Shown: piece after piece, positions 1 to 64,000 of the stretch
How positions within the stretch are numbered: the stretch's first letter is position 1
How the letters are laid out: the number at the start of each line of letters is the position of its first letter
Source of the DNA: Raja brachyura
Lineage: Eukaryota
Direction: 5' to 3'
Assembly (NCBI GenBank): GCA_963514005.1
Contig: OY740793.1
Location: forward strand, 26,474,001-26,538,000
DNA length: 64,000 bases
Position numbers and translations under genes: made by a program
Notes under the pieces: generated by a model
Seen by the model: the letters and a program-made list of their open reading frames with translations, nothing else
Told to the model about the DNA's origin: nothing
Databases searched by the model: none

Positions 1-1539
1 ATTATAGTATCAGCTTTGCTCAGTGTTCAACATGAAGCCAACTAACAACGGAGTAACGGTCAGTCTAGGGCTTTGTAAAATATTTTAAAGATTTGCAATT
101 GTGTAATTTATTGCATATTTTAATTTTTATTAATGGATTACGTTTTTCCCCGTTAGATATGATAAAGCACATCATGATTCCAAAGGTATAAAGAATTTGG
201 GATGTTATGCTTTGCATGAATGTTAGTCAAAGTATGCTGCTCGTGGCTTTAAAATGCCTTTGTGATCCCAACCAGACAGAATTTATAGTGTAACTGATGA
301 TGGAAACATTGCCTTCCTACATCTGATCACATAAAGACCATTAGAGCTTCATTCAAGCTGCAGTTAAACTGGCAAGAGTCATTTGTAACTTTTGAATATA
401 AGATACAACATTCAGAACCTGGTGATAAGACTTTTATACTTGTATTTATTATGTACTTTCATCTATTGGATCTCCACTGAATATTACGCTAATAATCGGC
501 TCAATATTACTCGCTATCCACCCCAGCAAAATAATTGCATTATTGCCCTCAATTAATTCTTCCCCCTGCCACACTATTTGCTCCCATTGCCATGCAATAG
601 TGCTGGACTTCCTTTAGTCAACCTATCCCAAGTCAAACACTTTCCAACCACACATAGATGTTGATGTGCTTCCCTCCCATAGCCTGGCTCTGATGCCCCC
701 GACTATCCTTTTGTGTCAGGATACAAGTTCCTTTATCATGCATCAGTGCCAGGCTCTGAAACCCCACCTCCCCAGGCCACTGTAACACCCGATGGGACCT
801 GTGACTCGCTTGCCGTCTTGACCACTTCTCCCATCCCCATCACCAATCCCATCCATCCCACTTAGCCTCTGAACATAGAACCGGGCAGCTCATTTTTGAC
901 TGGACAATTTGCAACACTTGGTCATCAGTATTATAGCCTTGAGCAGTGGGTGCATCTGAAATTTGCAGAGGGCAACCAACGACTGGAACATTTGGGCACC
1001 ATCTGCTACATCCATTTAGCACGCGTTTTTTGGATACACCGGAGTTCATAGATGATCATAAAATCTGTTACATCAAAGTCCAGAAGGTGAGCAGGTAAAG
1101 ATGTGGGATTATTTGTGGAATGTAGATGACAATGTGACAAGATGACAATGTGACTTTCAATATTAAATCGTGTATTGCTCTGTCATCAATTCATCTTTGT
1201 TCATCATGCTCTTGAACGGTGCTTGAGGAAAGATCACCCTCTTGTTACACCATCCATCCATATCTATCCTCTCTCTCCAAGCCACTTTTTTCCCTGTAAG
1301 TAACCGACAGTTAACTTACTATTATACTCAAACTTTCCTCTGTTGACTTTTATCTGTCCATTCACTGAAAATCACTTATTTGTTTACAACTGTACAACCA
1401 ATCTCGTCAATATTGAAGCCCTTAATCCCAATAAAATGATTACTCTCTCTCTCTCATCTGGCTATAATCCCCACACATCTTGCTTCTCTACTCCCTTAAA
1501 TTGATGGGATTCATATTTAACAAATTATTCATTGTAAAA

Positions 1540-4080
1540 GTGGGAAGATTTAAAAGAGCAGCGATTCATTGGCTCATTGAGAGGCACCACATCCAATAAG
1601 AGGCTGCGTGCTGAGGTGGAGTGCTCTGTTTGACAGTAAGTGTGGAGGTTTTTACTCAAGAGGCTTAAGCGAGGAGACTGACCAGAGTGACGACAAAATA
1701 AGGTAATACCCATTTTTTGTTACCACCTTCTTTCATCTAAATGCACTTGGCATAGCAGTTAAGGCAGCAGTATGCTCCCGTTGCCGGATGTGGAAAGTCT
1801 GAGAAACTTTCAGAGGTCCTGAGGACCTGTGGAAGGTGCATCCAGCTGCATCTCCTTACTGACCCTATGAAGAAAATGAAGCTGTAACTGGACGACCTTG
1901 GGATTGTCATCGAGACTGAGAGTATCATAGACAGGAATTACATTGAGTTGGTCACACTAGAGCTACAGACAGAAAGTAGACAGGTAACCACCAGGAAAGG
2001 TAAAAGCAAAAGGCAAAGAGTTCAGGAATCTCCTGTGGCAATTCCTCTTGAAAAATCATATTCCCTTTTGGATACTGTTGGGGGGGTTAACAGTGTCGAG
2101 AAAGCAGCAGCAGCCATGTCTGTAGCACCAGTTCTGGCTCTGAGGCGTAAAAAAGTGGAGTGGTCAGACAGGGCTATAGTCTCATTTATAGGAGACTCAA
2201 TGGTTAGGGGAGCAGACAGGAGATTCTGTGGCAGCAACTGGACTCCAGGATAGTGTGTTGCCTCTCTAGTGCCAGAGTCTACAATGTCTCCGATCGGCTG
2301 CCAAGCAGTCTCAAGTGGGAGGGTAAGTTGTTGGGCATATTGGTTCTAGAAATGTAACTACTATTACTAAGTACTACTCTTGTAAGTAGGAAAAGGGATG
2401 GGGTCTGGTGGAGTGAATATAGGAAGCTAGGAACTAAGTTAAAAAACAGGACCTCATTGGTGGTAAATTCTAGATTACTCCCAGCGGCACATGCTAGTGT
2501 GGGCAGGAATAATAGGATAGGCCAGATGAATAAGTGACTACAGGGGGCAGGAATTCAGGTTTTTGGATCACTGGGATATAATCTGGTAACCTGTATAGGT
2601 TACATCTGAACTAGGGGACCAATATCATGGGAGGGAGATACACTTGTATTACTCAGGAGGGTTTAAACTAGATTGGCATAGGGGAGGGTCTCAGAGCAGA
2701 AATAAGATGTCAGGGGCAAAAACTGTGATCAAAGTGAGCAAGATTAGCAGATAGAACAGGCAAGTACATGACAAAGAGAGAGGAAAGGGTGTTGGTTAAA
2801 CTATATTTATTTCAATGGTGTGTGTGGGGGAGGGGGGTGTATGGGGGAGGGGGGTGTGGGGGAGGGAGGCATCAGTGGGGGACGGGGTGTGTGTGGGGGA
2901 GGGGGAACCTTCAAAACCGTCATAACTTTTGTACTATTTCACCGATCAGAACAAAACGTATTTGGCTTGCAGCAGAGGAGAATGGTGAGTAAGGTGGCAA
3001 AAAATCGTAGCGCTATGGGGGGTCATTTTTGCGTAAATTTAATTACAACGCAGACAGGAAGTGGTCTAGATGAGAGTTTTAGTAATATATATAGATAGAT
3101 ATAGATGGATAGATGGATAGATAGATATTCATGGGGGATCATCCAGTGAAGTTTCACGACTAGAATTTTGAAACAAAAAGGGAATGATCACTTAGATGGG
3201 ATTGTTTTATAGGCCTCCAAATAGTCTGCATGAACTTGTGGAGCAAATGTGTAAGGAGACTGCATATTTTAAAAAAATGAATAGAGCAGTGTTAGGAGAT
3301 TTCAACTTCCCTAGTATTGACTGGGTCACTAATTGTGTAAGGGGCTTGAATAGGGTGGAATTTGTCCATGAAAGTTTATTTAATATATAGAGGACCCTAC
3401 TAGAATGAATGCAACACTGGATCGCCTCTGAGGGAAGGAGATGGGGCAAGTGACTGCAGTATCATTGGGGGAACACTTTGCGACCAGTGACCATAATTCT
3501 ATTAGTTTTAAAGCAGTTATGGAGAGGGCAGCACTGGCCCACAAGTTAAGATCATAAATTGGAGCAAGGCCGATTTTGGTGGCATTAGGCGAGAACTTGC
3601 AGAGATCTATTGGGAAAGTATTTTTGCAGTTAAGGAGATGGCTGGCAAATGGGAGGCTTGGCAGTGGGATAGAAAGAATATTGGAACGATATGTTCCTGT
3701 TCCGGTGACGGTCAAGACTGGCAGGTTAGGGCAGCTTAATTGACAAGAGATTAAGTTGAACTTGAACAACTACATCAATCATGGTGAGACCATACTTGGA
3801 GTATTATGTATTATTCAGGTCACCCAGCTATAGGAAGAATGTCATTAAGTTGGAAAGAGTGCAAAAATGATTTTCTGGCTAGATAGGCTGGGATGTTTTT
3901 TTCTTTGGTGTGTGGGAGGCTGAGGGGTGAAGTTGATGAGCTGTACAAAATCAGGAATGGCATGGATAAAGAGAATGCTCACATTTGTCCCAGAATAGAG
4001 GATTCTAAAACTAGAGGGCATGGGCTTAAAGTATGAGGGGAGAGATTTAAGAGGATATTGGGAACATCTTTTTAACTCAG
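1540..4080 (+). mobile_element. Degraded CR1-clade (HER1-like) LINE: ORF1 zinc finger and SGNH esterase, ORF2 endonuclease, internally deleted RT 3' end
   Basis: AVCSRCRMW..CGRCIQL near 1770-1850; IGDSMVRGADRRFCG near 2188; APE motifs GLFYRPPNS, VLGDFNFPSIDW and SDHNSISF at 3196-3510; CR1 ORF2 C-terminal remnant (RPYLEYY, KLERVQK) at 3785-4080; many stops and frameshifts. Boundaries approximate. Confidence 0.85.
2820..3127 (-). mobile_element. Probable non-autonomous Helitron-like fragment inserted into the CR1
   Basis: Minus strand begins (ATCT)n-TCTATATATATTACTAAAACTCTC, resembling animal Helitron-N 5' ends. It interrupts the CR1 between ORF1 and ORF2 and grades into a G-rich tract. No 3' CTRR end is seen. 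Confidence 0.45.
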
Positions 4081-4660
4081 AGTTTAGTTTAGTTTATTAC
4101 TGTCATGTGCACTGTGATAAGCATTTTGTTGATTGCTATCCAGTCAAAGACTATACATAATGACAATCAAGACAATGTACAGATACAAGATAAAGGGTCT
4201 AACATTTAGTGCAAGATAAACTCCAATTAATGATAGTTTGAAGGTTTCCAATGAGGTAGATGGGAGGTCAGGACCACACTATAACATGTGGTTCAGTTGC
4301 CTGATGAAGGGTCAGATTCCGTGTTGTATATCTCTATTAGTGTATGAGTCTAAATTAAAGACACTCACTACCAGATCTAGCTGGAACATCTAGGGCACAA
4401 TTGGGTCTGATTTTATGTGCCCACAATTGTTGTTATTATCTACCCCATTGGAGACCATCGGACTATCTTTCATTGGACTTTACTGAACCTTATCTTGCAC
4501 TAAACATTATTCTCGTTATTTCCTTTATCATGTTTCTGTATGCTGTGGATGGCTCGATTATAATCATGTATAATATTTCCGCTGTCTGGTTAGCACGCAA
4601 CAAAAGCTTTTCACTGTACCTCGGTACCTGCAGAAATAAACTAATCTAAACTAAACTAAA
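4081..4660. mobile_element. Two LINE 3' UTR/tail fragments (Rex1/L2-type) in inverted orientation
   Basis: 4081-4262 starts (AGTTT)n and is the diverged reverse complement of 4438-4660, which ends AATAAACTAATCTAAACTAAACT. A similar tail is at 31260-31487. Confidence 0.6.
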
Positions 4661-4699
4661 TGCAACATAATGTTAGCCACCAGGTTATTCTCTCCAATT

Positions 4700-5350
4700 C
4701 AAAACTTTACAAACTTTCTCGACTGTTTTCGTTGCTCCACCTCCAGGAACTAAGATGAGAATTCCATGGATCATTTTGTCACAAAAAACAACTAACTGTA
4801 GTCTCTGTTGTTTCTGTCCCATCCCCCTGCCTACCAGGAATTTGCTTTCTGGTTTTCTTCATCCCAAACTCTGAACTGAGATCTTTCCCCTGGTTCTCTC
4901 CCATCCCTGCCCATGTAATCTCTGAGCCTATCTTCTCCCTGAGACCCACCTTCTGCCTCATGGACCTTATTTCTATCAAAATGCTGACCACCAACTTCAC
5001 ATCCTTGCCTGTTGAATGATTTTCTTGATCATTTTCTCTCCTCGTGTTCTGGTCGTTGGGTCCTTCAAATCTAGCAATGTTGTCCCTCTTCACAAACATC
5101 TCTCCTTGATTCCTGTTTTCTGCAAACTACCATTCCATTTCGAACCACAGTTCCTATTGCCTCAAACAACATCCCTTAAGGCTTTGACATGAGCACCTGT
5201 CTTACCTTGGCCTTCTCAAATTATCTGCAGACTTCAATGCATTTGATGACATCATTCTTCTCCAAACTACCTCAGTTGTTCTGTTGAGTAGAACTGCAGT
5301 TGTCTAGTACCTTACCTATTCAAACGTAGCAAGTGAATCAACAATAATAA
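4700..5350 (+). mobile_element. Old L2-like LINE RT remnant
   Basis: Degenerate ANYHSISN (cf. NYRPISN) near 5122 and LLKLSADFNAFDD (cf. LLDLSAAFDTVDH) near 5212. Confidence 0.5.
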
Positions 5351-5795
5351 TATCTCTTAGAAGGCTCTATTGTTGCTGTTGGGGGGGGGGGGGGGGCGTG
5401 AAAATCAGTACAGGACCTTCAACTATTTATGTCATATAATAATAACTCGGATTAAAGCCAGTTCAAATAAACTTATTCCTAATGATTGACTGTGACTTTG
5501 CACATATGTGTTTAGTACAGAGTGCACAAATGGGACCTCCCACAGATAGCATCATCAAAAAGAAATTAAAAAATCTTTATGGGTACATTTGAACATAACT
5601 GGAGAAACAGCTAAAAGTTTGAGACTTTAATAACTGTTTGAAATTAATTCAATATGCAATTTAGTTTTGATGTTAGCAGAAGTAAGGTTGTTAAAACAGT
5701 GGAAAAGAAAAGTCAACTTTCTCCTTGCTTATATATTTTGTAAGGTGTCAAATTGAAAATGTAGTGTCGCAATGGTTAGATACATACATCTTTTA

Positions 5796-5987
5796 CGGGC
5801 TCCACCCTTCCTTGGTCATACGATGCCAGCCCTGATTTGTTCTGGCCTTTTCTTACCTCCAGTTCCCTCTCCACTACTTTCAGTCTGAAGAAAGGTTCCG
5901 ACCCAAAACGTCACCCATCCCTTTTCTCCAGAGTTGTTGCCTGACTGACCTGCGAAGATACTCCAGCACTTTCTGTCTATCTTTCTG
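5796..5987 (+). mobile_element. Penelope-derived 3' end unit with degenerate hammerhead core
   Basis: CTGAAGAAAGGTTCCGACCCAAAACGTC at 5885-5912 followed by the family tail; flanked by the 9-bp direct repeat CATCTTTTA (5787-5795, 5988-5996). Confidence 0.75.
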
Positions 5988-6799
5988 CATCTTTTATTAC
6001 TTTAATTTAGTTAATCATTTTGCTTATATACATGTGTTTGAGTATGATTCAAATATTAAATATTAGTCACACATACATCACTGGTAAATGAGAAAAAAAG
6101 ACATTTTCTAATAACAGTAAAAACATGTATAAAATTTGCAGTGTGTTTTATACGATAAAACTAATCCGAGTTCAGTTAAAATGGTAATTAAATTCCTAAA
6201 ACTTAGCAATGAAATGATAACTATGTTTATAAAGCATGCAAAATATGCACGTTATTAGAATTATCTAAACGGAATATCAACCAATTCAAGTTATAATCTT
6301 TTTTTTGTCACTACAGCAGTAGTAACAGCGGAGCTCTTTGACATGATGTGAAGTTGACAAGTTCCTTTTGAAGAAGGATATGGCCATTTTAAATGAAGTT
6401 TAAAGGGGTCAGATCCAAGATTTAAAAGGGCAATGCAGATCTCTTCCAGTAATAGTGTAAAATAGATTTTACTTAGAACTTACTCTTCAGCACAGTTTTT
6501 TACCACACCACTGAAATTAATATTTATTTGGGGAATTTTTTTTTGGTTGCAGATCAGATATTATGTTTTAAACTAGAATTAATATTTTGCGCATTTTTCA
6601 GAGTACCATAAATTATTTATTTCGGCTCTGTTCCTGACATCGTACTTTAGTTCTCTGACCCCAATTAGACATGCCTGCGCAACATGTTAGCACTAACAGT
6701 GTGACAAGTCTGAGTGTATTAGAAACATAGCAGTGGAACAGTGATGACACTTGGGGGGCCAAAAAGGATACAAGTTTCTGTTTGTCATTCTGTCTGACT

Positions 6800-7420
6800 T
6801 GATGGTTCATTCTCAATTTAACTTTATCTTCAGCTGTCTTTTATCTTCTTTCTGTGTGTACGCCCCACATGCCACTGGCACACTCTCCACATTTCTCTCT
6901 CCAATATTACCGTTTTCCACTTGCAGTATGTGTTCCTTTCTCTCCTCTTCTCTTTGTTGTATTTCCTCCTCTGTCCACTTTGCTTTCTCCCATGCTTTTC
7001 TCTTTTAACTTTTCATTTGTCTTTAATTCTTCTCCCCATTGCTCTCTCTCTTTGGTTTCTTCTGTTGGGGATTCATTCACTGTCACTTTCCCCATGTTGT
7101 CATCCCTTCCCTTTGATTTGCTCTCCCATTTAACATACAGGTATTTTCTCATTCTTTTGATTTGATTCTGATGCTTTTCAATTCACTTTCTCAGTCCTTT
7201 TTATCGTGTGCTTTTTTATTTCTCATTGATCGCCTCATCTCTCATGAATTCAGATTTGTGTCACTAATATATTTTTTAAGATCTTTCCCTATCCCTTTCT
7301 GTTCCTGTTTGACAAATTGTGATTTACTTTCATTGACAGCCATTTTCATATGCATGCCCTCTATTTTTATCTTCCTGACCCCCAATCTTCTGTTTAGCTT
7401 TAATTCCTGCACACCCTTCA
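6800..7420. repeat. Pyrimidine-rich low-complexity tract
   Basis: Strong T/C bias on the + strand; overlapping ORFs are F/S/L-rich artefacts. Confidence 0.6.
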
Positions 7421-7477
7421 TTGTCAATAAACTGTGTCTCCAGACAATACCATCTCAAATCCATCCAATGCTATTGG

Positions 7478-8100
7478 CAGCATTGTGGCACTGCAGGTAG
7501 TACTGTAGGCCTACAACTCAAGACGCCTGGATTCATTCCTGACATCTGGTGCTGTCTTTATCAACTTTCCATATTCTTCTAGCGACTGCATTGATTTCCA
7601 GTGGATGCAGCAATTTCCTCGTAGTAATAAGTTCATAAATTCAAGGAGCAGAATTAGGCCATTCGGCCCATCATGTCTACTCCACCAGTCAATCATGGTT
7701 GATCTACCTTTTCCTCTCAACCCAATTCTCCTGTTTTCTCTCCATAACCCCTGACACTCTTACTAATCAAGAAACTGTCAATCTCCACCTTAAAAATATC
7801 CAATGACCTGGCTTCCACAGCCGTCCGTGGTAATGAATTCCACAGATTGTTCTAATTAGTAGGTTATTGTTATTAGCCATATGATTTAGATTCAGTGCCG
7901 ATAGTGATATTTTTCCCTTTTTGGGTAGTGTGTGATCTGGTGGGAATATCCCCTATATATGATCCATAGTGTATGTGGTTAGAAGAATTAGGGGGATTGC
8001 TGGGCATGTGAGAAATATTAAGTTACAGGGAAATAAGTGGGGGAATGGGATTGTTCTGAAAGGCAGTATTGATTTGATGGGCTAAATGGCCTCTTCCCTG
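7478..8100 (+). mobile_element. Degraded HE1-like SINE interrupted by an antisense CR1 3' end (~7625-7847)
   Basis: SINE head (..GCCTGGATTCATTCCTGACATCTGGTGCTGTC) then an antisense CR1 tail (GGAGCAGAATTAGGCCATTCGGCCCATC..GAATTCCACAGATT); SINE-like sequence resumes and ends GATGGGCTAAATGGCCT. Confidence 0.55.
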
Positions 8101-8417
8101 TGAGAAATATGTTACTCACCAAGGTACTTTGACAACACTTCCCAAGCTGCATCCTATCACACATATCGACAAATAGCTCCTTCCTATGAACACCACCACT
8201 TGCAGTTTCCCTCCAGATTGCACACTATCCAGAAAGGGAAATATATCACTATTGGCACTGACTAAATCGTATAGCTAATAACAACACAGACAGAGGCATT
8301 CCACCTTTTGGTTCCGTATCCACTCCCAGGGTATCATTCCAATTTGTTCCTTTTGTCTTTTCCTTACAACTTGTTCTCTCTCATCAACTTTGCTTCGATT
8401 CTTTTTGCCATTTAAGT

Positions 8418-8628
8418 GCACTAAGGGGGAATTTACAATAGCCAGTTAACTTACTTGTACATCTTTGTGATGCGGGAGGAAACTGGAGCACCTGAATGTA
8501 AGATCACCTGGAGGAAACCCATGTGATCGCGGAGTGAAGTTGCAAACTTCATACAAAGGCATTAAGGCTCAGGATTGAACTTGGGTTTCTGGAACTGTGA
8601 GGGATCAGCAGTGACTGCTTTTCCACCC
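8418..8628 (-). mobile_element. HE1-like SINE fragment
   Basis: GGGAGGAAACTGGAGCACC..GAAACCCATG..CAGGATTGAACTTGGGTTTCTGG, antisense to the 40262 copy. Confidence 0.7.
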
Positions 8629-9378
8629 TGGAATACGTCTTCTAACAGCACTGTGGAAGTATCTTCAACGTAGGAGTGCAGTGGTTCCAGAAGGTTGAGC
8701 CAAAGGGCCCATTTCCAAACTTTATCACTCTAAGTGACTCAAGCACAATTAGGATAGGCAATATATTCTGCCATACCCATGACACCAAATCCTGTAAATT
8801 AATATGAGAACAACGCTTTGTATGCATGTGTCCTCATCTGTCTTGTCAAGAAGAAGTATTTCTTTGGTTGTTTGTGATTTTCCATCTTCTTCTTTCACAC
8901 ACCTCTGTCTCTCCACTGCAGTTTCTCCAATTGTTGTTCTATGTTTTCATTTCCTGGACTCTGTTTAGTACTTATTTCATCAACTTAAACCGTTAAGTAA
9001 AGTGAAGAGCTATAATGATTTTTTTTTTTTAATTACGTAGCTCTTGCCAATGCCTGATCAAAGATGATTAAAGTGTACAGACGCAGGAAGTCTCGGATTT
9101 AATTCACACTTTGTACTTTGTTTCCTATGCTCAATAATATATATAGGATTATTATAATATGCTGTAGTATCTCTGTGTTTACTTACTTGTAATGAAACAG
9201 AAAGATCTATGCCAGCTCCCCAGCAGAGTAATCCCTTCAATCTCATTCATCCTCCCTATTTCCTTGCTGTTTTATTGGTCAAGAGAAGAAAAAGCAAACT
9301 TCCTAAATAAAATATAGCAACCTCTGTTGGAGTTTGTGTAAAAACATCAGACAAGGATAAGATTGGGCTTTTGAAGAA

Positions 9379-9764
9379 ACAAGGAACTGCGGATGCTGGT
9401 TTACACAAAAGGATACAAAGTGTAGGATGGAAGTGCAGATGCTGGTTTACACCGAAGATAGACACAAAATGTTGGAGTAACTCAGATTGTCTGAGGAAGG
9501 GTCTTGACCTGAAACACCACCCATTCCTTCTGTCCAGAGATGCTGCCTGTCCCGCAGAGTTACTACAGCATTTTGTGTCTATCTTAAAGGGCAATAAGTG
9601 CTGGAGTGACTCAGTAGGTCAGCTAGCAACTCTGGAGAACATGGAAAGGTAATGTTTTGGGTCGGGACCTTTCTTAAGACTGAGTGATCCGAAACATTAC
9701 CTTTCCATGTTCTCCAGAGATGCGGCTTGACCCGCTGAGTTATTCCAGAACTGTGTGGCTTACC
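9379..9764. mobile_element. Composite fold-back Penelope-derived unit with 14-bp target-site duplication
   Basis: Two head-to-head arrangements of the family repeat; GGGCTTTTGAAGAA at 9365-9378 and 9765-9778. Confidence 0.8.
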
Positions 9765-10019
9765 GGGCTTTTGAAGAAGAAAACTTGTATTTATTTCTCT
9801 TTATGGTCCACCTTTCTTTGGGTGGATGTAAATAATAACATTTCATTTTTTGTCTGATTTCACATATCAACCTGTATTTTCCCATCTTAGGCTACAAATG
9901 AAAGTTGAGTGAAGCAGGCACCAGATATCTGCAAATCTTCACAGTTCAGCCATGATAGAGGGTCAGAATGAGAGAAAAGAGCTTCCTAGCAGTTTGTACC
10001 AGGGCATTGATTGACCGAT

Positions 10020-10308
10020 TGAAAGATATAGCATGGAAACGGGCCCTTTGCCCACTGAATACATGCTGTTCTCACTAGTTCCATGTCTTCCCACTTTCTC
10101 ATCCACTCTCATGCCCCTGTAGGGGGAAAATAAAGAGGTCAAATAACCCACAAAGCCATGCGCCATGGGGTGTGGGAGGAAACTAGAGCACCTGGACGAA
10201 ACCCAGGTAGTCACAGGGAGAAAGTGCAAACTCCACACAGAGAGCAAGTGATGTCCGGATTGAATTGAGGTCTCTGGTACTTTGTGGCAGCAGCTCTACC
10301 AGCTGTAA
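10020..10308 (-). mobile_element. HE1-like tRNA-derived SINE
   Basis: Antisense match to the 40262-40555 copy (GGAAACGGGCCCTT..GGGAGGAAACTAGAGCACC..GCAGCTCTACCAGCTG). Confidence 0.75.
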
Positions 10309-10319
10309 CATTGGGGGAG

Positions 10320-11110
10320 GAGGAGTCACAAACAAATGTCCAAATGACAGCAAAATAAATGGCTAATCATTTCAAACTGAGGTATGCAGGTACATCTTCT
10401 CTCAGAGGATGCTGAATCAAAGGAATTGTTTGTCCCCAAGGCCAGATCATTCGAAACATTTAAGGTGGAGATAACTAAATATTGAAAAGACCAAGAAACA
10501 GATGGTGATGAACACCAAGAAACAGAAGAAGAGTTGAGGCCCAGATAGATCAGCCATGACCATATTGAGTGGTGGGCCAGGCTTAAGGTGGCCTGGCAGC
10601 CTACCCCTACTCCAGATAGTGAAGATGGTTGTTAAAAATTGCACCAGGAACTTGATCAATTGGCCAAGGGGCCTGAGGAATGGTTGATAGAATTTAATGC
10701 AGAAAAATGTGAGGTGTTGCGTTTCGGGAAGTTTAAAATGGACAGGACCTACACCGTGAATGGGTAGTGTTGCAGAGCAGAAGGATCTAGGAGTGCAGGT
10801 GCATATTTTCCTGAAGGTGGAGTTGCAGGTAGATTGGGTGGTCAAAAAGGCTTTTGGGCATATTGGCCTTCATCAGCCAGAGTATTGAGTATAGAAGTCG
10901 GGAGGTCATGTTTCAGTTGTATAAGATGTTGGTGAGGCAGGGACTGTTCCGATATCTAAGAAACAGTTAGACAGGTACATGGATAGGACAGGTTTGGAGG
11001 GATATGGACCAAATGCTGCGCAGGAGGGTCTAGTGTAGCTGGGACATGTTGGCCGGTGTGGGCAAGTTGGGCCGAAGGGTCAGTTTCCACACTATATCAC
11101 TCTATGACTC
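10320..11110 (+). mobile_element. CR1 LINE ORF2 3' fragments and 3' tail
   Basis: WLIEFNAEKCEVLRFG, EQKDLGVQVH, QSIEYRSREVMFQLYKMLVR, then the CR1 3' UTR (GGCCGGTGTGGGCAAGTTGGGCCGAAGGG). Confidence 0.8.
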
Positions 11111-12399
11111 CTGCTGCCATTTTTCTTGTCTGGCTGTCCTTGTGTTCATTGGAAGCTGTTCATTATTTTCTGACATTAAAATCACACAGTGGATTTATAA
11201 TTTAATTTGCAAGGCTTTTGAAATGGCAATTACTGGACAAAAAAAATGACAGGATGGTGGCAATGCAAATGCAGCTGTTTCAGCAAAGATATTCACTGGT
11301 CTTAAAATGATCATTCTCACGCACAAGTTTTGCCTGACAAGCAACAATATTAATGAAAATACTGAATCGTCGTTGCATCTGGGGGGTGGGGGGGGGGGGG
11401 GGGGAGTACAAAGGGTAGCCCCGTGATGAGGTGTAAGGCAAGAGAGATTAAATGACAAAAAGCATGATGGTGCAGGGAAAAGGGGATGATAATGGAACGT
11501 GTAGAAGGAAATGCTTGGTATTGAAAAGGTGTAAATGGGAGTAGCATAGATCAAATTAATCAACTCCGTGTTGAATTCAAAAGATTGGGTACAGTTCCTT
11601 GAATTTCACTTGAACAATGTAAAAAGACCAGGCCCAGAAAGGTCAGAGTGGGAGTGGTATAGAGTCTCCAGGCTCTGACAGTGACAGGCGACGAGCAGAC
11701 TCTATAAAGGTGTTCCACGACGTGCATTGGTGTCTCTAAAAGGAAGGAAAACTTGTGTCGTGTAGCGAATACTAAATAGAAAGAAGCACAAGTAAACTGC
11801 CCATTGCTCTCAGACTACATAAACGAACGCCTTTGCAAATGGAAGAGACCATTAGAGAATTCGTTTATTTAGAAAATCTGCACTGCATGGAAAGAACTGC
11901 GCTGCATTGACGGTTTATACAGAATGAGTATTATTTTGCATCGAGTGTTAAAGAGTTCCATAACTGCAAGTGTTCCACCACATTGTAGTTCATCATGGGT
12001 ATTTTTTTGCCAGAGGGCTAATATGATTACTGTGTTCTACTTAATCTGGAATATTCAGGTTATGTTTAAAGTGTGTCCCATTATTCCACGATGACCCACG
12101 ACATCCTTCTACACTTTAGTATTCCCGAGGTCCTCATTGCCTCCCTCAGCCCTACCTTGGACCATTTTTGAAAGGCAAACAAAAAATGAATACGTTATGG
12201 TCGACACTTGGTTGCAAACTTTGATGGGTGAGTTGCGAATCGGCATTTTGTTGCTGACCGATTGCCCGTGATACGACAGTGTTTCTGGTGCAACTGTGAA
12301 CACCTGGTGGCTCAGAGTCTGTAACTTAAGTATGGTGCGACACAAGATGGTGATTGCGAGCATGCGAGAGTGAAGTTCCTAACGGGGGGAGGATGTATA

Positions 12400-12571
12400 T
12401 CTCTGGACTTGCAACATGGAACACTGCCTCAAATTCTTTCCCATACGCGGGTCTCTTGAGAAACTTACCAGTCTCTCTGTAGAAGTTAGTGTTTAAGATG
12501 TGATTCTAAGAAAGATTTGTCACCCCGAGCTATTTCTGGTCCCCGGGGACGGGATCGGAGCTACTCCAGTG
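12400..12571 (+). other. Candidate non-coding first exon A (start approximate)
   Basis: Donor CAGTG|GTGAGT at 12571/12572 inside the CpG region. Confidence 0.4.
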
Positions 12572-12999
12572 GTGAGTTGCCCCCTCCGAGCTGGAATCCT
12601 TTGCCCCGTCAACCCTCTCCCTCCACCGTCAGCCTCGGTTTATTCTATTGCAGTGGGGATATCCGGACCGGCCATTACATGTAAGATTCTGTGTGCCGTT
12701 TTGCTAGTTACTGAAATGCTGCTATTAATGAATGCTACTTTAAAAAATAATTGTTTGGTGTATTAACAATTTATGGGCCCCACTTGGTTAAACCACTCCA
12801 GTTACACAAAAAATCATTACCCTACAAGGTGGGATTTTGCAACAACAAAAAAAATGCAAGTCGCCAGCACTTTACCTCGAAACGATTTTTAAAAAGTGAT
12901 GACAAATGCCGGGCTGACAGTAAATAGAGGGTCTAGGTGGGAAGGGACGTAGCCCTTTTAAGGGTGGAGGAGGTTGTTGATACAGATGACGGAAATTGT

Positions 13000-13162
13000 G
13001 TTACAGGGCGGCGGCGTGGCTGCGCAAAGAGACTCCGGGGAAATCTCAATTTCTTCACCGATCACCCCGACAGATATAACTGGCCGCTGTTTCTCCCCGT
13101 CCCCGAGATCGTCCGGGAGCAAAGGGGACGGCGAGAGCTTCCGTAACTAATAGGCCCTGAAG
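13000..13162 (+). other. Candidate non-coding first exon B (start approximate)
   Basis: Strong donor GAAG|GTAAGA at 13162/13163 followed by a G-rich intron start, typical of CpG-island first exons. Confidence 0.55.
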
Positions 13163-13392
13163 GTAAGACTGTACCGGGAGTGGGGTGGAGGGAGAGGAGG
13201 GGAGGGGAGGGCGGGTGGTGGTGGTGGCGGCGGGGGAGAGATCGTGGCTTGCTTTGTTTCTGCTACTGCTGATGGCTTGGGGATCGCAGGCTAGAGGGAG
13301 AGAGATTGGGAAATGCATGCAGCGCAGTTGGCCGGGAAGCGCAGCGCAAGGGTGCGAGTTGCGAGCGATCCCTGGGCAGGCAAGCCTCCGCT

Positions 13393-13396
13393 CACA

Positions 13397-13431
<35 letters not shown>
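13393..13431. repeat. (CA)n microsatellite
   Basis: CACACAAACACACACACA...CACACGCAC. Confidence 0.95.
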
Positions 13432-13432
<1 letters not shown>

Positions 13433-15361
13433 GATCGCGAACCGCCTGCCTCAGCCAGCAACACCCGATCGCGATCAATGCCCCTGCTCACCCGCAGAGC
13501 TACGGAGCCACAGGGACAACTCTCACAAGTTTGACTGTTCAATACCAACCCAGCACTTGGCACGTTTCTTTTCAATGTATGGACCAACTTCGGCCTCCTG
13601 AAAAAAAACACTGCAGTTTTTTGTTTTGAAATACGACCTAAGCAACTTCATAGTTTAGAATAATGTTAGATAGCGCTGGAAAATTCGGATTGTACAAAGT
13701 TGTGAGAATGTCGCTTGCTTCCTCCCGAGCCACCCCCCTCTTCCTCCCCCATCCCCGCCCCACACAGACATCCAAGCCACATTTGGGGGCGAATATCTCA
13801 GCGATTTCGGGCATCGATCCGATAAACTCCGAATCGATACTGTCAATCTAAATAAAAAGTTGGCGTTAAGAGGGCCGGAATCTCATGAGTGGGAGAGTCG
13901 AATGAATGGATCGGACAAATGAGATTTGACGTGCAGGAACGATGTTATCTCTTTTGTGGGGAGTGTACTGTACAAAGAGCAGGACTGTTCAACCCACATC
14001 ACCATACCCCAAAGAGGAACCTTCCATTTTTGTTTTACTGTACTGGCTCATCAAGGTCACAGGTTGAAGCGTGTGAGTGGGCTCAATGGCAGGATGGCGA
14101 AGTGAGCATTGAGTAGTAAAATAGTGAGGGGTTGTATTGTAGGCAGAATAGCAGATAGTGGGGATAAATTACTAGATGGTATTTAATCCTCTGGTTCCGA
14201 TGACGACATAAACTGGGAGAGTCAATTAACAGATATTAACAGACAGTGAGGATTGAATAGGTCCGCAAACTCATCCCTGGCAGATAGTTCCTCGCGTGTG
14301 GAGCATATTTGTGTGTCACCACGCTATTATTTAGGAGTTTTCCTACTCGGAGTTCAATCGATATGCAGTATTGGAGAGGGGGTAAATTAAACGCTAAGAA
14401 GCAGTAAGAATATTCGCCACCTAATATTGCATTTGCAGCAGAAAAGCTGGGAAAAGTTGCAAATATACTGCAGTTTGGTTAGGATCTCGAAAAGAAAAGA
14501 TGGATAAGAATTCTGAACAGGGAGCCTTTGCCAGAAAAGTTTGCTGAAGAATTCACAACTGCAACTTTTTGGGTCATGCCACATTTGCTGTCAGGCTTCT
14601 TATATATGTTTTTTTGCAGCCACTCTAGAATTTATTTTATGTTCATTCACTGTAAATGTGAGCCTCAGTTTTTTCTTTTAAGTTTGCAGGCCGAGTAAAC
14701 TATGTATGGGTCTCTGGTCATTGTTTTCATACTCCTGGGTTCTTCTATCACAAATGCAAAAGAGAATGCCTAATGTCTTAAAGCAGAAACATAGGTTTCT
14801 GTTCATTAGGTCCATGAAACATCCTGGATGAAGATGTTTAGCTATATTCTGCTAAAGTTATAATGATAGGATTTGACCATGAACACAGTGTTATAAATTA
14901 ACTAATTTTGTACATCCAGGATGTTCTTGCGTTGTTAGTAAGTTCAGAAAAAAAACCCTAGACTAAATAACATGTTGTTCACTCTGTATGCTTACTAGTT
15001 TAACATTAATTCCGCTAGCTTTAAAAAGAATTTTCCAAGTTCTGATGTTTTAGCATTTTCGTGTCAGATGCACCACCTTGCATGATAGGATAGATAGACT
15101 TTCATCAGTTCCCAACTGTCTGACCAGATATTGGAGCTTGTGGCATGGATCCTCACAGGCTGATGAACCTGGCTTTCCAACTGGTGTGCAGTGGTGACTG
15201 AACTGAAATAACTGCAGATTATTATAGAGAAAGGTACATTCATAAAGCAACTTTCATGCCAGCAGGACAAATAAGATTTTGTAATTTAAAAATATAATTT
15301 AAAGATACCATACAGATCAAATTTGTAGGCAATTTGTGATCAGATGAAGGGATTGAACTAG

Positions 15362-15946
15362 ATACAGAAAATAGGTGCAGGAGTATGCCATTCGGCCCTT
15401 CGAGCCAGCACCGCCATTCAAAATGATCATGGCTGATAATCTAAAATCAGTACCCCCTTCCTGCTTTCTCACCATATTCCTTGATTCTGTTAGCTATATC
15501 TAACTTTGTTGAGTACATCCAGCGGATTGGCCTCCACTGCCTTCTGTGGCAGAGAATTCCACAGATTCACAACTCTCTGGGTGAAAACGTTTTTCTTTAT
15601 CTCAGTCCTCAATGGCCTACCACATATTCTTAAACTGTGACCCCCTGGTTCTGGACTCTGCCAACATTGGGAAAACATTTCCTGCATTTAGCCTGTCCAA
15701 TCCCTTAAGAATTTTATATGTTTCTATAAGATCCCCTCTCATCATAAATTCCAGTGAATATAAGCCCAGTCGATCCATTCTTTCATCATATGTCCGTCCT
15801 GCCATCCCGGGAATTAACCTGGTAAACATATGCTGCATTCCCTCAATAGCAAGAATGTCCTTCCTCAAAGTAGGAAACCAAAACTGCACACAATACTCTA
15901 GGTGTAATCTTACCAGGGCCCTGTACAACTGCAGTAGGACCTCCTA
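15362..15946 (-). mobile_element. CR1 LINE 3' end
   Basis: ORF 15617..15928: LYRALVRLHLEYCVQFW..RLGLYSLE..RGDLIETYKILKGLDR; FTQRVVNLWNSLPQKAVEA. Confidence 0.9.
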
Positions 15947-17499
15947 CTTTGCAAAAATATGTGTGTCGAATGATGTTCCCATTCATTTGCCAGGATGAAT
16001 ATTTCACATCTTATTTTAAAGCAGGCTTAATCTGAAATATTAAACAGGCCACCTATAACTGAAAAGTCCATATATAGGCAGTATGTATTAATGCTTTCTG
16101 AGATGTTTAGAATTATTACTTTTTTCAAAGTAAGACAGCATGGGGAACACCAAGACAAATAGTGAAAAGTGAAGAAAAGATAAATGACAAATTAATTAAT
16201 CTTTTAACTGGGTAGGTTTTAAAGATAGGTGATTATAGATGCAAGGGTAAACTAAGGAAAATGATGTTCCAGTATTTAGCTCATTAAAGAGAATGTGTTA
16301 AGGTTGGAGTTTTTGCAGTAAAACATCTTCAGCAATGTGATCATGCAGGTAGAAGAACATTTATTGAATAGAATAATTGCAATCTAGGAAGAGAAAAAGA
16401 AGGATGTTTAGAATAGCATTAACAATATTGTGACTGCTGAGAATAATACATATTCTTATTGTGCACTGATTACAATTATTGATCTGGAAAGAGGAATGCA
16501 GTTCAGGATCTAATGAGTTAATAGAGTTTGCCCATGTGCTGTGGTTCTGTTTTATGGAAAACACGCACAGTGAATACAGGTAAAATTTCGTAAACAGCCT
16601 TTTTCTTAATAGGTTGGCCGTCAGTCATTTCATAGCTGGATAATGATACATGAACATTTCACGGAGTTTTCTTTCAACATTCAGATATCCCAGTTTTGTA
16701 ATTATCTGAAAACTGAAGTATGCTGGATTTTGTGGCTGGGAATTATGTGCTCAACAGTGACATTGCCGGCCATGTGGAGAAGTGCAAAAATGTAGTATGA
16801 ATTTTGGTCTGGTATGGAATTAGCATTAAAAGAGCACAGAATAAGTTTTGAAAAGAAAGGATTTTTATTTATACAACACATTCCATGAAGGGTCCCTTCA
16901 TGTCTCCAAGTTATTGAAGTGCTTTTAATGTGTCACAATTACAATTTAAGATAATTTGGAACACAGCAAAGTTGCACAAACACCATTGAGATAAATGTCA
17001 AGAGAATCTTTATTGGCTGATATATAATTTTTGCCTACGGTAAAGGGGAAACACTCCTGCATATCTTTAAAGCATGTTATGGTGTCTTTCAACAGAGGGC
17101 TGAGAGGAGCCCTTTGACAATAAAGCATTTCCCTTCTCTGTTTAAAGCCACACTTTCTGACATGTGAATCAAGATTGATCATGTCAGGGTACCAACTTGT
17201 TCTTGTCAGAGACAAGCAATTTTACCAGATGAGACTCATCTACCTAATATCACTACATCACACACACTTTTATTCCAAATGTTATACAGACTGCTCGTTT
17301 TTCTTTTCCTTTCCCCCAAAAAAAGGATTAATCAAGCTAAAGTTAATATTTGTGTTTTGTAAATTTATGTTAAAATTACATTTGTCATATGCTATGAATA
17401 TGAGTGGAGAAATCAATCTGGGAACAAGAATTTTCTTTAGGTTTTCGTTTCCACTAGGTTTGGGGGGTACAGGAGGATTTAGCAGTTCTTGTGCATGAA

Positions 17500-18020
17500 T
17501 CACAAAATGTTAGCAGGCAGGTACAACTAGTTAGGAAGATCAATGCATATTGGCTTTTATTTAAAGTGTTTGGTATTTAGAAGTAGGAAAGTATTGTTAC
17601 AATTGAACAGGGTGTTGGTGAGACCACATGTGACGTATTGCACACAATTTCAGTCTCCAAACTTAAGAAAGGATATATTTGTATTTGAAGTAATCCAAAG
17701 ATTTGCCAGGCTGATTCCTGGGACGAGAGGGTTTCCCCATCATGAGCTAAACTAGTTGGTGCTGTATTCTTTGGAGTGCAGAAGAATGAAGGCTGATCTT
17801 ATTAAAACATAAGATTCATAAAACATAAGGCAACATGACAGTGTAATGTTGAGATGTTTCCTCTCATGGGTGAATCACCAACAAGGGGGCCTACTTACAA
17901 GGTAAGAATGGTCATGCAAAACTAAAGGGTATAGAAACTTATTCTTACAGTGGTAGTGGATTGTTTAGATTCTCTACACTGTAGGGTTGTGAAGGCTACA
18001 TCATTGAAGTTGTTAGATCA
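17500..18020 (+). mobile_element. CR1 LINE ORF2 3' fragment
   Basis: RSRKVLLQLNRVLVRPHVTYCTQFQSPNLRKDI..RFARLIPG. Confidence 0.8.
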
Positions 18021-18035
18021 TTTAAATTTTTAATT

Positions 18036-18158
18036 GAAAGATACACATGGAAACCGGCCCTGCTGCCCAACAAGTCCACAAGGACACAGATCACACTAGC
18101 TCTGTTATTCCACTTTCGCGTCCACTCCTGAGACACTAGGAGCAACCTACAGAGGCTG
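18036..18158 (-). mobile_element. 3' part of an HE1-like SINE split by the DIRS insertion
   Basis: GAAAGATACACATGGAAACCGGCCC..CACTAGGAGCAACCTACAGAGGCTG joins 22724 onward to rebuild a SINE like 43864-44137. Confidence 0.75.
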
Positions 18159-19499
18159 ATTTTACTTCGGAGTCACGTGAGTGACTACGTGAAGACCCCG
18201 CCAGCACGCATGCGCGACATATCGTCGAACGCATTGCGGAAGCGACAGTCGGGAGGAGCGCCGCTCCTCCAGCGTAAGTTTTTGAAAAAACTACCAAAGG
18301 TAAGGCTTACCATTTCTGGTGAGCATGGCGACTCGGTGTTTCTTTGTGTTCCAGAGAAAGCGCCATGGAGTCGAGAAAACACAGGAGAGCAGCGGCAAAA
18401 TTCACTGCTGTGGAAAGCAGCCAGCAGCGTGCCGTCTCTCCGGAGCTGCAGGTGCTACCAGCAGCCCCCGACTTCTCGCCGCAACAGACCGCAGGTTCGC
18501 CGCGGTCCGCCGGCAAAACCACCCGGAAGTCGGACAGGTCCGTTGCCTCGGCGGGACCTGAGGACACCCCGTTCGTGGTTAGCGACGGCGGTCGTCTTTC
18601 CCGCATGGAGCGGATGGTGGAGCAGTTGCTCCAGCGTGACCTGCTTATGCAGGGGCAGAATCACAGTGGGTCTCTTCGCAGACCCACGGCAGCATCCTAT
18701 CAAGGACTGCCAAATGTCTCGCCCTCTTCGCAGGGGAGCATTAGGGGTCAGAGCTGGGCTGACCCTGAAGAAGGGGCAATGGCTGAAGAGTACCTGTGTC
18801 AGGGGTGCCAGAAGAGTTGTAGGCATGGGTAATAAACATGCTGTACCAACCCAGAGAACTGCGTTTCTCTAAATGTGCCTGCAGTCAACAACCCATCTGG
18901 GGCAACATGAGCCCAACTACAAGGAGCCAGGAGGTGAAACTCCAGAAAATCCTTAAACTGCTGACTGCTGGTATTACAGCAGTGGCCAGAACAGCGATGG
19001 GGTTGAGATGCCTGAAGAGCTACTAGACGCTCCAGCACTCCTGTGCAATACTCAATTCAGATTTACAGCTACAGGAAGAGCATCATCAAGCCTGCACTCA
19101 ATCCAAAATTGCGGGATTATGCAGGACTAGCAGCACACAGCCGCCAACTTGCTGTTTGGGGACTACCTCCCGAAACAGGTAAAAGACCTGGATGAGGAGG
19201 CCAAGGCTATAGGCCTGATCAAGGTACCAAACACCACCAAAACCCATTATCAGCAGCGGCAGCACCCCTACACATCCACCAGACATCGTTATAATGAGAG
19301 ACCATCTGGTGGTGAAAGCTCGAAGGCCGGCCCACCTGCACAACGGTCTTTTTTAGACCATGGCCCAGCCCGGCCTTCTTGGAAAATGCGCCAACCCCAC
19401 AACGCAGCAACACAATACACGAAGAAACAAGGACAGAGACAACCTACACAACACCGGTAACCTTGGAGGTAGGTGGGTCTGGTTGTCTCAAAAAACATT

Positions 19500-21240
19500 G
19501 CTGCCTAGATTCATCAAGGGTTGGTGGACGATTGCACTTGTTTCATCATGTGTGGAACACTCTTACCTCTGATCCTTACATACTCGGAAGTATTCAGGGT
19601 ACTAATTGAATTTGTATACGAACTTCCCATCCCAGTTCAGCATACGCCCAGCCGAAAGTTCATATTTTCACAAAAGAGAGAACAGCAGGCCATGCTGAAC
19701 TGTTAAGACTAAACGAAAAAAGGGTAATTGAGAAGGCAATCCGAATCTCAAGAGTTCGTATCAAATATTTTTACAAAAACAAAAAAGATGGCGGATGCCG
19801 CAACATTATAGATTTGACTGAACTAAATACTTCCGTTCAGTATGCCTATTTCAAAATGGACACGTTTGTCACAGCCAAATAGCTAATTTCTGATAGGTAC
19901 TTCATGGCTTGCATCAATTTAAGGATGCATACTATTCAGTGCCAATACACAAGGATCATCGGAAATATCTAAAATTTGTCTGGATGGGACAGCCTTGGCA
20001 GTATAAAGCCTTACCCATTGGGTTGTCATCGGCACCCAGGCTGCTTACAGAATTGTTAAAACCAGCTTTAGCATAATTAAGGAAACATAACCATATTGCC
20101 ATGGTTTACCTTGACGATATTCTCATTGTAGGTGAGAATTTGGAGATGGCTACATTGGCAGTATCAGCCACAAAACATATTTTTAAAAGCTGGGATTAAC
20201 ATACATCCAGATAAATCAAAAAATGAAACCCTCCACTACCATGGATTATCTGGGGTTCACTATCGATTCTGTTCAAATGTCTATCACCTTGCCACCAAAC
20301 AAAGGGACAGACTTGACGGAAGCATGTAAAACCCTCACTGGCACCAGGGAACCATCCATTCTGCAAGTAGCCAGAGTGATTGAGAAACTAGTGGCTGCAT
20401 TCCAGCAGCACAATTTGGACCACTCCATCACCAAAACCTGCAAAGAGCAAAAATTCTAGCTCTTAAAAATCATGCGGGCCATTTTGATAGGCCTATGAAA
20501 CTACCAGAGAAGCTAAATTAGAATAATATTGGTGGATAGAAAATGCTCAGCATTGCTCTAACCCCATCACTATCATGAATCCGTCGGTTACATTACAGAC
20601 TGATGCCAGTGCTAAAGGTTGAGGAGCAGCTAATACCACCACTAGTTGTGGTGGCAGATGGAGTGCACAAGAATTAACCCTGTTGGGAGCACTAGGGATT
20701 AATTATCTATAAATGCTGGGAGCATTTCATGGACTCCGGGCCTACTGCTCAGATATGCACCAGTTGCATGTACGGTTACAAATTAATAATACCACAGTGG
20801 TGGCCTATATTAATCATATGGGTGGAATAAAATCGATATCATGTGATGAATTGGCTAATTACATCTGGCACTGGTGTCTGGATAGAGAGATTTCGATCTC
20901 AGCCACTTACCTTCCAGGTAAACTAAATACGGTGGCGGACACCAGGTCATGCAATTCAACGACAACATTGAATGGATGTTGGATCGGGACCCGGGGCCAG
21001 CAGCGATGGATGCTTCTCGCTGCATTGGGGGGATTGTTTTGCTATGCATTTCCCCCCTTCTGCCTCATCAGTCGGGTCTTACAAAAAATTAAACAAGACT
21101 CCGCAACGGGTATTTCGGGTTTCCCGACTGGCCTACCCAACCATGGTCCCCAGCAGTACTAAAGATGGCCGCAGAACACTGCTTTCGGATCCTCAAACGG
21201 CCGAGCCTGTTGGTACACCCTGTGACGGGTAAGTCATCCG
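19500..21240 (+). pseudogene. DIRS RT / RNase H / Dam-methyltransferase-like ORF, frameshifted
   Basis: DAYYSVPIH, YKALPIGLSSAPR, MVYLDDILIVG (20101), LQTDASAKG*GA (20593), INNTTVVAYINHMGG, YLPGKLNTVAD, YAFPPFCLISRVLQKI, PDWPTQPW. Confidence 0.9.
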
Positions 21241-21252
21241 TGCCATGATCGA

Positions 21253-22230
21253 ATGAACCTATTGATGCAGATTCTGAACAGGCCATTTCTGGACTACGGA
21301 CTCTCCGACAAGACGATCAATGTCATCACAGCGTCGTGCATGGAGTCCACCAGAGACAGAACTGACATATGTCAGAAGATGGGAGTGTTCTGCTTTAGAA
21401 CAAACACTTCATATGACTCGGCCATCATCACTGAAGTGCTGGAGTTCTGGCCACCCTTCATTCCATGAAGGTTTGAGCTACAGTGCCATTAATTTTGCGA
21501 GGAGTGCCCTATCTAATAACCTGGGCCGAGGGAGTGATCACCTGCCTATAGGATCACACCCACTGGTATCTAAACTGATGAGGGGTATTAATTCTATTCC
21601 CCCAGGGCCAGATACACCCATACATGGGACTTAGGCATAGAATTTACTATGCTTCGAGGATGGACACCAATATCGGGGCTCACTCTGGATAAACTAACAT
21701 ATAATATGGTTATGTTTATGGCACTTGTAACAGCACAACGGGTCCAGTCCTTACAAAGCTAAGTATGGATGCCATGTGTTAACCAATGGTAGATAACATT
21801 TCTGATACAGGGGTTACTCAAACTATATCGACCCAGTTCCTCTGGCCAAAAATTATCATTCTGGCCTACCCTGAAGATAGTCGGCTCTGCATTGTGACAT
21901 ATATTTTACGATATAGAAGGAACCAAGAATCTAGGGGCACGGAGAGGACTTTACCCATAAGCCACAAACGCCCTCATCATAAGGTCACAGTGCAAGCCAC
22001 TTCCAGTTGGTTAAGGGTGGTATTGGGTGCAGCGGGGATGGACACTAATGTTTTAAATCTCACTCCACCAGGGCTGCATCCACATCGGCGGCTAGGATGA
22101 TGGGAGTTCCTATGGACCACATCCTTGCTACAGCGGGTTGGAGCAGTGAACGAACTTTTCAGCACTTCTATTATAAACCCGTGGCCGCTCCTGAGATGTT
22201 TGCAGGGGAAAATGTTAAGTTCTGTTACAT
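21253..22230 (+). pseudogene. DIRS tyrosine recombinase ORF, frameshifted
   Basis: GLSYSAINFARSALS, GSHPLVSKLMRG, MALVTAQRVQSL, FKSHSTRAASTSAA..ILATAGWSSERTFQHFYYKPV (22052-22183), giving the R..HxxR..W..Y catalytic set. Confidence 0.9.
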
Positions 22231-22723
22231 GATTTACCCAATGTGGGGCATATCACTTTAGTTATGATTAAATACCTTCTTTGTTTTTCAGCACAGTATC
22301 ATGTCTGAAATACGTTCATCCTCCATCCCTAGCATGGCAGTGTGTGAGCATGGACTCGTTCCAGGGCATGAACTCACAGAGCTTTGAAATCTTCACGTAG
22401 TCACTCACGTGACTCCGAAGTAAAATAGTAAGATTAAATGAGAACTTACCAGTTTGAAGTTTGATCTTTATTTTATGAGGAGTTACGATGAGGGATTACG
22501 TGCCCTCCGCTCCCAAACCCTCTATTATAAAGTTCAACTGGTATATAAAGTTCTCTCTTATCTTACTATGTTAGTCTACTCTGGTATCTGTGATTTCACA
22601 CCACTGCTTTGAAGAATGTCGCGCATGCGTGCTGGCGGGGTCTTCACGTAATCCCTCATCGTAACTCCTCATAAAATAAAGATCAAACTTCAAACTGGTA
22701 AATTCTCATTTAATCTTACTATT

Positions 22724-22883
22724 AATCTATAAACCTACACATCTTTGGGATGTAAGAAGAAATGAGAACATTCGGAAGAACCCCATGCAATTGCATGCAG
22801 AACGTGCAAATTTCACACCTGAGGTCATTGAACCTGGGTCTCTGGCGCTGTGAGACAGCAGCTCTACCAGCTGCGCCACTGTG
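22724..22883 (-). mobile_element. 5' part of the HE1-like SINE split by DIRS
   Basis: AATCTATAAACCTACACATCTTTGGGATG..ATTGAACCTGGGTCTCTGGCGCTG..AGCTGCGCCACTGTG; B and A boxes on the minus strand. Confidence 0.8.
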
Positions 22884-22929
22884 CATTTGAAGTGGTTATA
22901 TACATGGTTTTGAATGATTGGAACGGGCA

Positions 22930-24045
22930 TTATTGGAGAGAAATCTTTGAGTTAGAATTTACTCTCCTTTGGAAGAGAATAGGGTAATTAGGGATAGCCA
23001 GCACAGCTTTGTACGTGGCAGGTCGTGTCTTACTAACTTGATTGAGTTTTTTCAGGAAGTGACAAAGGAGAATGATGAAGATAGGGCGGTGGAAGTTGTA
23101 TGCATGAATTTTAATAAGGGTTTTGGTAAGGTTCTTCATGGTAGGCTCATCCAGAAGATTAAGATGTACGAGACTCGTGATGACTTGGTCGTATAGATTT
23201 GGAACTGGCTTATTCAGTGAAGACAGAGGGTTGTGGTGGAAGGTAGATATTCTGGCTGCAGGTCTGTGACCAGCAGAGTGATAGAGTGATGCAGTGTGGA
23301 AACAGGCCCTTTGTCCAACTTGCCCACACCGGCCAACAGGGATCTGTGCTGGGACCTCTGTTGTTTGTGGTATTTATAAATAACCTGGACGTAAATGTAG
23401 ATGGGTTGGTATGTAAGCTTGTGGCAAGACCCTTAACAGCGTTAATGTGCAGAGGGATCTTGGAGTCCAAGTTCATAGCTTCCTGAAGCTGGCAGCACAA
23501 ACAGATAGGGTGGTAAAGAAAGCATATGGTATGTTTTCCTTCATTGCTAGGGGCATTGATTATGAGTCAAAGTTATGATGAAGCTCTCTAGGATTTGGGT
23601 TAGGTTGTACTTGGAGTATTGCATGCCGTTCTGCTTTACAGGAAAGATGCGGAAGCTTTGGAGAAGATGCAGAGGAGGTTTCCCAGACTGCTGCCTGCAT
23701 TAGAGGGTTTCAGCTACAGGGAAACATTGTAAAGACTCTGGAACATTGGAGATTGTGGGGAGATTTGATAGAAGGGCATATCTATAAGGTGAGTGGGGCA
23801 ATGTTTAATGGCGGTGTGCAGGGTACATTTTTTACACAGAGAGTGGTGGGGGCCTGGGCCACGTTGCCAGAGGTGGTGGTGGAGGCAGTTACCATAGTGC
23901 TGTTTAAGAAGCTTTTAGGTAGGCTCATGGAAGTGCGAGAAATAGACTGAATGGATCATGTACAGGCAAATGAAATCAGTTTAACTATACATCATGTTCG
24001 GTACAAAAAACTGAAAGGCCCGTTCCTGTGCTGTACTGTTCTATG
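22930..24045 (+). mobile_element. CR1 LINE RT region and 3' end, degraded
   Basis: DSQHSFVRGRSCLTNLIEFFQEVT; QGSVLGPLLFVVFINNLD; FFTQRVVGAWATLPEVVVEA; CR1 tail. Confidence 0.9.
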
Positions 24046-24274
24046 GCACTGAAGATGTTATGAAACCTGGAGGTAACTTAGCCATGATGATAGTAAATGG
24101 CAGGGCAGAATTGAGGGGTCATTGTTAAAACGGAGGAGTAATATTGTTCGTCTGTACCTGATACCAGAGTTTTCTCAAAGCATAGGGACTGGCAGCTGGA
24201 AGAATGGAAATAATCTCTTTTGCTAATCAATTTAATTAAATAAAAGCATCTCCCCATTGCTCCTCTGCTTAATG

Positions 24275-24390
24275 AGACCCGAAACGTCACTCATTCCTTC
24301 TCTCCAGAGATGCTGCCTATCCCGCTGAGTTACTCCAGCTTTTTGTGCATATCTTTGGTTTAAACCAGTATCTGCAGTTCCTTCTTACAC
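24275..24390 (+). mobile_element. Penelope-derived tail unit (partial hammerhead 3' half)
   Basis: GAGACCCGAAACGTCACTCATTCCTTCTCTCCAGAGATGCTGCC..AACCAGTATCTGCAGTTCC. Confidence 0.75.
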
Positions 24391-24979
24391 ATTAATTTTG
24401 ATACCTTCCGTACATGAGGGTATTAACTATAGGTAAAGAAAAAACTTGAATTGTTATATGAATTGAGAGCTGCACTTGCATTATAGACATTTCTAATGTC
24501 TAATTTATAATTCTTATTGATGTGCATTTGAAATTATGATTCCAGGTGATCTGTGCTAGAAACTTGAGGTTCTGACCTTGAGAGGAATGGTTTGTGTAGG
24601 CTAGGGAGATGGAGATTCAAGTGGAGAGTTCTAAGGTTTCCCCCACTTGATCCCTGTCAGAGATTCACCCTGATGGAACATTTTTGCTGGGTAGTGTTGC
24701 AGCTCCGGAAACCCTCCATATTTCAGTTGGCGGGTTTCCTGGGGCCAAGATTAAATCTGCAAATTAAATTGGAGGCTGCTGGCCCCATAATATTTCAATA
24801 ATTCCTTGGGAGTGGTTTGTCTTCTCTTGTCATGCCTTTGTTAAACTTGTAAATGGATAGATTGTGGTTGTGTTTTTAATTTTAAGATTTTTTTTTTTGG
24901 TGCCTGAAACATGTGCTTTTCACTTCAATTTGTTGTTGAGAAGATTGTGGTGAGCTGATCTTTTTGAACTGTTGAACTG

Positions 24980-25500
24980 TATTTGGAGCATTGATGCAGT
25001 TATGGTCACCCCATTACAGGAAACATGTAGAGCGTTTGGAGAGGGTGCAGGGGAGGTTTACCAAAATGCTGCCTGGATTAGAGGGTTTCAGTTACAAGGA
25101 GAGGTTGTATAAACTTGGATTATTTTCTCTGAAATGTCAAAGGTTGAGGGGAGAATTAATAGAAATATATAAAATTATGAGAGGCATAGATAGGGTAGCC
25201 CGGCAGAACTTTTTTTCCCAGGGTTGAAATGTCCAACATTACAAGGCACAGCTCCAAGATGAGAGGGGGAGAGTTTAATGGAGATGTGCGCAACAATACT
25301 TTTTTACACAGAGAATGGAAAGCATTGCCAGGGGTGGTGGTGGAGGCACCAATAAGAGACTTTTAGATGGGTTCATGGAAGTGCAAGGAATAGAGGATCA
25401 TGAACAAGCAGATGAGATCAGTTTATCATGACATCCTGTTCGGCACAAACATTCTGGGCTGAAGGGCCCGTTCCTGTACTATACTGTTCCATGATCTATG
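24980..25500 (+). mobile_element. CR1 LINE 3' end
   Basis: WSPHYRKHVERLERVQGRFTKMLPGLEGFSYKERLYKLGLFSL..RLRGELIEIYKIMRGIDR. Confidence 0.9.
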
Positions 25501-25509
25501 TCCTGATGG

Positions 25510-26070
25510 TTAGGTTTCCAGGATTTACACCTATCAATGAACGACTGTTGATACATTTCCAAGCAGGGATGTGTGTGACATGGTTGGGGATTAGTAGTGT
25601 TCTTGTGTATCAACAGCCCTTTACCTTCGAGGTGTTGAGGGTTGTTAGCTTTTTCCTGATAGCCGCTGGACATGCTTTGGGAAGTTAGGAAGTAATTCAC
25701 TTGCTCTAGGATATCCAGGCATTGACTTGCCCTTGAAGCTATAGTATTTATGTGGAAAGTGTAATTAGGTTTCTGGTAATTGGTGAAGCACTCCCGCATG
25801 TGGACAATTGAGGGTTGAGCGATGGTAATGGTGTGTAAAATTAAGATGAGATGGTGAGAGTGCTTCATGTTGGAGATGACACCCATGTAATGTTATTGTT
25901 TATTGTCTGACATTTATCAGCCAATGTCTGAATGTTGTCCAGGTCTTGATGAGTGCAAGTATGGTCTGCTTAATCTGCTGTGGAGTTGTGCATGGAATTG
26001 AACATTGTATAATCACTAGCAAACATCTCCACCTCTGACTTTATGATACAAGGAAGGTTGTTGATAAAGC
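25510..26070 (-). mobile_element. Old L2/CR1-group LINE remnant
   Basis: FHINTIASRASQCLDILEQVNYFLT resembles the post-RT region of L2/CR1-group ORF2. Confidence 0.5.
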
Positions 26071-26968
26071 AACCATTTTTCAGGAGTTACATTTCATTCC
26101 CAAATGTAAGTGAGCTGAAAACCACAAAGGATACTGAGTAGTTTTCTGACTGAGATATTTGAAATTGTAACCCTGCAGATGTTAATGCTTGAATTTACCA
26201 ACAGATATATATATGGTTTGATTTGGGAAGATTTTAGTTCATTTAAGGGGAATTTTAAGGGAAGTGAAAAAAGATGTATATATCACAATTAAATTGTATC
26301 TCTGTGGAGCGATAGCAGTTTTAATAAAGAACTTTTATTTTGTTCTTCACGCATCTGTTTGCAGCATAACTCATGTTTCTCCCTTCTAAATGGGGAAACG
26401 GTGTACAACTGATTTAGTTGAGCAGTACTGTATTTTTCTGCCATATCCAAAATAGAATCTCAATTCTTATCTATGGGTACAATCAATACATTTTAAAACA
26501 AAATACGCTGGAAATCTGAAATAAAAACTGAAAATGTGTCAGGCAACATCTGTGGAGAGAGAAACAGTTTATGTTCTGGATTGATGATGTGTTATTGACC
26601 TGAAATAATAACTGTTTTTCTCCTGAGCTGCCAAATGCTATTGTTTGCAGGCGAAAGATGGTAATTTTAATTAAGAGAATATTTGTGTTTCTTGTGCTCT
26701 ATCACTCTGTTCCCTTCTTGGTGAAATTTTCTGGGTGAAGTATCTCCTTAGTTTTCTTTCAACCTTGGAGTTGCAGTGTACTGCTTGTCAAGCACATCCC
26801 ATTTAACTGCAATACTGTTTCATTAAACAAGAACATTAAAGAGTATACTTAAATCTTTGGAAGTTTTAAAACATAACCAGGGTACAAAATAGGATCATCT
26901 ATATATGCTGCCTTACGCTCTTAAGTTAATGCAGCACTTTGTGTCCTTATTAGGGTACAAACTAAATA

Positions 26969-27855
26969 CAGTAAGCCTTTGTTTTAATGGACTCCTTTCA
27001 CCCTGGCTCCCACCACCTACCCATGCCCTGCTTCCGACACCACGCCCGGCTCGCAAGGTGCCTCAATGAGCCCTTCTTGACTTGCAGTACGGTCCGTTGT
27101 TGCAGTTCACCTTGTAGCCCCTGGGGAGAGCGCTTTCTTCTGGACGCCGCTGCAGACTGTGACTCGGTCAATGTGGGCCCCCCCCCACACCTCTCACCAG
27201 CTGCCGCTTGTTTCTGTTGGCCGGTCGCTTAGTCCACTCTGCCTTCCCCCCCTCCCCTCATCGCTGCCTCTTCTTACTTCTCCTGTCACTGTCCGCTCAG
27301 CCTCTTCTCCCACCCCCCCCCCCCCCCCCCCTCCCAACCTTTCTGCTTTACCCCCGGAGTCACTGGCATACTCAACCTTGGAAATGTGGAGCAGACAAAG
27401 CAATGGCCAACAGGAAAAAGGGAAAGCTGGCGAGAGAGGAGGGAGCCCCACGGTTGGTGGAAGTAGGTGGTGGGAGCCAGGGTGAAAGGAGCCCAACGCG
27501 AGCCGCAACAACAGCCACCTTAGTCCGACTGTGCAGCAGCGGGAGAAGATGGGCACGCTGGCGCAGACCAGCGGCATCAGCACCTAGTAATGAGGTGAAA
27601 CAACACAAAGTGCCGGAGTAACCCAGCAGACTGAAGAAGGTTCCCGACGTCACATGCCCATGTTTTCCAGCGACGCTGCCTGACCTGCTGAGTTCCTCCA
27701 GCACTTTGTGTGCTTTTGTGTATTAACCAGCATCTGCAGTTCTTTGTTTCAACTATGTACAATGTTATGCCTTACTCGATTACAGCAGACAATCGGCAAT
27801 AATGGACACCACTCCCCCCCCCCCCCCCATGACCCGTTATAATGAGGATTTACTC
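26969..27855. mobile_element. Tigger/pogo-like non-autonomous DNA element with GC-rich interior and nested Penelope-derived unit (~27600-27750)
   Basis: TA|CAGTAAGCCTTTGTTTTAATGGAC ... GACCCGTTATAATGAGGATTTACTC|TA are degenerate TIRs with TA flanks. Confidence 0.5.
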
Positions 27856-28090
27856 TACAGGTTAAAATCAAGACATGCTTGTTAACAGGTTAAAACACCG
27901 ACCTCAGCTGTGTTTCATTATTTTCTTCACAGCGGGCTTAGATAAGAACTTTACCCAGACGAGGTGGGCAAAGATCAAAAACTGAGAATGTATTTATCTC
28001 CTTCCCCAGCAATAAGTGTGAGTCAGTACATTGTTCAGGTAGGTTGGCAATGTAAGAGTTCATCTGTTTCTGCTAGAGATTTTGTTGTTA

Positions 28091-28735
28091 TCAAGTCAAG
28101 TCTATTCGTCACATACACACGGGATGTGCAGTGAAATGGAAAGTGGCAGTGCGCGCGGACTTTGTTCAAAAAAACAAACAAACAACCAACAAACTGCTAA
28201 CAGAATGGAGCAAAATCACATGTTCTTTTACATATTAAATATTGTGGGTGGTATTGAGGTCCAGTAAAGTTAGTCCCTGGTGAGATAGGAGTTTACAGTC
28301 CTAATGGCCTCTGGGAAGAAACTCCTTCTCAACCTCTCCGTCCTCACAGCATGGCAACGGAGGCGTTTGCCTGACAGTAGCAGCTGGAACAGTCCGTTGC
28401 AGGGTTGGAAGAAGTCTCCCATTATCTTATTGGCTCTGGAGTTGCACCTCCTGATGTATAGTTCCTGCAGAGGGGTGAGTGAAGTTCCCATAGTGCGTTT
28501 GGCCGAACGCACTACTCTCTGAAGAGCCTTCTTGTCCTGGGCAGAGCAATTCCCAAACCAGATTGTAATATTTCCGGACAAGATGTTTTCCACAGCCGCT
28601 GAGTAGAAGCACTGGAGGATCCATGGAGACACTCTGAATTTCCTCAATTGCCTGAGGTGGTAAAGGCGCTGTCTTGCCTTACTCACGAGTGCTGCAGCGT
28701 GTGATGTCCGTGTCATATCCTCAGAGATGTGGCTG
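28091..28735 (-). mobile_element. Rex1/Babar-type LINE 3' end
   Basis: ORF 28270..28863: VSKARQRLYHLRQLRKF..FYSAAVENILSGNITIWFGNC..KALQRVVRSA..LFQLLLSGKR..RLRRSFFPEAIR; (GACTT)n tail. Confidence 0.9.
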
Positions 28736-29464
28736 GACTTGACTTGAACTAGTAGCTGGACTTTGATAACATTTTTCTGTATAGTTAATTTACTGCTGTT
28801 CCCCATTTGGAAAATAAAATCAAAATCCTTGAAAATGACTCTGTTAATAATAAACATTGACATGCATTTGCAGAATATTTGCCATACTTGAGTAATTCAA
28901 AATCATCTGCCTCTGTGCATTTTAAAGATAAACCAAAGTTGTTTTTCCCTGTGCCCCTTTAACAGTGCCAATTGTTGCATGTCACTATCATAATTCCATG
29001 TAATACCGGTAGGTCTGAGCCACAGAGACCTCTTATTGTCCTTTGCATCTGTCTGAATGGAGTCCTTTTTTTAATGGCAGTTTTGATCCTCAATTGTGTG
29101 GGGCAACCGTTTGCGTCCATGTATTTTGCTAAGTGATTATGTCAACTCATTTGTTCTTAGCTGAAAATATGAGTGAGTAGAAGCTGATGGTTAAGGAGTG
29201 GATATGAAATACAGAATCTTTCCTTTTACTACCACTCCCATCTCTGGCAAATTACTAAATGATGCACCTTCTACCTTTGTGGCCCTTCATACTAGTGTGC
29301 AGTTGCATGACGGACACCACCACTGATCTATCCCGACCCACGTGTGATCATGAGAGGAGGTATGAGTCCCAATGAAAAACTAATTTTGAAATCTGGAAAG
29401 TACCCACTACTTGCTTTTACATTGAGCTTTTCATATAACAAAATGTGATTGAGTGGATAATGCA

Positions 29465-29610
29465 GCAAATATTGGGCAGACATTCCGGAGAACATGAATC
29501 GGTGGTGTTTCGGGGAGGGTGGTGGGGGGGGGGGGTCACAACCTTAAACGTCATGTATCCATGTTCTCCAGAGATGCTGCCTGGCCTGCTGAGTTACTGT
29601 GTCCTATCCT
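29465..29610. mobile_element. Degraded fold-back Penelope-derived unit
   Basis: GGAGAACATGAATC.. and ..GTATCCATGTTCTCCAGAGATGCTGCC are inverted arms. Confidence 0.55.
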
Positions 29611-29631
29611 TTATCTGAATTTGTGTTAAAG

Positions 29632-29869
29632 AAGGAACTGCAGATGCTGGAAAATCGAGGGTACACAAAAGGCTGGAGAAACTCAGCGGGTGCAGCAGCA
29701 TCTAAGGAGCGAAGGAGATGGGCAACATTTCGGGCCAAAACCCTTCTTCAGACTCAAACCCTTTTCAGACTAGGGTCTGAAGAAGGGTTTCGGCCCGAAA
29801 CGTTGCCTATCTCCTTCGCTCCGTAGATGCTGCTGCACCCGCTGAGTTTCTCCAGCCTTTTGTGTACCC
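29632..29869. mobile_element. Young fold-back Penelope-derived unit with 95-bp inverted arms
   Basis: Arms 29659-29753 and 29775-29869 match as reverse complements with 4 mismatches; 21-nt spacer. Confidence 0.9.
29772..29810 (+). ncRNA. Candidate minimal type I hammerhead ribozyme
   Basis: AGGGU CUGAAGA A GGGU-UUCG-GCCC GAAA CG UU GCCUA: intact CUGANGA and GAAA boxes, stem II closed by UUCG, palindromic AACGUU stem III, short stem I. Confidence 0.65.
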
Positions 29870-31029
29870 CCTGTATATGCATTTATTTGTTTCCACATTG
29901 GACAGACAATAACTGAAACTAGGAAAGAAGAAGTTGGAAGTGGTGATCAAAGCCACAGAGAATTAATACTAAGGAGTAAATTTTGAAGGGGCTTTTGAAT
30001 GTAGAACTTGCTTCTCTACTAAATAGCCAGCAACGCTACACATTTTTCACAATTCATTTAACGGAGGCAATTTGAAACGGGTCGATTGACAACACCAAGT
30101 CTAAAAGATAAACAAACAAATTGCAGGTATAGTTTGTGTGCTAAGTATGTGTGTATGACTCTTCCACTGCCTTATTGTCTTGCAAATTTAAATCTGACAA
30201 TAGAAGACTCTGTTTGTTAGAATTTGTTTGCAGCTTGTTATATGAAAGCTTTTGAACTGCTGAAATAAACGAACACCGTTGTTATGGCTCAGGTTGGTCT
30301 TTTATACTTTAGCAGATGAAACATAGGGGTGGAAATTTGTTCACACATTTACAAAAAATGATTCTGTACTATTGAAAATTGGGTTAGAACTACTGGAGAG
30401 TAGATCAATGTTGGATGCCTGTGTGTCTGTTGAAAATTACTTTCCTCTTTAGAAACTATTTTCATTCCCTCTCGCACAGTTTCTACTAGACATCCAGAAA
30501 TATTGGGGCTGTATTGGTAGAGTAGGTGCTGGAGAATCCAGCACTAAGGAACATAGGATCCTTACTCACTAAGGATGAGCAGTCAGGTTTATAGAATTGA
30601 GGTAAGGAACATTTCCTTCATTCAGAGAATTGTAAATCGTTGTCATTTTGCACTCCAGAGGGCTGTGGTTGTTTAGTCATTCAGTATACTCTAGTTGTTA
30701 TATTCTAAACATTTAACAGTCTACATTTTGACAAATACATTGAATCATAGCATTAGTTTTCTTCATTTGCATTTGATGAATAACTGCCTGCATGTAACGT
30801 ACATGGAGATGTGATATTTGTAGCAATTTTGTACTGTCGCAAACCCCTGCAACTCACAATGAACCCCCAGTTCAGGATGTATCCCGATTTTGTTTAACAT
30901 ATAAAGTTACTTTTGCTTTCAGTCCAAGGCATTGATAATTCAAACATTCCTTGTATCTGCATCCAGAATATTTCTGTTTCAGTTTTAGTTTAAGACTGCT
31001 ATAGATTATGTAATATATGAGGTCCTGAG

Positions 31030-31487
31030 GTGAAACTAATCACCCAGTGAGTGGAATTATTGACCCACCATTGACTTCATCTACACTTCACACTGCCTCG
31101 GAAAAGCATCCAACATAATCAAAGACTTGTTCCACATCAGTCATTCCTTCTTCTCCCCGCTCCCATCAGGCAGAAGATATAAGCACCGCTTCATACTTAG
31201 GAACGCCAATTTCCCCTCTTGTATCAGGCTTCTGAACAGTCCTTCCTTAATTTAAGGTACCGTCTATTTCATCTCTACTCCATTGTAGACATTGGACTGC
31301 GTCTGTGGAACTGGTGGGCTACAATGCTGAGAACTATTTTCTGCACTCTATCTTTCCTTTTGCTCGATATATTGTACTTGAGTTTGGCTTGATTGTATTT
31401 ATGTATATTATTATCTGATTGGATAGCAAGCAAAATAATGCTTTCACTGTACCTTGATACACATGACAATAATAAACCTAAACCTGA
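31030..31487 (+). mobile_element. Rex1/L2-type LINE 3' end
   Basis: HCLGKASNIIKD..HSFFSPLPSGRRY; tail AATAAACCTAAACCT. Confidence 0.75.
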
Positions 31488-32591
31488 ATTAAGTATGTAA
31501 AATTATTATCACGGAACACACAATATGTCATTTTTATATTGTGCCATTTTCCTAAACGGGAGCTATAGTTCTCGATATAATAATATCTCATAGCACCTGA
31601 TTAATATTTACTCTAAATGCTTGTAAGCTGCAAATATAACTAGGTGATAAAACCAAGAAAGTATACAATCCTTCTTAAAGTATAAGTTAAAGTATAAACC
31701 CTAAAAAATTATGAATAGTTCTGTACCTGGTCTTGAGGCCATTAGAAATTGGAAGAAAATGTTTCTTTACAAGTCAAAGAGTGGATGTCTGATTGTTATA
31801 GAATGGGCTGCAAATACAAACTTGGCTTTGTGATGAAAGAACAGCACAGGTAATCTCTGTACCAAACTAGTTTATGGTTTCAAAATCTTTTTAATAAAAT
31901 TTGTATTTAATATTTTAAATCAAACATAGTTCCAGGAACGTTTACATTTATGGCCAATAGATCAAATTCAATCCAGGTAAGTGCAAAGGTTGCACATTTG
32001 AAGATAAAATTGCTAATCGTAAAGCTAAAAGAGATCTAAAGGAGTAGCAAACTTATTGTTTGGTAATGCTAGTTACCATGAGATAATAATCAACAAGCAG
32101 AATGCTGTGCTACACAATTAAATTAATAGAATCAAAGTGATGGGATTTTGTTTTGAGTTGAACAAAAAGTAAGCTTTTGGAGATAGGCTTAAATCACAGA
32201 ATAATACAATACTTAAGGGAGCCTGCTGGTTCAACATATCTGGCAGTTCTTTGAAAGAGTTATCCCAATTAAACTCACCAAAAATAGAAAATGTTGGAAG
32301 CAGTCAGTAGCAAGTGGAAAGAAAAACAGTTAAGAAGGTCGAAGATCCTTTGTCAAAATTAGGAAGAGAAAAAATATATAGTTTTCAGTAGTAGTGAATG
32401 TGGGAAAGAGATGTAGAACAAATGGAATATCTCTGCAAAGGTGAGAGTTTCCAAATGACCCCATCTCAGCTCATCTCATACTGGTCCCTGTCTCACTCCT
32501 CCACCCCCAACAACCCCTCCTCTCTCTTTATACCAACTAGCTTTCCTTTCCATTCTCACTCCCGATGAAGTTGACCTAAAATATCGACAAT

Positions 32592-33386
32592 AGACATAAA
32601 AATGTGGAGTAACTCAGTGGGGCAGGCAACATCTCTGGAGAGAAGAAATTAGTGACATTTTGGGTCGGGACCCTTCTTCAGACTGAAAGTCACAGGAAAG
32701 AGAAATTAGAGATATAGACAATGATGTAGAGAGATATAGAACAATGAATGAAAGATATGCAAAAAAGTAACAATGATGAAGAAAATAGGCCATTGTTAGC
32801 TGTTTGCTGGGTGAAAATGAGAAGCTGGTGCAACTTGGGTGGGGGAGGGATGGAGAGCGAGGCAATGCCGGGTTACTTGAAGTTAGAGAAATCAATATTC
32901 ATAGCACTGGGCTGTAAGCTGCCCAAGCAAAATAACAGATGCTGCTCCTCCAATTTGTGTTTAACCTCACTGACAATGGAGGAAGTCTAGGACAGATAGG
33001 TTGGTGTGGGAATTGGAAGGAGAATTAGTGTTTAGCAACTGGGAGATAAGGTAGGTCTAGGCGGACTGAGCGAAGGTGTTCAGCGAAACGATCGCCCTGT
33101 CTACGTTTGGTCTCGCCGATGTATAAGAGTCCACATCTTGAACAACGGATACAGTAGATGAGGTTAGACAAGGTGCAAGTGAACCTCTGTCTAACCTGAA
33201 AGGACTGTTGGGGTTCCAGGATAGAGTCAAGGGAGGAGGTATAGGGACAGGTGTTGCACCTCCTGCGGTTGCAGAGGAACGTGCCTGCGGAGGGGGTGGT
33301 TTGGGTGGGAAGGGATGAGTTAACCAAAGAGTTGAGAAGGAACCGGTCTCCGTGAAAGGCAGAGAGGGGTGTAGATGGGAGATGGG
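32592..33386 (-). mobile_element. 5'-truncated Penelope-like element (GIY-YIG endonuclease, 3' UTR, hammerhead-bearing terminus) with 13-bp TSD
   Basis: FTCTLSNLIYCIRCSRCGLLYIGETKRR..RFAEHLRSV; C-terminus EQHLLFCLGSLQPSAMNIDFSNFK*; minus-strand CTGAAGAAGGGTCCCGACCCAAAATGTCAC near 32652-32681; TSD AAATATCGACAAT at 32579-32591 and 33387-33399. Confidence 0.9.
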
Positions 33387-33984
33387 AAATATCGACAATT
33401 CTTTTCTCCACTGAAGCTGCTTAACCCACTGAGTTCCTCCAGCAGTTTAATTTTGTTTCGTACTCCAACATACAGTCTATAGACTTTTGTATATCGAGTT
33501 AATACTAATCTAAAATCATGGATGGGTAAGGGATGAAATGATCATGTCTATGCAGCCAATAAAAAGTGACGACCATTTCTCCTGTCTCCAGCATTCCTCC
33601 TGCTCATGGTCTTCTACCCTCTCTGTAACTTTTTATTTACAACTGCCGGCGGAACATCAAGAGTCTTCTACTCCCTACTTCTCTACTCCCCTTACCCGTT
33701 CCAATCTCATCCCCTTTGCACGCACAATCCTCTGTTCACTCAGCAACAATTCCTAAGTTGTCATTTAACCCACTGACAGGGGAGGTGCCATTGTAAACTG
33801 GCAGGTTGACCTCTCCCGTGCTGAGGGCAGCGTTGGGTCTCAATCACCTCCTCATACCTACCGCTTGGCCATGACCCAACAGTCGAACAACAGGTCACCA
33901 CCTCCCAGACAGTTTCAAGAGTGTTTTATTGTCATATATCCCTAAACGGAACATTGAAATTCTTACTTGAAGTAGCACAACAGT

Positions 33985-34112
33985 TTGAAGAAGGGTCTTG
34001 ACCCAAAACGTCACTTATTCCTTCTCCCCAGAGATGCTGCCTGTCCCGCTGAGTTACTCCAGCATTTTGTGTCTACCTTCGATTTAAACCAGCATCTGCA
34101 GTTCTTTCCTAC
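33985..34112 (+). mobile_element. Penelope-derived tail unit inserted in an antisense LINE tail
   Basis: TGAAGAAGGGTCTTGACCCAAAACGTCAC..CCAGCATCTGCAGTTC. Confidence 0.75.
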
Positions 34113-34199
34113 ATGTATGTAAACATTATACTCGGTAAACCCCATAATAAACAAAAAATATATTGTTTTTAAATTAGACAAATAAATAAACAATAATAG

Positions 34200-35870
34200 T
34201 GATCTCATTACCTCTGGCCATCTCCCCTCTACAGCCTCTAATATTATCATTCCCTAGTAGACCCATTGTTTCTGCTGGATTCTACCCTACAGAACATCTC
34301 CAAATATCTAGATTTCATCCTATCCCCTGTTGTCCAGCCTCTTCAAATCTACACCTCACACATCCTTCTACTCTTCCTTAACTTTCAATTTCTAGCCCCC
34401 CATTGCCTCATCTTTACCATGGACATCCAGTCACTTTATACTTCCATCCCCCACCAGTAAGATCAAGAGCCTACAGTTCTTCCTTGAATAGAGATCCAAT
34501 CACTTTCCCTGTACTAACTCTCTCATCCTCCTGGTGGAACGTCTTCACTCTCAACAACTTCCCTTTGGACTCCTCTCACTTTCTCCAAGTTAAAGATGCA
34601 GCCATGGGCATTCACTAAAGTCCCAGCTATGCCTGCCTTTTTGTCAGTTACGTCAAACAGTCCTTGTTCCAGTTGAACACTGGCACCAACCCCAACTCTT
34701 TCTCCACTACCTCAATGACTGCAATGGGATACTCTCCTGCACCCGAGCAAAACTCATCGATTTACCACTAACCTCCACTCTGCCCTCAAATTCACTGACT
34801 ATCTCTGACACTTCTCTTCCCTTTCTTCATCCCTTGATCTTCATCACAGGGACAGACTTTCAATTGACATCTATGAGAAACCTACCAATTACCTGTATTC
34901 CATAGTTCTGTTCTTGCTTCCCCTCACCTCCAGTTCCGCCTGGTCCTTATCTTTCGCCCCGCTTGCCTCCGCATCCAACACATTATTCTCCGTCATTTCC
35001 GTCACCTCCGACATGATCCTGCCACCAGTCACATGTTCCCATCCTTCCTGCCTCCCTCAGAGACCGCTCCTTCCTCATCTCCTTGATTCACTTATCTCTT
35101 CCCATGTAAACCACTCCCTCTCCAGGTACATTCCCCATGCAACCCCAGGAGATGTAACATGTCCCTATACCTGCTCCCTCGCCTCCATCCCGGGATCTCA
35201 GCAGTCTTTCCATCTACTACATCCGTTGTCTCCGATGTTGCCTCCTGTACATCGGCAAGACTAACCGTGGAAGAGGTGACCGTATCACTGACCACTTAGG
35301 TCCGCCAAGGCCTACTGGATATCCTGGTTGCAAACCATCTTAATTCCTTTTCCCATTCCACCAGTTACCTTTCTGTCCTGGGCCTTCTCCATTGTCAGAG
35401 AGAGGCCACATGCAAATTAGAGGAAGAGCACCGCATATTCCACTTGGGTGGCTTAAAACCCAATGGTATTAACTTAGAATTTTCCAATTTTAGGTAACTA
35501 GAAACCCTATTTTTCCACCCTCCTCTCTCCCCCCCCCCCCCCCCCCCTCCTCTCCCTCTGCTGTGCCTACCTGGACTTGCAACTATTCCCCCCATCCATC
35601 CACATTTCTCCCCCTAGTTTCATCGTTTTCAACTCGACAATCCTTTCTGTCTGTTTATCTTTGGTCTTTGCCCAACCACCTGCCTATCAACCCCACCCCC
35701 CCTCACGTGTATTAATCTATTACCTGCCAGCTTTGTCCTGCTCCTCCCTTACAGCATTCTTTCCCCCCCACCCACAATCAGCTTGAAGAAGGGTCTTGAC
35801 TTGAAACATTACTAATCCATGTTCTCCAGAGATGCTGCCTGACCTGCTGAGTTACCCCAACACTTTTTTT
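34200..35870 (+). mobile_element. Degraded Penelope-like element (RT, GIY-YIG, 3' terminus)
   Basis: PSRPIVSA, LIFTMDIQSLYTSIPHQ, LNNFPLDSSHFLQVK..AMG, SPSYACLF, LLYIGKT, IFHLGGLKPNGINLEFSNFR*; degenerate hammerhead near 35783. Confidence 0.9.
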
Positions 35871-36112
35871 AAAATTTGGAGATCCCATTTAAGGGTCCAA
35901 AAGGCTGCATTATGTCAAGACAATAAGTGAGGCATTGTTGCTCACATATGCATTGGACCTTGTTATAACAGTACAGGAGACCACAGACTGGTATGAGTGC
36001 AATGGGGATTTAAAGTAGCAGGCAGCTAAAAGCTCAGGATCACACCTACAGACTAAATGCAGGTGCTCCACAAAGTGATCACCCAATTGTACATTTTATT
36101 CATCTTGTGTTT

Positions 36113-36380
36113 CGGCAGCGCAGTATCTCATCTGCTATGAGTGCCAGAGACACGGGATTGAATCTGACCTGGGGCACTGTCTGGGTGGAGTTTGCACATT
36201 CTCCCTGTGACCGCCTTGGTTTCCTCCGTGTACTCCAGTTTCCTCCAGATCTAAAGGTGTACGGATTTGTGGGTTAATTGGCGTCTGTGAAATTGTTCCT
36301 AATATGTAGGGAATGGATGAGAAAGTGGGATAACATAGAACTAGTGTGCATAGATGAACTCAGTGGGCCAAAGGGCCTTT
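36113..36380 (+). mobile_element. HE1-like SINE
   Basis: GCCAGAGACACGGGATTGAATCTGACCTGGGGCACTGTC..GGAGTTTGCACATTCTCCCTGTGACC..GTGGGCCAAAGGGCC. Confidence 0.75.
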
Positions 36381-39300
36381 TTGAACAGATAGTGGGATGG
36401 GATGACCCTGAAAGAACAGGCATTAGTTTCTGTATAAAGTGTCATAAAACAGGGAATGATTGGTGGAAACGGAAGAGGAGATTAGTGGATTGTGAACAAT
36501 GTGATCTCATTAAAATGTTAAGAGGAGGGGAGGAGAATATCGTTATGAAATTTTGTTGGAGCTGATGGATATTGTGTGGGATCGTTCATTTTCATTTTCG
36601 CAATTTATCTGCTCTTTCTCATATAGATTGGAGATTTTTCCATGTATTTATCTGGTGTCCTTCTGAAAGTTGTTACTGGTTTTTTAATCTGACCCCAACT
36701 CCAGGATCTTTTCATTACAGATTTTATAATCACGCCAGAAACTATTTTTTCACTAGAATATTTTATGTTTTAACCGGCATAGAATAATTTAAAAATGATA
36801 CAGAATGAGGCATTTTCGCCTCAGTATTTTCATGCAAGCAGATTGGAGCTATTTAAAATAATCTCACTTCCAAGCCTTCGTTCCATAATCCTTTGAGATA
36901 TTAGATACTCAACTGGGTATCTTTTGAAAATATTGTGAGGGTTTCTGTCCACCTATCTTTGAGACAAGGAGGTCTGAATCTCCATCATTCTTCGGGTGAA
37001 AGAAACCTCTAATCCCTCTAATTATTTCACATTTAGGAATCTTGTCTAATTTCTGAAGATTTTCTTCAATGAACGAGTTTTATCTTCCTCATTGTAATCT
37101 AGAAGGACCGGTTCATTAAACAAGCCTACTATATTACTCTCTTGTACTTATGTATGTTTGTGGCTACGTATTTAGATATTTACCGATCTGTATGTAAAAA
37201 AGAAATTTCACTGCGCCTTGGTACATGTGACAATAAAATACCATTGAATAATTGTTAACTATTTCACAAAAGCTAAAATTATTATGGACGCACCTTGGGG
37301 CTCGTATTTTATGGCTGGTTATACAAGTTCAATACATAATATGCACCGTCTTTCAATTCAATTCAACAATTTGCGCTGCTTACACTATTTTGCACTGTCA
37401 AACGATATCCCATACTAATGAATGTATTGACTAATGAAAATAAACAAATGGTGTAATTTTAAAAGCAAGAAATCTGGGGATGCTTACATACTTTTTAATG
37501 GTGACATGACATATTGAACAGGCTGCTTTAAAGGATTTATTAATGAAGGCAGAGATTACAAATGCAAGTAAATCACTCATTCACTTTGTTTCATTAGCAG
37601 CCATTTATTTGTTCTCCAGTTAATGATACTTCTGTCTTTGGATTCCTATTTAGTTCAAGAAAATCCTTTCTAATTTTAAACATCTTGATCTAATCTTCCT
37701 TTATTTGATCAAAGTGAAGTTGTTCATCCCTGGTACCAATCTCATAAATCCCTGCACTTTATAGACTTGGTTTTTGACCTCAACAAGAGTATCCAAGTTT
37801 GACACAGAGTAAAGAAACGTATATAATTACCTGCCATTTTATAAGTACATTACAACCAATACATTTGCATCATATCAAAGTTGTGTAAGAAACATGTCGG
37901 CCAACTTGCACATAAACAGCTACAAATAGTGATGCAATGACTATTTCCTTGTATTTTGTGATTAAAAAGAGAACATTCTGGAAGTACCTTGCAGACCAGG
38001 AAGCATCGGTGGCTGGTAGTTATCACAAGAAACTTTTCATCAGAATGAACTATTTTGTGGAATGATTCAGGATGAATATTGACCAGAACAGTAAAAATAA
38101 CTATCTCTCCTACTATATTTTGATCAATACCTTAGCACCTGTTATCTCCACCCAAAAGGTGCATATAGAACCTCATCTGAAAGCGACAGCATTGTGTACT
38201 CCCTCAGTATTGCATTCAATGTCTGTTTTGAGTAGGATTTCAATCTATTAACTTTCTAGTTAGGGCTTAACCAGTGTATTATTTTTCCAATGATGTAGCA
38301 TAATTTACTTTTATTTCTGACTACATTAATAAACACATTATTGAACTTTTTCAATATGTCAATGTGAAATGTCAATGTAAATGTTCAATGTAAAATGTGT
38401 ACAAATATTTCTCGGTTTCCTTCTTTTAAAATTATCCAATGTTACTGGTATAACTGTTTAGCAGAATGATGGATGGTGTAAACAGCCCAAATCAACATAT
38501 TTACATTGAAGTAGGACTGAAAGATTGCTTGTTAGATGATAATATACTGGTTTGGAAAATGATAGAATTTCTTCCAAGTGACACCTAGGTATTCTTTAAA
38601 GGTCATAAGATCATGCTTACTGCTGAGATTAGCAATTTGGCTGCTGCCCTTTGCATGCTTCCGTTCCTCTGGATTTAAAGGGCATGTGCTGCTCCGGCCA
38701 TGCACAGCAATGCCCTCGTTGACCGATATTTATACTTGCAGGCTCCTTACTTTTAAGATGCAACAGCATCAGAAATTGTAATAGCCACGTGGTGGCATGT
38801 TGTGTCTGTAACTATAATGCTTTCTGTTGCAATAGCATTGCATTGTCCTTCCTGCCGTCAGAATCTGTCTGCCTATAGAGGGAGCTAGCTAACAGTGCTT
38901 GCAGTCTACCTCGATATATTTCTCAATTTGCAAACATTTGACGTACAAATTTTTGCTATGATCCCATTTAATCTTTGAGGTCACTTTTTGCTTTTACCAC
39001 GTAAGACGCCATTCTCTGCATATAGAGATAGTATAGGAATGCTTAAAATGCAATTTACCCTGCGTTTTGCTGCATGAAATTTTACTTTAATGAAACTTTA
39101 CCCATGGTATCCCTTTGGTAAATCAATGAATTGCTATGATGTAGGCACACTAAGGAAAATTACGTTTTCTTCCGATAATATAACGCAAGGTTAGAACTGT
39201 TCTTGTTTTCTGGTGATACATTGGAAAGAGTTAGTGGAGACAGGACAAGTGATTTAAGTGCTGTGATTATTAACAAAAGTAGTAGTGGAGGAAAAGCGTT

Positions 39301-51312: not shown

Positions 51313-53169
51313 ATAAATGAGATACAAATATGTGAGAATATTAAAGTAAGTTGCAATGTGCATGTTGTTATAAACATAATTATCAGGCTCAGATATTTTA
51401 TATAAGCATGTAAAGGCAACATTCATTTGTGGTCATTTTGCTTGTAAAATATACAAGATTTTATGGTGTACTTACTATAACATGGATTGAAAAATAGTCA
51501 CACTTTGTGTAGTTCAATGAAAGCATTCTCAACCTTGTGAATAACACATTCATAATATTTCCTTCAATTTCTGAGATGTAAATACTTTTTCACTTTCACA
51601 AAATTGTAATGTTCTTTAGCTAAGGAGAATATTATATTTAATTTGACCATGAGGATCTCATAATTAAGATTCATATAAGGTGAATAATTATTTTCACCTA
51701 TGGTTTGGATTAAGAATTACTCTTGCATTTATTTTTTTTAATTTAGAAGACGTATTTCACTATTTACCAGAAACATTCAATGTCCACAGCATATTTGCAA
51801 TTTTACCACATTTTTGGACAGCCCAGTAACTGTAGAATTTGCATTAGTAGTCAAGTTATAATGTTGCGTGTAATGTTGCCACTTATACCAAAATGTAGAT
51901 CAGAAATAATAAACTCCAAAGACTCACAGTGAATCCATGTTTAATCCTTTGAGAATATCACTACATGCCAATCTGAAGAACATCCATCTGCTTGAACTCT
52001 TGCTCCCTGTCACTGATTTGTATTCATTCCATTTATTTAAACATTATTTTATGTGCTATAGACCTTCCAAAGTCCACATAAGCATCTAATACTCTACTTT
52101 GAGCAGTCTTCACTGTCAGTTCATAAAATGCCATTGACTATTTTCCACCAAGGCTGTCGAACACATTTGTCTTTAGCAAATCCGTATGGGTTCAACTTGA
52201 TGAAACAAAATGAGAATGTATTTAACCAGTGTTAAACTGAGAGTCTATAACAGTCCTCTAACTCAAAATTGGTTTCATTGAAGTCAACGGAATTGAATTT
52301 TGGAAACAATTTCGAACATACAGTTTCTGTTAAATGGACATTCACTACAAGAAACTCTGATAGATCTATTGAGTTCTGTAGAAAATTGTGTTTTTGGTGT
52401 GAAGATGGATCTTGATTTTACTGTGATTGTACAGTGCTCCTACCAATGCTGTGTTTAAACAGATGCATCCAGAAACAGATGATGATTTAGACTTGTTCAT
52501 ACTACAGACAGTTTTGACAACTAGTAAGTTTGCAGACATGTATGATAACTGCTTATTAAAGCTATTCAGGGATGTGGTAATTACAATTCACTTTATGGAC
52601 TAATTGTTACTGCACATATCCTGTGAAGAAAGGAAGAATGGAAATGTATAGATTAAAAAGAGCAAAAAAAGGACATTCTATTTATCTTTTTCTCTGAAGG
52701 TCAGTCTGCTTTCCAAGGGTGATTAGTGCAAATAAATAAATTAGAATTCTGTAACCAGTTTCATTATTTTAATGAAACGTATGATGCGTGTATATCATTC
52801 AATTAACTTTTTGCAAATTTTAAGAAATGTAGGATATTTTAGATCATATTTCAATAATGTTGGATTGTTTTCTTTTGTGATGTGTGGCCATCTCTGGCAA
52901 GCCTGGTGTTTATTTGTCATCCCATATCTTCCTAAAGAAGGTAATAGTGAATGTCTGAAATTGCTGCAGTTCATGTATTGAAGTACACCCACTGTATTGA
53001 TAAGTAGGAATTTCCAGGATTTTGATACGGTAACAATGCACAATCGACTATAGATTTTTCTTTCTAAGTTGCAATTCTTGAAGGTCTATTGTCCTACATG
53101 GTAGATTGTGAGTTAAGTACTGCCTTAGAAGTCTCGGCAAATTGCTGCAGCAGACCTTGTATATGGTAT

Positions 53170-54170
53170 AGAAACAAGGAACTGCAGATGGTGGTTTACA
53201 AAAAAAAAAGAGACAAAGGTAGGCACACAATGCTGGAGTAACTCAGTGGGACAGGCAGTATCTTTGGAGAGAAGGAATGGGTTGTTCAGTGAGACAGGCA
53301 CCATCGTAGAAGATGGATGGGCGATGTTTCGGGTCGGGATGCCTTTGACTGAAAAAGGGTCTCAGCCCGAAATGTTACCCATTCCTTCTCTCCAGAGATA
53401 CTAGCTGTCCCGCTGAGTTACTCCAGCTTTTTGTGTCTCATCTTCTCTAGAGATGATGCCTGGCCCGCTGATTTACTCCAGCACTTTGTGTCTTTTTACA
53501 TATAGTGTGTTGGTGATGGACGATGTGAATGTTTAATATGATCATTAGGGGAGCAGTCAAGCCGGTTGCTATGTTGTGGATGATGACCATGGGACTGACC
53601 CTATTGGCTTTTCTTTATGTGTAAGAAAGAACTACAGATGCTGGTTTAAATCGAAGGTGGACACAAAATGCTGGAGTAACTCAGCGGTGCAGGCATCATC
53701 TCTGGAGAGAAGGAATGGGTGACGTTTCGGGTCGAGACAGAGTGAAGAAGGGTCTCGACCCGAAATGTCACCCAGTCCTTCTATCCGCTGAGTTACTCCA
53801 GCATTTTGTGTCCACCTTTGATTTAAACCAGCATCTGCAGTTCTTTCGTACACAAGTGGAGAGTTTCCTTCGCAATCTTTAATTTGTTTTACCGAGTCGA
53901 GGCAAATAATGCCTCGATAACAATATTGCTTGTAAAAGCTTTCCTTGAGCATGCCTGACGTGTTTCAGTTTTAATAAGAGCTGCCATCTGATTTCCACAG
54001 ATCGAATTGAAACTGAACGTTCGAACCTACTCGGTTCTCGCACGAAAGATAGACACAAAATGCTGAAGTAACTCAGCATCTCTGGAGAGAAGGAATGGGT
54101 GACGTTTGGGTCTCGACAGCATTTTGTGTCTATCTTCGATGTAAAGCGGCATCGGCAGTTCCTTCATACA
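53170..54170. mobile_element. Cluster of three fold-back Penelope-derived units (~53170-53495, ~53627-53848, ~54045-54165)
   Basis: Repeated AAGGAACTGCAGATGCTGG..GGAGTAACTCAGCGG..TGACGTTTCGGGTCGAGAC arms facing their reverse complements. Confidence 0.85.
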
Positions 54171-54249
54171 CACTCGGTTCTCACACTCCTGGCATCAAGC
54201 GAGGGATAACTGATGTGTGGGTGTTGTAGTTTATTTAGCTCTTTTGCTG

Positions 54250-54720
54250 GTTGACAGCTACTCAAATGGAGGGAATACGAACTACAAAACCCAGAATACC
54301 TTTCGCCCGCCGGCACTTGCAGACTGTCCTGCCAGTCCCTGCGCTGCGCTGTCCCTTCGCCCGCCGCCGCCGCCAACTTTTTTTCCGTGCACTGCATTGT
54401 GCGCGGAGGTAACGCGCCGGTCCTCGTGTCATTGCCTCCTTCTCCCTGCTCTGCCACGCCGGCGCCGCCGCCGGGGGAGAGTGAGAGCGTCCGGGCGGCT
54501 CAACGGCCGCGCAGGGCGGATGGCGGCGGCGGCTGGGATCGGTTGGCGAGCGGGCGCGAGCGGCGACTCGTGCGGCTCCCTCGCGTGCCAGTGGGCGGGG
54601 CCAGCGGCCGGGCATCGAGGGCCATTTAAACCGCTTGCGCTGGTGGCGGGCTGCAAGAGCGGAGCGCTCCGCTAAATAGTAGGGGAGGAGGAAAATAAAG
54701 AATCAATAGGTGTCAGCCCC
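54250..54720 (+). promoter_or_regulatory. CpG island promoter (putative proximal BCORL1 promoter) with ZNF143/THAP11-type motif
   Basis: Very high GC and CpG, (CCG)n, GC boxes; ACTACAAAACCCAGAATAC at 54281-54299 resembles the ACTACAnnTCCCAGnATGC promoter motif. Confidence 0.8.
54320..54408 (+). other. Candidate non-coding first exon C (start approximate)
   Basis: Donor GGAG|GTAACG at 54408/54409 just downstream of the ACTACA motif. Confidence 0.5.
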
Positions 54721-55217
54721 TGATCTGTCAGATGCTGCCGACAGCTGCCTATCTTGAACGCTGACACTGGAAGGTTTGAAGCAACCCCAGTTTACCCCCC
54801 CCCCCCCCCCTTTAACATGAAGGAGTGCCCAGTGTGAGGCAGAAGAATTCCGTCGTAAGTCACTGACCCAGCGATAGGCCTGGTGTGTCTGGGTGGGTGG
54901 CAAGACTTTGGCTGGTCCGTTCAGCGACTAAACACGATGTTCTCCACGCAGATGGAATTCAATAGCTTTCTCTCTCAACTTGTTACTAATCGGAAGGGAA
55001 ACCCAGTGGTGCCCTGGAGCCTCCAACTAGTAGACAAATATCTGCAACTTCTTTGGTCTGAGACTGGTCTGGTGAAATTGACAAAGGGGCCAATTGACAT
55101 ATTCGAGGCATAATGCAAACAAAAAAAAACCCATATAAAGCAAAACTCCTTTTTTGAATAGCTAGATGAAAAATGTATCACATTGGTATAATTTTACAAA
55201 CCTAAAAACAGAAAGAG

Positions 55218-55400
55218 TCTGAATAAGGGTGTCTGAAGAAGGGTCTCGACCTGGAACGTCACCCTTTCTCACCAGAGATGCTGCCTGTCCCTGCTGAGTT
55301 ACTCCAGCTTATTATGTTTATCCTGATCCAAAATGTCACCATTCCATATTCTCCAGAGATGCTGCCTTGTCCGCAGAGTTACTCCAGCATCTTGTGCCTT
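55218..55400 (+). mobile_element. Tandem Penelope-derived tail units
   Basis: GTCTGAATAAGGGT GTCTGAAGAAGGGTCTCGACCTGGAACGTCACCC.., then a second tail copy from ~55322. Confidence 0.75.
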
Positions 55401-55699
55401 TTTTAGGGAGAATTTTTTAATATCAATTATTTTGCATCCTGAGGAAGTCCTCAGGAGGACACAACTTATATAGTATTTGTAGTTTAATAACCTTAGCAGA
55501 GATTGCTGTGAATTTAGTATTTGGGGAGTAAAATAATTTAAAGATGGATAAAAAGAATGCAGTTGTCCCAGAAGATAATGAGAATTGGATGGTACTTGAT
55601 GTGATTTTTGTTGTATTTTGTGTAATGGCTTACACCAGGGCACTTCAGGTATTTAAATATTTTTAGGGGTTAGGGTGGAGGTAAGTTGGATGGTCACAG

Positions 55700-55995
55700 T
55701 AATTTTCCCAGGGTGAGGGAATCTAAAAACAGAGGACCTGAATTTTAGATGTGAGAGAAAAGATTTAAAGTGTCCAGAGGGTTAACCTTTTCCACACAGG
55801 GTGCTGGGTATATGGAATGAACTGCCAGATGAAGCTGTAGTTGGGTAAAATTACATTATTGAAAAGACATTTGGTCAGTATATGATAGAAAAGATTTAGT
55901 GGGATATGTGCCAAATACAAGCAAATGGGACTCACTCAAATAGATATCTTGGGGAGTGATGGCGGAGTCATTGGCAAGTTGAGCAGGTTTATGTG
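55700..55995 (+). mobile_element. Degraded CR1 3' end
   Basis: CCCAGGGTGAGGGAATCTAAAA..ATATGGAATGAACTGCCAGATGAAG..GGGATATGTGCCAAA. Confidence 0.6.
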
Positions 55996-56277
55996 CTCAG
56001 TGACACCACAATATGTTCATTCTTTATAGTTTTAGCAGAATGAATACTAGGAATAGTTTGAACCTGTGATCCTCTAATAGGCTTGAATATTCTGCTTCTC
56101 AATTTCTCTATATTAAAGGTGCTATGCAACTGCAAGTTGCTTTTAAAAAGTAACTGCATTTATCTTTTACATTCTCTGAACATCTTGCAGCAAGTGAAGT
56201 AATTTGGAAATAAATGCTGTCATGTATGCTATCATTGAGTTAAAGTATGATTTATAAAGTGATTTAAAGTCAGAGTT

Positions 56278-57010
56278 ATACGATACGATTTAATAGAACT
56301 TTATTTATCCCAGGAGGGAAATTGATCTGCCAACAGTCATAAAAACACAAAATACATGAAACATGAAATTAAAGTGATGAGTGGAAAGGCTTGGGGCAAA
56401 GATTGGGAGGGGGGGGGGGGGGGTAGGAGTCAGTCTCAGTCTACCCCATAGCAGAAGGGAAAGGAGTTGTAAAGTTTGATAGCCACAAGGAAGAAGGATC
56501 TCTTGTGGTTTTCTGTCCTGCATCTTGGTGGAACTAGTCTTGCTGAACAGACAGCACAGAACATCAGCATAGTAACAGACCATTCAGCTGTTGTCTTTAA
56601 GCTGGCCATTAACGTTTCTACACTGATCCCATTTTTTGTACACATTTTCCATCAATCACTACCCAGTTTTTCAGCCACTTGCACTTGGGATAATTGAGAC
56701 ACCATATCACTAGCATGTCTTTGGCATAATAATAATAATAATATCTTTTATTGTCATTGCACATAAGTGCACACGAGATTTGGTTTGCAACTTCCATCCG
56801 ATGTCATAACCTACCAGCTAATAAAATTTTGGATTAGATACCCCAAGAACATGGTTTGTAAAAAGAACAGTAAAACAGTCAAAACAGACTAAAGTGCAGA
56901 TGTGTCTATGCGATGTGACCATCCGAGGGAGACAGTCCATGGGGGTGGGGGGCACTCAGCAGGGCCGGTTCAGACCCGCTATCGCTCTGGGAATGAAGCT
57001 GTTCCTGAGC
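56278..57010 (-). mobile_element. Two Rex1-type LINE 3' ends (~56278-56545 and ~56727-57010)
   Basis: PPRCRTENHKRSFFLVAIKLYN; RNSFIPRAIAGLN; microsatellite tails (ATACG)n and (AAT)n. Confidence 0.7.
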
Positions 57011-57406
57011 ATGTGGGGAAACCAATGATTCTGTGGGAAACTTACATAGTCCCAGAGAAAACGTGTACACTCAACCTAGACAGTGTTTGAGTTCTTGCAT
57101 TAATTGAATCAAAAACACCAAACAGTTTGGGTGAAATAACATCAATAAAACAAAAATTTTAAAGTAATAATTTAAAAACGTCTGTTAAAAAAAATGTATG
57201 CTATTAATTTTCATTGAAGAGAAGACCTTTCCCATCAAATTCTAGTTAACTTTGATGCTATTTATTAGAAAACATTGGATATAAAATAATGTATAATACT
57301 ATTCACGTGTTCACACTATTCAAACTTTAAGGGAAGTACTGTACTTTATTTTCATAAGCCTGCCCCCTGGTGGTTGAATAGAAAATCAAACATTCTTGTT
57401 TCATTG

Positions 57407-57634
57407 CAGAAACAAGGAACTGTAGATGCTGGTTTATATTTAAATAAAGACACAAAGTGGTGGAGTAACTCAACGGGTCAGGCAGCATCCTGGAGAACAT
57501 GGATAGATTATATTTTGTGTCGGGATCCTTAGTCTGAAGAAGGGTCCAAATCTGAAATGTCATCTATCCATATTCTCCAGTGATGCTGCCTGACCCGCTG
57601 AGTTACTCGAGCACTTTTTGTCTTTTTTTTTATG
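57407..57634. mobile_element. Fold-back Penelope-derived unit with probable TSD
   Basis: Inverted arms around CTGAAGAAGGGTCC (57534); CTTGTTTCATTG (57395-57406) versus CTTGATTCATTG (57635-57646). Confidence 0.8.
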
Positions 57635-59829
57635 CTTGATTCATTGTCCCAAGAGTGGAAATGCTCCTGTCCAATCCTGGAGGTAAGATCACAAATCTTA
57701 ATAATGGATTTCTATGATGGAAATGCATACCATGTGAATTTTTGTTAATACTCACCATTATGGGTTGCAAACACCTTACCTGATTTTGAAATCAAGAACT
57801 CCTGTGTGATAGCTGAAATACATGTGGTTAGAAATTAACTACTGGAAGCTATAAACTGTTAATGCATAATCTGACAATGTGAAAATCCCGTCTGAAAGCT
57901 ATGTTTTGAATGGATTAGCGAAAAAATGGCAAATTGTATGTTCAGTATTAAAATGTTTGACTATTTCCAGATTATAGGTAAAGCACAAGATAAAGGAAAA
58001 TAACTCATCAAATTGATTGAACCATTGTATAATTTACACCAACCAATGATGCAGAGATTATTTGTTGGAGGATACGTCTAAAATTGTTGTTTTTTTTACT
58101 GTCTTCGTGAAATGCATTCTGGTGCAAATTCAGGAGCCGTGATCTTTTTTGTGTTTCAGCCTTTTGCATTTGCCAGCTTTTGTTCTATGATTTACTTTTC
58201 AGAATGCTGCTATTTTTGCCTTTATTTTTAAACATTACTTTTGACAGAAAATATTTATATCTCAATTATATGGCATTAATTAAGCATAGCATTTGCTTAG
58301 TCCTGTTGCAGGGTTTTGATCCGAAATGTCGACAGTTCCGTCCCTCCTCTCCCATAGATGCTGCATGACCCACTGAGATCTTCCAACAGTTTTTTTTATT
58401 TTTCCCTCATTTTCGGCAATTGCAATCTCTTATGACTCTAGCATACGTTTTGGTTGACTCTAGTTTGAGAATGTGTTACTTTTCTATTAATATACTGGAA
58501 ATAATATCAAGAGAACAAATCTAATAAATTGTTATTGAAGCTAAAAGACTTCTACATAAAGGGAAACACATTAATCTATTAAAAGATCCAGAAAATGTGC
58601 AATGTATTAGTTAGCAAATAGGAAAGAGTGTTTTTATTTCGGCAAGTATACAGCAAATATAAAGGAAGCTTTTTGTACAGAATATTGATCTATGTTTTAC
58701 CTTTGAAGATATTGTTTGGTATACTTTGTGTATTCAATAATTCTTTCCTTTTGTTGTTATTTTTTGCATTTGTTTTTCCTTTATGAGAACTTAGTAACTT
58801 TTATTCAGACACCATTTTACTATTTTCAGCTATTTGAGTGCATGATCAACAGTGCAACAAATCACTTGTTAGCAAAATTACCAATGTGCTTTGATTGGCT
58901 CTTTATTCATGAATGATCTGTAATGCAACCAGCCCAATTCTTTCACAATTTTAGGGTACAATTATTGGCACTACTATTGTTTACAATTAGTTTCATTGCT
59001 ACTCAACAATCTTTTAATATTTTCTATTTATTGTAATAATTTTAGATGCAGAACATTGGTAGAATTTTATAGTGAGTACTTACATATGTCATCGTGCATT
59101 TATGCAGACAATTTTCTTTGATTGCTCGCACCGTCGTCAATGAAAATGTTTAGGATATGAGTTGTACAGATATCTTGACATTCCGTTTTGGTGGAATATT
59201 GAGGGATGAGTAAAACCAGCAGCCAATACTCTGATTTGTATAGCCATGAAACCCTAGATTAATTTATCGCCCACTGCTTTTTCAAATGTTTTGCATAGAA
59301 AGTGGTTTAGTGCTTTATATCTTAATTGGGTGTTACCTACGTTAGGAATATGTTGCTGAATATTTTCTTGGGCTGGCAGTGTAGTTTGCCAACCAAAATG
59401 TTACAGCCTTACATCGGCCTTGCTGAAACAACGAGGTCAATGTTTCCACAGAAAGATGTAATTGTATTGGAGAAGGTGCAGTATTTATTTACTAAAATAA
59501 TTCCTACATGAGGCAGCTGTCCTACATGGAAAAATTGAGCATATTTGTTTACTGGAATTTCTATGAATGAAAGGTAATTCCTATTGAGAAAAAGTTATGA
59601 GAAGTAATGGCAGGGTAGGTGCTGAAGGGCTATTTCCTCAGGTCTTTGCCCATTCTGACAGTCACAGGATCACTACATTTTTGCAAGAGCGAATACTTTG
59701 GATAATTGATCTATAAACATAAGTGACATTATCTTCTTCAGGATGCACATTGTTCATTGGAAATCCCTTAGTCTGCAATCAGAAACTAGATATAATGGCT
59801 TGCAGAGATTCTTTCACTTAGAGGGAGAC

Positions 59830-60090
59830 TGGTTTGTGCAATGGACTGGACTGCTTCCATAACTCTGCAATTTCTGATGGTCTTTTCTGCTGCGCATTCG
59901 CTAAACCAAGTTTGTGTATCCTGATAAGATGCTTTCTATGGTGCACTTGTAGAAATTGGTAAGTTATTGGAGACATGCCAAATTATATTCATCTTTCTGC
60001 GGAAGAAGAGGCTTTGGTGTCCTTTCTTTGCCATAGCATCAATGAGGTTGGACAAAGTCAAATTGTTAGGTGATATTTAACTTCACCGAC
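59830..60090 (-). mobile_element. Old LINE 3' remnant (L2/Rex1-group)
   Basis: Minus strand AKKGHQSLFFRRK..LTNFYKCTIESILSGY, homologous to the 28270 ORF. Confidence 0.6.
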
Positions 60091-60269
60091 ATGAAAATAA
60101 CATGTTAATCTGTTGCTCCTATGGTCAAACATGGATAGGGACTAAATTATTCAAATAGTCAGAGCTACATGATCATTTCAGGTGTTTAGAATTTTGGCAA
60201 CTACTATTACAAAAACAAATATATTTTACAAGTACGTGCAGTTATTAATGCTCATATTTTATCAATCAG

Positions 60270-60317
60270 GTTGGAGCAGTGAAGGAGTGGAACTATTCTA
60301 ATTGGTCTTCACCTGTC
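60270..60317 (+). other. BCORL1: 5' UTR portion of the first coding exon
   Basis: Acceptor ATTTTATCAATCAG|G at 60269/60270; 48 nt upstream of the ATG. Confidence 0.75.
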
Positions 60318-60403
60318 ATGCTTGCCACAGCCTCGTTGTACAACGGCATTCACGATTGGACACAAACTGACTCTATACGGATGTGTGGCATTAAGGAAGA
60401 TAG
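60318..60403 (+). CDS. BCORL1: First coding exon of BCL6 corepressor-like 1 (BCOR family); gene continues beyond the window
   Basis: [29 protein letters not shown](split) aligns, from memory, with human BCORL1 [29 protein letters not shown] and less well with BCOR [29 protein letters not shown]. It has 86 coding nt ending in phase 2 at the donor AG|GTGAGT, as I recall for BCOR/BCORL1. Confidence 0.88.
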
Positions 60404-60879
60404 GTGAGTGAAAAGGCAAAAAATGAATAAAAATAGTGTGTGGTTGAACCCACTTTTCATGGTTTGTGTAAATCTATGGAATTACAGCAAAAGATATAAT
60501 GCACTGGAAATAAAAATGGCTAAAGAACCTAATGTACACAATCCTTTTGCCAACAATTTCACTATTTCTCATTAATCATCCATCTTTTCCCTCAGAAGAT
60601 GTAACTTGCACTACTTTATAATATATAGCTTAAGGCACTTCACAGAAATCTAAGGGGCAATTCAGAAGCTACAACTGGATCCATGTTATAAAATGTAGTT
60701 TAAGGCAGTTCAGAGGTCTGTTTATTGTCAATGAGGCAAAAGTGGAATAATCAATCATATGTCCAAAGTGAGGGCAAAGAGATGCATTTTTGAGAATGGA
60801 AGGAAATAGGACAAGTTTATCAGCTGATGGAGCAGGATTATGTGTTGCAATATATCAGAACAGATCAGAAGGTTATATT

Positions 60880-60990
60880 TATGGTATGAGTGCAGGCAGG
60901 TGGGACTAAGGGAAAAAAGTTGTTTGGCACGGACTTGAAGGGCCGAGATGGCCTGTTTCCGTGCTGTAATTGTTATATGGTTATATGGTT
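60880..60990 (+). mobile_element. CR1 3' tail fragment
   Basis: GAAGGGCCGAGATGGCCTGTTTCCGTGCTGTAATTG plus (ATATGGTT)n; similar copy at 63760-63878. Confidence 0.75.
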
Positions 60991-61267
60991 AAGTGTTGGA
61001 GGCTGTTGTCAACTATCTTGAAGGTTGCAGAGGGATCAATTGAATGGGATTCACAATTACTGAAACAGTGATTCGTAATGTTTTGGGCTAAATCAATATT
61101 GGAGAGATGGAAACTCAGAGGTAGCAAACAGTCTGCATGAATCCAGGAGGTGAAAACATTCAAGAACTTTGAAGTGAGAAAGGAGTTTAAAGTTAGACAG
61201 GGATGGGAAGGATTGGATATTGAACACCAGAAGATAGTGTTTTGAATAAGAGACATATAATCCTTTA

Positions 61268-61908
61268 AAAAGCTTTTGGCATTTTGGCCTTCAACAGTCA
61301 GAGTATTGAGTATGGAAGTTAGGAGGTCATGTTGCAGTTGTCTAAGACGTTGGTGAGACCGCACTTAGAATATTGTGTTCAGTTCTGGGCACCATGTTAT
61401 AGGAAATATATTGTCAAGCTTGAAAGGGTTCAGAAAAGATTTATGAGGATGTTGCCAGGATTAGAGGGTGTGAGCTATAGGGAGAGGTTGAGTAAGCTGG
61501 GTCTCTCTTCCATGGAGTGCAGGAGAATGATGGGAGATCTTATAGAGGTATACAAAATCATGAGAGGAATAGATCAGGTAGATGTACAGTCTTTTGCCCA
61601 GAGTAGCGGAATCGAGGACCAAAGGACATAGGTTCAAGGTGAAGAGGAAAAGGTTTAATAGGAATCCGAGGGGTAACTTTTTCACAAAGGGTGGTGGGTG
61701 CATGGAACAAGCTGCTAGAGGAGGTAGTTGAGGCTGGGAATATCCCATCGTTTAACAAACAGTTAAAGTACATTGATAGAACAGCATTGGAGGTATATGG
61801 ACCAAGCGCAGGCAAGTGGACAAGGGTAGCTGGGAGATTGGTGGTCGGTGTGGGTGAGTTGGGCCGAGGGGCTTGTTTCCACATTGTATTACTCTATAAC
61901 TCCATAAC
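61268..61908 (+). mobile_element. CR1 LINE 3' end
   Basis: MLQLSKTLVRPHLEYCVQFWAPCYRKYIVKLERVQKRFMRMLPGLEG..GDLIEVYKIMRGID; VVGAWNKL. Confidence 0.92.
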
Positions 61909-62280
61909 TAAAAAAGCAAATTGTTGGTAATTGAGAAAGCAGGAGGTCGTTGTGTAGTTTTACTCACTTGGTAATGATCTAGGGGTAAATTAAGGTTAAA
62001 GTAAAGCAAGGCACATGTTCAGGGCAATGGCCATATAGTATAAGAATTAAGTTATGGCTTGGGATGAAAGGAATGGGGGAAGCAGCACTGGGAGCAGAAA
62101 GTTTATTTTAGTGTCCATGGAAGTTTATGAATATATCACAAAGGGGATGTGGGGTGGGGTGCGGGAGACAATGTTAACAATATAAAGATACATTTTTTTG
62201 CACTTTACGTCATTGTGGAATTGTGATCCGGGATGAGTGGTTTTAACACATTTTTTATTTTTGTGTTGGGAATTTACTAA

Positions 62281-62618
62281 AGGGCCTGTCCCACTTACGC
62301 GACTTTTTCGGCGATGGCCGGCACCCTTCATAGGTCTTTGCAGGTCGACAAAAATTTTCACCATGTTGAAAATTCAGCGGCGACCAGAAAGATGCTACGA
62401 CACCTTGGGTGACTGAGGAGACTAACGACCATACAGGCGACACCCTGGCAACATGTCGCGGGGTGAAGCCAGTATGGTCGTGAGTAGTCGCCCAAAGAGT
62501 CATACCGTGTTCTGGTCGCCGCTGGATTTTCAACATGTTGAACATTTTTAGTGACCTGCAACGACCTATGACAGGTGCCGGCAGTCGCCAAAAAAGTCAT
62601 GTAAGTGGGACAGGCCCT
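62281..62618. mobile_element. PIF/Harbinger-type MITE
   Basis: Perfect 18-bp TIR AGGGCCTGTCCCACTTAC / GTAAGTGGGACAGGCCCT extending imperfectly inward; TAA TSD at 62278-62280 and 62619-62621; no ORF. Confidence 0.85.
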
Positions 62619-63717
62619 TAAGGATCACCGTGGTGTCTATTCGTTGATTTGAAAGAAGTAGCAATTGTAAATATCTTGTTAATACTTTTTGCCTTTGCAC
62701 AATAAATATAAATGGATGTAAGGTGCTGAGGGACTACTGTACTACTGATGATATCTTTGGGTTATGACCTTATTCTGCTGCGTTGTTTATTCCTTCAAGT
62801 GCACGTTAAATGTGCCAGTGTGGGGGAGTTTTCTCTAGTATTCTGGCTAATAGTTTTCCTTTATTCAGCATCATCAAATATCTTGTTAGTTTACTAGGTT
62901 ATTATTACATTGATGATTGTGTCAACTTTGCTGTGCATAAATTGACTACCATATTTATTTGATTACGTTAATAATACATTTAAAAAATCCTTAGTTAGGC
63001 TTCAAATGCTTTGGGTTGTTCTGAATGTATTGAAAGGCACTATAAAGCGACATCTATCTTTCTAATAAAAAACAGACAAATGGATGAATTCCTGGGACAG
63101 GAATCATCACAACATAAAAGTGACTCTGAACAGATAAGAATTGCTGAAAGTTGTGTTAAAAGGCTGGAAATACAAATGTCTTTCCTCATTCATATAATTC
63201 TGCTTGGATGCAACAGGAGGTTGGAGGAATGCAAATATCACGTTTCCTTACAAAATAAACGAGAGATAAATGTGGCAACTACACATGATGAACCTGGTGG
63301 AGATGGTGAAACATTTTGAGATGATAGATAAGGGTAAAATTAATTTGTTAAAGGCAAATTTCGTTTGGCTAACTTGAATTAGTTTTTTTTTTGAAATGGC
63401 AGTGAGGACTGATGAGGGTTGTGCCATTATCGTTCTTTTTTGAACTTCTGAGATATGTTTGATAAAGAATCATATAATGGACATGTTAGTAAAATTGAAT
63501 TCAAGTGCCTGCCTGAATGTGAGTGTAGTTATGAAATAGAAAACTGACTGTAGTGCTAAATGGGTGTTTTTTGGAACATCAAGAAGTGTACAGTTGTGTT
63601 TTAAGACCCACCGAATCTTTGTTGCGCAATCCAGTTTCATACAATATCTTTACAAATTAATTTCTCTCAAGCACCTATCTACTTCCATTTTGAAAGCCCT
63701 GATTAACTGTTTTTACA

Positions 63718-63878
63718 GATACAGGAATTGGATAGGTATATGGATAGGTATATGGACGGGGAGGGAATGGAGGGGTATGGTCTGAGTGCAGGTAGATGGG
63801 ACTAGGGGAAAATAAATGGTCGGCACGGACTGGAAGGGCCGAGAAGGCCTGTTTCCATGCTGTAATTGTTATGTGATT
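63718..63878 (+). mobile_element. CR1 3' end with short tandem duplication
   Basis: (GGATAGGTATAT)2 then GGAGGGGTATGGTCTGAGTGCAGG..GGCCTGTTTCCATGCTGTAA. Confidence 0.7.
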
Positions 63879-64000
63879 AATTGGTAAGCTTCTACAGATT
63901 TGTTTTTTCAAGAACAGGTGCAGGCAGGTCTAGCACCTATTGCTCATCCCTTCTTGGGATGGTGAGCCACCTTCTTGAACAGCTGCAATCCCTTGTGTGA

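Follow-up and report, generated by a model that had tools for sequence, protein, structure and literature searches.

The question raised by this 64,000-nt stretch of DNA (the window) is what produces the short repeats scattered over it, which carry intact or decayed hammerhead ribozyme motifs, and why so many of them stand back to back. The initial annotation took them for a high-copy, non-autonomous, retrozyme-like family mobilised by Penelope proteins. Our data indicate truncated, often back-to-back ends of a Penelope-like element (PLE) with a self-cutting RNA motif, which is ordinary for this group. Counting hammerhead C3 as +1, so that the cleavage-site start is +29, we mapped 29 arms from 17 insertion events in the 64-kb window; two weak old matches (26538-26581 and 26905-26960) were excluded from this set and one arm split by a nested insertion was merged. 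The units form at least four subfamilies (A, B, C and D), the ratio of short to coding copies is 15:2, and the high copy number proposed earlier is confirmed as a high local density in the window.

All 17 sites at which the motif had been said to recur are family arms on the strands stated, and 12 further arms, mostly opposite-strand partners, had been overlooked. Four of these sites lack a core box: 24277, 53325 (minus) and 53720 (minus) are without any CUGANGA box, and the arm at 27630 has lost its GAAA box to a 7-nt deletion. The 30-mer first quoted as the motif has no exact match and four matches with at most three mismatches (0.00 expected from shuffles). A profile made from 15 window copies gave 32 matches at E<0.05, against one at E=3.9 in the reversed window, a search that is partly circular since the window copies themselves were the training set.

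The core does fit, as had been recognised, the minimal type I hammerhead published for PLEs. All 11 core bases are kept in three of the 13 arms spanning +1 to +28 (29777 plus, 29751 minus and 57534 plus), and a strict minimal-hammerhead descriptor (CUGANGA-H, stem II, GAAA, palindromic 15.2-16.2, NUH, short stem I) returned the same three sites, while 200 shuffles gave a mean of 0.04 and a maximum of 2. Stem II cells are 96% paired and those of stem I 72%. Covariation backs the fold weakly: in a 39-nt interval picked around the motif the observed values were reached by 21/500 and 28/500 shuffles, with three two-sided pair changes in stem I and 0/4 in stem II. Mismatches among copies number 7/139 in the core boxes and 129/1351 in the rest (p=0.088), a weak test because inserted copies decay neutrally, and the absence of all 19 fixed subfamily differences from the 11 core positions (p=0.057) is not decisive. 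The extra A after A9, earlier singled out, is nothing special, since the consensus of minimal hammerheads in metazoan PLEs includes a base between 9 and 10.1 (PMC4209133).

The Rfam covariance search found no hammerhead among its nine matches at E<=5 and no match at the gathering score, as would be expected for a motif without helix III. Weak Rfam matches to miRNA precursors reflect the hairpin shape only. A covariance model of 13 copies revealed no further full hammerhead family among its 30 matches at E<=5 (13 of them training copies; best non-family E=0.11). In energy models the hammerhead fold has no advantage over alternatives: for 29777 plus it scores -9.4, the minimum being -9.6, and dimers adopt other folds. 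For the hairpin loci, folds that run across the hammerhead reach -91 to -201 kcal/mol. Without helix III, a PLE minimal hammerhead is expected to need a dimer or the help of a protein for cleavage.

The link to PLEs, already proposed, is supported by two coding copies which end in the same sequence as the units. The first (32592..33386, minus strand) has exactly the bounds given before. It is 5'-truncated, is flanked by a 13-bp target duplication and sits in the hammerhead of an older subfamily-D copy, the left half of which (32556..32591, plus) carries a CUGAUGA-type core at 32562 and the right half of which lies at 33400..33451 (plus). It holds a frameshifted thumb/linker with CX4CXXC and GIY-YIG at approximately 33405-32876, an approximately 190-nt 3' UTR and a hammerhead at 32681-32654. 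The second, decayed copy (33637..35870, plus) does not start at 34200 as first annotated and reaches back to at least 33637. Its RT and endonuclease remnants (33637-33920 and 34198-35494) are in several frames with stops, followed by an approximately 285-nt 3' UTR with a hammerhead at 35783 and no tail; within its non-coding interruption lies a solo arm (33981..34113, plus) running from about -4 to the tail end.

Matches from tblastn of RT and endonuclease proteins tile 33637-35494 and 33405-32876, and the best named matches of the coding copies are in rays and skate, which supports the elasmobranch host. RT is followed by a C-terminal GIY-YIG domain (Pfam E=0.0019, below the curated cut-off), the order found in EN+ PLEs. 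The CX4CXXC linker ahead of it lies in the frame at 33025-33420 and conforms to the CX2-5CxxC pattern of Neptune or Nematis, between which the pattern cannot tell; only Neptune and Poseidon clades were found among the vertebrates sampled. The linker is absent from Penelope/Poseidon (PMC8557442), membership of which its presence here speaks against, and on this sequence evidence the coding copies are of Neptune type. The units are very probably pseudo-LTR (pLTR) ends, corresponding to the 3'-terminal 90-130 nt of Neptune-type retrotransposons of at least four subfamilies, and carry a minimal type I hammerhead as is usual in PLEs. Of the supposed non-autonomous family the PLE relation stands; a separate family, although conceivable, is not needed because the units match the 3' ends of the coding copies.

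Other copies lie on the plus strand alone. The solo 5'-truncated end at 5796..5987 carries a pyrimidine-rich stretch of about 89 nt ahead of its core (5885-5912), no tail and a 9-bp target duplication (5787-5795 and 5988-5996). A solo arm at 24276..24391, without the CUGANGA box, runs from +16 to the tail end. The partial tandem E14 (55219..55400) consists of an A arm from -2 (core 55233) and then a B arm from +15 without the CUGANGA box. An old subfamily-D copy (58298..58392) has a decayed core at 58303 and a stem I that is different yet still paired. For solo copies the -4 boundary may be just the limit of alignable sequence, since the upstream regions cannot be aligned between subfamilies; a search for shared upstream UTR among them gave no alignment clearly above shuffles, bar one C-rich pair (39 against a shuffle maximum of 36).

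Nine of the 17 events are head-to-head hairpins with arms on both strands. E2 (9379..9764, subfamily B) has a tailed minus arm (core 9679), split by E3, and a tailless plus arm from +16, and an exact 14-bp target duplication encloses both arms. E3 (9423..9585, subfamily A), nested in E2, joins a minus arm reaching from +65 to the tail with a plus arm from -2 (core 9491). E5 (27602..27751) has a short minus arm from +62 and a tailed plus arm from -4 with the GAAA-less core at 27630, and the decayed subfamily-B hairpin E6 (29484..29600) is joined in stem II (+18/+9) with G-rich filler and has two tailless arms. The youngest is E7 (29629..29869, subfamily C), with arms identical at 88/92 positions, a tail on the minus arm only and two intact cores (29751 minus, 29777 plus) with UUCG loop and GUU site. 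E11 (53172..53494) is a composite A/B hairpin with partial tandems, its minus arms starting at +29 and +7 and its plus arms at -2 (core 53349) and +40. In E12 (53618..53853, subfamily A) both arms are tailed and 93/99 identical, the minus arm from +11 and the plus core at 53742. E13 (54044..54171) is joined at a 5-nt stem II overlap, has an internal deletion and lies within a 15-bp target duplication (one mismatch) that encloses both arms. E15 (57409..57634, subfamily B), with a 12-bp target duplication (one mismatch), has a tailed minus arm from +7 and a plus arm from -3 with an intact core at 57534.

This arrangement bears directly on the retrozyme-like reading, according to which hammerhead-cut RNA was circularised and re-inserted by PLE proteins. 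The hammerhead is real, its core is free of fixed subfamily differences, PLE pLTRs are the source of animal retrozymes, which are recorded in one chondrichthyan, E11 and E14 are partial tandems, and one arm starts exactly at +29. However, the definition of an animal retrozyme requires two or more consecutive units in head-to-tail order, each with a complete hammerhead (10.64898/2026.07.22.740005), and two complete cores stand head-to-tail in 0/17 events, with no tandem array of the unit in the 64-kb window. Nor do the boundaries fit: 28 of 29 arms start away from the cleavage site, which lies within 25 of the 29, the unit ends being PLE RT start sites and not permuted at the cleavage site. The motif, too, is of the minimal PLE type and not the canonical type I of retrozymes. 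We regard a retrozyme-like origin as very unlikely.

The less ordinary feature is the clustering of the copy breakpoints at the ribozyme, which may help to explain PLE insertion. Arm starts fall within 26 nt at the hammerhead (-6 to +20) in 21 of 29 cases, a rate of 0.047 per nt compared with 0.003 per nt in +21 to +70; the binomial p=9e-10 overstates the certainty, since decayed junctions had to be placed by eye, the arms of one event are non-independent and later tip deletions shift boundaries. This stretch contains stem II and a self-complementary 11-mer, TTCAG-T-CTGAA (-6 to +5), found as such in both checked copies with native upstream sequence. Seven of the nine hairpin junctions have an arm start at -5 to -2. 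No trace of the 11-mer was found in subfamily C (E7), though both arms stop at -2. No two junctions are identical; those of E11 and E15 are nearly alike, +7 being joined to -2/-3.

At the other end, the elements terminate in two classes, in agreement with the two RT start sites on which the PLE tail depends (PMC11167929). The tail is present in 11 of 28 ends examined and among the hairpins on one arm only in 7/9, on both in 1/9 and on neither in 1/9; such an optional, usually one-ended tail of 30-40 bp is typical of PLEs, as is 5' truncation with partial-tandem (E11, E14) or inverted (9/17) pLTRs. Target duplications of 9-15 bp flank 5 of 16 tested events (a score reached by 9/1500 random intervals), none being clear in the other 11, and in three hairpins a duplication of 12-15 bp surrounds both arms. 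The flanks examined showed no evident (TA)n target preference.

The likeliest cause of the start cluster would be the annealing, at the hammerhead, of two cDNAs primed on opposite strands. The GIY-YIG endonuclease of the element would nick both target strands 9-15 bp apart, and RT would prime one cDNA per strand on uncleaved sense RNA, at either of two internal start sites (about +90 and about +128). Both cDNAs would usually stop or switch upon reaching the hammerhead and be joined by complementarity, either of the 11-mer or of stem II (+9 to +20), to give a head-to-head hairpin with one tailed arm, the tip of which may later shed a few bases. The copies would be dead on arrival, most cores being decayed and the ribozyme of a hairpin locus being presumably trapped in a long duplex. 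In vitro, both strands are cut and extended by the anole Poseidon protein, which uses uncleaved RNA (PMC11167929), whereas the elements in the window are of Neptune type. Identity between arms is uneven: the partner arm ranks first in four of nine hairpins and 3rd to 27th elsewhere. For this whole account, Neptune-type ends with two opposite primings joined at the hammerhead and copies dead on arrival, we estimate a probability of roughly 0.55.

The same element ends could also be inverted by self-priming, with one cDNA or an antisense template folding back at stem II or at the palindromic 11-mer. Arkhipova et al. 2013 (PMC3846280) interpreted the palindromes of inverted PLE junctions in this way, a hairpin of 4 bp with a loop of 3 nt is possible in the 11-mer, and private variants are common to both arms in E7, E12 and E15. 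When the centre base was predicted by eye for a fold-back from the tailed arm, E2, E11 and perhaps E7 fitted, but E5 and E15 failed and E3 was ambiguous, and fold-back alone leaves unexplained a second arm that ends at the other RT start site. We consider this route unlikely. Still less likely is a non-autonomous hairpin master of 220-260 nt, centred on the 11-mer and copied whole by Neptune proteins, with junction differences as later tip deletions. Most junctions do fit a single model that has its centre at -1 and short deletions in the middle, and the resemblance of E11 to E15 and the excess of short copies would follow. However, three subfamilies (A, B and C) contain hairpins, the tail stands on the left, on the right or on both arms, no pair shares a junction, and both outer ends are RT start positions, which is not expected from a single pass over hairpin RNA. 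It is hard to credit an origin of the hairpins as MITEs, with a transposase that recognises the arms as terminal inverted repeats and moves the whole as DNA: the hairpins are short, dense and palindromic, the shape also picked up in the Rfam search, but their ends are asymmetric in 7/9, the duplication lengths vary (9, 12, 13, 14 and 15 bp) instead of being fixed, and the arms are ends of RT/GIY-YIG elements.

Some other ideas on the unit were tried. There is no support for its being the N-terminus of the element's ORF, as it is in PAc, the Poseidon element of Anolis carolinensis: its 43-aa translation found three short proteins at differing match positions, the peptide stands, by eye, at the start of 0/10 longer relatives, and stop counts (17/784, 21/783, 44/781) do not single out a frame. 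In the three A/B copies that retain native upstream sequence the core is directly preceded by a pyrimidine tract and CAG, as in a splice acceptor; exon sequence common to the short copies beyond -4 is absent. No tRNA-derived head was found in the units.

The novelty of the ribozyme itself is small, minimal hammerheads at truncated-PLE ends being known in fish, coelacanth, frogs and reptiles, and now in a ray or skate. The relevance may be mechanistic and concerns how PLE insertion is completed, how inverted ends form and what the hammerhead does. Given the junction cluster, the one-sided tails and the enclosing duplications, counts of young copies in an existing genome can distinguish between two primings with annealing, fold-back and a hairpin master. 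It is tempting to speculate, with considerable doubt, that in rays and skates the Neptune hammerhead region is mainly a stop-and-join signal for reverse transcription rather than a cutter, and that it has filled the genome with hairpin insertions of about 200 bp. If so, these would be a genome-scale natural record of PLE 5'-end joining and a large source of intronic double-stranded RNA; long hairpins are, where transcribed, candidate dsRNA sources. The genome size is taken as 2-3 Gb. If the window is typical (17 events and three intact hammerheads per 64 kb), the genome would hold in the order of 10^5 intact minimal hammerheads, far more than the 4,000 reported for coelacanth and the 9,000 for Xenopus with a descriptor that differs from ours (PMC4209133).

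In the literature no description of this family in elasmobranchs was found in the parts of the sources available, which agrees with the initial annotation, and Repbase/Dfam may already carry a consensus; the group is not untouched, as hammerhead retrozymes were counted in one chondrichthyan (10.64898/2026.07.22.740005). Animal non-LTR retrozymes (PMC7229834; 10.64898/2026.07.22.740005) are likewise non-coding, PLE-related, in part dispersed as monomers and equipped with a type I hammerhead, but are defined by circular RNAs and by head-to-tail repeats in which every unit has a complete hammerhead, an arrangement seen in 0/17 events of the window. The metazoan PLE minimal hammerheads of Cervera and De la Pena 2014 (PMC4209133) share CUGANGA with one extra base, G10.1-C11.1, palindromic 15.2-16.2 without helix III, a short helix I and a pyrimidine-rich 5' flank, and are mostly single dispersed motifs from truncated PLEs, as in the window; the accessible Table S1 and Fig. 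S3 have no chondrichthyan row. By comparison, stem II in the window is short (4 bp and a tetraloop) and the local density high, with three descriptor-passing sites per 64 kb. Opposite-strand hammerhead pairs 100-700 bp apart were already noted in that study.

Neptune/Nematis-type EN+ PLEs (Craig et al. 2021, PMC8557442) share the RT, the CX2-5CxxC linker and the C-terminal GIY-YIG, as well as heavy 5' truncation, partial tandems, an inverted 5'-truncated copy and a mostly one-ended tail of 30-40 bp. In the window, in contrast, both arms are usually cut off at the hammerhead, and therefore the whole insertion is a hairpin of 130-390 bp. PAc (Frangieh et al. 2024, PMC11167929) has its hammerhead about 110-150 nt upstream of two tail-defining RT start sites, can target its own pLTR and inserts uncleaved RNA, features which we list as shared. 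It is of a different clade and its ORF begins at the hammerhead, whereas subfamilies A-C in the window read CUGAAGA without AUG, an AUG occurring only in the old D copy at 32562. The Penelope elements of Adineta vaga (Arkhipova et al. 2013, PMC3846280) share head-to-head inverted pLTRs, junction palindromes, solo pLTRs, an optional tail and target duplications of 8-10 bp, but there the copy number is low and, in the accessible passages, the junctions are not related to the hammerhead. Inverted ends, tails and opposite-strand hammerhead pairs have already been described for PLEs.

The motif consists, in order, of a stem I of 2-4 bp, CUGAAGA, an additional A, a tetraloop-capped stem II of 4 bp, and GAAA, followed by a CG palindrome replacing helix III and then by UC or UU. 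An extra A after A9 is also linked to a viroid hammerhead. The fit to a hammerhead core proposed in the initial annotation holds, the motif being built like the minimal type I hammerheads of metazoan Penelope-like elements (PLEs), extra base after A9 included (PMC4209133). The alignment in that study has stems I of 2-3 bp in other species too, and the extra base of PLE minimal hammerheads resembles that of some canonical hammerheads (PMC4209133). With hammerhead C3 set at +1, as throughout our numbering, self-cleavage is predicted after +28, and the 3' product would start at +29. All 11 core bases are intact in three of 13 spanning arms (29777+, 29751- and 57534+), and a strict descriptor returned the same three sites in the window (mean 0.04 over 200 shuffles); the suggested comparison with Rfam gave no hammerhead match in the window.

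In what follows, an arm is a single copy of the unit and an event a single insertion, holding at least one arm. The 30-mer from which the family was first described has no exact match in the window and four matches at up to three mismatches (shuffles 0.00). A profile trained on 15 copies from the window itself gave 32 matches there at E<0.05, and one match (E=3.9) in the reversed window. With an arm split by a nested insertion merged, and with the weak old matches at 26538-26581 (-, E=0.004) and 26905-26960 (+, E=0.0002) left out, the final tally in the window is 29 arms in 17 events, amounting to 2,724 bp or 4.3% of its length; a further very decayed candidate member, 37966-38012 (-, E=0.2), was likewise excluded. 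All 17 sites initially listed are arms on the strand assigned to them, but CUGANGA is missing at 24277, 53325- and 53720-, and GAAA at 27630. The 12 arms that had been overlooked are chiefly opposite-strand partners.

The evidence for selection on the hammerhead is modest. Mismatches to the subfamily consensus occur at 7/139 core and 129/1351 other non-CpG positions (p=0.088), and the 19 differences fixed between subfamilies A, B and C all lie outside the 11 core columns (p=0.057). Among 13 copies, 86% of the pair cells are paired, which was equalled in 21/500 shuffles, and the covariation score was equalled in 28/500, with changes in stem II being one-sided only. Structurally, stem I varies most clearly: the U-A pair of A and B is replaced by U-G in C and by C-G in the copy of the old subfamily D at 58303; the D copy at 32562 has, judged by eye, the same stem I pairs. 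The core of subfamily D is of the CUGAUGA type (32562, 58303) and that of the younger subfamilies CUGAAGA. The AUG in the D core at 32562 recalls anole PAc, whose ORF begins at the hammerhead.

Remnants of RT and endonuclease identified by tblastn tile 33637-35494 (+) and 33405-32876 (-). Both coding copies, E8 and E10, are disrupted by frameshifts or stops, and their closest named relatives come from Hypanus, Mobula and Leucoraja, which makes a ray or skate the probable host. A weak Pfam GIY-YIG match (E=0.0019, below the cut-off) lies in the frame at 33025-33420 (-), with CX4CXXC upstream of GIY-YIG, and linkers of the CX2-5CxxC type are typical of Neptune and Nematis and missing from Penelope/Poseidon (PMC8557442). 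Downstream of each coding copy there is a pyrimidine-rich UTR (190 or 285 nt) and then a hammerhead unit, which shows that the short units are the 3'-end sequence of the coding, Neptune-type elements. Older Neptune-type endonuclease remnants at 35896-36116 and 46832-47458 (both -) have no recognisable hammerhead end. In copies with native upstream sequence, a splice-acceptor-like pyrimidine tract with CAG is located just 5' of the core (5881-5884, 32682-32685(-) and 35779-35782); in Penelope of Drosophila virilis an intron ends at helix I (PMC4209133).

The family had also been read as retrozyme-like. Active retrozymes are defined as tandem repeats in which two or more complete hammerheads follow one another; they derive from the pseudo-LTR ends (pLTRs) of PLEs and have been counted in one chondrichthyan (Li et al. 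2026, 10.64898/2026.07.22.740005), and canonical retrozyme hammerheads are distinct from the minimal PLE type (PMC7229834). The present data speak against that reading, as none of the 17 events has two complete head-to-tail cores and a tandem repeat scan found no array of units. Within this 64-kb window the family behaves as a PLE end rather than as a retrozyme.

The 3' ends form two classes, at about +90 and about +128, with a 38-nt extension in 11 of the 28 ends examined. This extension is the PLE tail, which in anole PAc sits between two RT start sites (PMC11167929). Head-to-head hairpins make up 9/17 events, with the tail on one arm in seven, on both in one and on neither in one. Target duplications (9, 14, 13, 15 and 12 bp) were found in five of the 16 events tested, with scores equalled by 9/1500 random intervals, and none stood out in the other 11. 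Both arms lie between the duplicated target sequences in E2, E13 and E15, and each of these hairpins is therefore a single insertion. Members of the family have also landed in one another: the coding copy E8 interrupts, with a 13-bp duplication, the hammerhead of an earlier copy of subfamily D, E3 is inside an arm of E2, E7 is about 30 bp from E6, and subfamilies are mixed within E11 and E14. This self-insertion agrees with a report that PLEs tend to land within or beside earlier copies (PMC6765202).

The arm starts reveal a junction hotspot. Eleven of the 29 are at -6..-1, ten at +7..+18, four at +21..+70 (one at +29) and four far upstream. This gives 0.047 stops per nt in -6..+20 versus 0.003 per nt downstream (p=9e-10), where boundaries were judged by eye, arms of the same event are non-independent and tip deletions may move them. 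Positions -6..+5 form a self-complementary 11-mer in both A/B copies checked with native upstream sequence, and stem II provides another inverted repeat. Most junctions can be aligned with a palindrome from whose centre, at -1, a short stretch has been deleted, and E13 is joined through a 5-nt overlap in stem II. Two observations count against this picture: no 11-mer is visible in E7, yet both its arms stop at -2, and the partner arm is top in identity in only 4/9 hairpins.

Such insertions most likely arise when both target strands are nicked, with one cDNA per strand being primed at either RT start site on uncleaved RNA, and the cDNAs would then be joined at complementary hammerhead sequence. 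Fold-back self-priming, which has been proposed for the junctions of rotifer PLEs (PMC3846280), is a real rival, and a centre-base test of fold-back covering six events had a mixed outcome. In the case of PAc, both strands are cut and extended, and mutating the hammerhead leaves insertion normal (PMC11167929), which fits the 25/29 arms that read through the cleavage site. Transcripts of the hairpins are predicted to form a single long duplex (-91 to -201 kcal/mol; four loci, both strands), which makes it unlikely that even the intact E7 and E15 cores fold as ribozymes.

The window also holds other elements. A decayed, apparently DIRS-type element at 18100-22723 has gag-, RT-, RNase H- and tyrosine-recombinase-like frames on the plus strand; its inverted sequences are a 79-bp repeat (22424-22723) and a 62-bp match linking 18159 with 22677, and the pieces of it tried gave no Pfam match. 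A Tc1/mariner-like DNA transposon remnant at 49708-51312 has terminal inverted repeats of ~160 bp and a Pfam transposase HTH match at 49993-50430. Further elements that are palindromic or have terminal inverted repeats, none of them related to the hammerhead family, are found at 62277-62622 (MITE-like, with 113-bp arms), 7867-8284 and 4081-4652. LINE remnants lie at 41628-43407 (RVT_1 match at 41628-42173) and 28270-28896, where the frame 28270-28893 (-) matches Pfam ALKBH8_N and is presumably the C-terminus of a LINE RT. GC- and CpG-rich islands at 13000-13500 and 54160-54700 are possible promoters or first exons of the host, and a 700-bp direct repeat (45191-45890 and 48075-48773) has 75% identity.

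Within the openly accessible literature searched, we came across no account of the family from an elasmobranch; the accessible text of PMC5680766 adds nothing on sharks. Nor did the accessible texts yield a report of PLE junctions clustering at the hammerhead itself, and it is the junction hotspot, together with the high copy density, that deserves follow-up. Earlier publications already describe dispersed minimal hammerheads left by truncated PLEs, as well as pairs on opposite strands, inverted pLTRs, palindromes at junctions, and tails.

Follow-up and report, generated by a model that had tools for sequence, protein, structure and literature searches.

A hammerhead-bearing fold-back in BCORL1 intron 1 of the skate Raja brachyura as a head-to-head pair of Penelope-like pseudo-LTRs

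Introduction

In the accounts available to us, the canonical EN+ Penelope-like retroelement (PLE) unit comprises a pseudo-LTR (pLTR), an adjoining inverted and 5′-truncated copy, and a tail of 30–40 nt on one side only; an inverted, 5′-truncated copy with a one-sided tail is thus the norm for PLEs (PMC8557442; PMC3846280; PMC2377424). The integration cycle of these elements is called undefined in reviews (PMC8557442).

Minimal hammerhead ribozymes (min-HHRs) are described in the pLTRs of metazoan PLEs, including pairs on opposite strands 100–700 bp apart, and a single min-HHR from S. mansoni gave no cleavage (PMC4209133); cartilaginous fish are not named in the sections of that paper used here. 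For Poseidon_Ac, a PLE of the green anole, two reverse transcription start sites are reported to bracket the tail, both strands being cut and extended, while its hammerhead cleaved only with the element protein and cleavage was not needed for insertion (PMC11167929). The main text of that study makes no mention of inverted or head-to-head insertions. Introns are reported in a preprint to exclude tandem retrozymes (10.64898/2026.07.22.740005); hammerhead activity can thus matter to hosts where the copies are in tandem.

Here we consider a short fold-back with a hammerhead core in an intron of a skate. It is very probably a head-to-head pair of 5′ pLTRs of a Neptune-type PLE, one of them tailed, which likely entered BCORL1 intron 1 in a single event and is now likely decaying without function; the steps by which it formed are inferred from its relatives in the same genome.

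Results

The fold-back and its host intron

The window, by which we mean the whole 64,000-nt stretch analysed (Raja brachyura, GCA_963514005.1, contig OY740793.1, positions 26,474,001 to 26,538,000 of the forward strand), contains the following features.

13131–13162, + strand: host first (non-coding) exon, 3′ part; donor at 13163
29608–29622, + strand: probable left target-site duplication (TSD); 12 of 15 positions match 29870–29884
29623–29658, − strand: 36-nt PLE tail, absent from the right arm; full-length parents have it between the pLTR and the ORF
29659–29753, − strand: tailed pLTR arm; hammerhead core at 29751–29724 with two CpG-decay changes
29754–29774, no strand: copy-specific junction filler (loop); loops differ in every sister copy
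29775–29869, + strand: tailless inverted pLTR arm; inverted repeat comparison
29777–29804, + strand: minimal type I hammerhead core, recognised by the min-HHR features of PMC4209133
29870–29884, + strand: probable right TSD; sequence match, and a median TSD of 15 nt in sister copies
32594–33420, − strand: older 5′-truncated PLE, a GIY-YIG remnant followed by a related pLTR; sequence matches
60270–60403, + strand: BCORL1 exon 2, first ATG at 60318; relatives' contigs

A first-pass annotation had described a near-perfect 95-bp fold-back with a 21-nt loop and four differences, inside a putative BCORL1 intron. We recovered the same inverted repeat (29659–29753 and 29775–29869, 95 nt each, loop of 21 nt), with the four mismatched pairs at 29705/29823, 29720/29808, 29727/29801 and 29737/29791 and a predicted folding energy of −191 kcal/mol. 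The full insertion is larger than first described, however, and spans 29623–29869. Within the junction filler, 29756–29770 closely repeats the antisense head, and a TAGG could, in the predicted fold, lengthen helix I of the hammerhead. A decayed older pLTR at 29533–29606 ends right at the insertion site, and sister copies L023, L038 and L045 also adjoin older copies, which hints at a preference for the element's own ends. The same intron holds further, older fold-backs of related pLTR subfamilies at 27598–27716, 53224–53850 and 57450–57618.

The assignment to BCORL1 holds because exon joins, continuation of the gene and PUFD scores agree, and on this evidence from sequence the hairpin sits in the 47-kb 5′-UTR intron 1 (13163–60269, + strand). 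Four runs from relatives (X1, X3, X5 and X6, presumed to be RNA, with X6 flagged as probably DNA) bear on the exon joins: in contigs of three of them (X3, X5, X6) a + strand exon ending at 13162 is joined to the exon 60270–60403, while in X1 exon 2 (60270) is joined to a different first exon, one not found within the 64-kb window. The gene continues on the + strand with two further exons (L188, L189) and then with ankyrin and PUFD exons. BCORL1 is the best match of this PUFD (75 vs 72 bits), and the paralogue on contig C12 is BCOR (99.8 vs 69.2 bits). An exon of 905 aa gave no Pfam match and an atlas lead to the BCOR family at 0.90, with low recognition. Exon 3 appears skippable, as loose contig ends match both L188 and L189.

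Each arm corresponds to the 5′ pLTR of a Neptune-type PLE

Nine long copies of the parent element were picked for their frames of 1203–1221 aa. The arm with its tail (131 nt, ~92% identical) stands directly upstream of these frames in eight of the nine, being whole in six and 5′-cut in two, with the last bases only in the remaining one. Since arm and tail directly precede the ORF in this way, each hairpin arm is identified by sequence as the 5′ pLTR, or 5′ UTR, of a Neptune-type PLE. The ORF is a single frame with RVT_1 followed by a C-terminal GIY-YIG domain (E 4e-5 and 6e-4, both under the Pfam cut-offs), and the pLTR recurs after it, giving partial pLTR-ORF-pLTR tandems in L215, L217, L219, L222 and L223; copy L221 begins exactly at GTCTGA. 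A C-x4-C-x2-C linker separates RT from EN in the arms of locus L119, and a Zn-finger-like motif at this position is common to Neptune and Nematis, as PMC8557442 describes them.

Locus L119 (L119:136-3975; G000:C1:1952135-1955974) is itself a 3.85-kb head-to-head palindrome with 98.6% identity between its arms, each of which carries an open RT-GIY-YIG frame of ~550 codons: the hairpin product at large scale. The many near-identical copies with intact 1203–1221-aa frames (L215–L223) give the family the look of one recently or still active.

The hairpin is therefore the known PLE product of an inverted copy plus a tail. It shares with canonical EN+ PLEs the head-to-head inverted pLTR, a tail (36 nt) on one arm, a TSD and a palindrome at the junction, and its parent has the RT with C-terminal GIY-YIG in partial tandems. 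It differs in that the arms consist of pLTR only, without any ORF, that their 5′ ends cluster at one point, and that this minimal form is present in ~5,000 copies or more. The TSDs, at a median of 15 nt, are also longer than the 8–10 bp cited for rotifer PLEs.

A genome-wide family of fold-backs

One 32-mer of the arm is matched exactly at 68,957 sites in the genome (34,603 + 34,354), and a 35-mer specific to the hairpin's subfamily has 2,841. Tight head-to-head junctions, with a spacer of up to 14 nt, number 4,952, a count that stands in for that of full-length fold-backs. When the genome was searched with the hairpin region, all 40 scored candidates proved to be the same kind of fold-back, and all 40 reach at least 19 nt to the left of 29659, where the hairpin had first been taken to start; the 25 that were inspected have copy-specific loops and, in most cases, clear flanking duplications.

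The census samples were all drawn from the first 20 Mb of contig C1. Among the first 100 matches listed, 91 arms were recovered: 38 were solo, 26 belonged to short fold-backs, and 27 were attached to an element body, each following the 3′ end of a longer element. For arms not attached to a body, the 5′ start falls at positions 1–3 in 42 of 64, and in only two does it lie no more than 1 nt from the product of ribozyme cleavage; hammerhead cleavage was rejected as the origin of the 5′ ends on this ground. Two classes of solo arm are seen, both with TSDs: one includes the tail and the other stops just short of it. Of 49 junction loci (five being segmental duplicates), 41 have one tail and one has two, with none detected by score in seven older loci. 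The same head-to-head geometry is found with arms of 234 bp (L128), 548 bp (L130) and ~1,900 bp (L119).

For comparisons between arms we kept 25 young one-tailed copies, dropping 19 of 44 as old, rearranged or two-tailed. The TSD has a median length of 15 nt in 25 copies, and TSD divergence in the 25 young copies is 1.7%, a value taken from the best local match and so biased low. Arms diverge by 2.0% within a copy and by 3.1% between copies, and none of 10,000 permutations gave a within-copy value as low; this points to a single source for both arms. Two non-CpG variants are each common to both arms, in three of three cases. Mismatches between arms are 4.5-fold more frequent at CpG (5.4%) than elsewhere (1.2%), and the GAAA box is changed in 7 of 52 young arms, as for unselected copies.

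The commonest junction is CAG-N-CTG, where, read on the tail-first strand with duplicated loci removed, independent cases give N as A 12 times and as T 10 times. In asymmetric pairs the tailless arm is the longer in seven of nine (p=0.09, not significant). With 5 duplicates and the 30 loci that had been picked for their similarity left out, an extra 5′ G occurs in 22 of 40 cases against ~32% expected (p 0.016 and 0.041), which we regard as a post hoc hint only. Across L135–L183 the junction fillers frequently consist of short stretches repeated from the arm head (e.g. L146, L148, L151, L152), as is typical of templated end-joining.

The hammerhead core and its sequestration

The right arm does carry the intact core first noted in it: the letters CUGAAGA-A-GGGU(UUCG)GCCC-GAAA-CGUU at 29777–29804 supply the CUGANGA box, the extra base after position 9, the G10.1–C11.1 pair, GAAA, the palindromic 15.2–16.2 positions of the ACGU that replaces helix III, and an NUH triplet, all features of the min-HHRs described in PMC4209133, as is the presence of opposite-strand pairs nearby. 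The predicted scissile bond is 29804/29805 (GUU), following position 30 of the element. In contrast to those min-HHRs, helix II of the hairpin has 4 bp rather than 7–8, helix I of the parents ~2 bp rather than 4–5, and the cleavage triplet of this subfamily is GUU. Junction letters extend helix I of the right arm to 4 bp, including two G.U pairs. The stem II variant is a mark of the subfamily with the 2,841 matches and a one-sided change of U-A to U.G. On the minus strand the left arm has the same core with two CG-to-TG changes; AUGU there replaces the palindromic ACGU, and because this CpG change breaks the palindrome needed for dimer pairing, the left-arm core is damaged. Rfam returned no match in the window at the gathering threshold, and at E up to 10 only under-threshold generic miRNA hairpin models and no hammerhead model.

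As the first-pass annotation proposed, computation bears out that a transcript of either strand contains one core together with its own antisense. The hammerhead is the element's own minimal motif, here lacking a tandem partner and predicted to be buried in the duplex: the pairing probability of stem II, 0.34 in the bare core, falls to 0.003 in the arm alone and to 0.000 in the full hairpin. Transcription of the BCORL1 strand yields the antisense arm ahead of the core, which is predicted to fold into the duplex in each of the lengthening transcripts. The right-arm motif has no helix III, and a second direct copy in cis is absent, as the arms are inverted and the other sense arms of intron 1 have broken cores.

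Being short, non-coding, related to a pLTR and hammerhead-bearing, the hairpin resembles the non-LTR retrozymes of the preprint above (10.64898/2026.07.22.740005), which form direct tandem arrays capable of dimers. Its inverted pair allows no dimer, and it was rejected as a non-LTR retrozyme since it has no direct tandem units.

Discussion

The structure in BCORL1 intron 1 is of a known kind and ordinary at its site. It is the family as a whole, through its junctions, that has wider reach, since it bears on the origin of PLE inversions. The copies suggest that fold-backs form by priming from two target strands, synthesis to the 5′ end of the RNA and joining at a palindrome. The element protein would nick the two target strands ~15 nt apart, and each nicked 3′ end would prime cDNA synthesis at an internal site of the RNA, the end of the tail for one and, 36 nt upstream, the end of the pLTR for the other. 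Both cDNAs would run to the RNA 5′ end at C-A-G-T-C-T, just 95–131 nt away; their 3′ ends would then either anneal through the CAG-T-CTG palindrome or be end-joined with templated filler, which the 21-nt loop of the window copy may be. For the minimal fold-backs a specific form of this scheme is conceivable, with somewhat less than an even chance: a protein dimer on one RNA makes one cDNA per start site from the two nicked strands, run-off occurs at the capped 5′ end in a 'strong-stop'-like manner, and the ends anneal via the terminal palindrome of the pLTR.

Several observations fit two-strand priming. Arm 5′ ends at positions 1–3 are expected if cDNA runs off an RNA that starts there, the ratio of 12 A to 10 T at the junction centre agrees with the pairing of two cDNA ends across an A.A mismatch, and tailless solo arms with their own TSDs imply that the inner site can prime on target DNA by itself. 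As in Poseidon_Ac, there would be two start sites around the tail, with cutting and extension of both strands, the hammerhead would not be needed for insertion, and it does not mark copy ends; the two elements differ in that ours has a Neptune-type linker and an ORF that starts downstream of the tail and not inside the hammerhead (PMC11167929). The putative transcript start at CAG/TCTGA is favoured because a full-length copy starts there and no common upstream exon is seen, and these same two facts argue against the alternative that we considered, a splice acceptor at this site. One observation counts against our reading of the window copy: its TSD has 3 mismatches in 15 against 4 in 95 for the arms, more than expected.

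In the alternative proposed in PMC3846280, one cDNA, or an antisense template, primes itself (snap-back) and so yields the inverted arm, with inversion or conversion in the palindrome to follow. This published route to the same PLE product accounts for the CAG-T-CTG junction palindrome and for the variants common to both arms. However, snap-back from a tail-primed cDNA predicts A at the junction centre, where both A and T are seen, and a tailed arm at least as long as its tailless partner, contrary to seven of the nine asymmetric pairs; nor does it call for an inner site that primes on target DNA alone, as the tailless solos with their own TSDs indicate. We consider it rather unlikely. Two other sources could account for the shared arm variants and the A/T centre: strand-switching or conversion inside the palindrome at a later time, or a single active master that supplied two RNAs. 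If two-strand priming is true, it would jointly explain the one-sided tail, the head-to-head inversion and the abundance of solo pLTRs, and would replace the proposal of antisense self-priming. Our literature search, whose coverage leaves most subscription journals outside, returned no paper on this PLE family in skates or on two-strand priming behind PLE inversions.

Does the hairpin do anything for BCORL1? Its 95-bp duplex has two A.C mismatches on the + strand (29727.29801 and 29737.29791), the type of mismatch preferred by ADAR, and the hairpin is a plausible candidate substrate for ADAR or Dicer. Co-option of the hairpin for editing or small-RNA production, with an effect on BCORL1, is very unlikely: there is no sign of selection, the left arm shows CpG-type decay, and such duplexes would occur in thousands of introns.

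A further idea, put forward in the first-pass annotation, was that the fold-back is retained because it silences a harmful intronic ribozyme and so protects the BCORL1 pre-mRNA. The sequestration part stands as a prediction from folding, with stem II at 0.000, and the depletion of tandem retrozymes from introns in the preprint and the 4-bp helix I of the right arm, against 2 bp in the parent, would lend the idea some colour. The protection part is not supported. There is little to sequester, given the lack of helix III, the lack of an intact direct partner in intron 1, and published monomers that are inactive or dependent on protein, as far as PMC4209133 and PMC11167929 report; even in the isolated arm stem II reaches a probability of only 0.003. 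Nor are unpaired sense arms in short supply: a scan of BCORL1 over intron 1 and the next 110 kb gave, in a small sample, 10 unpaired sense arms (one with an intact core, at L190:5650) against 6 antisense (one intact); one of the 10, at 27621, actually belongs to a short old fold-back. An intact unpaired sense copy thus sits in the same gene, thousands of like structures exist in the genome, and the copies decay at CpGs. We judge protection slightly less credible still than co-option, and the hairpin is likely ordinary genomic debris and not a host safety device.

Least credible of all is a MITE or fold-back DNA transposon moving as a unit with the arms as its terminal inverted repeats, since the short near-perfect inverted repeat, high copy number and TSD that recall one are set against a separate loop in each copy with no fixed internal sequence across dispersed copies, asymmetric ends due to the one-sided tail, TSDs of varying length, arms of up to 1.9 kb, and an arm that is the 5′ end of an RT-encoding element.

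A fold-back that is a by-product of PLE integration, recurring thousands of times, makes no special locus of BCORL1 intron 1. Its family, in turn, is a large natural record of PLE integration, and the statistics of its junctions offer cheap tests of self-priming against two-strand priming. Many introns of this genome hold perfect duplexes of ~95 bp, possibly a background load on ADAR and dsRNA sensing.

The window also contains other mobile-element remnants, at 18100–22100, 41600–43400 and 49990–51030: a probable DIRS/tyrosine-recombinase retroelement (identified by eye), a LINE RT and a Tc1-like transposase. A GC-rich stretch at 54338–54671 has zero cover in the four runs, which is uninformative. 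The pLTR-family arms at 53002–54337 and 57344–57677 draw very deep cover from the relatives' putative RNA runs, so the family is widely present in the data sets of these relatives.
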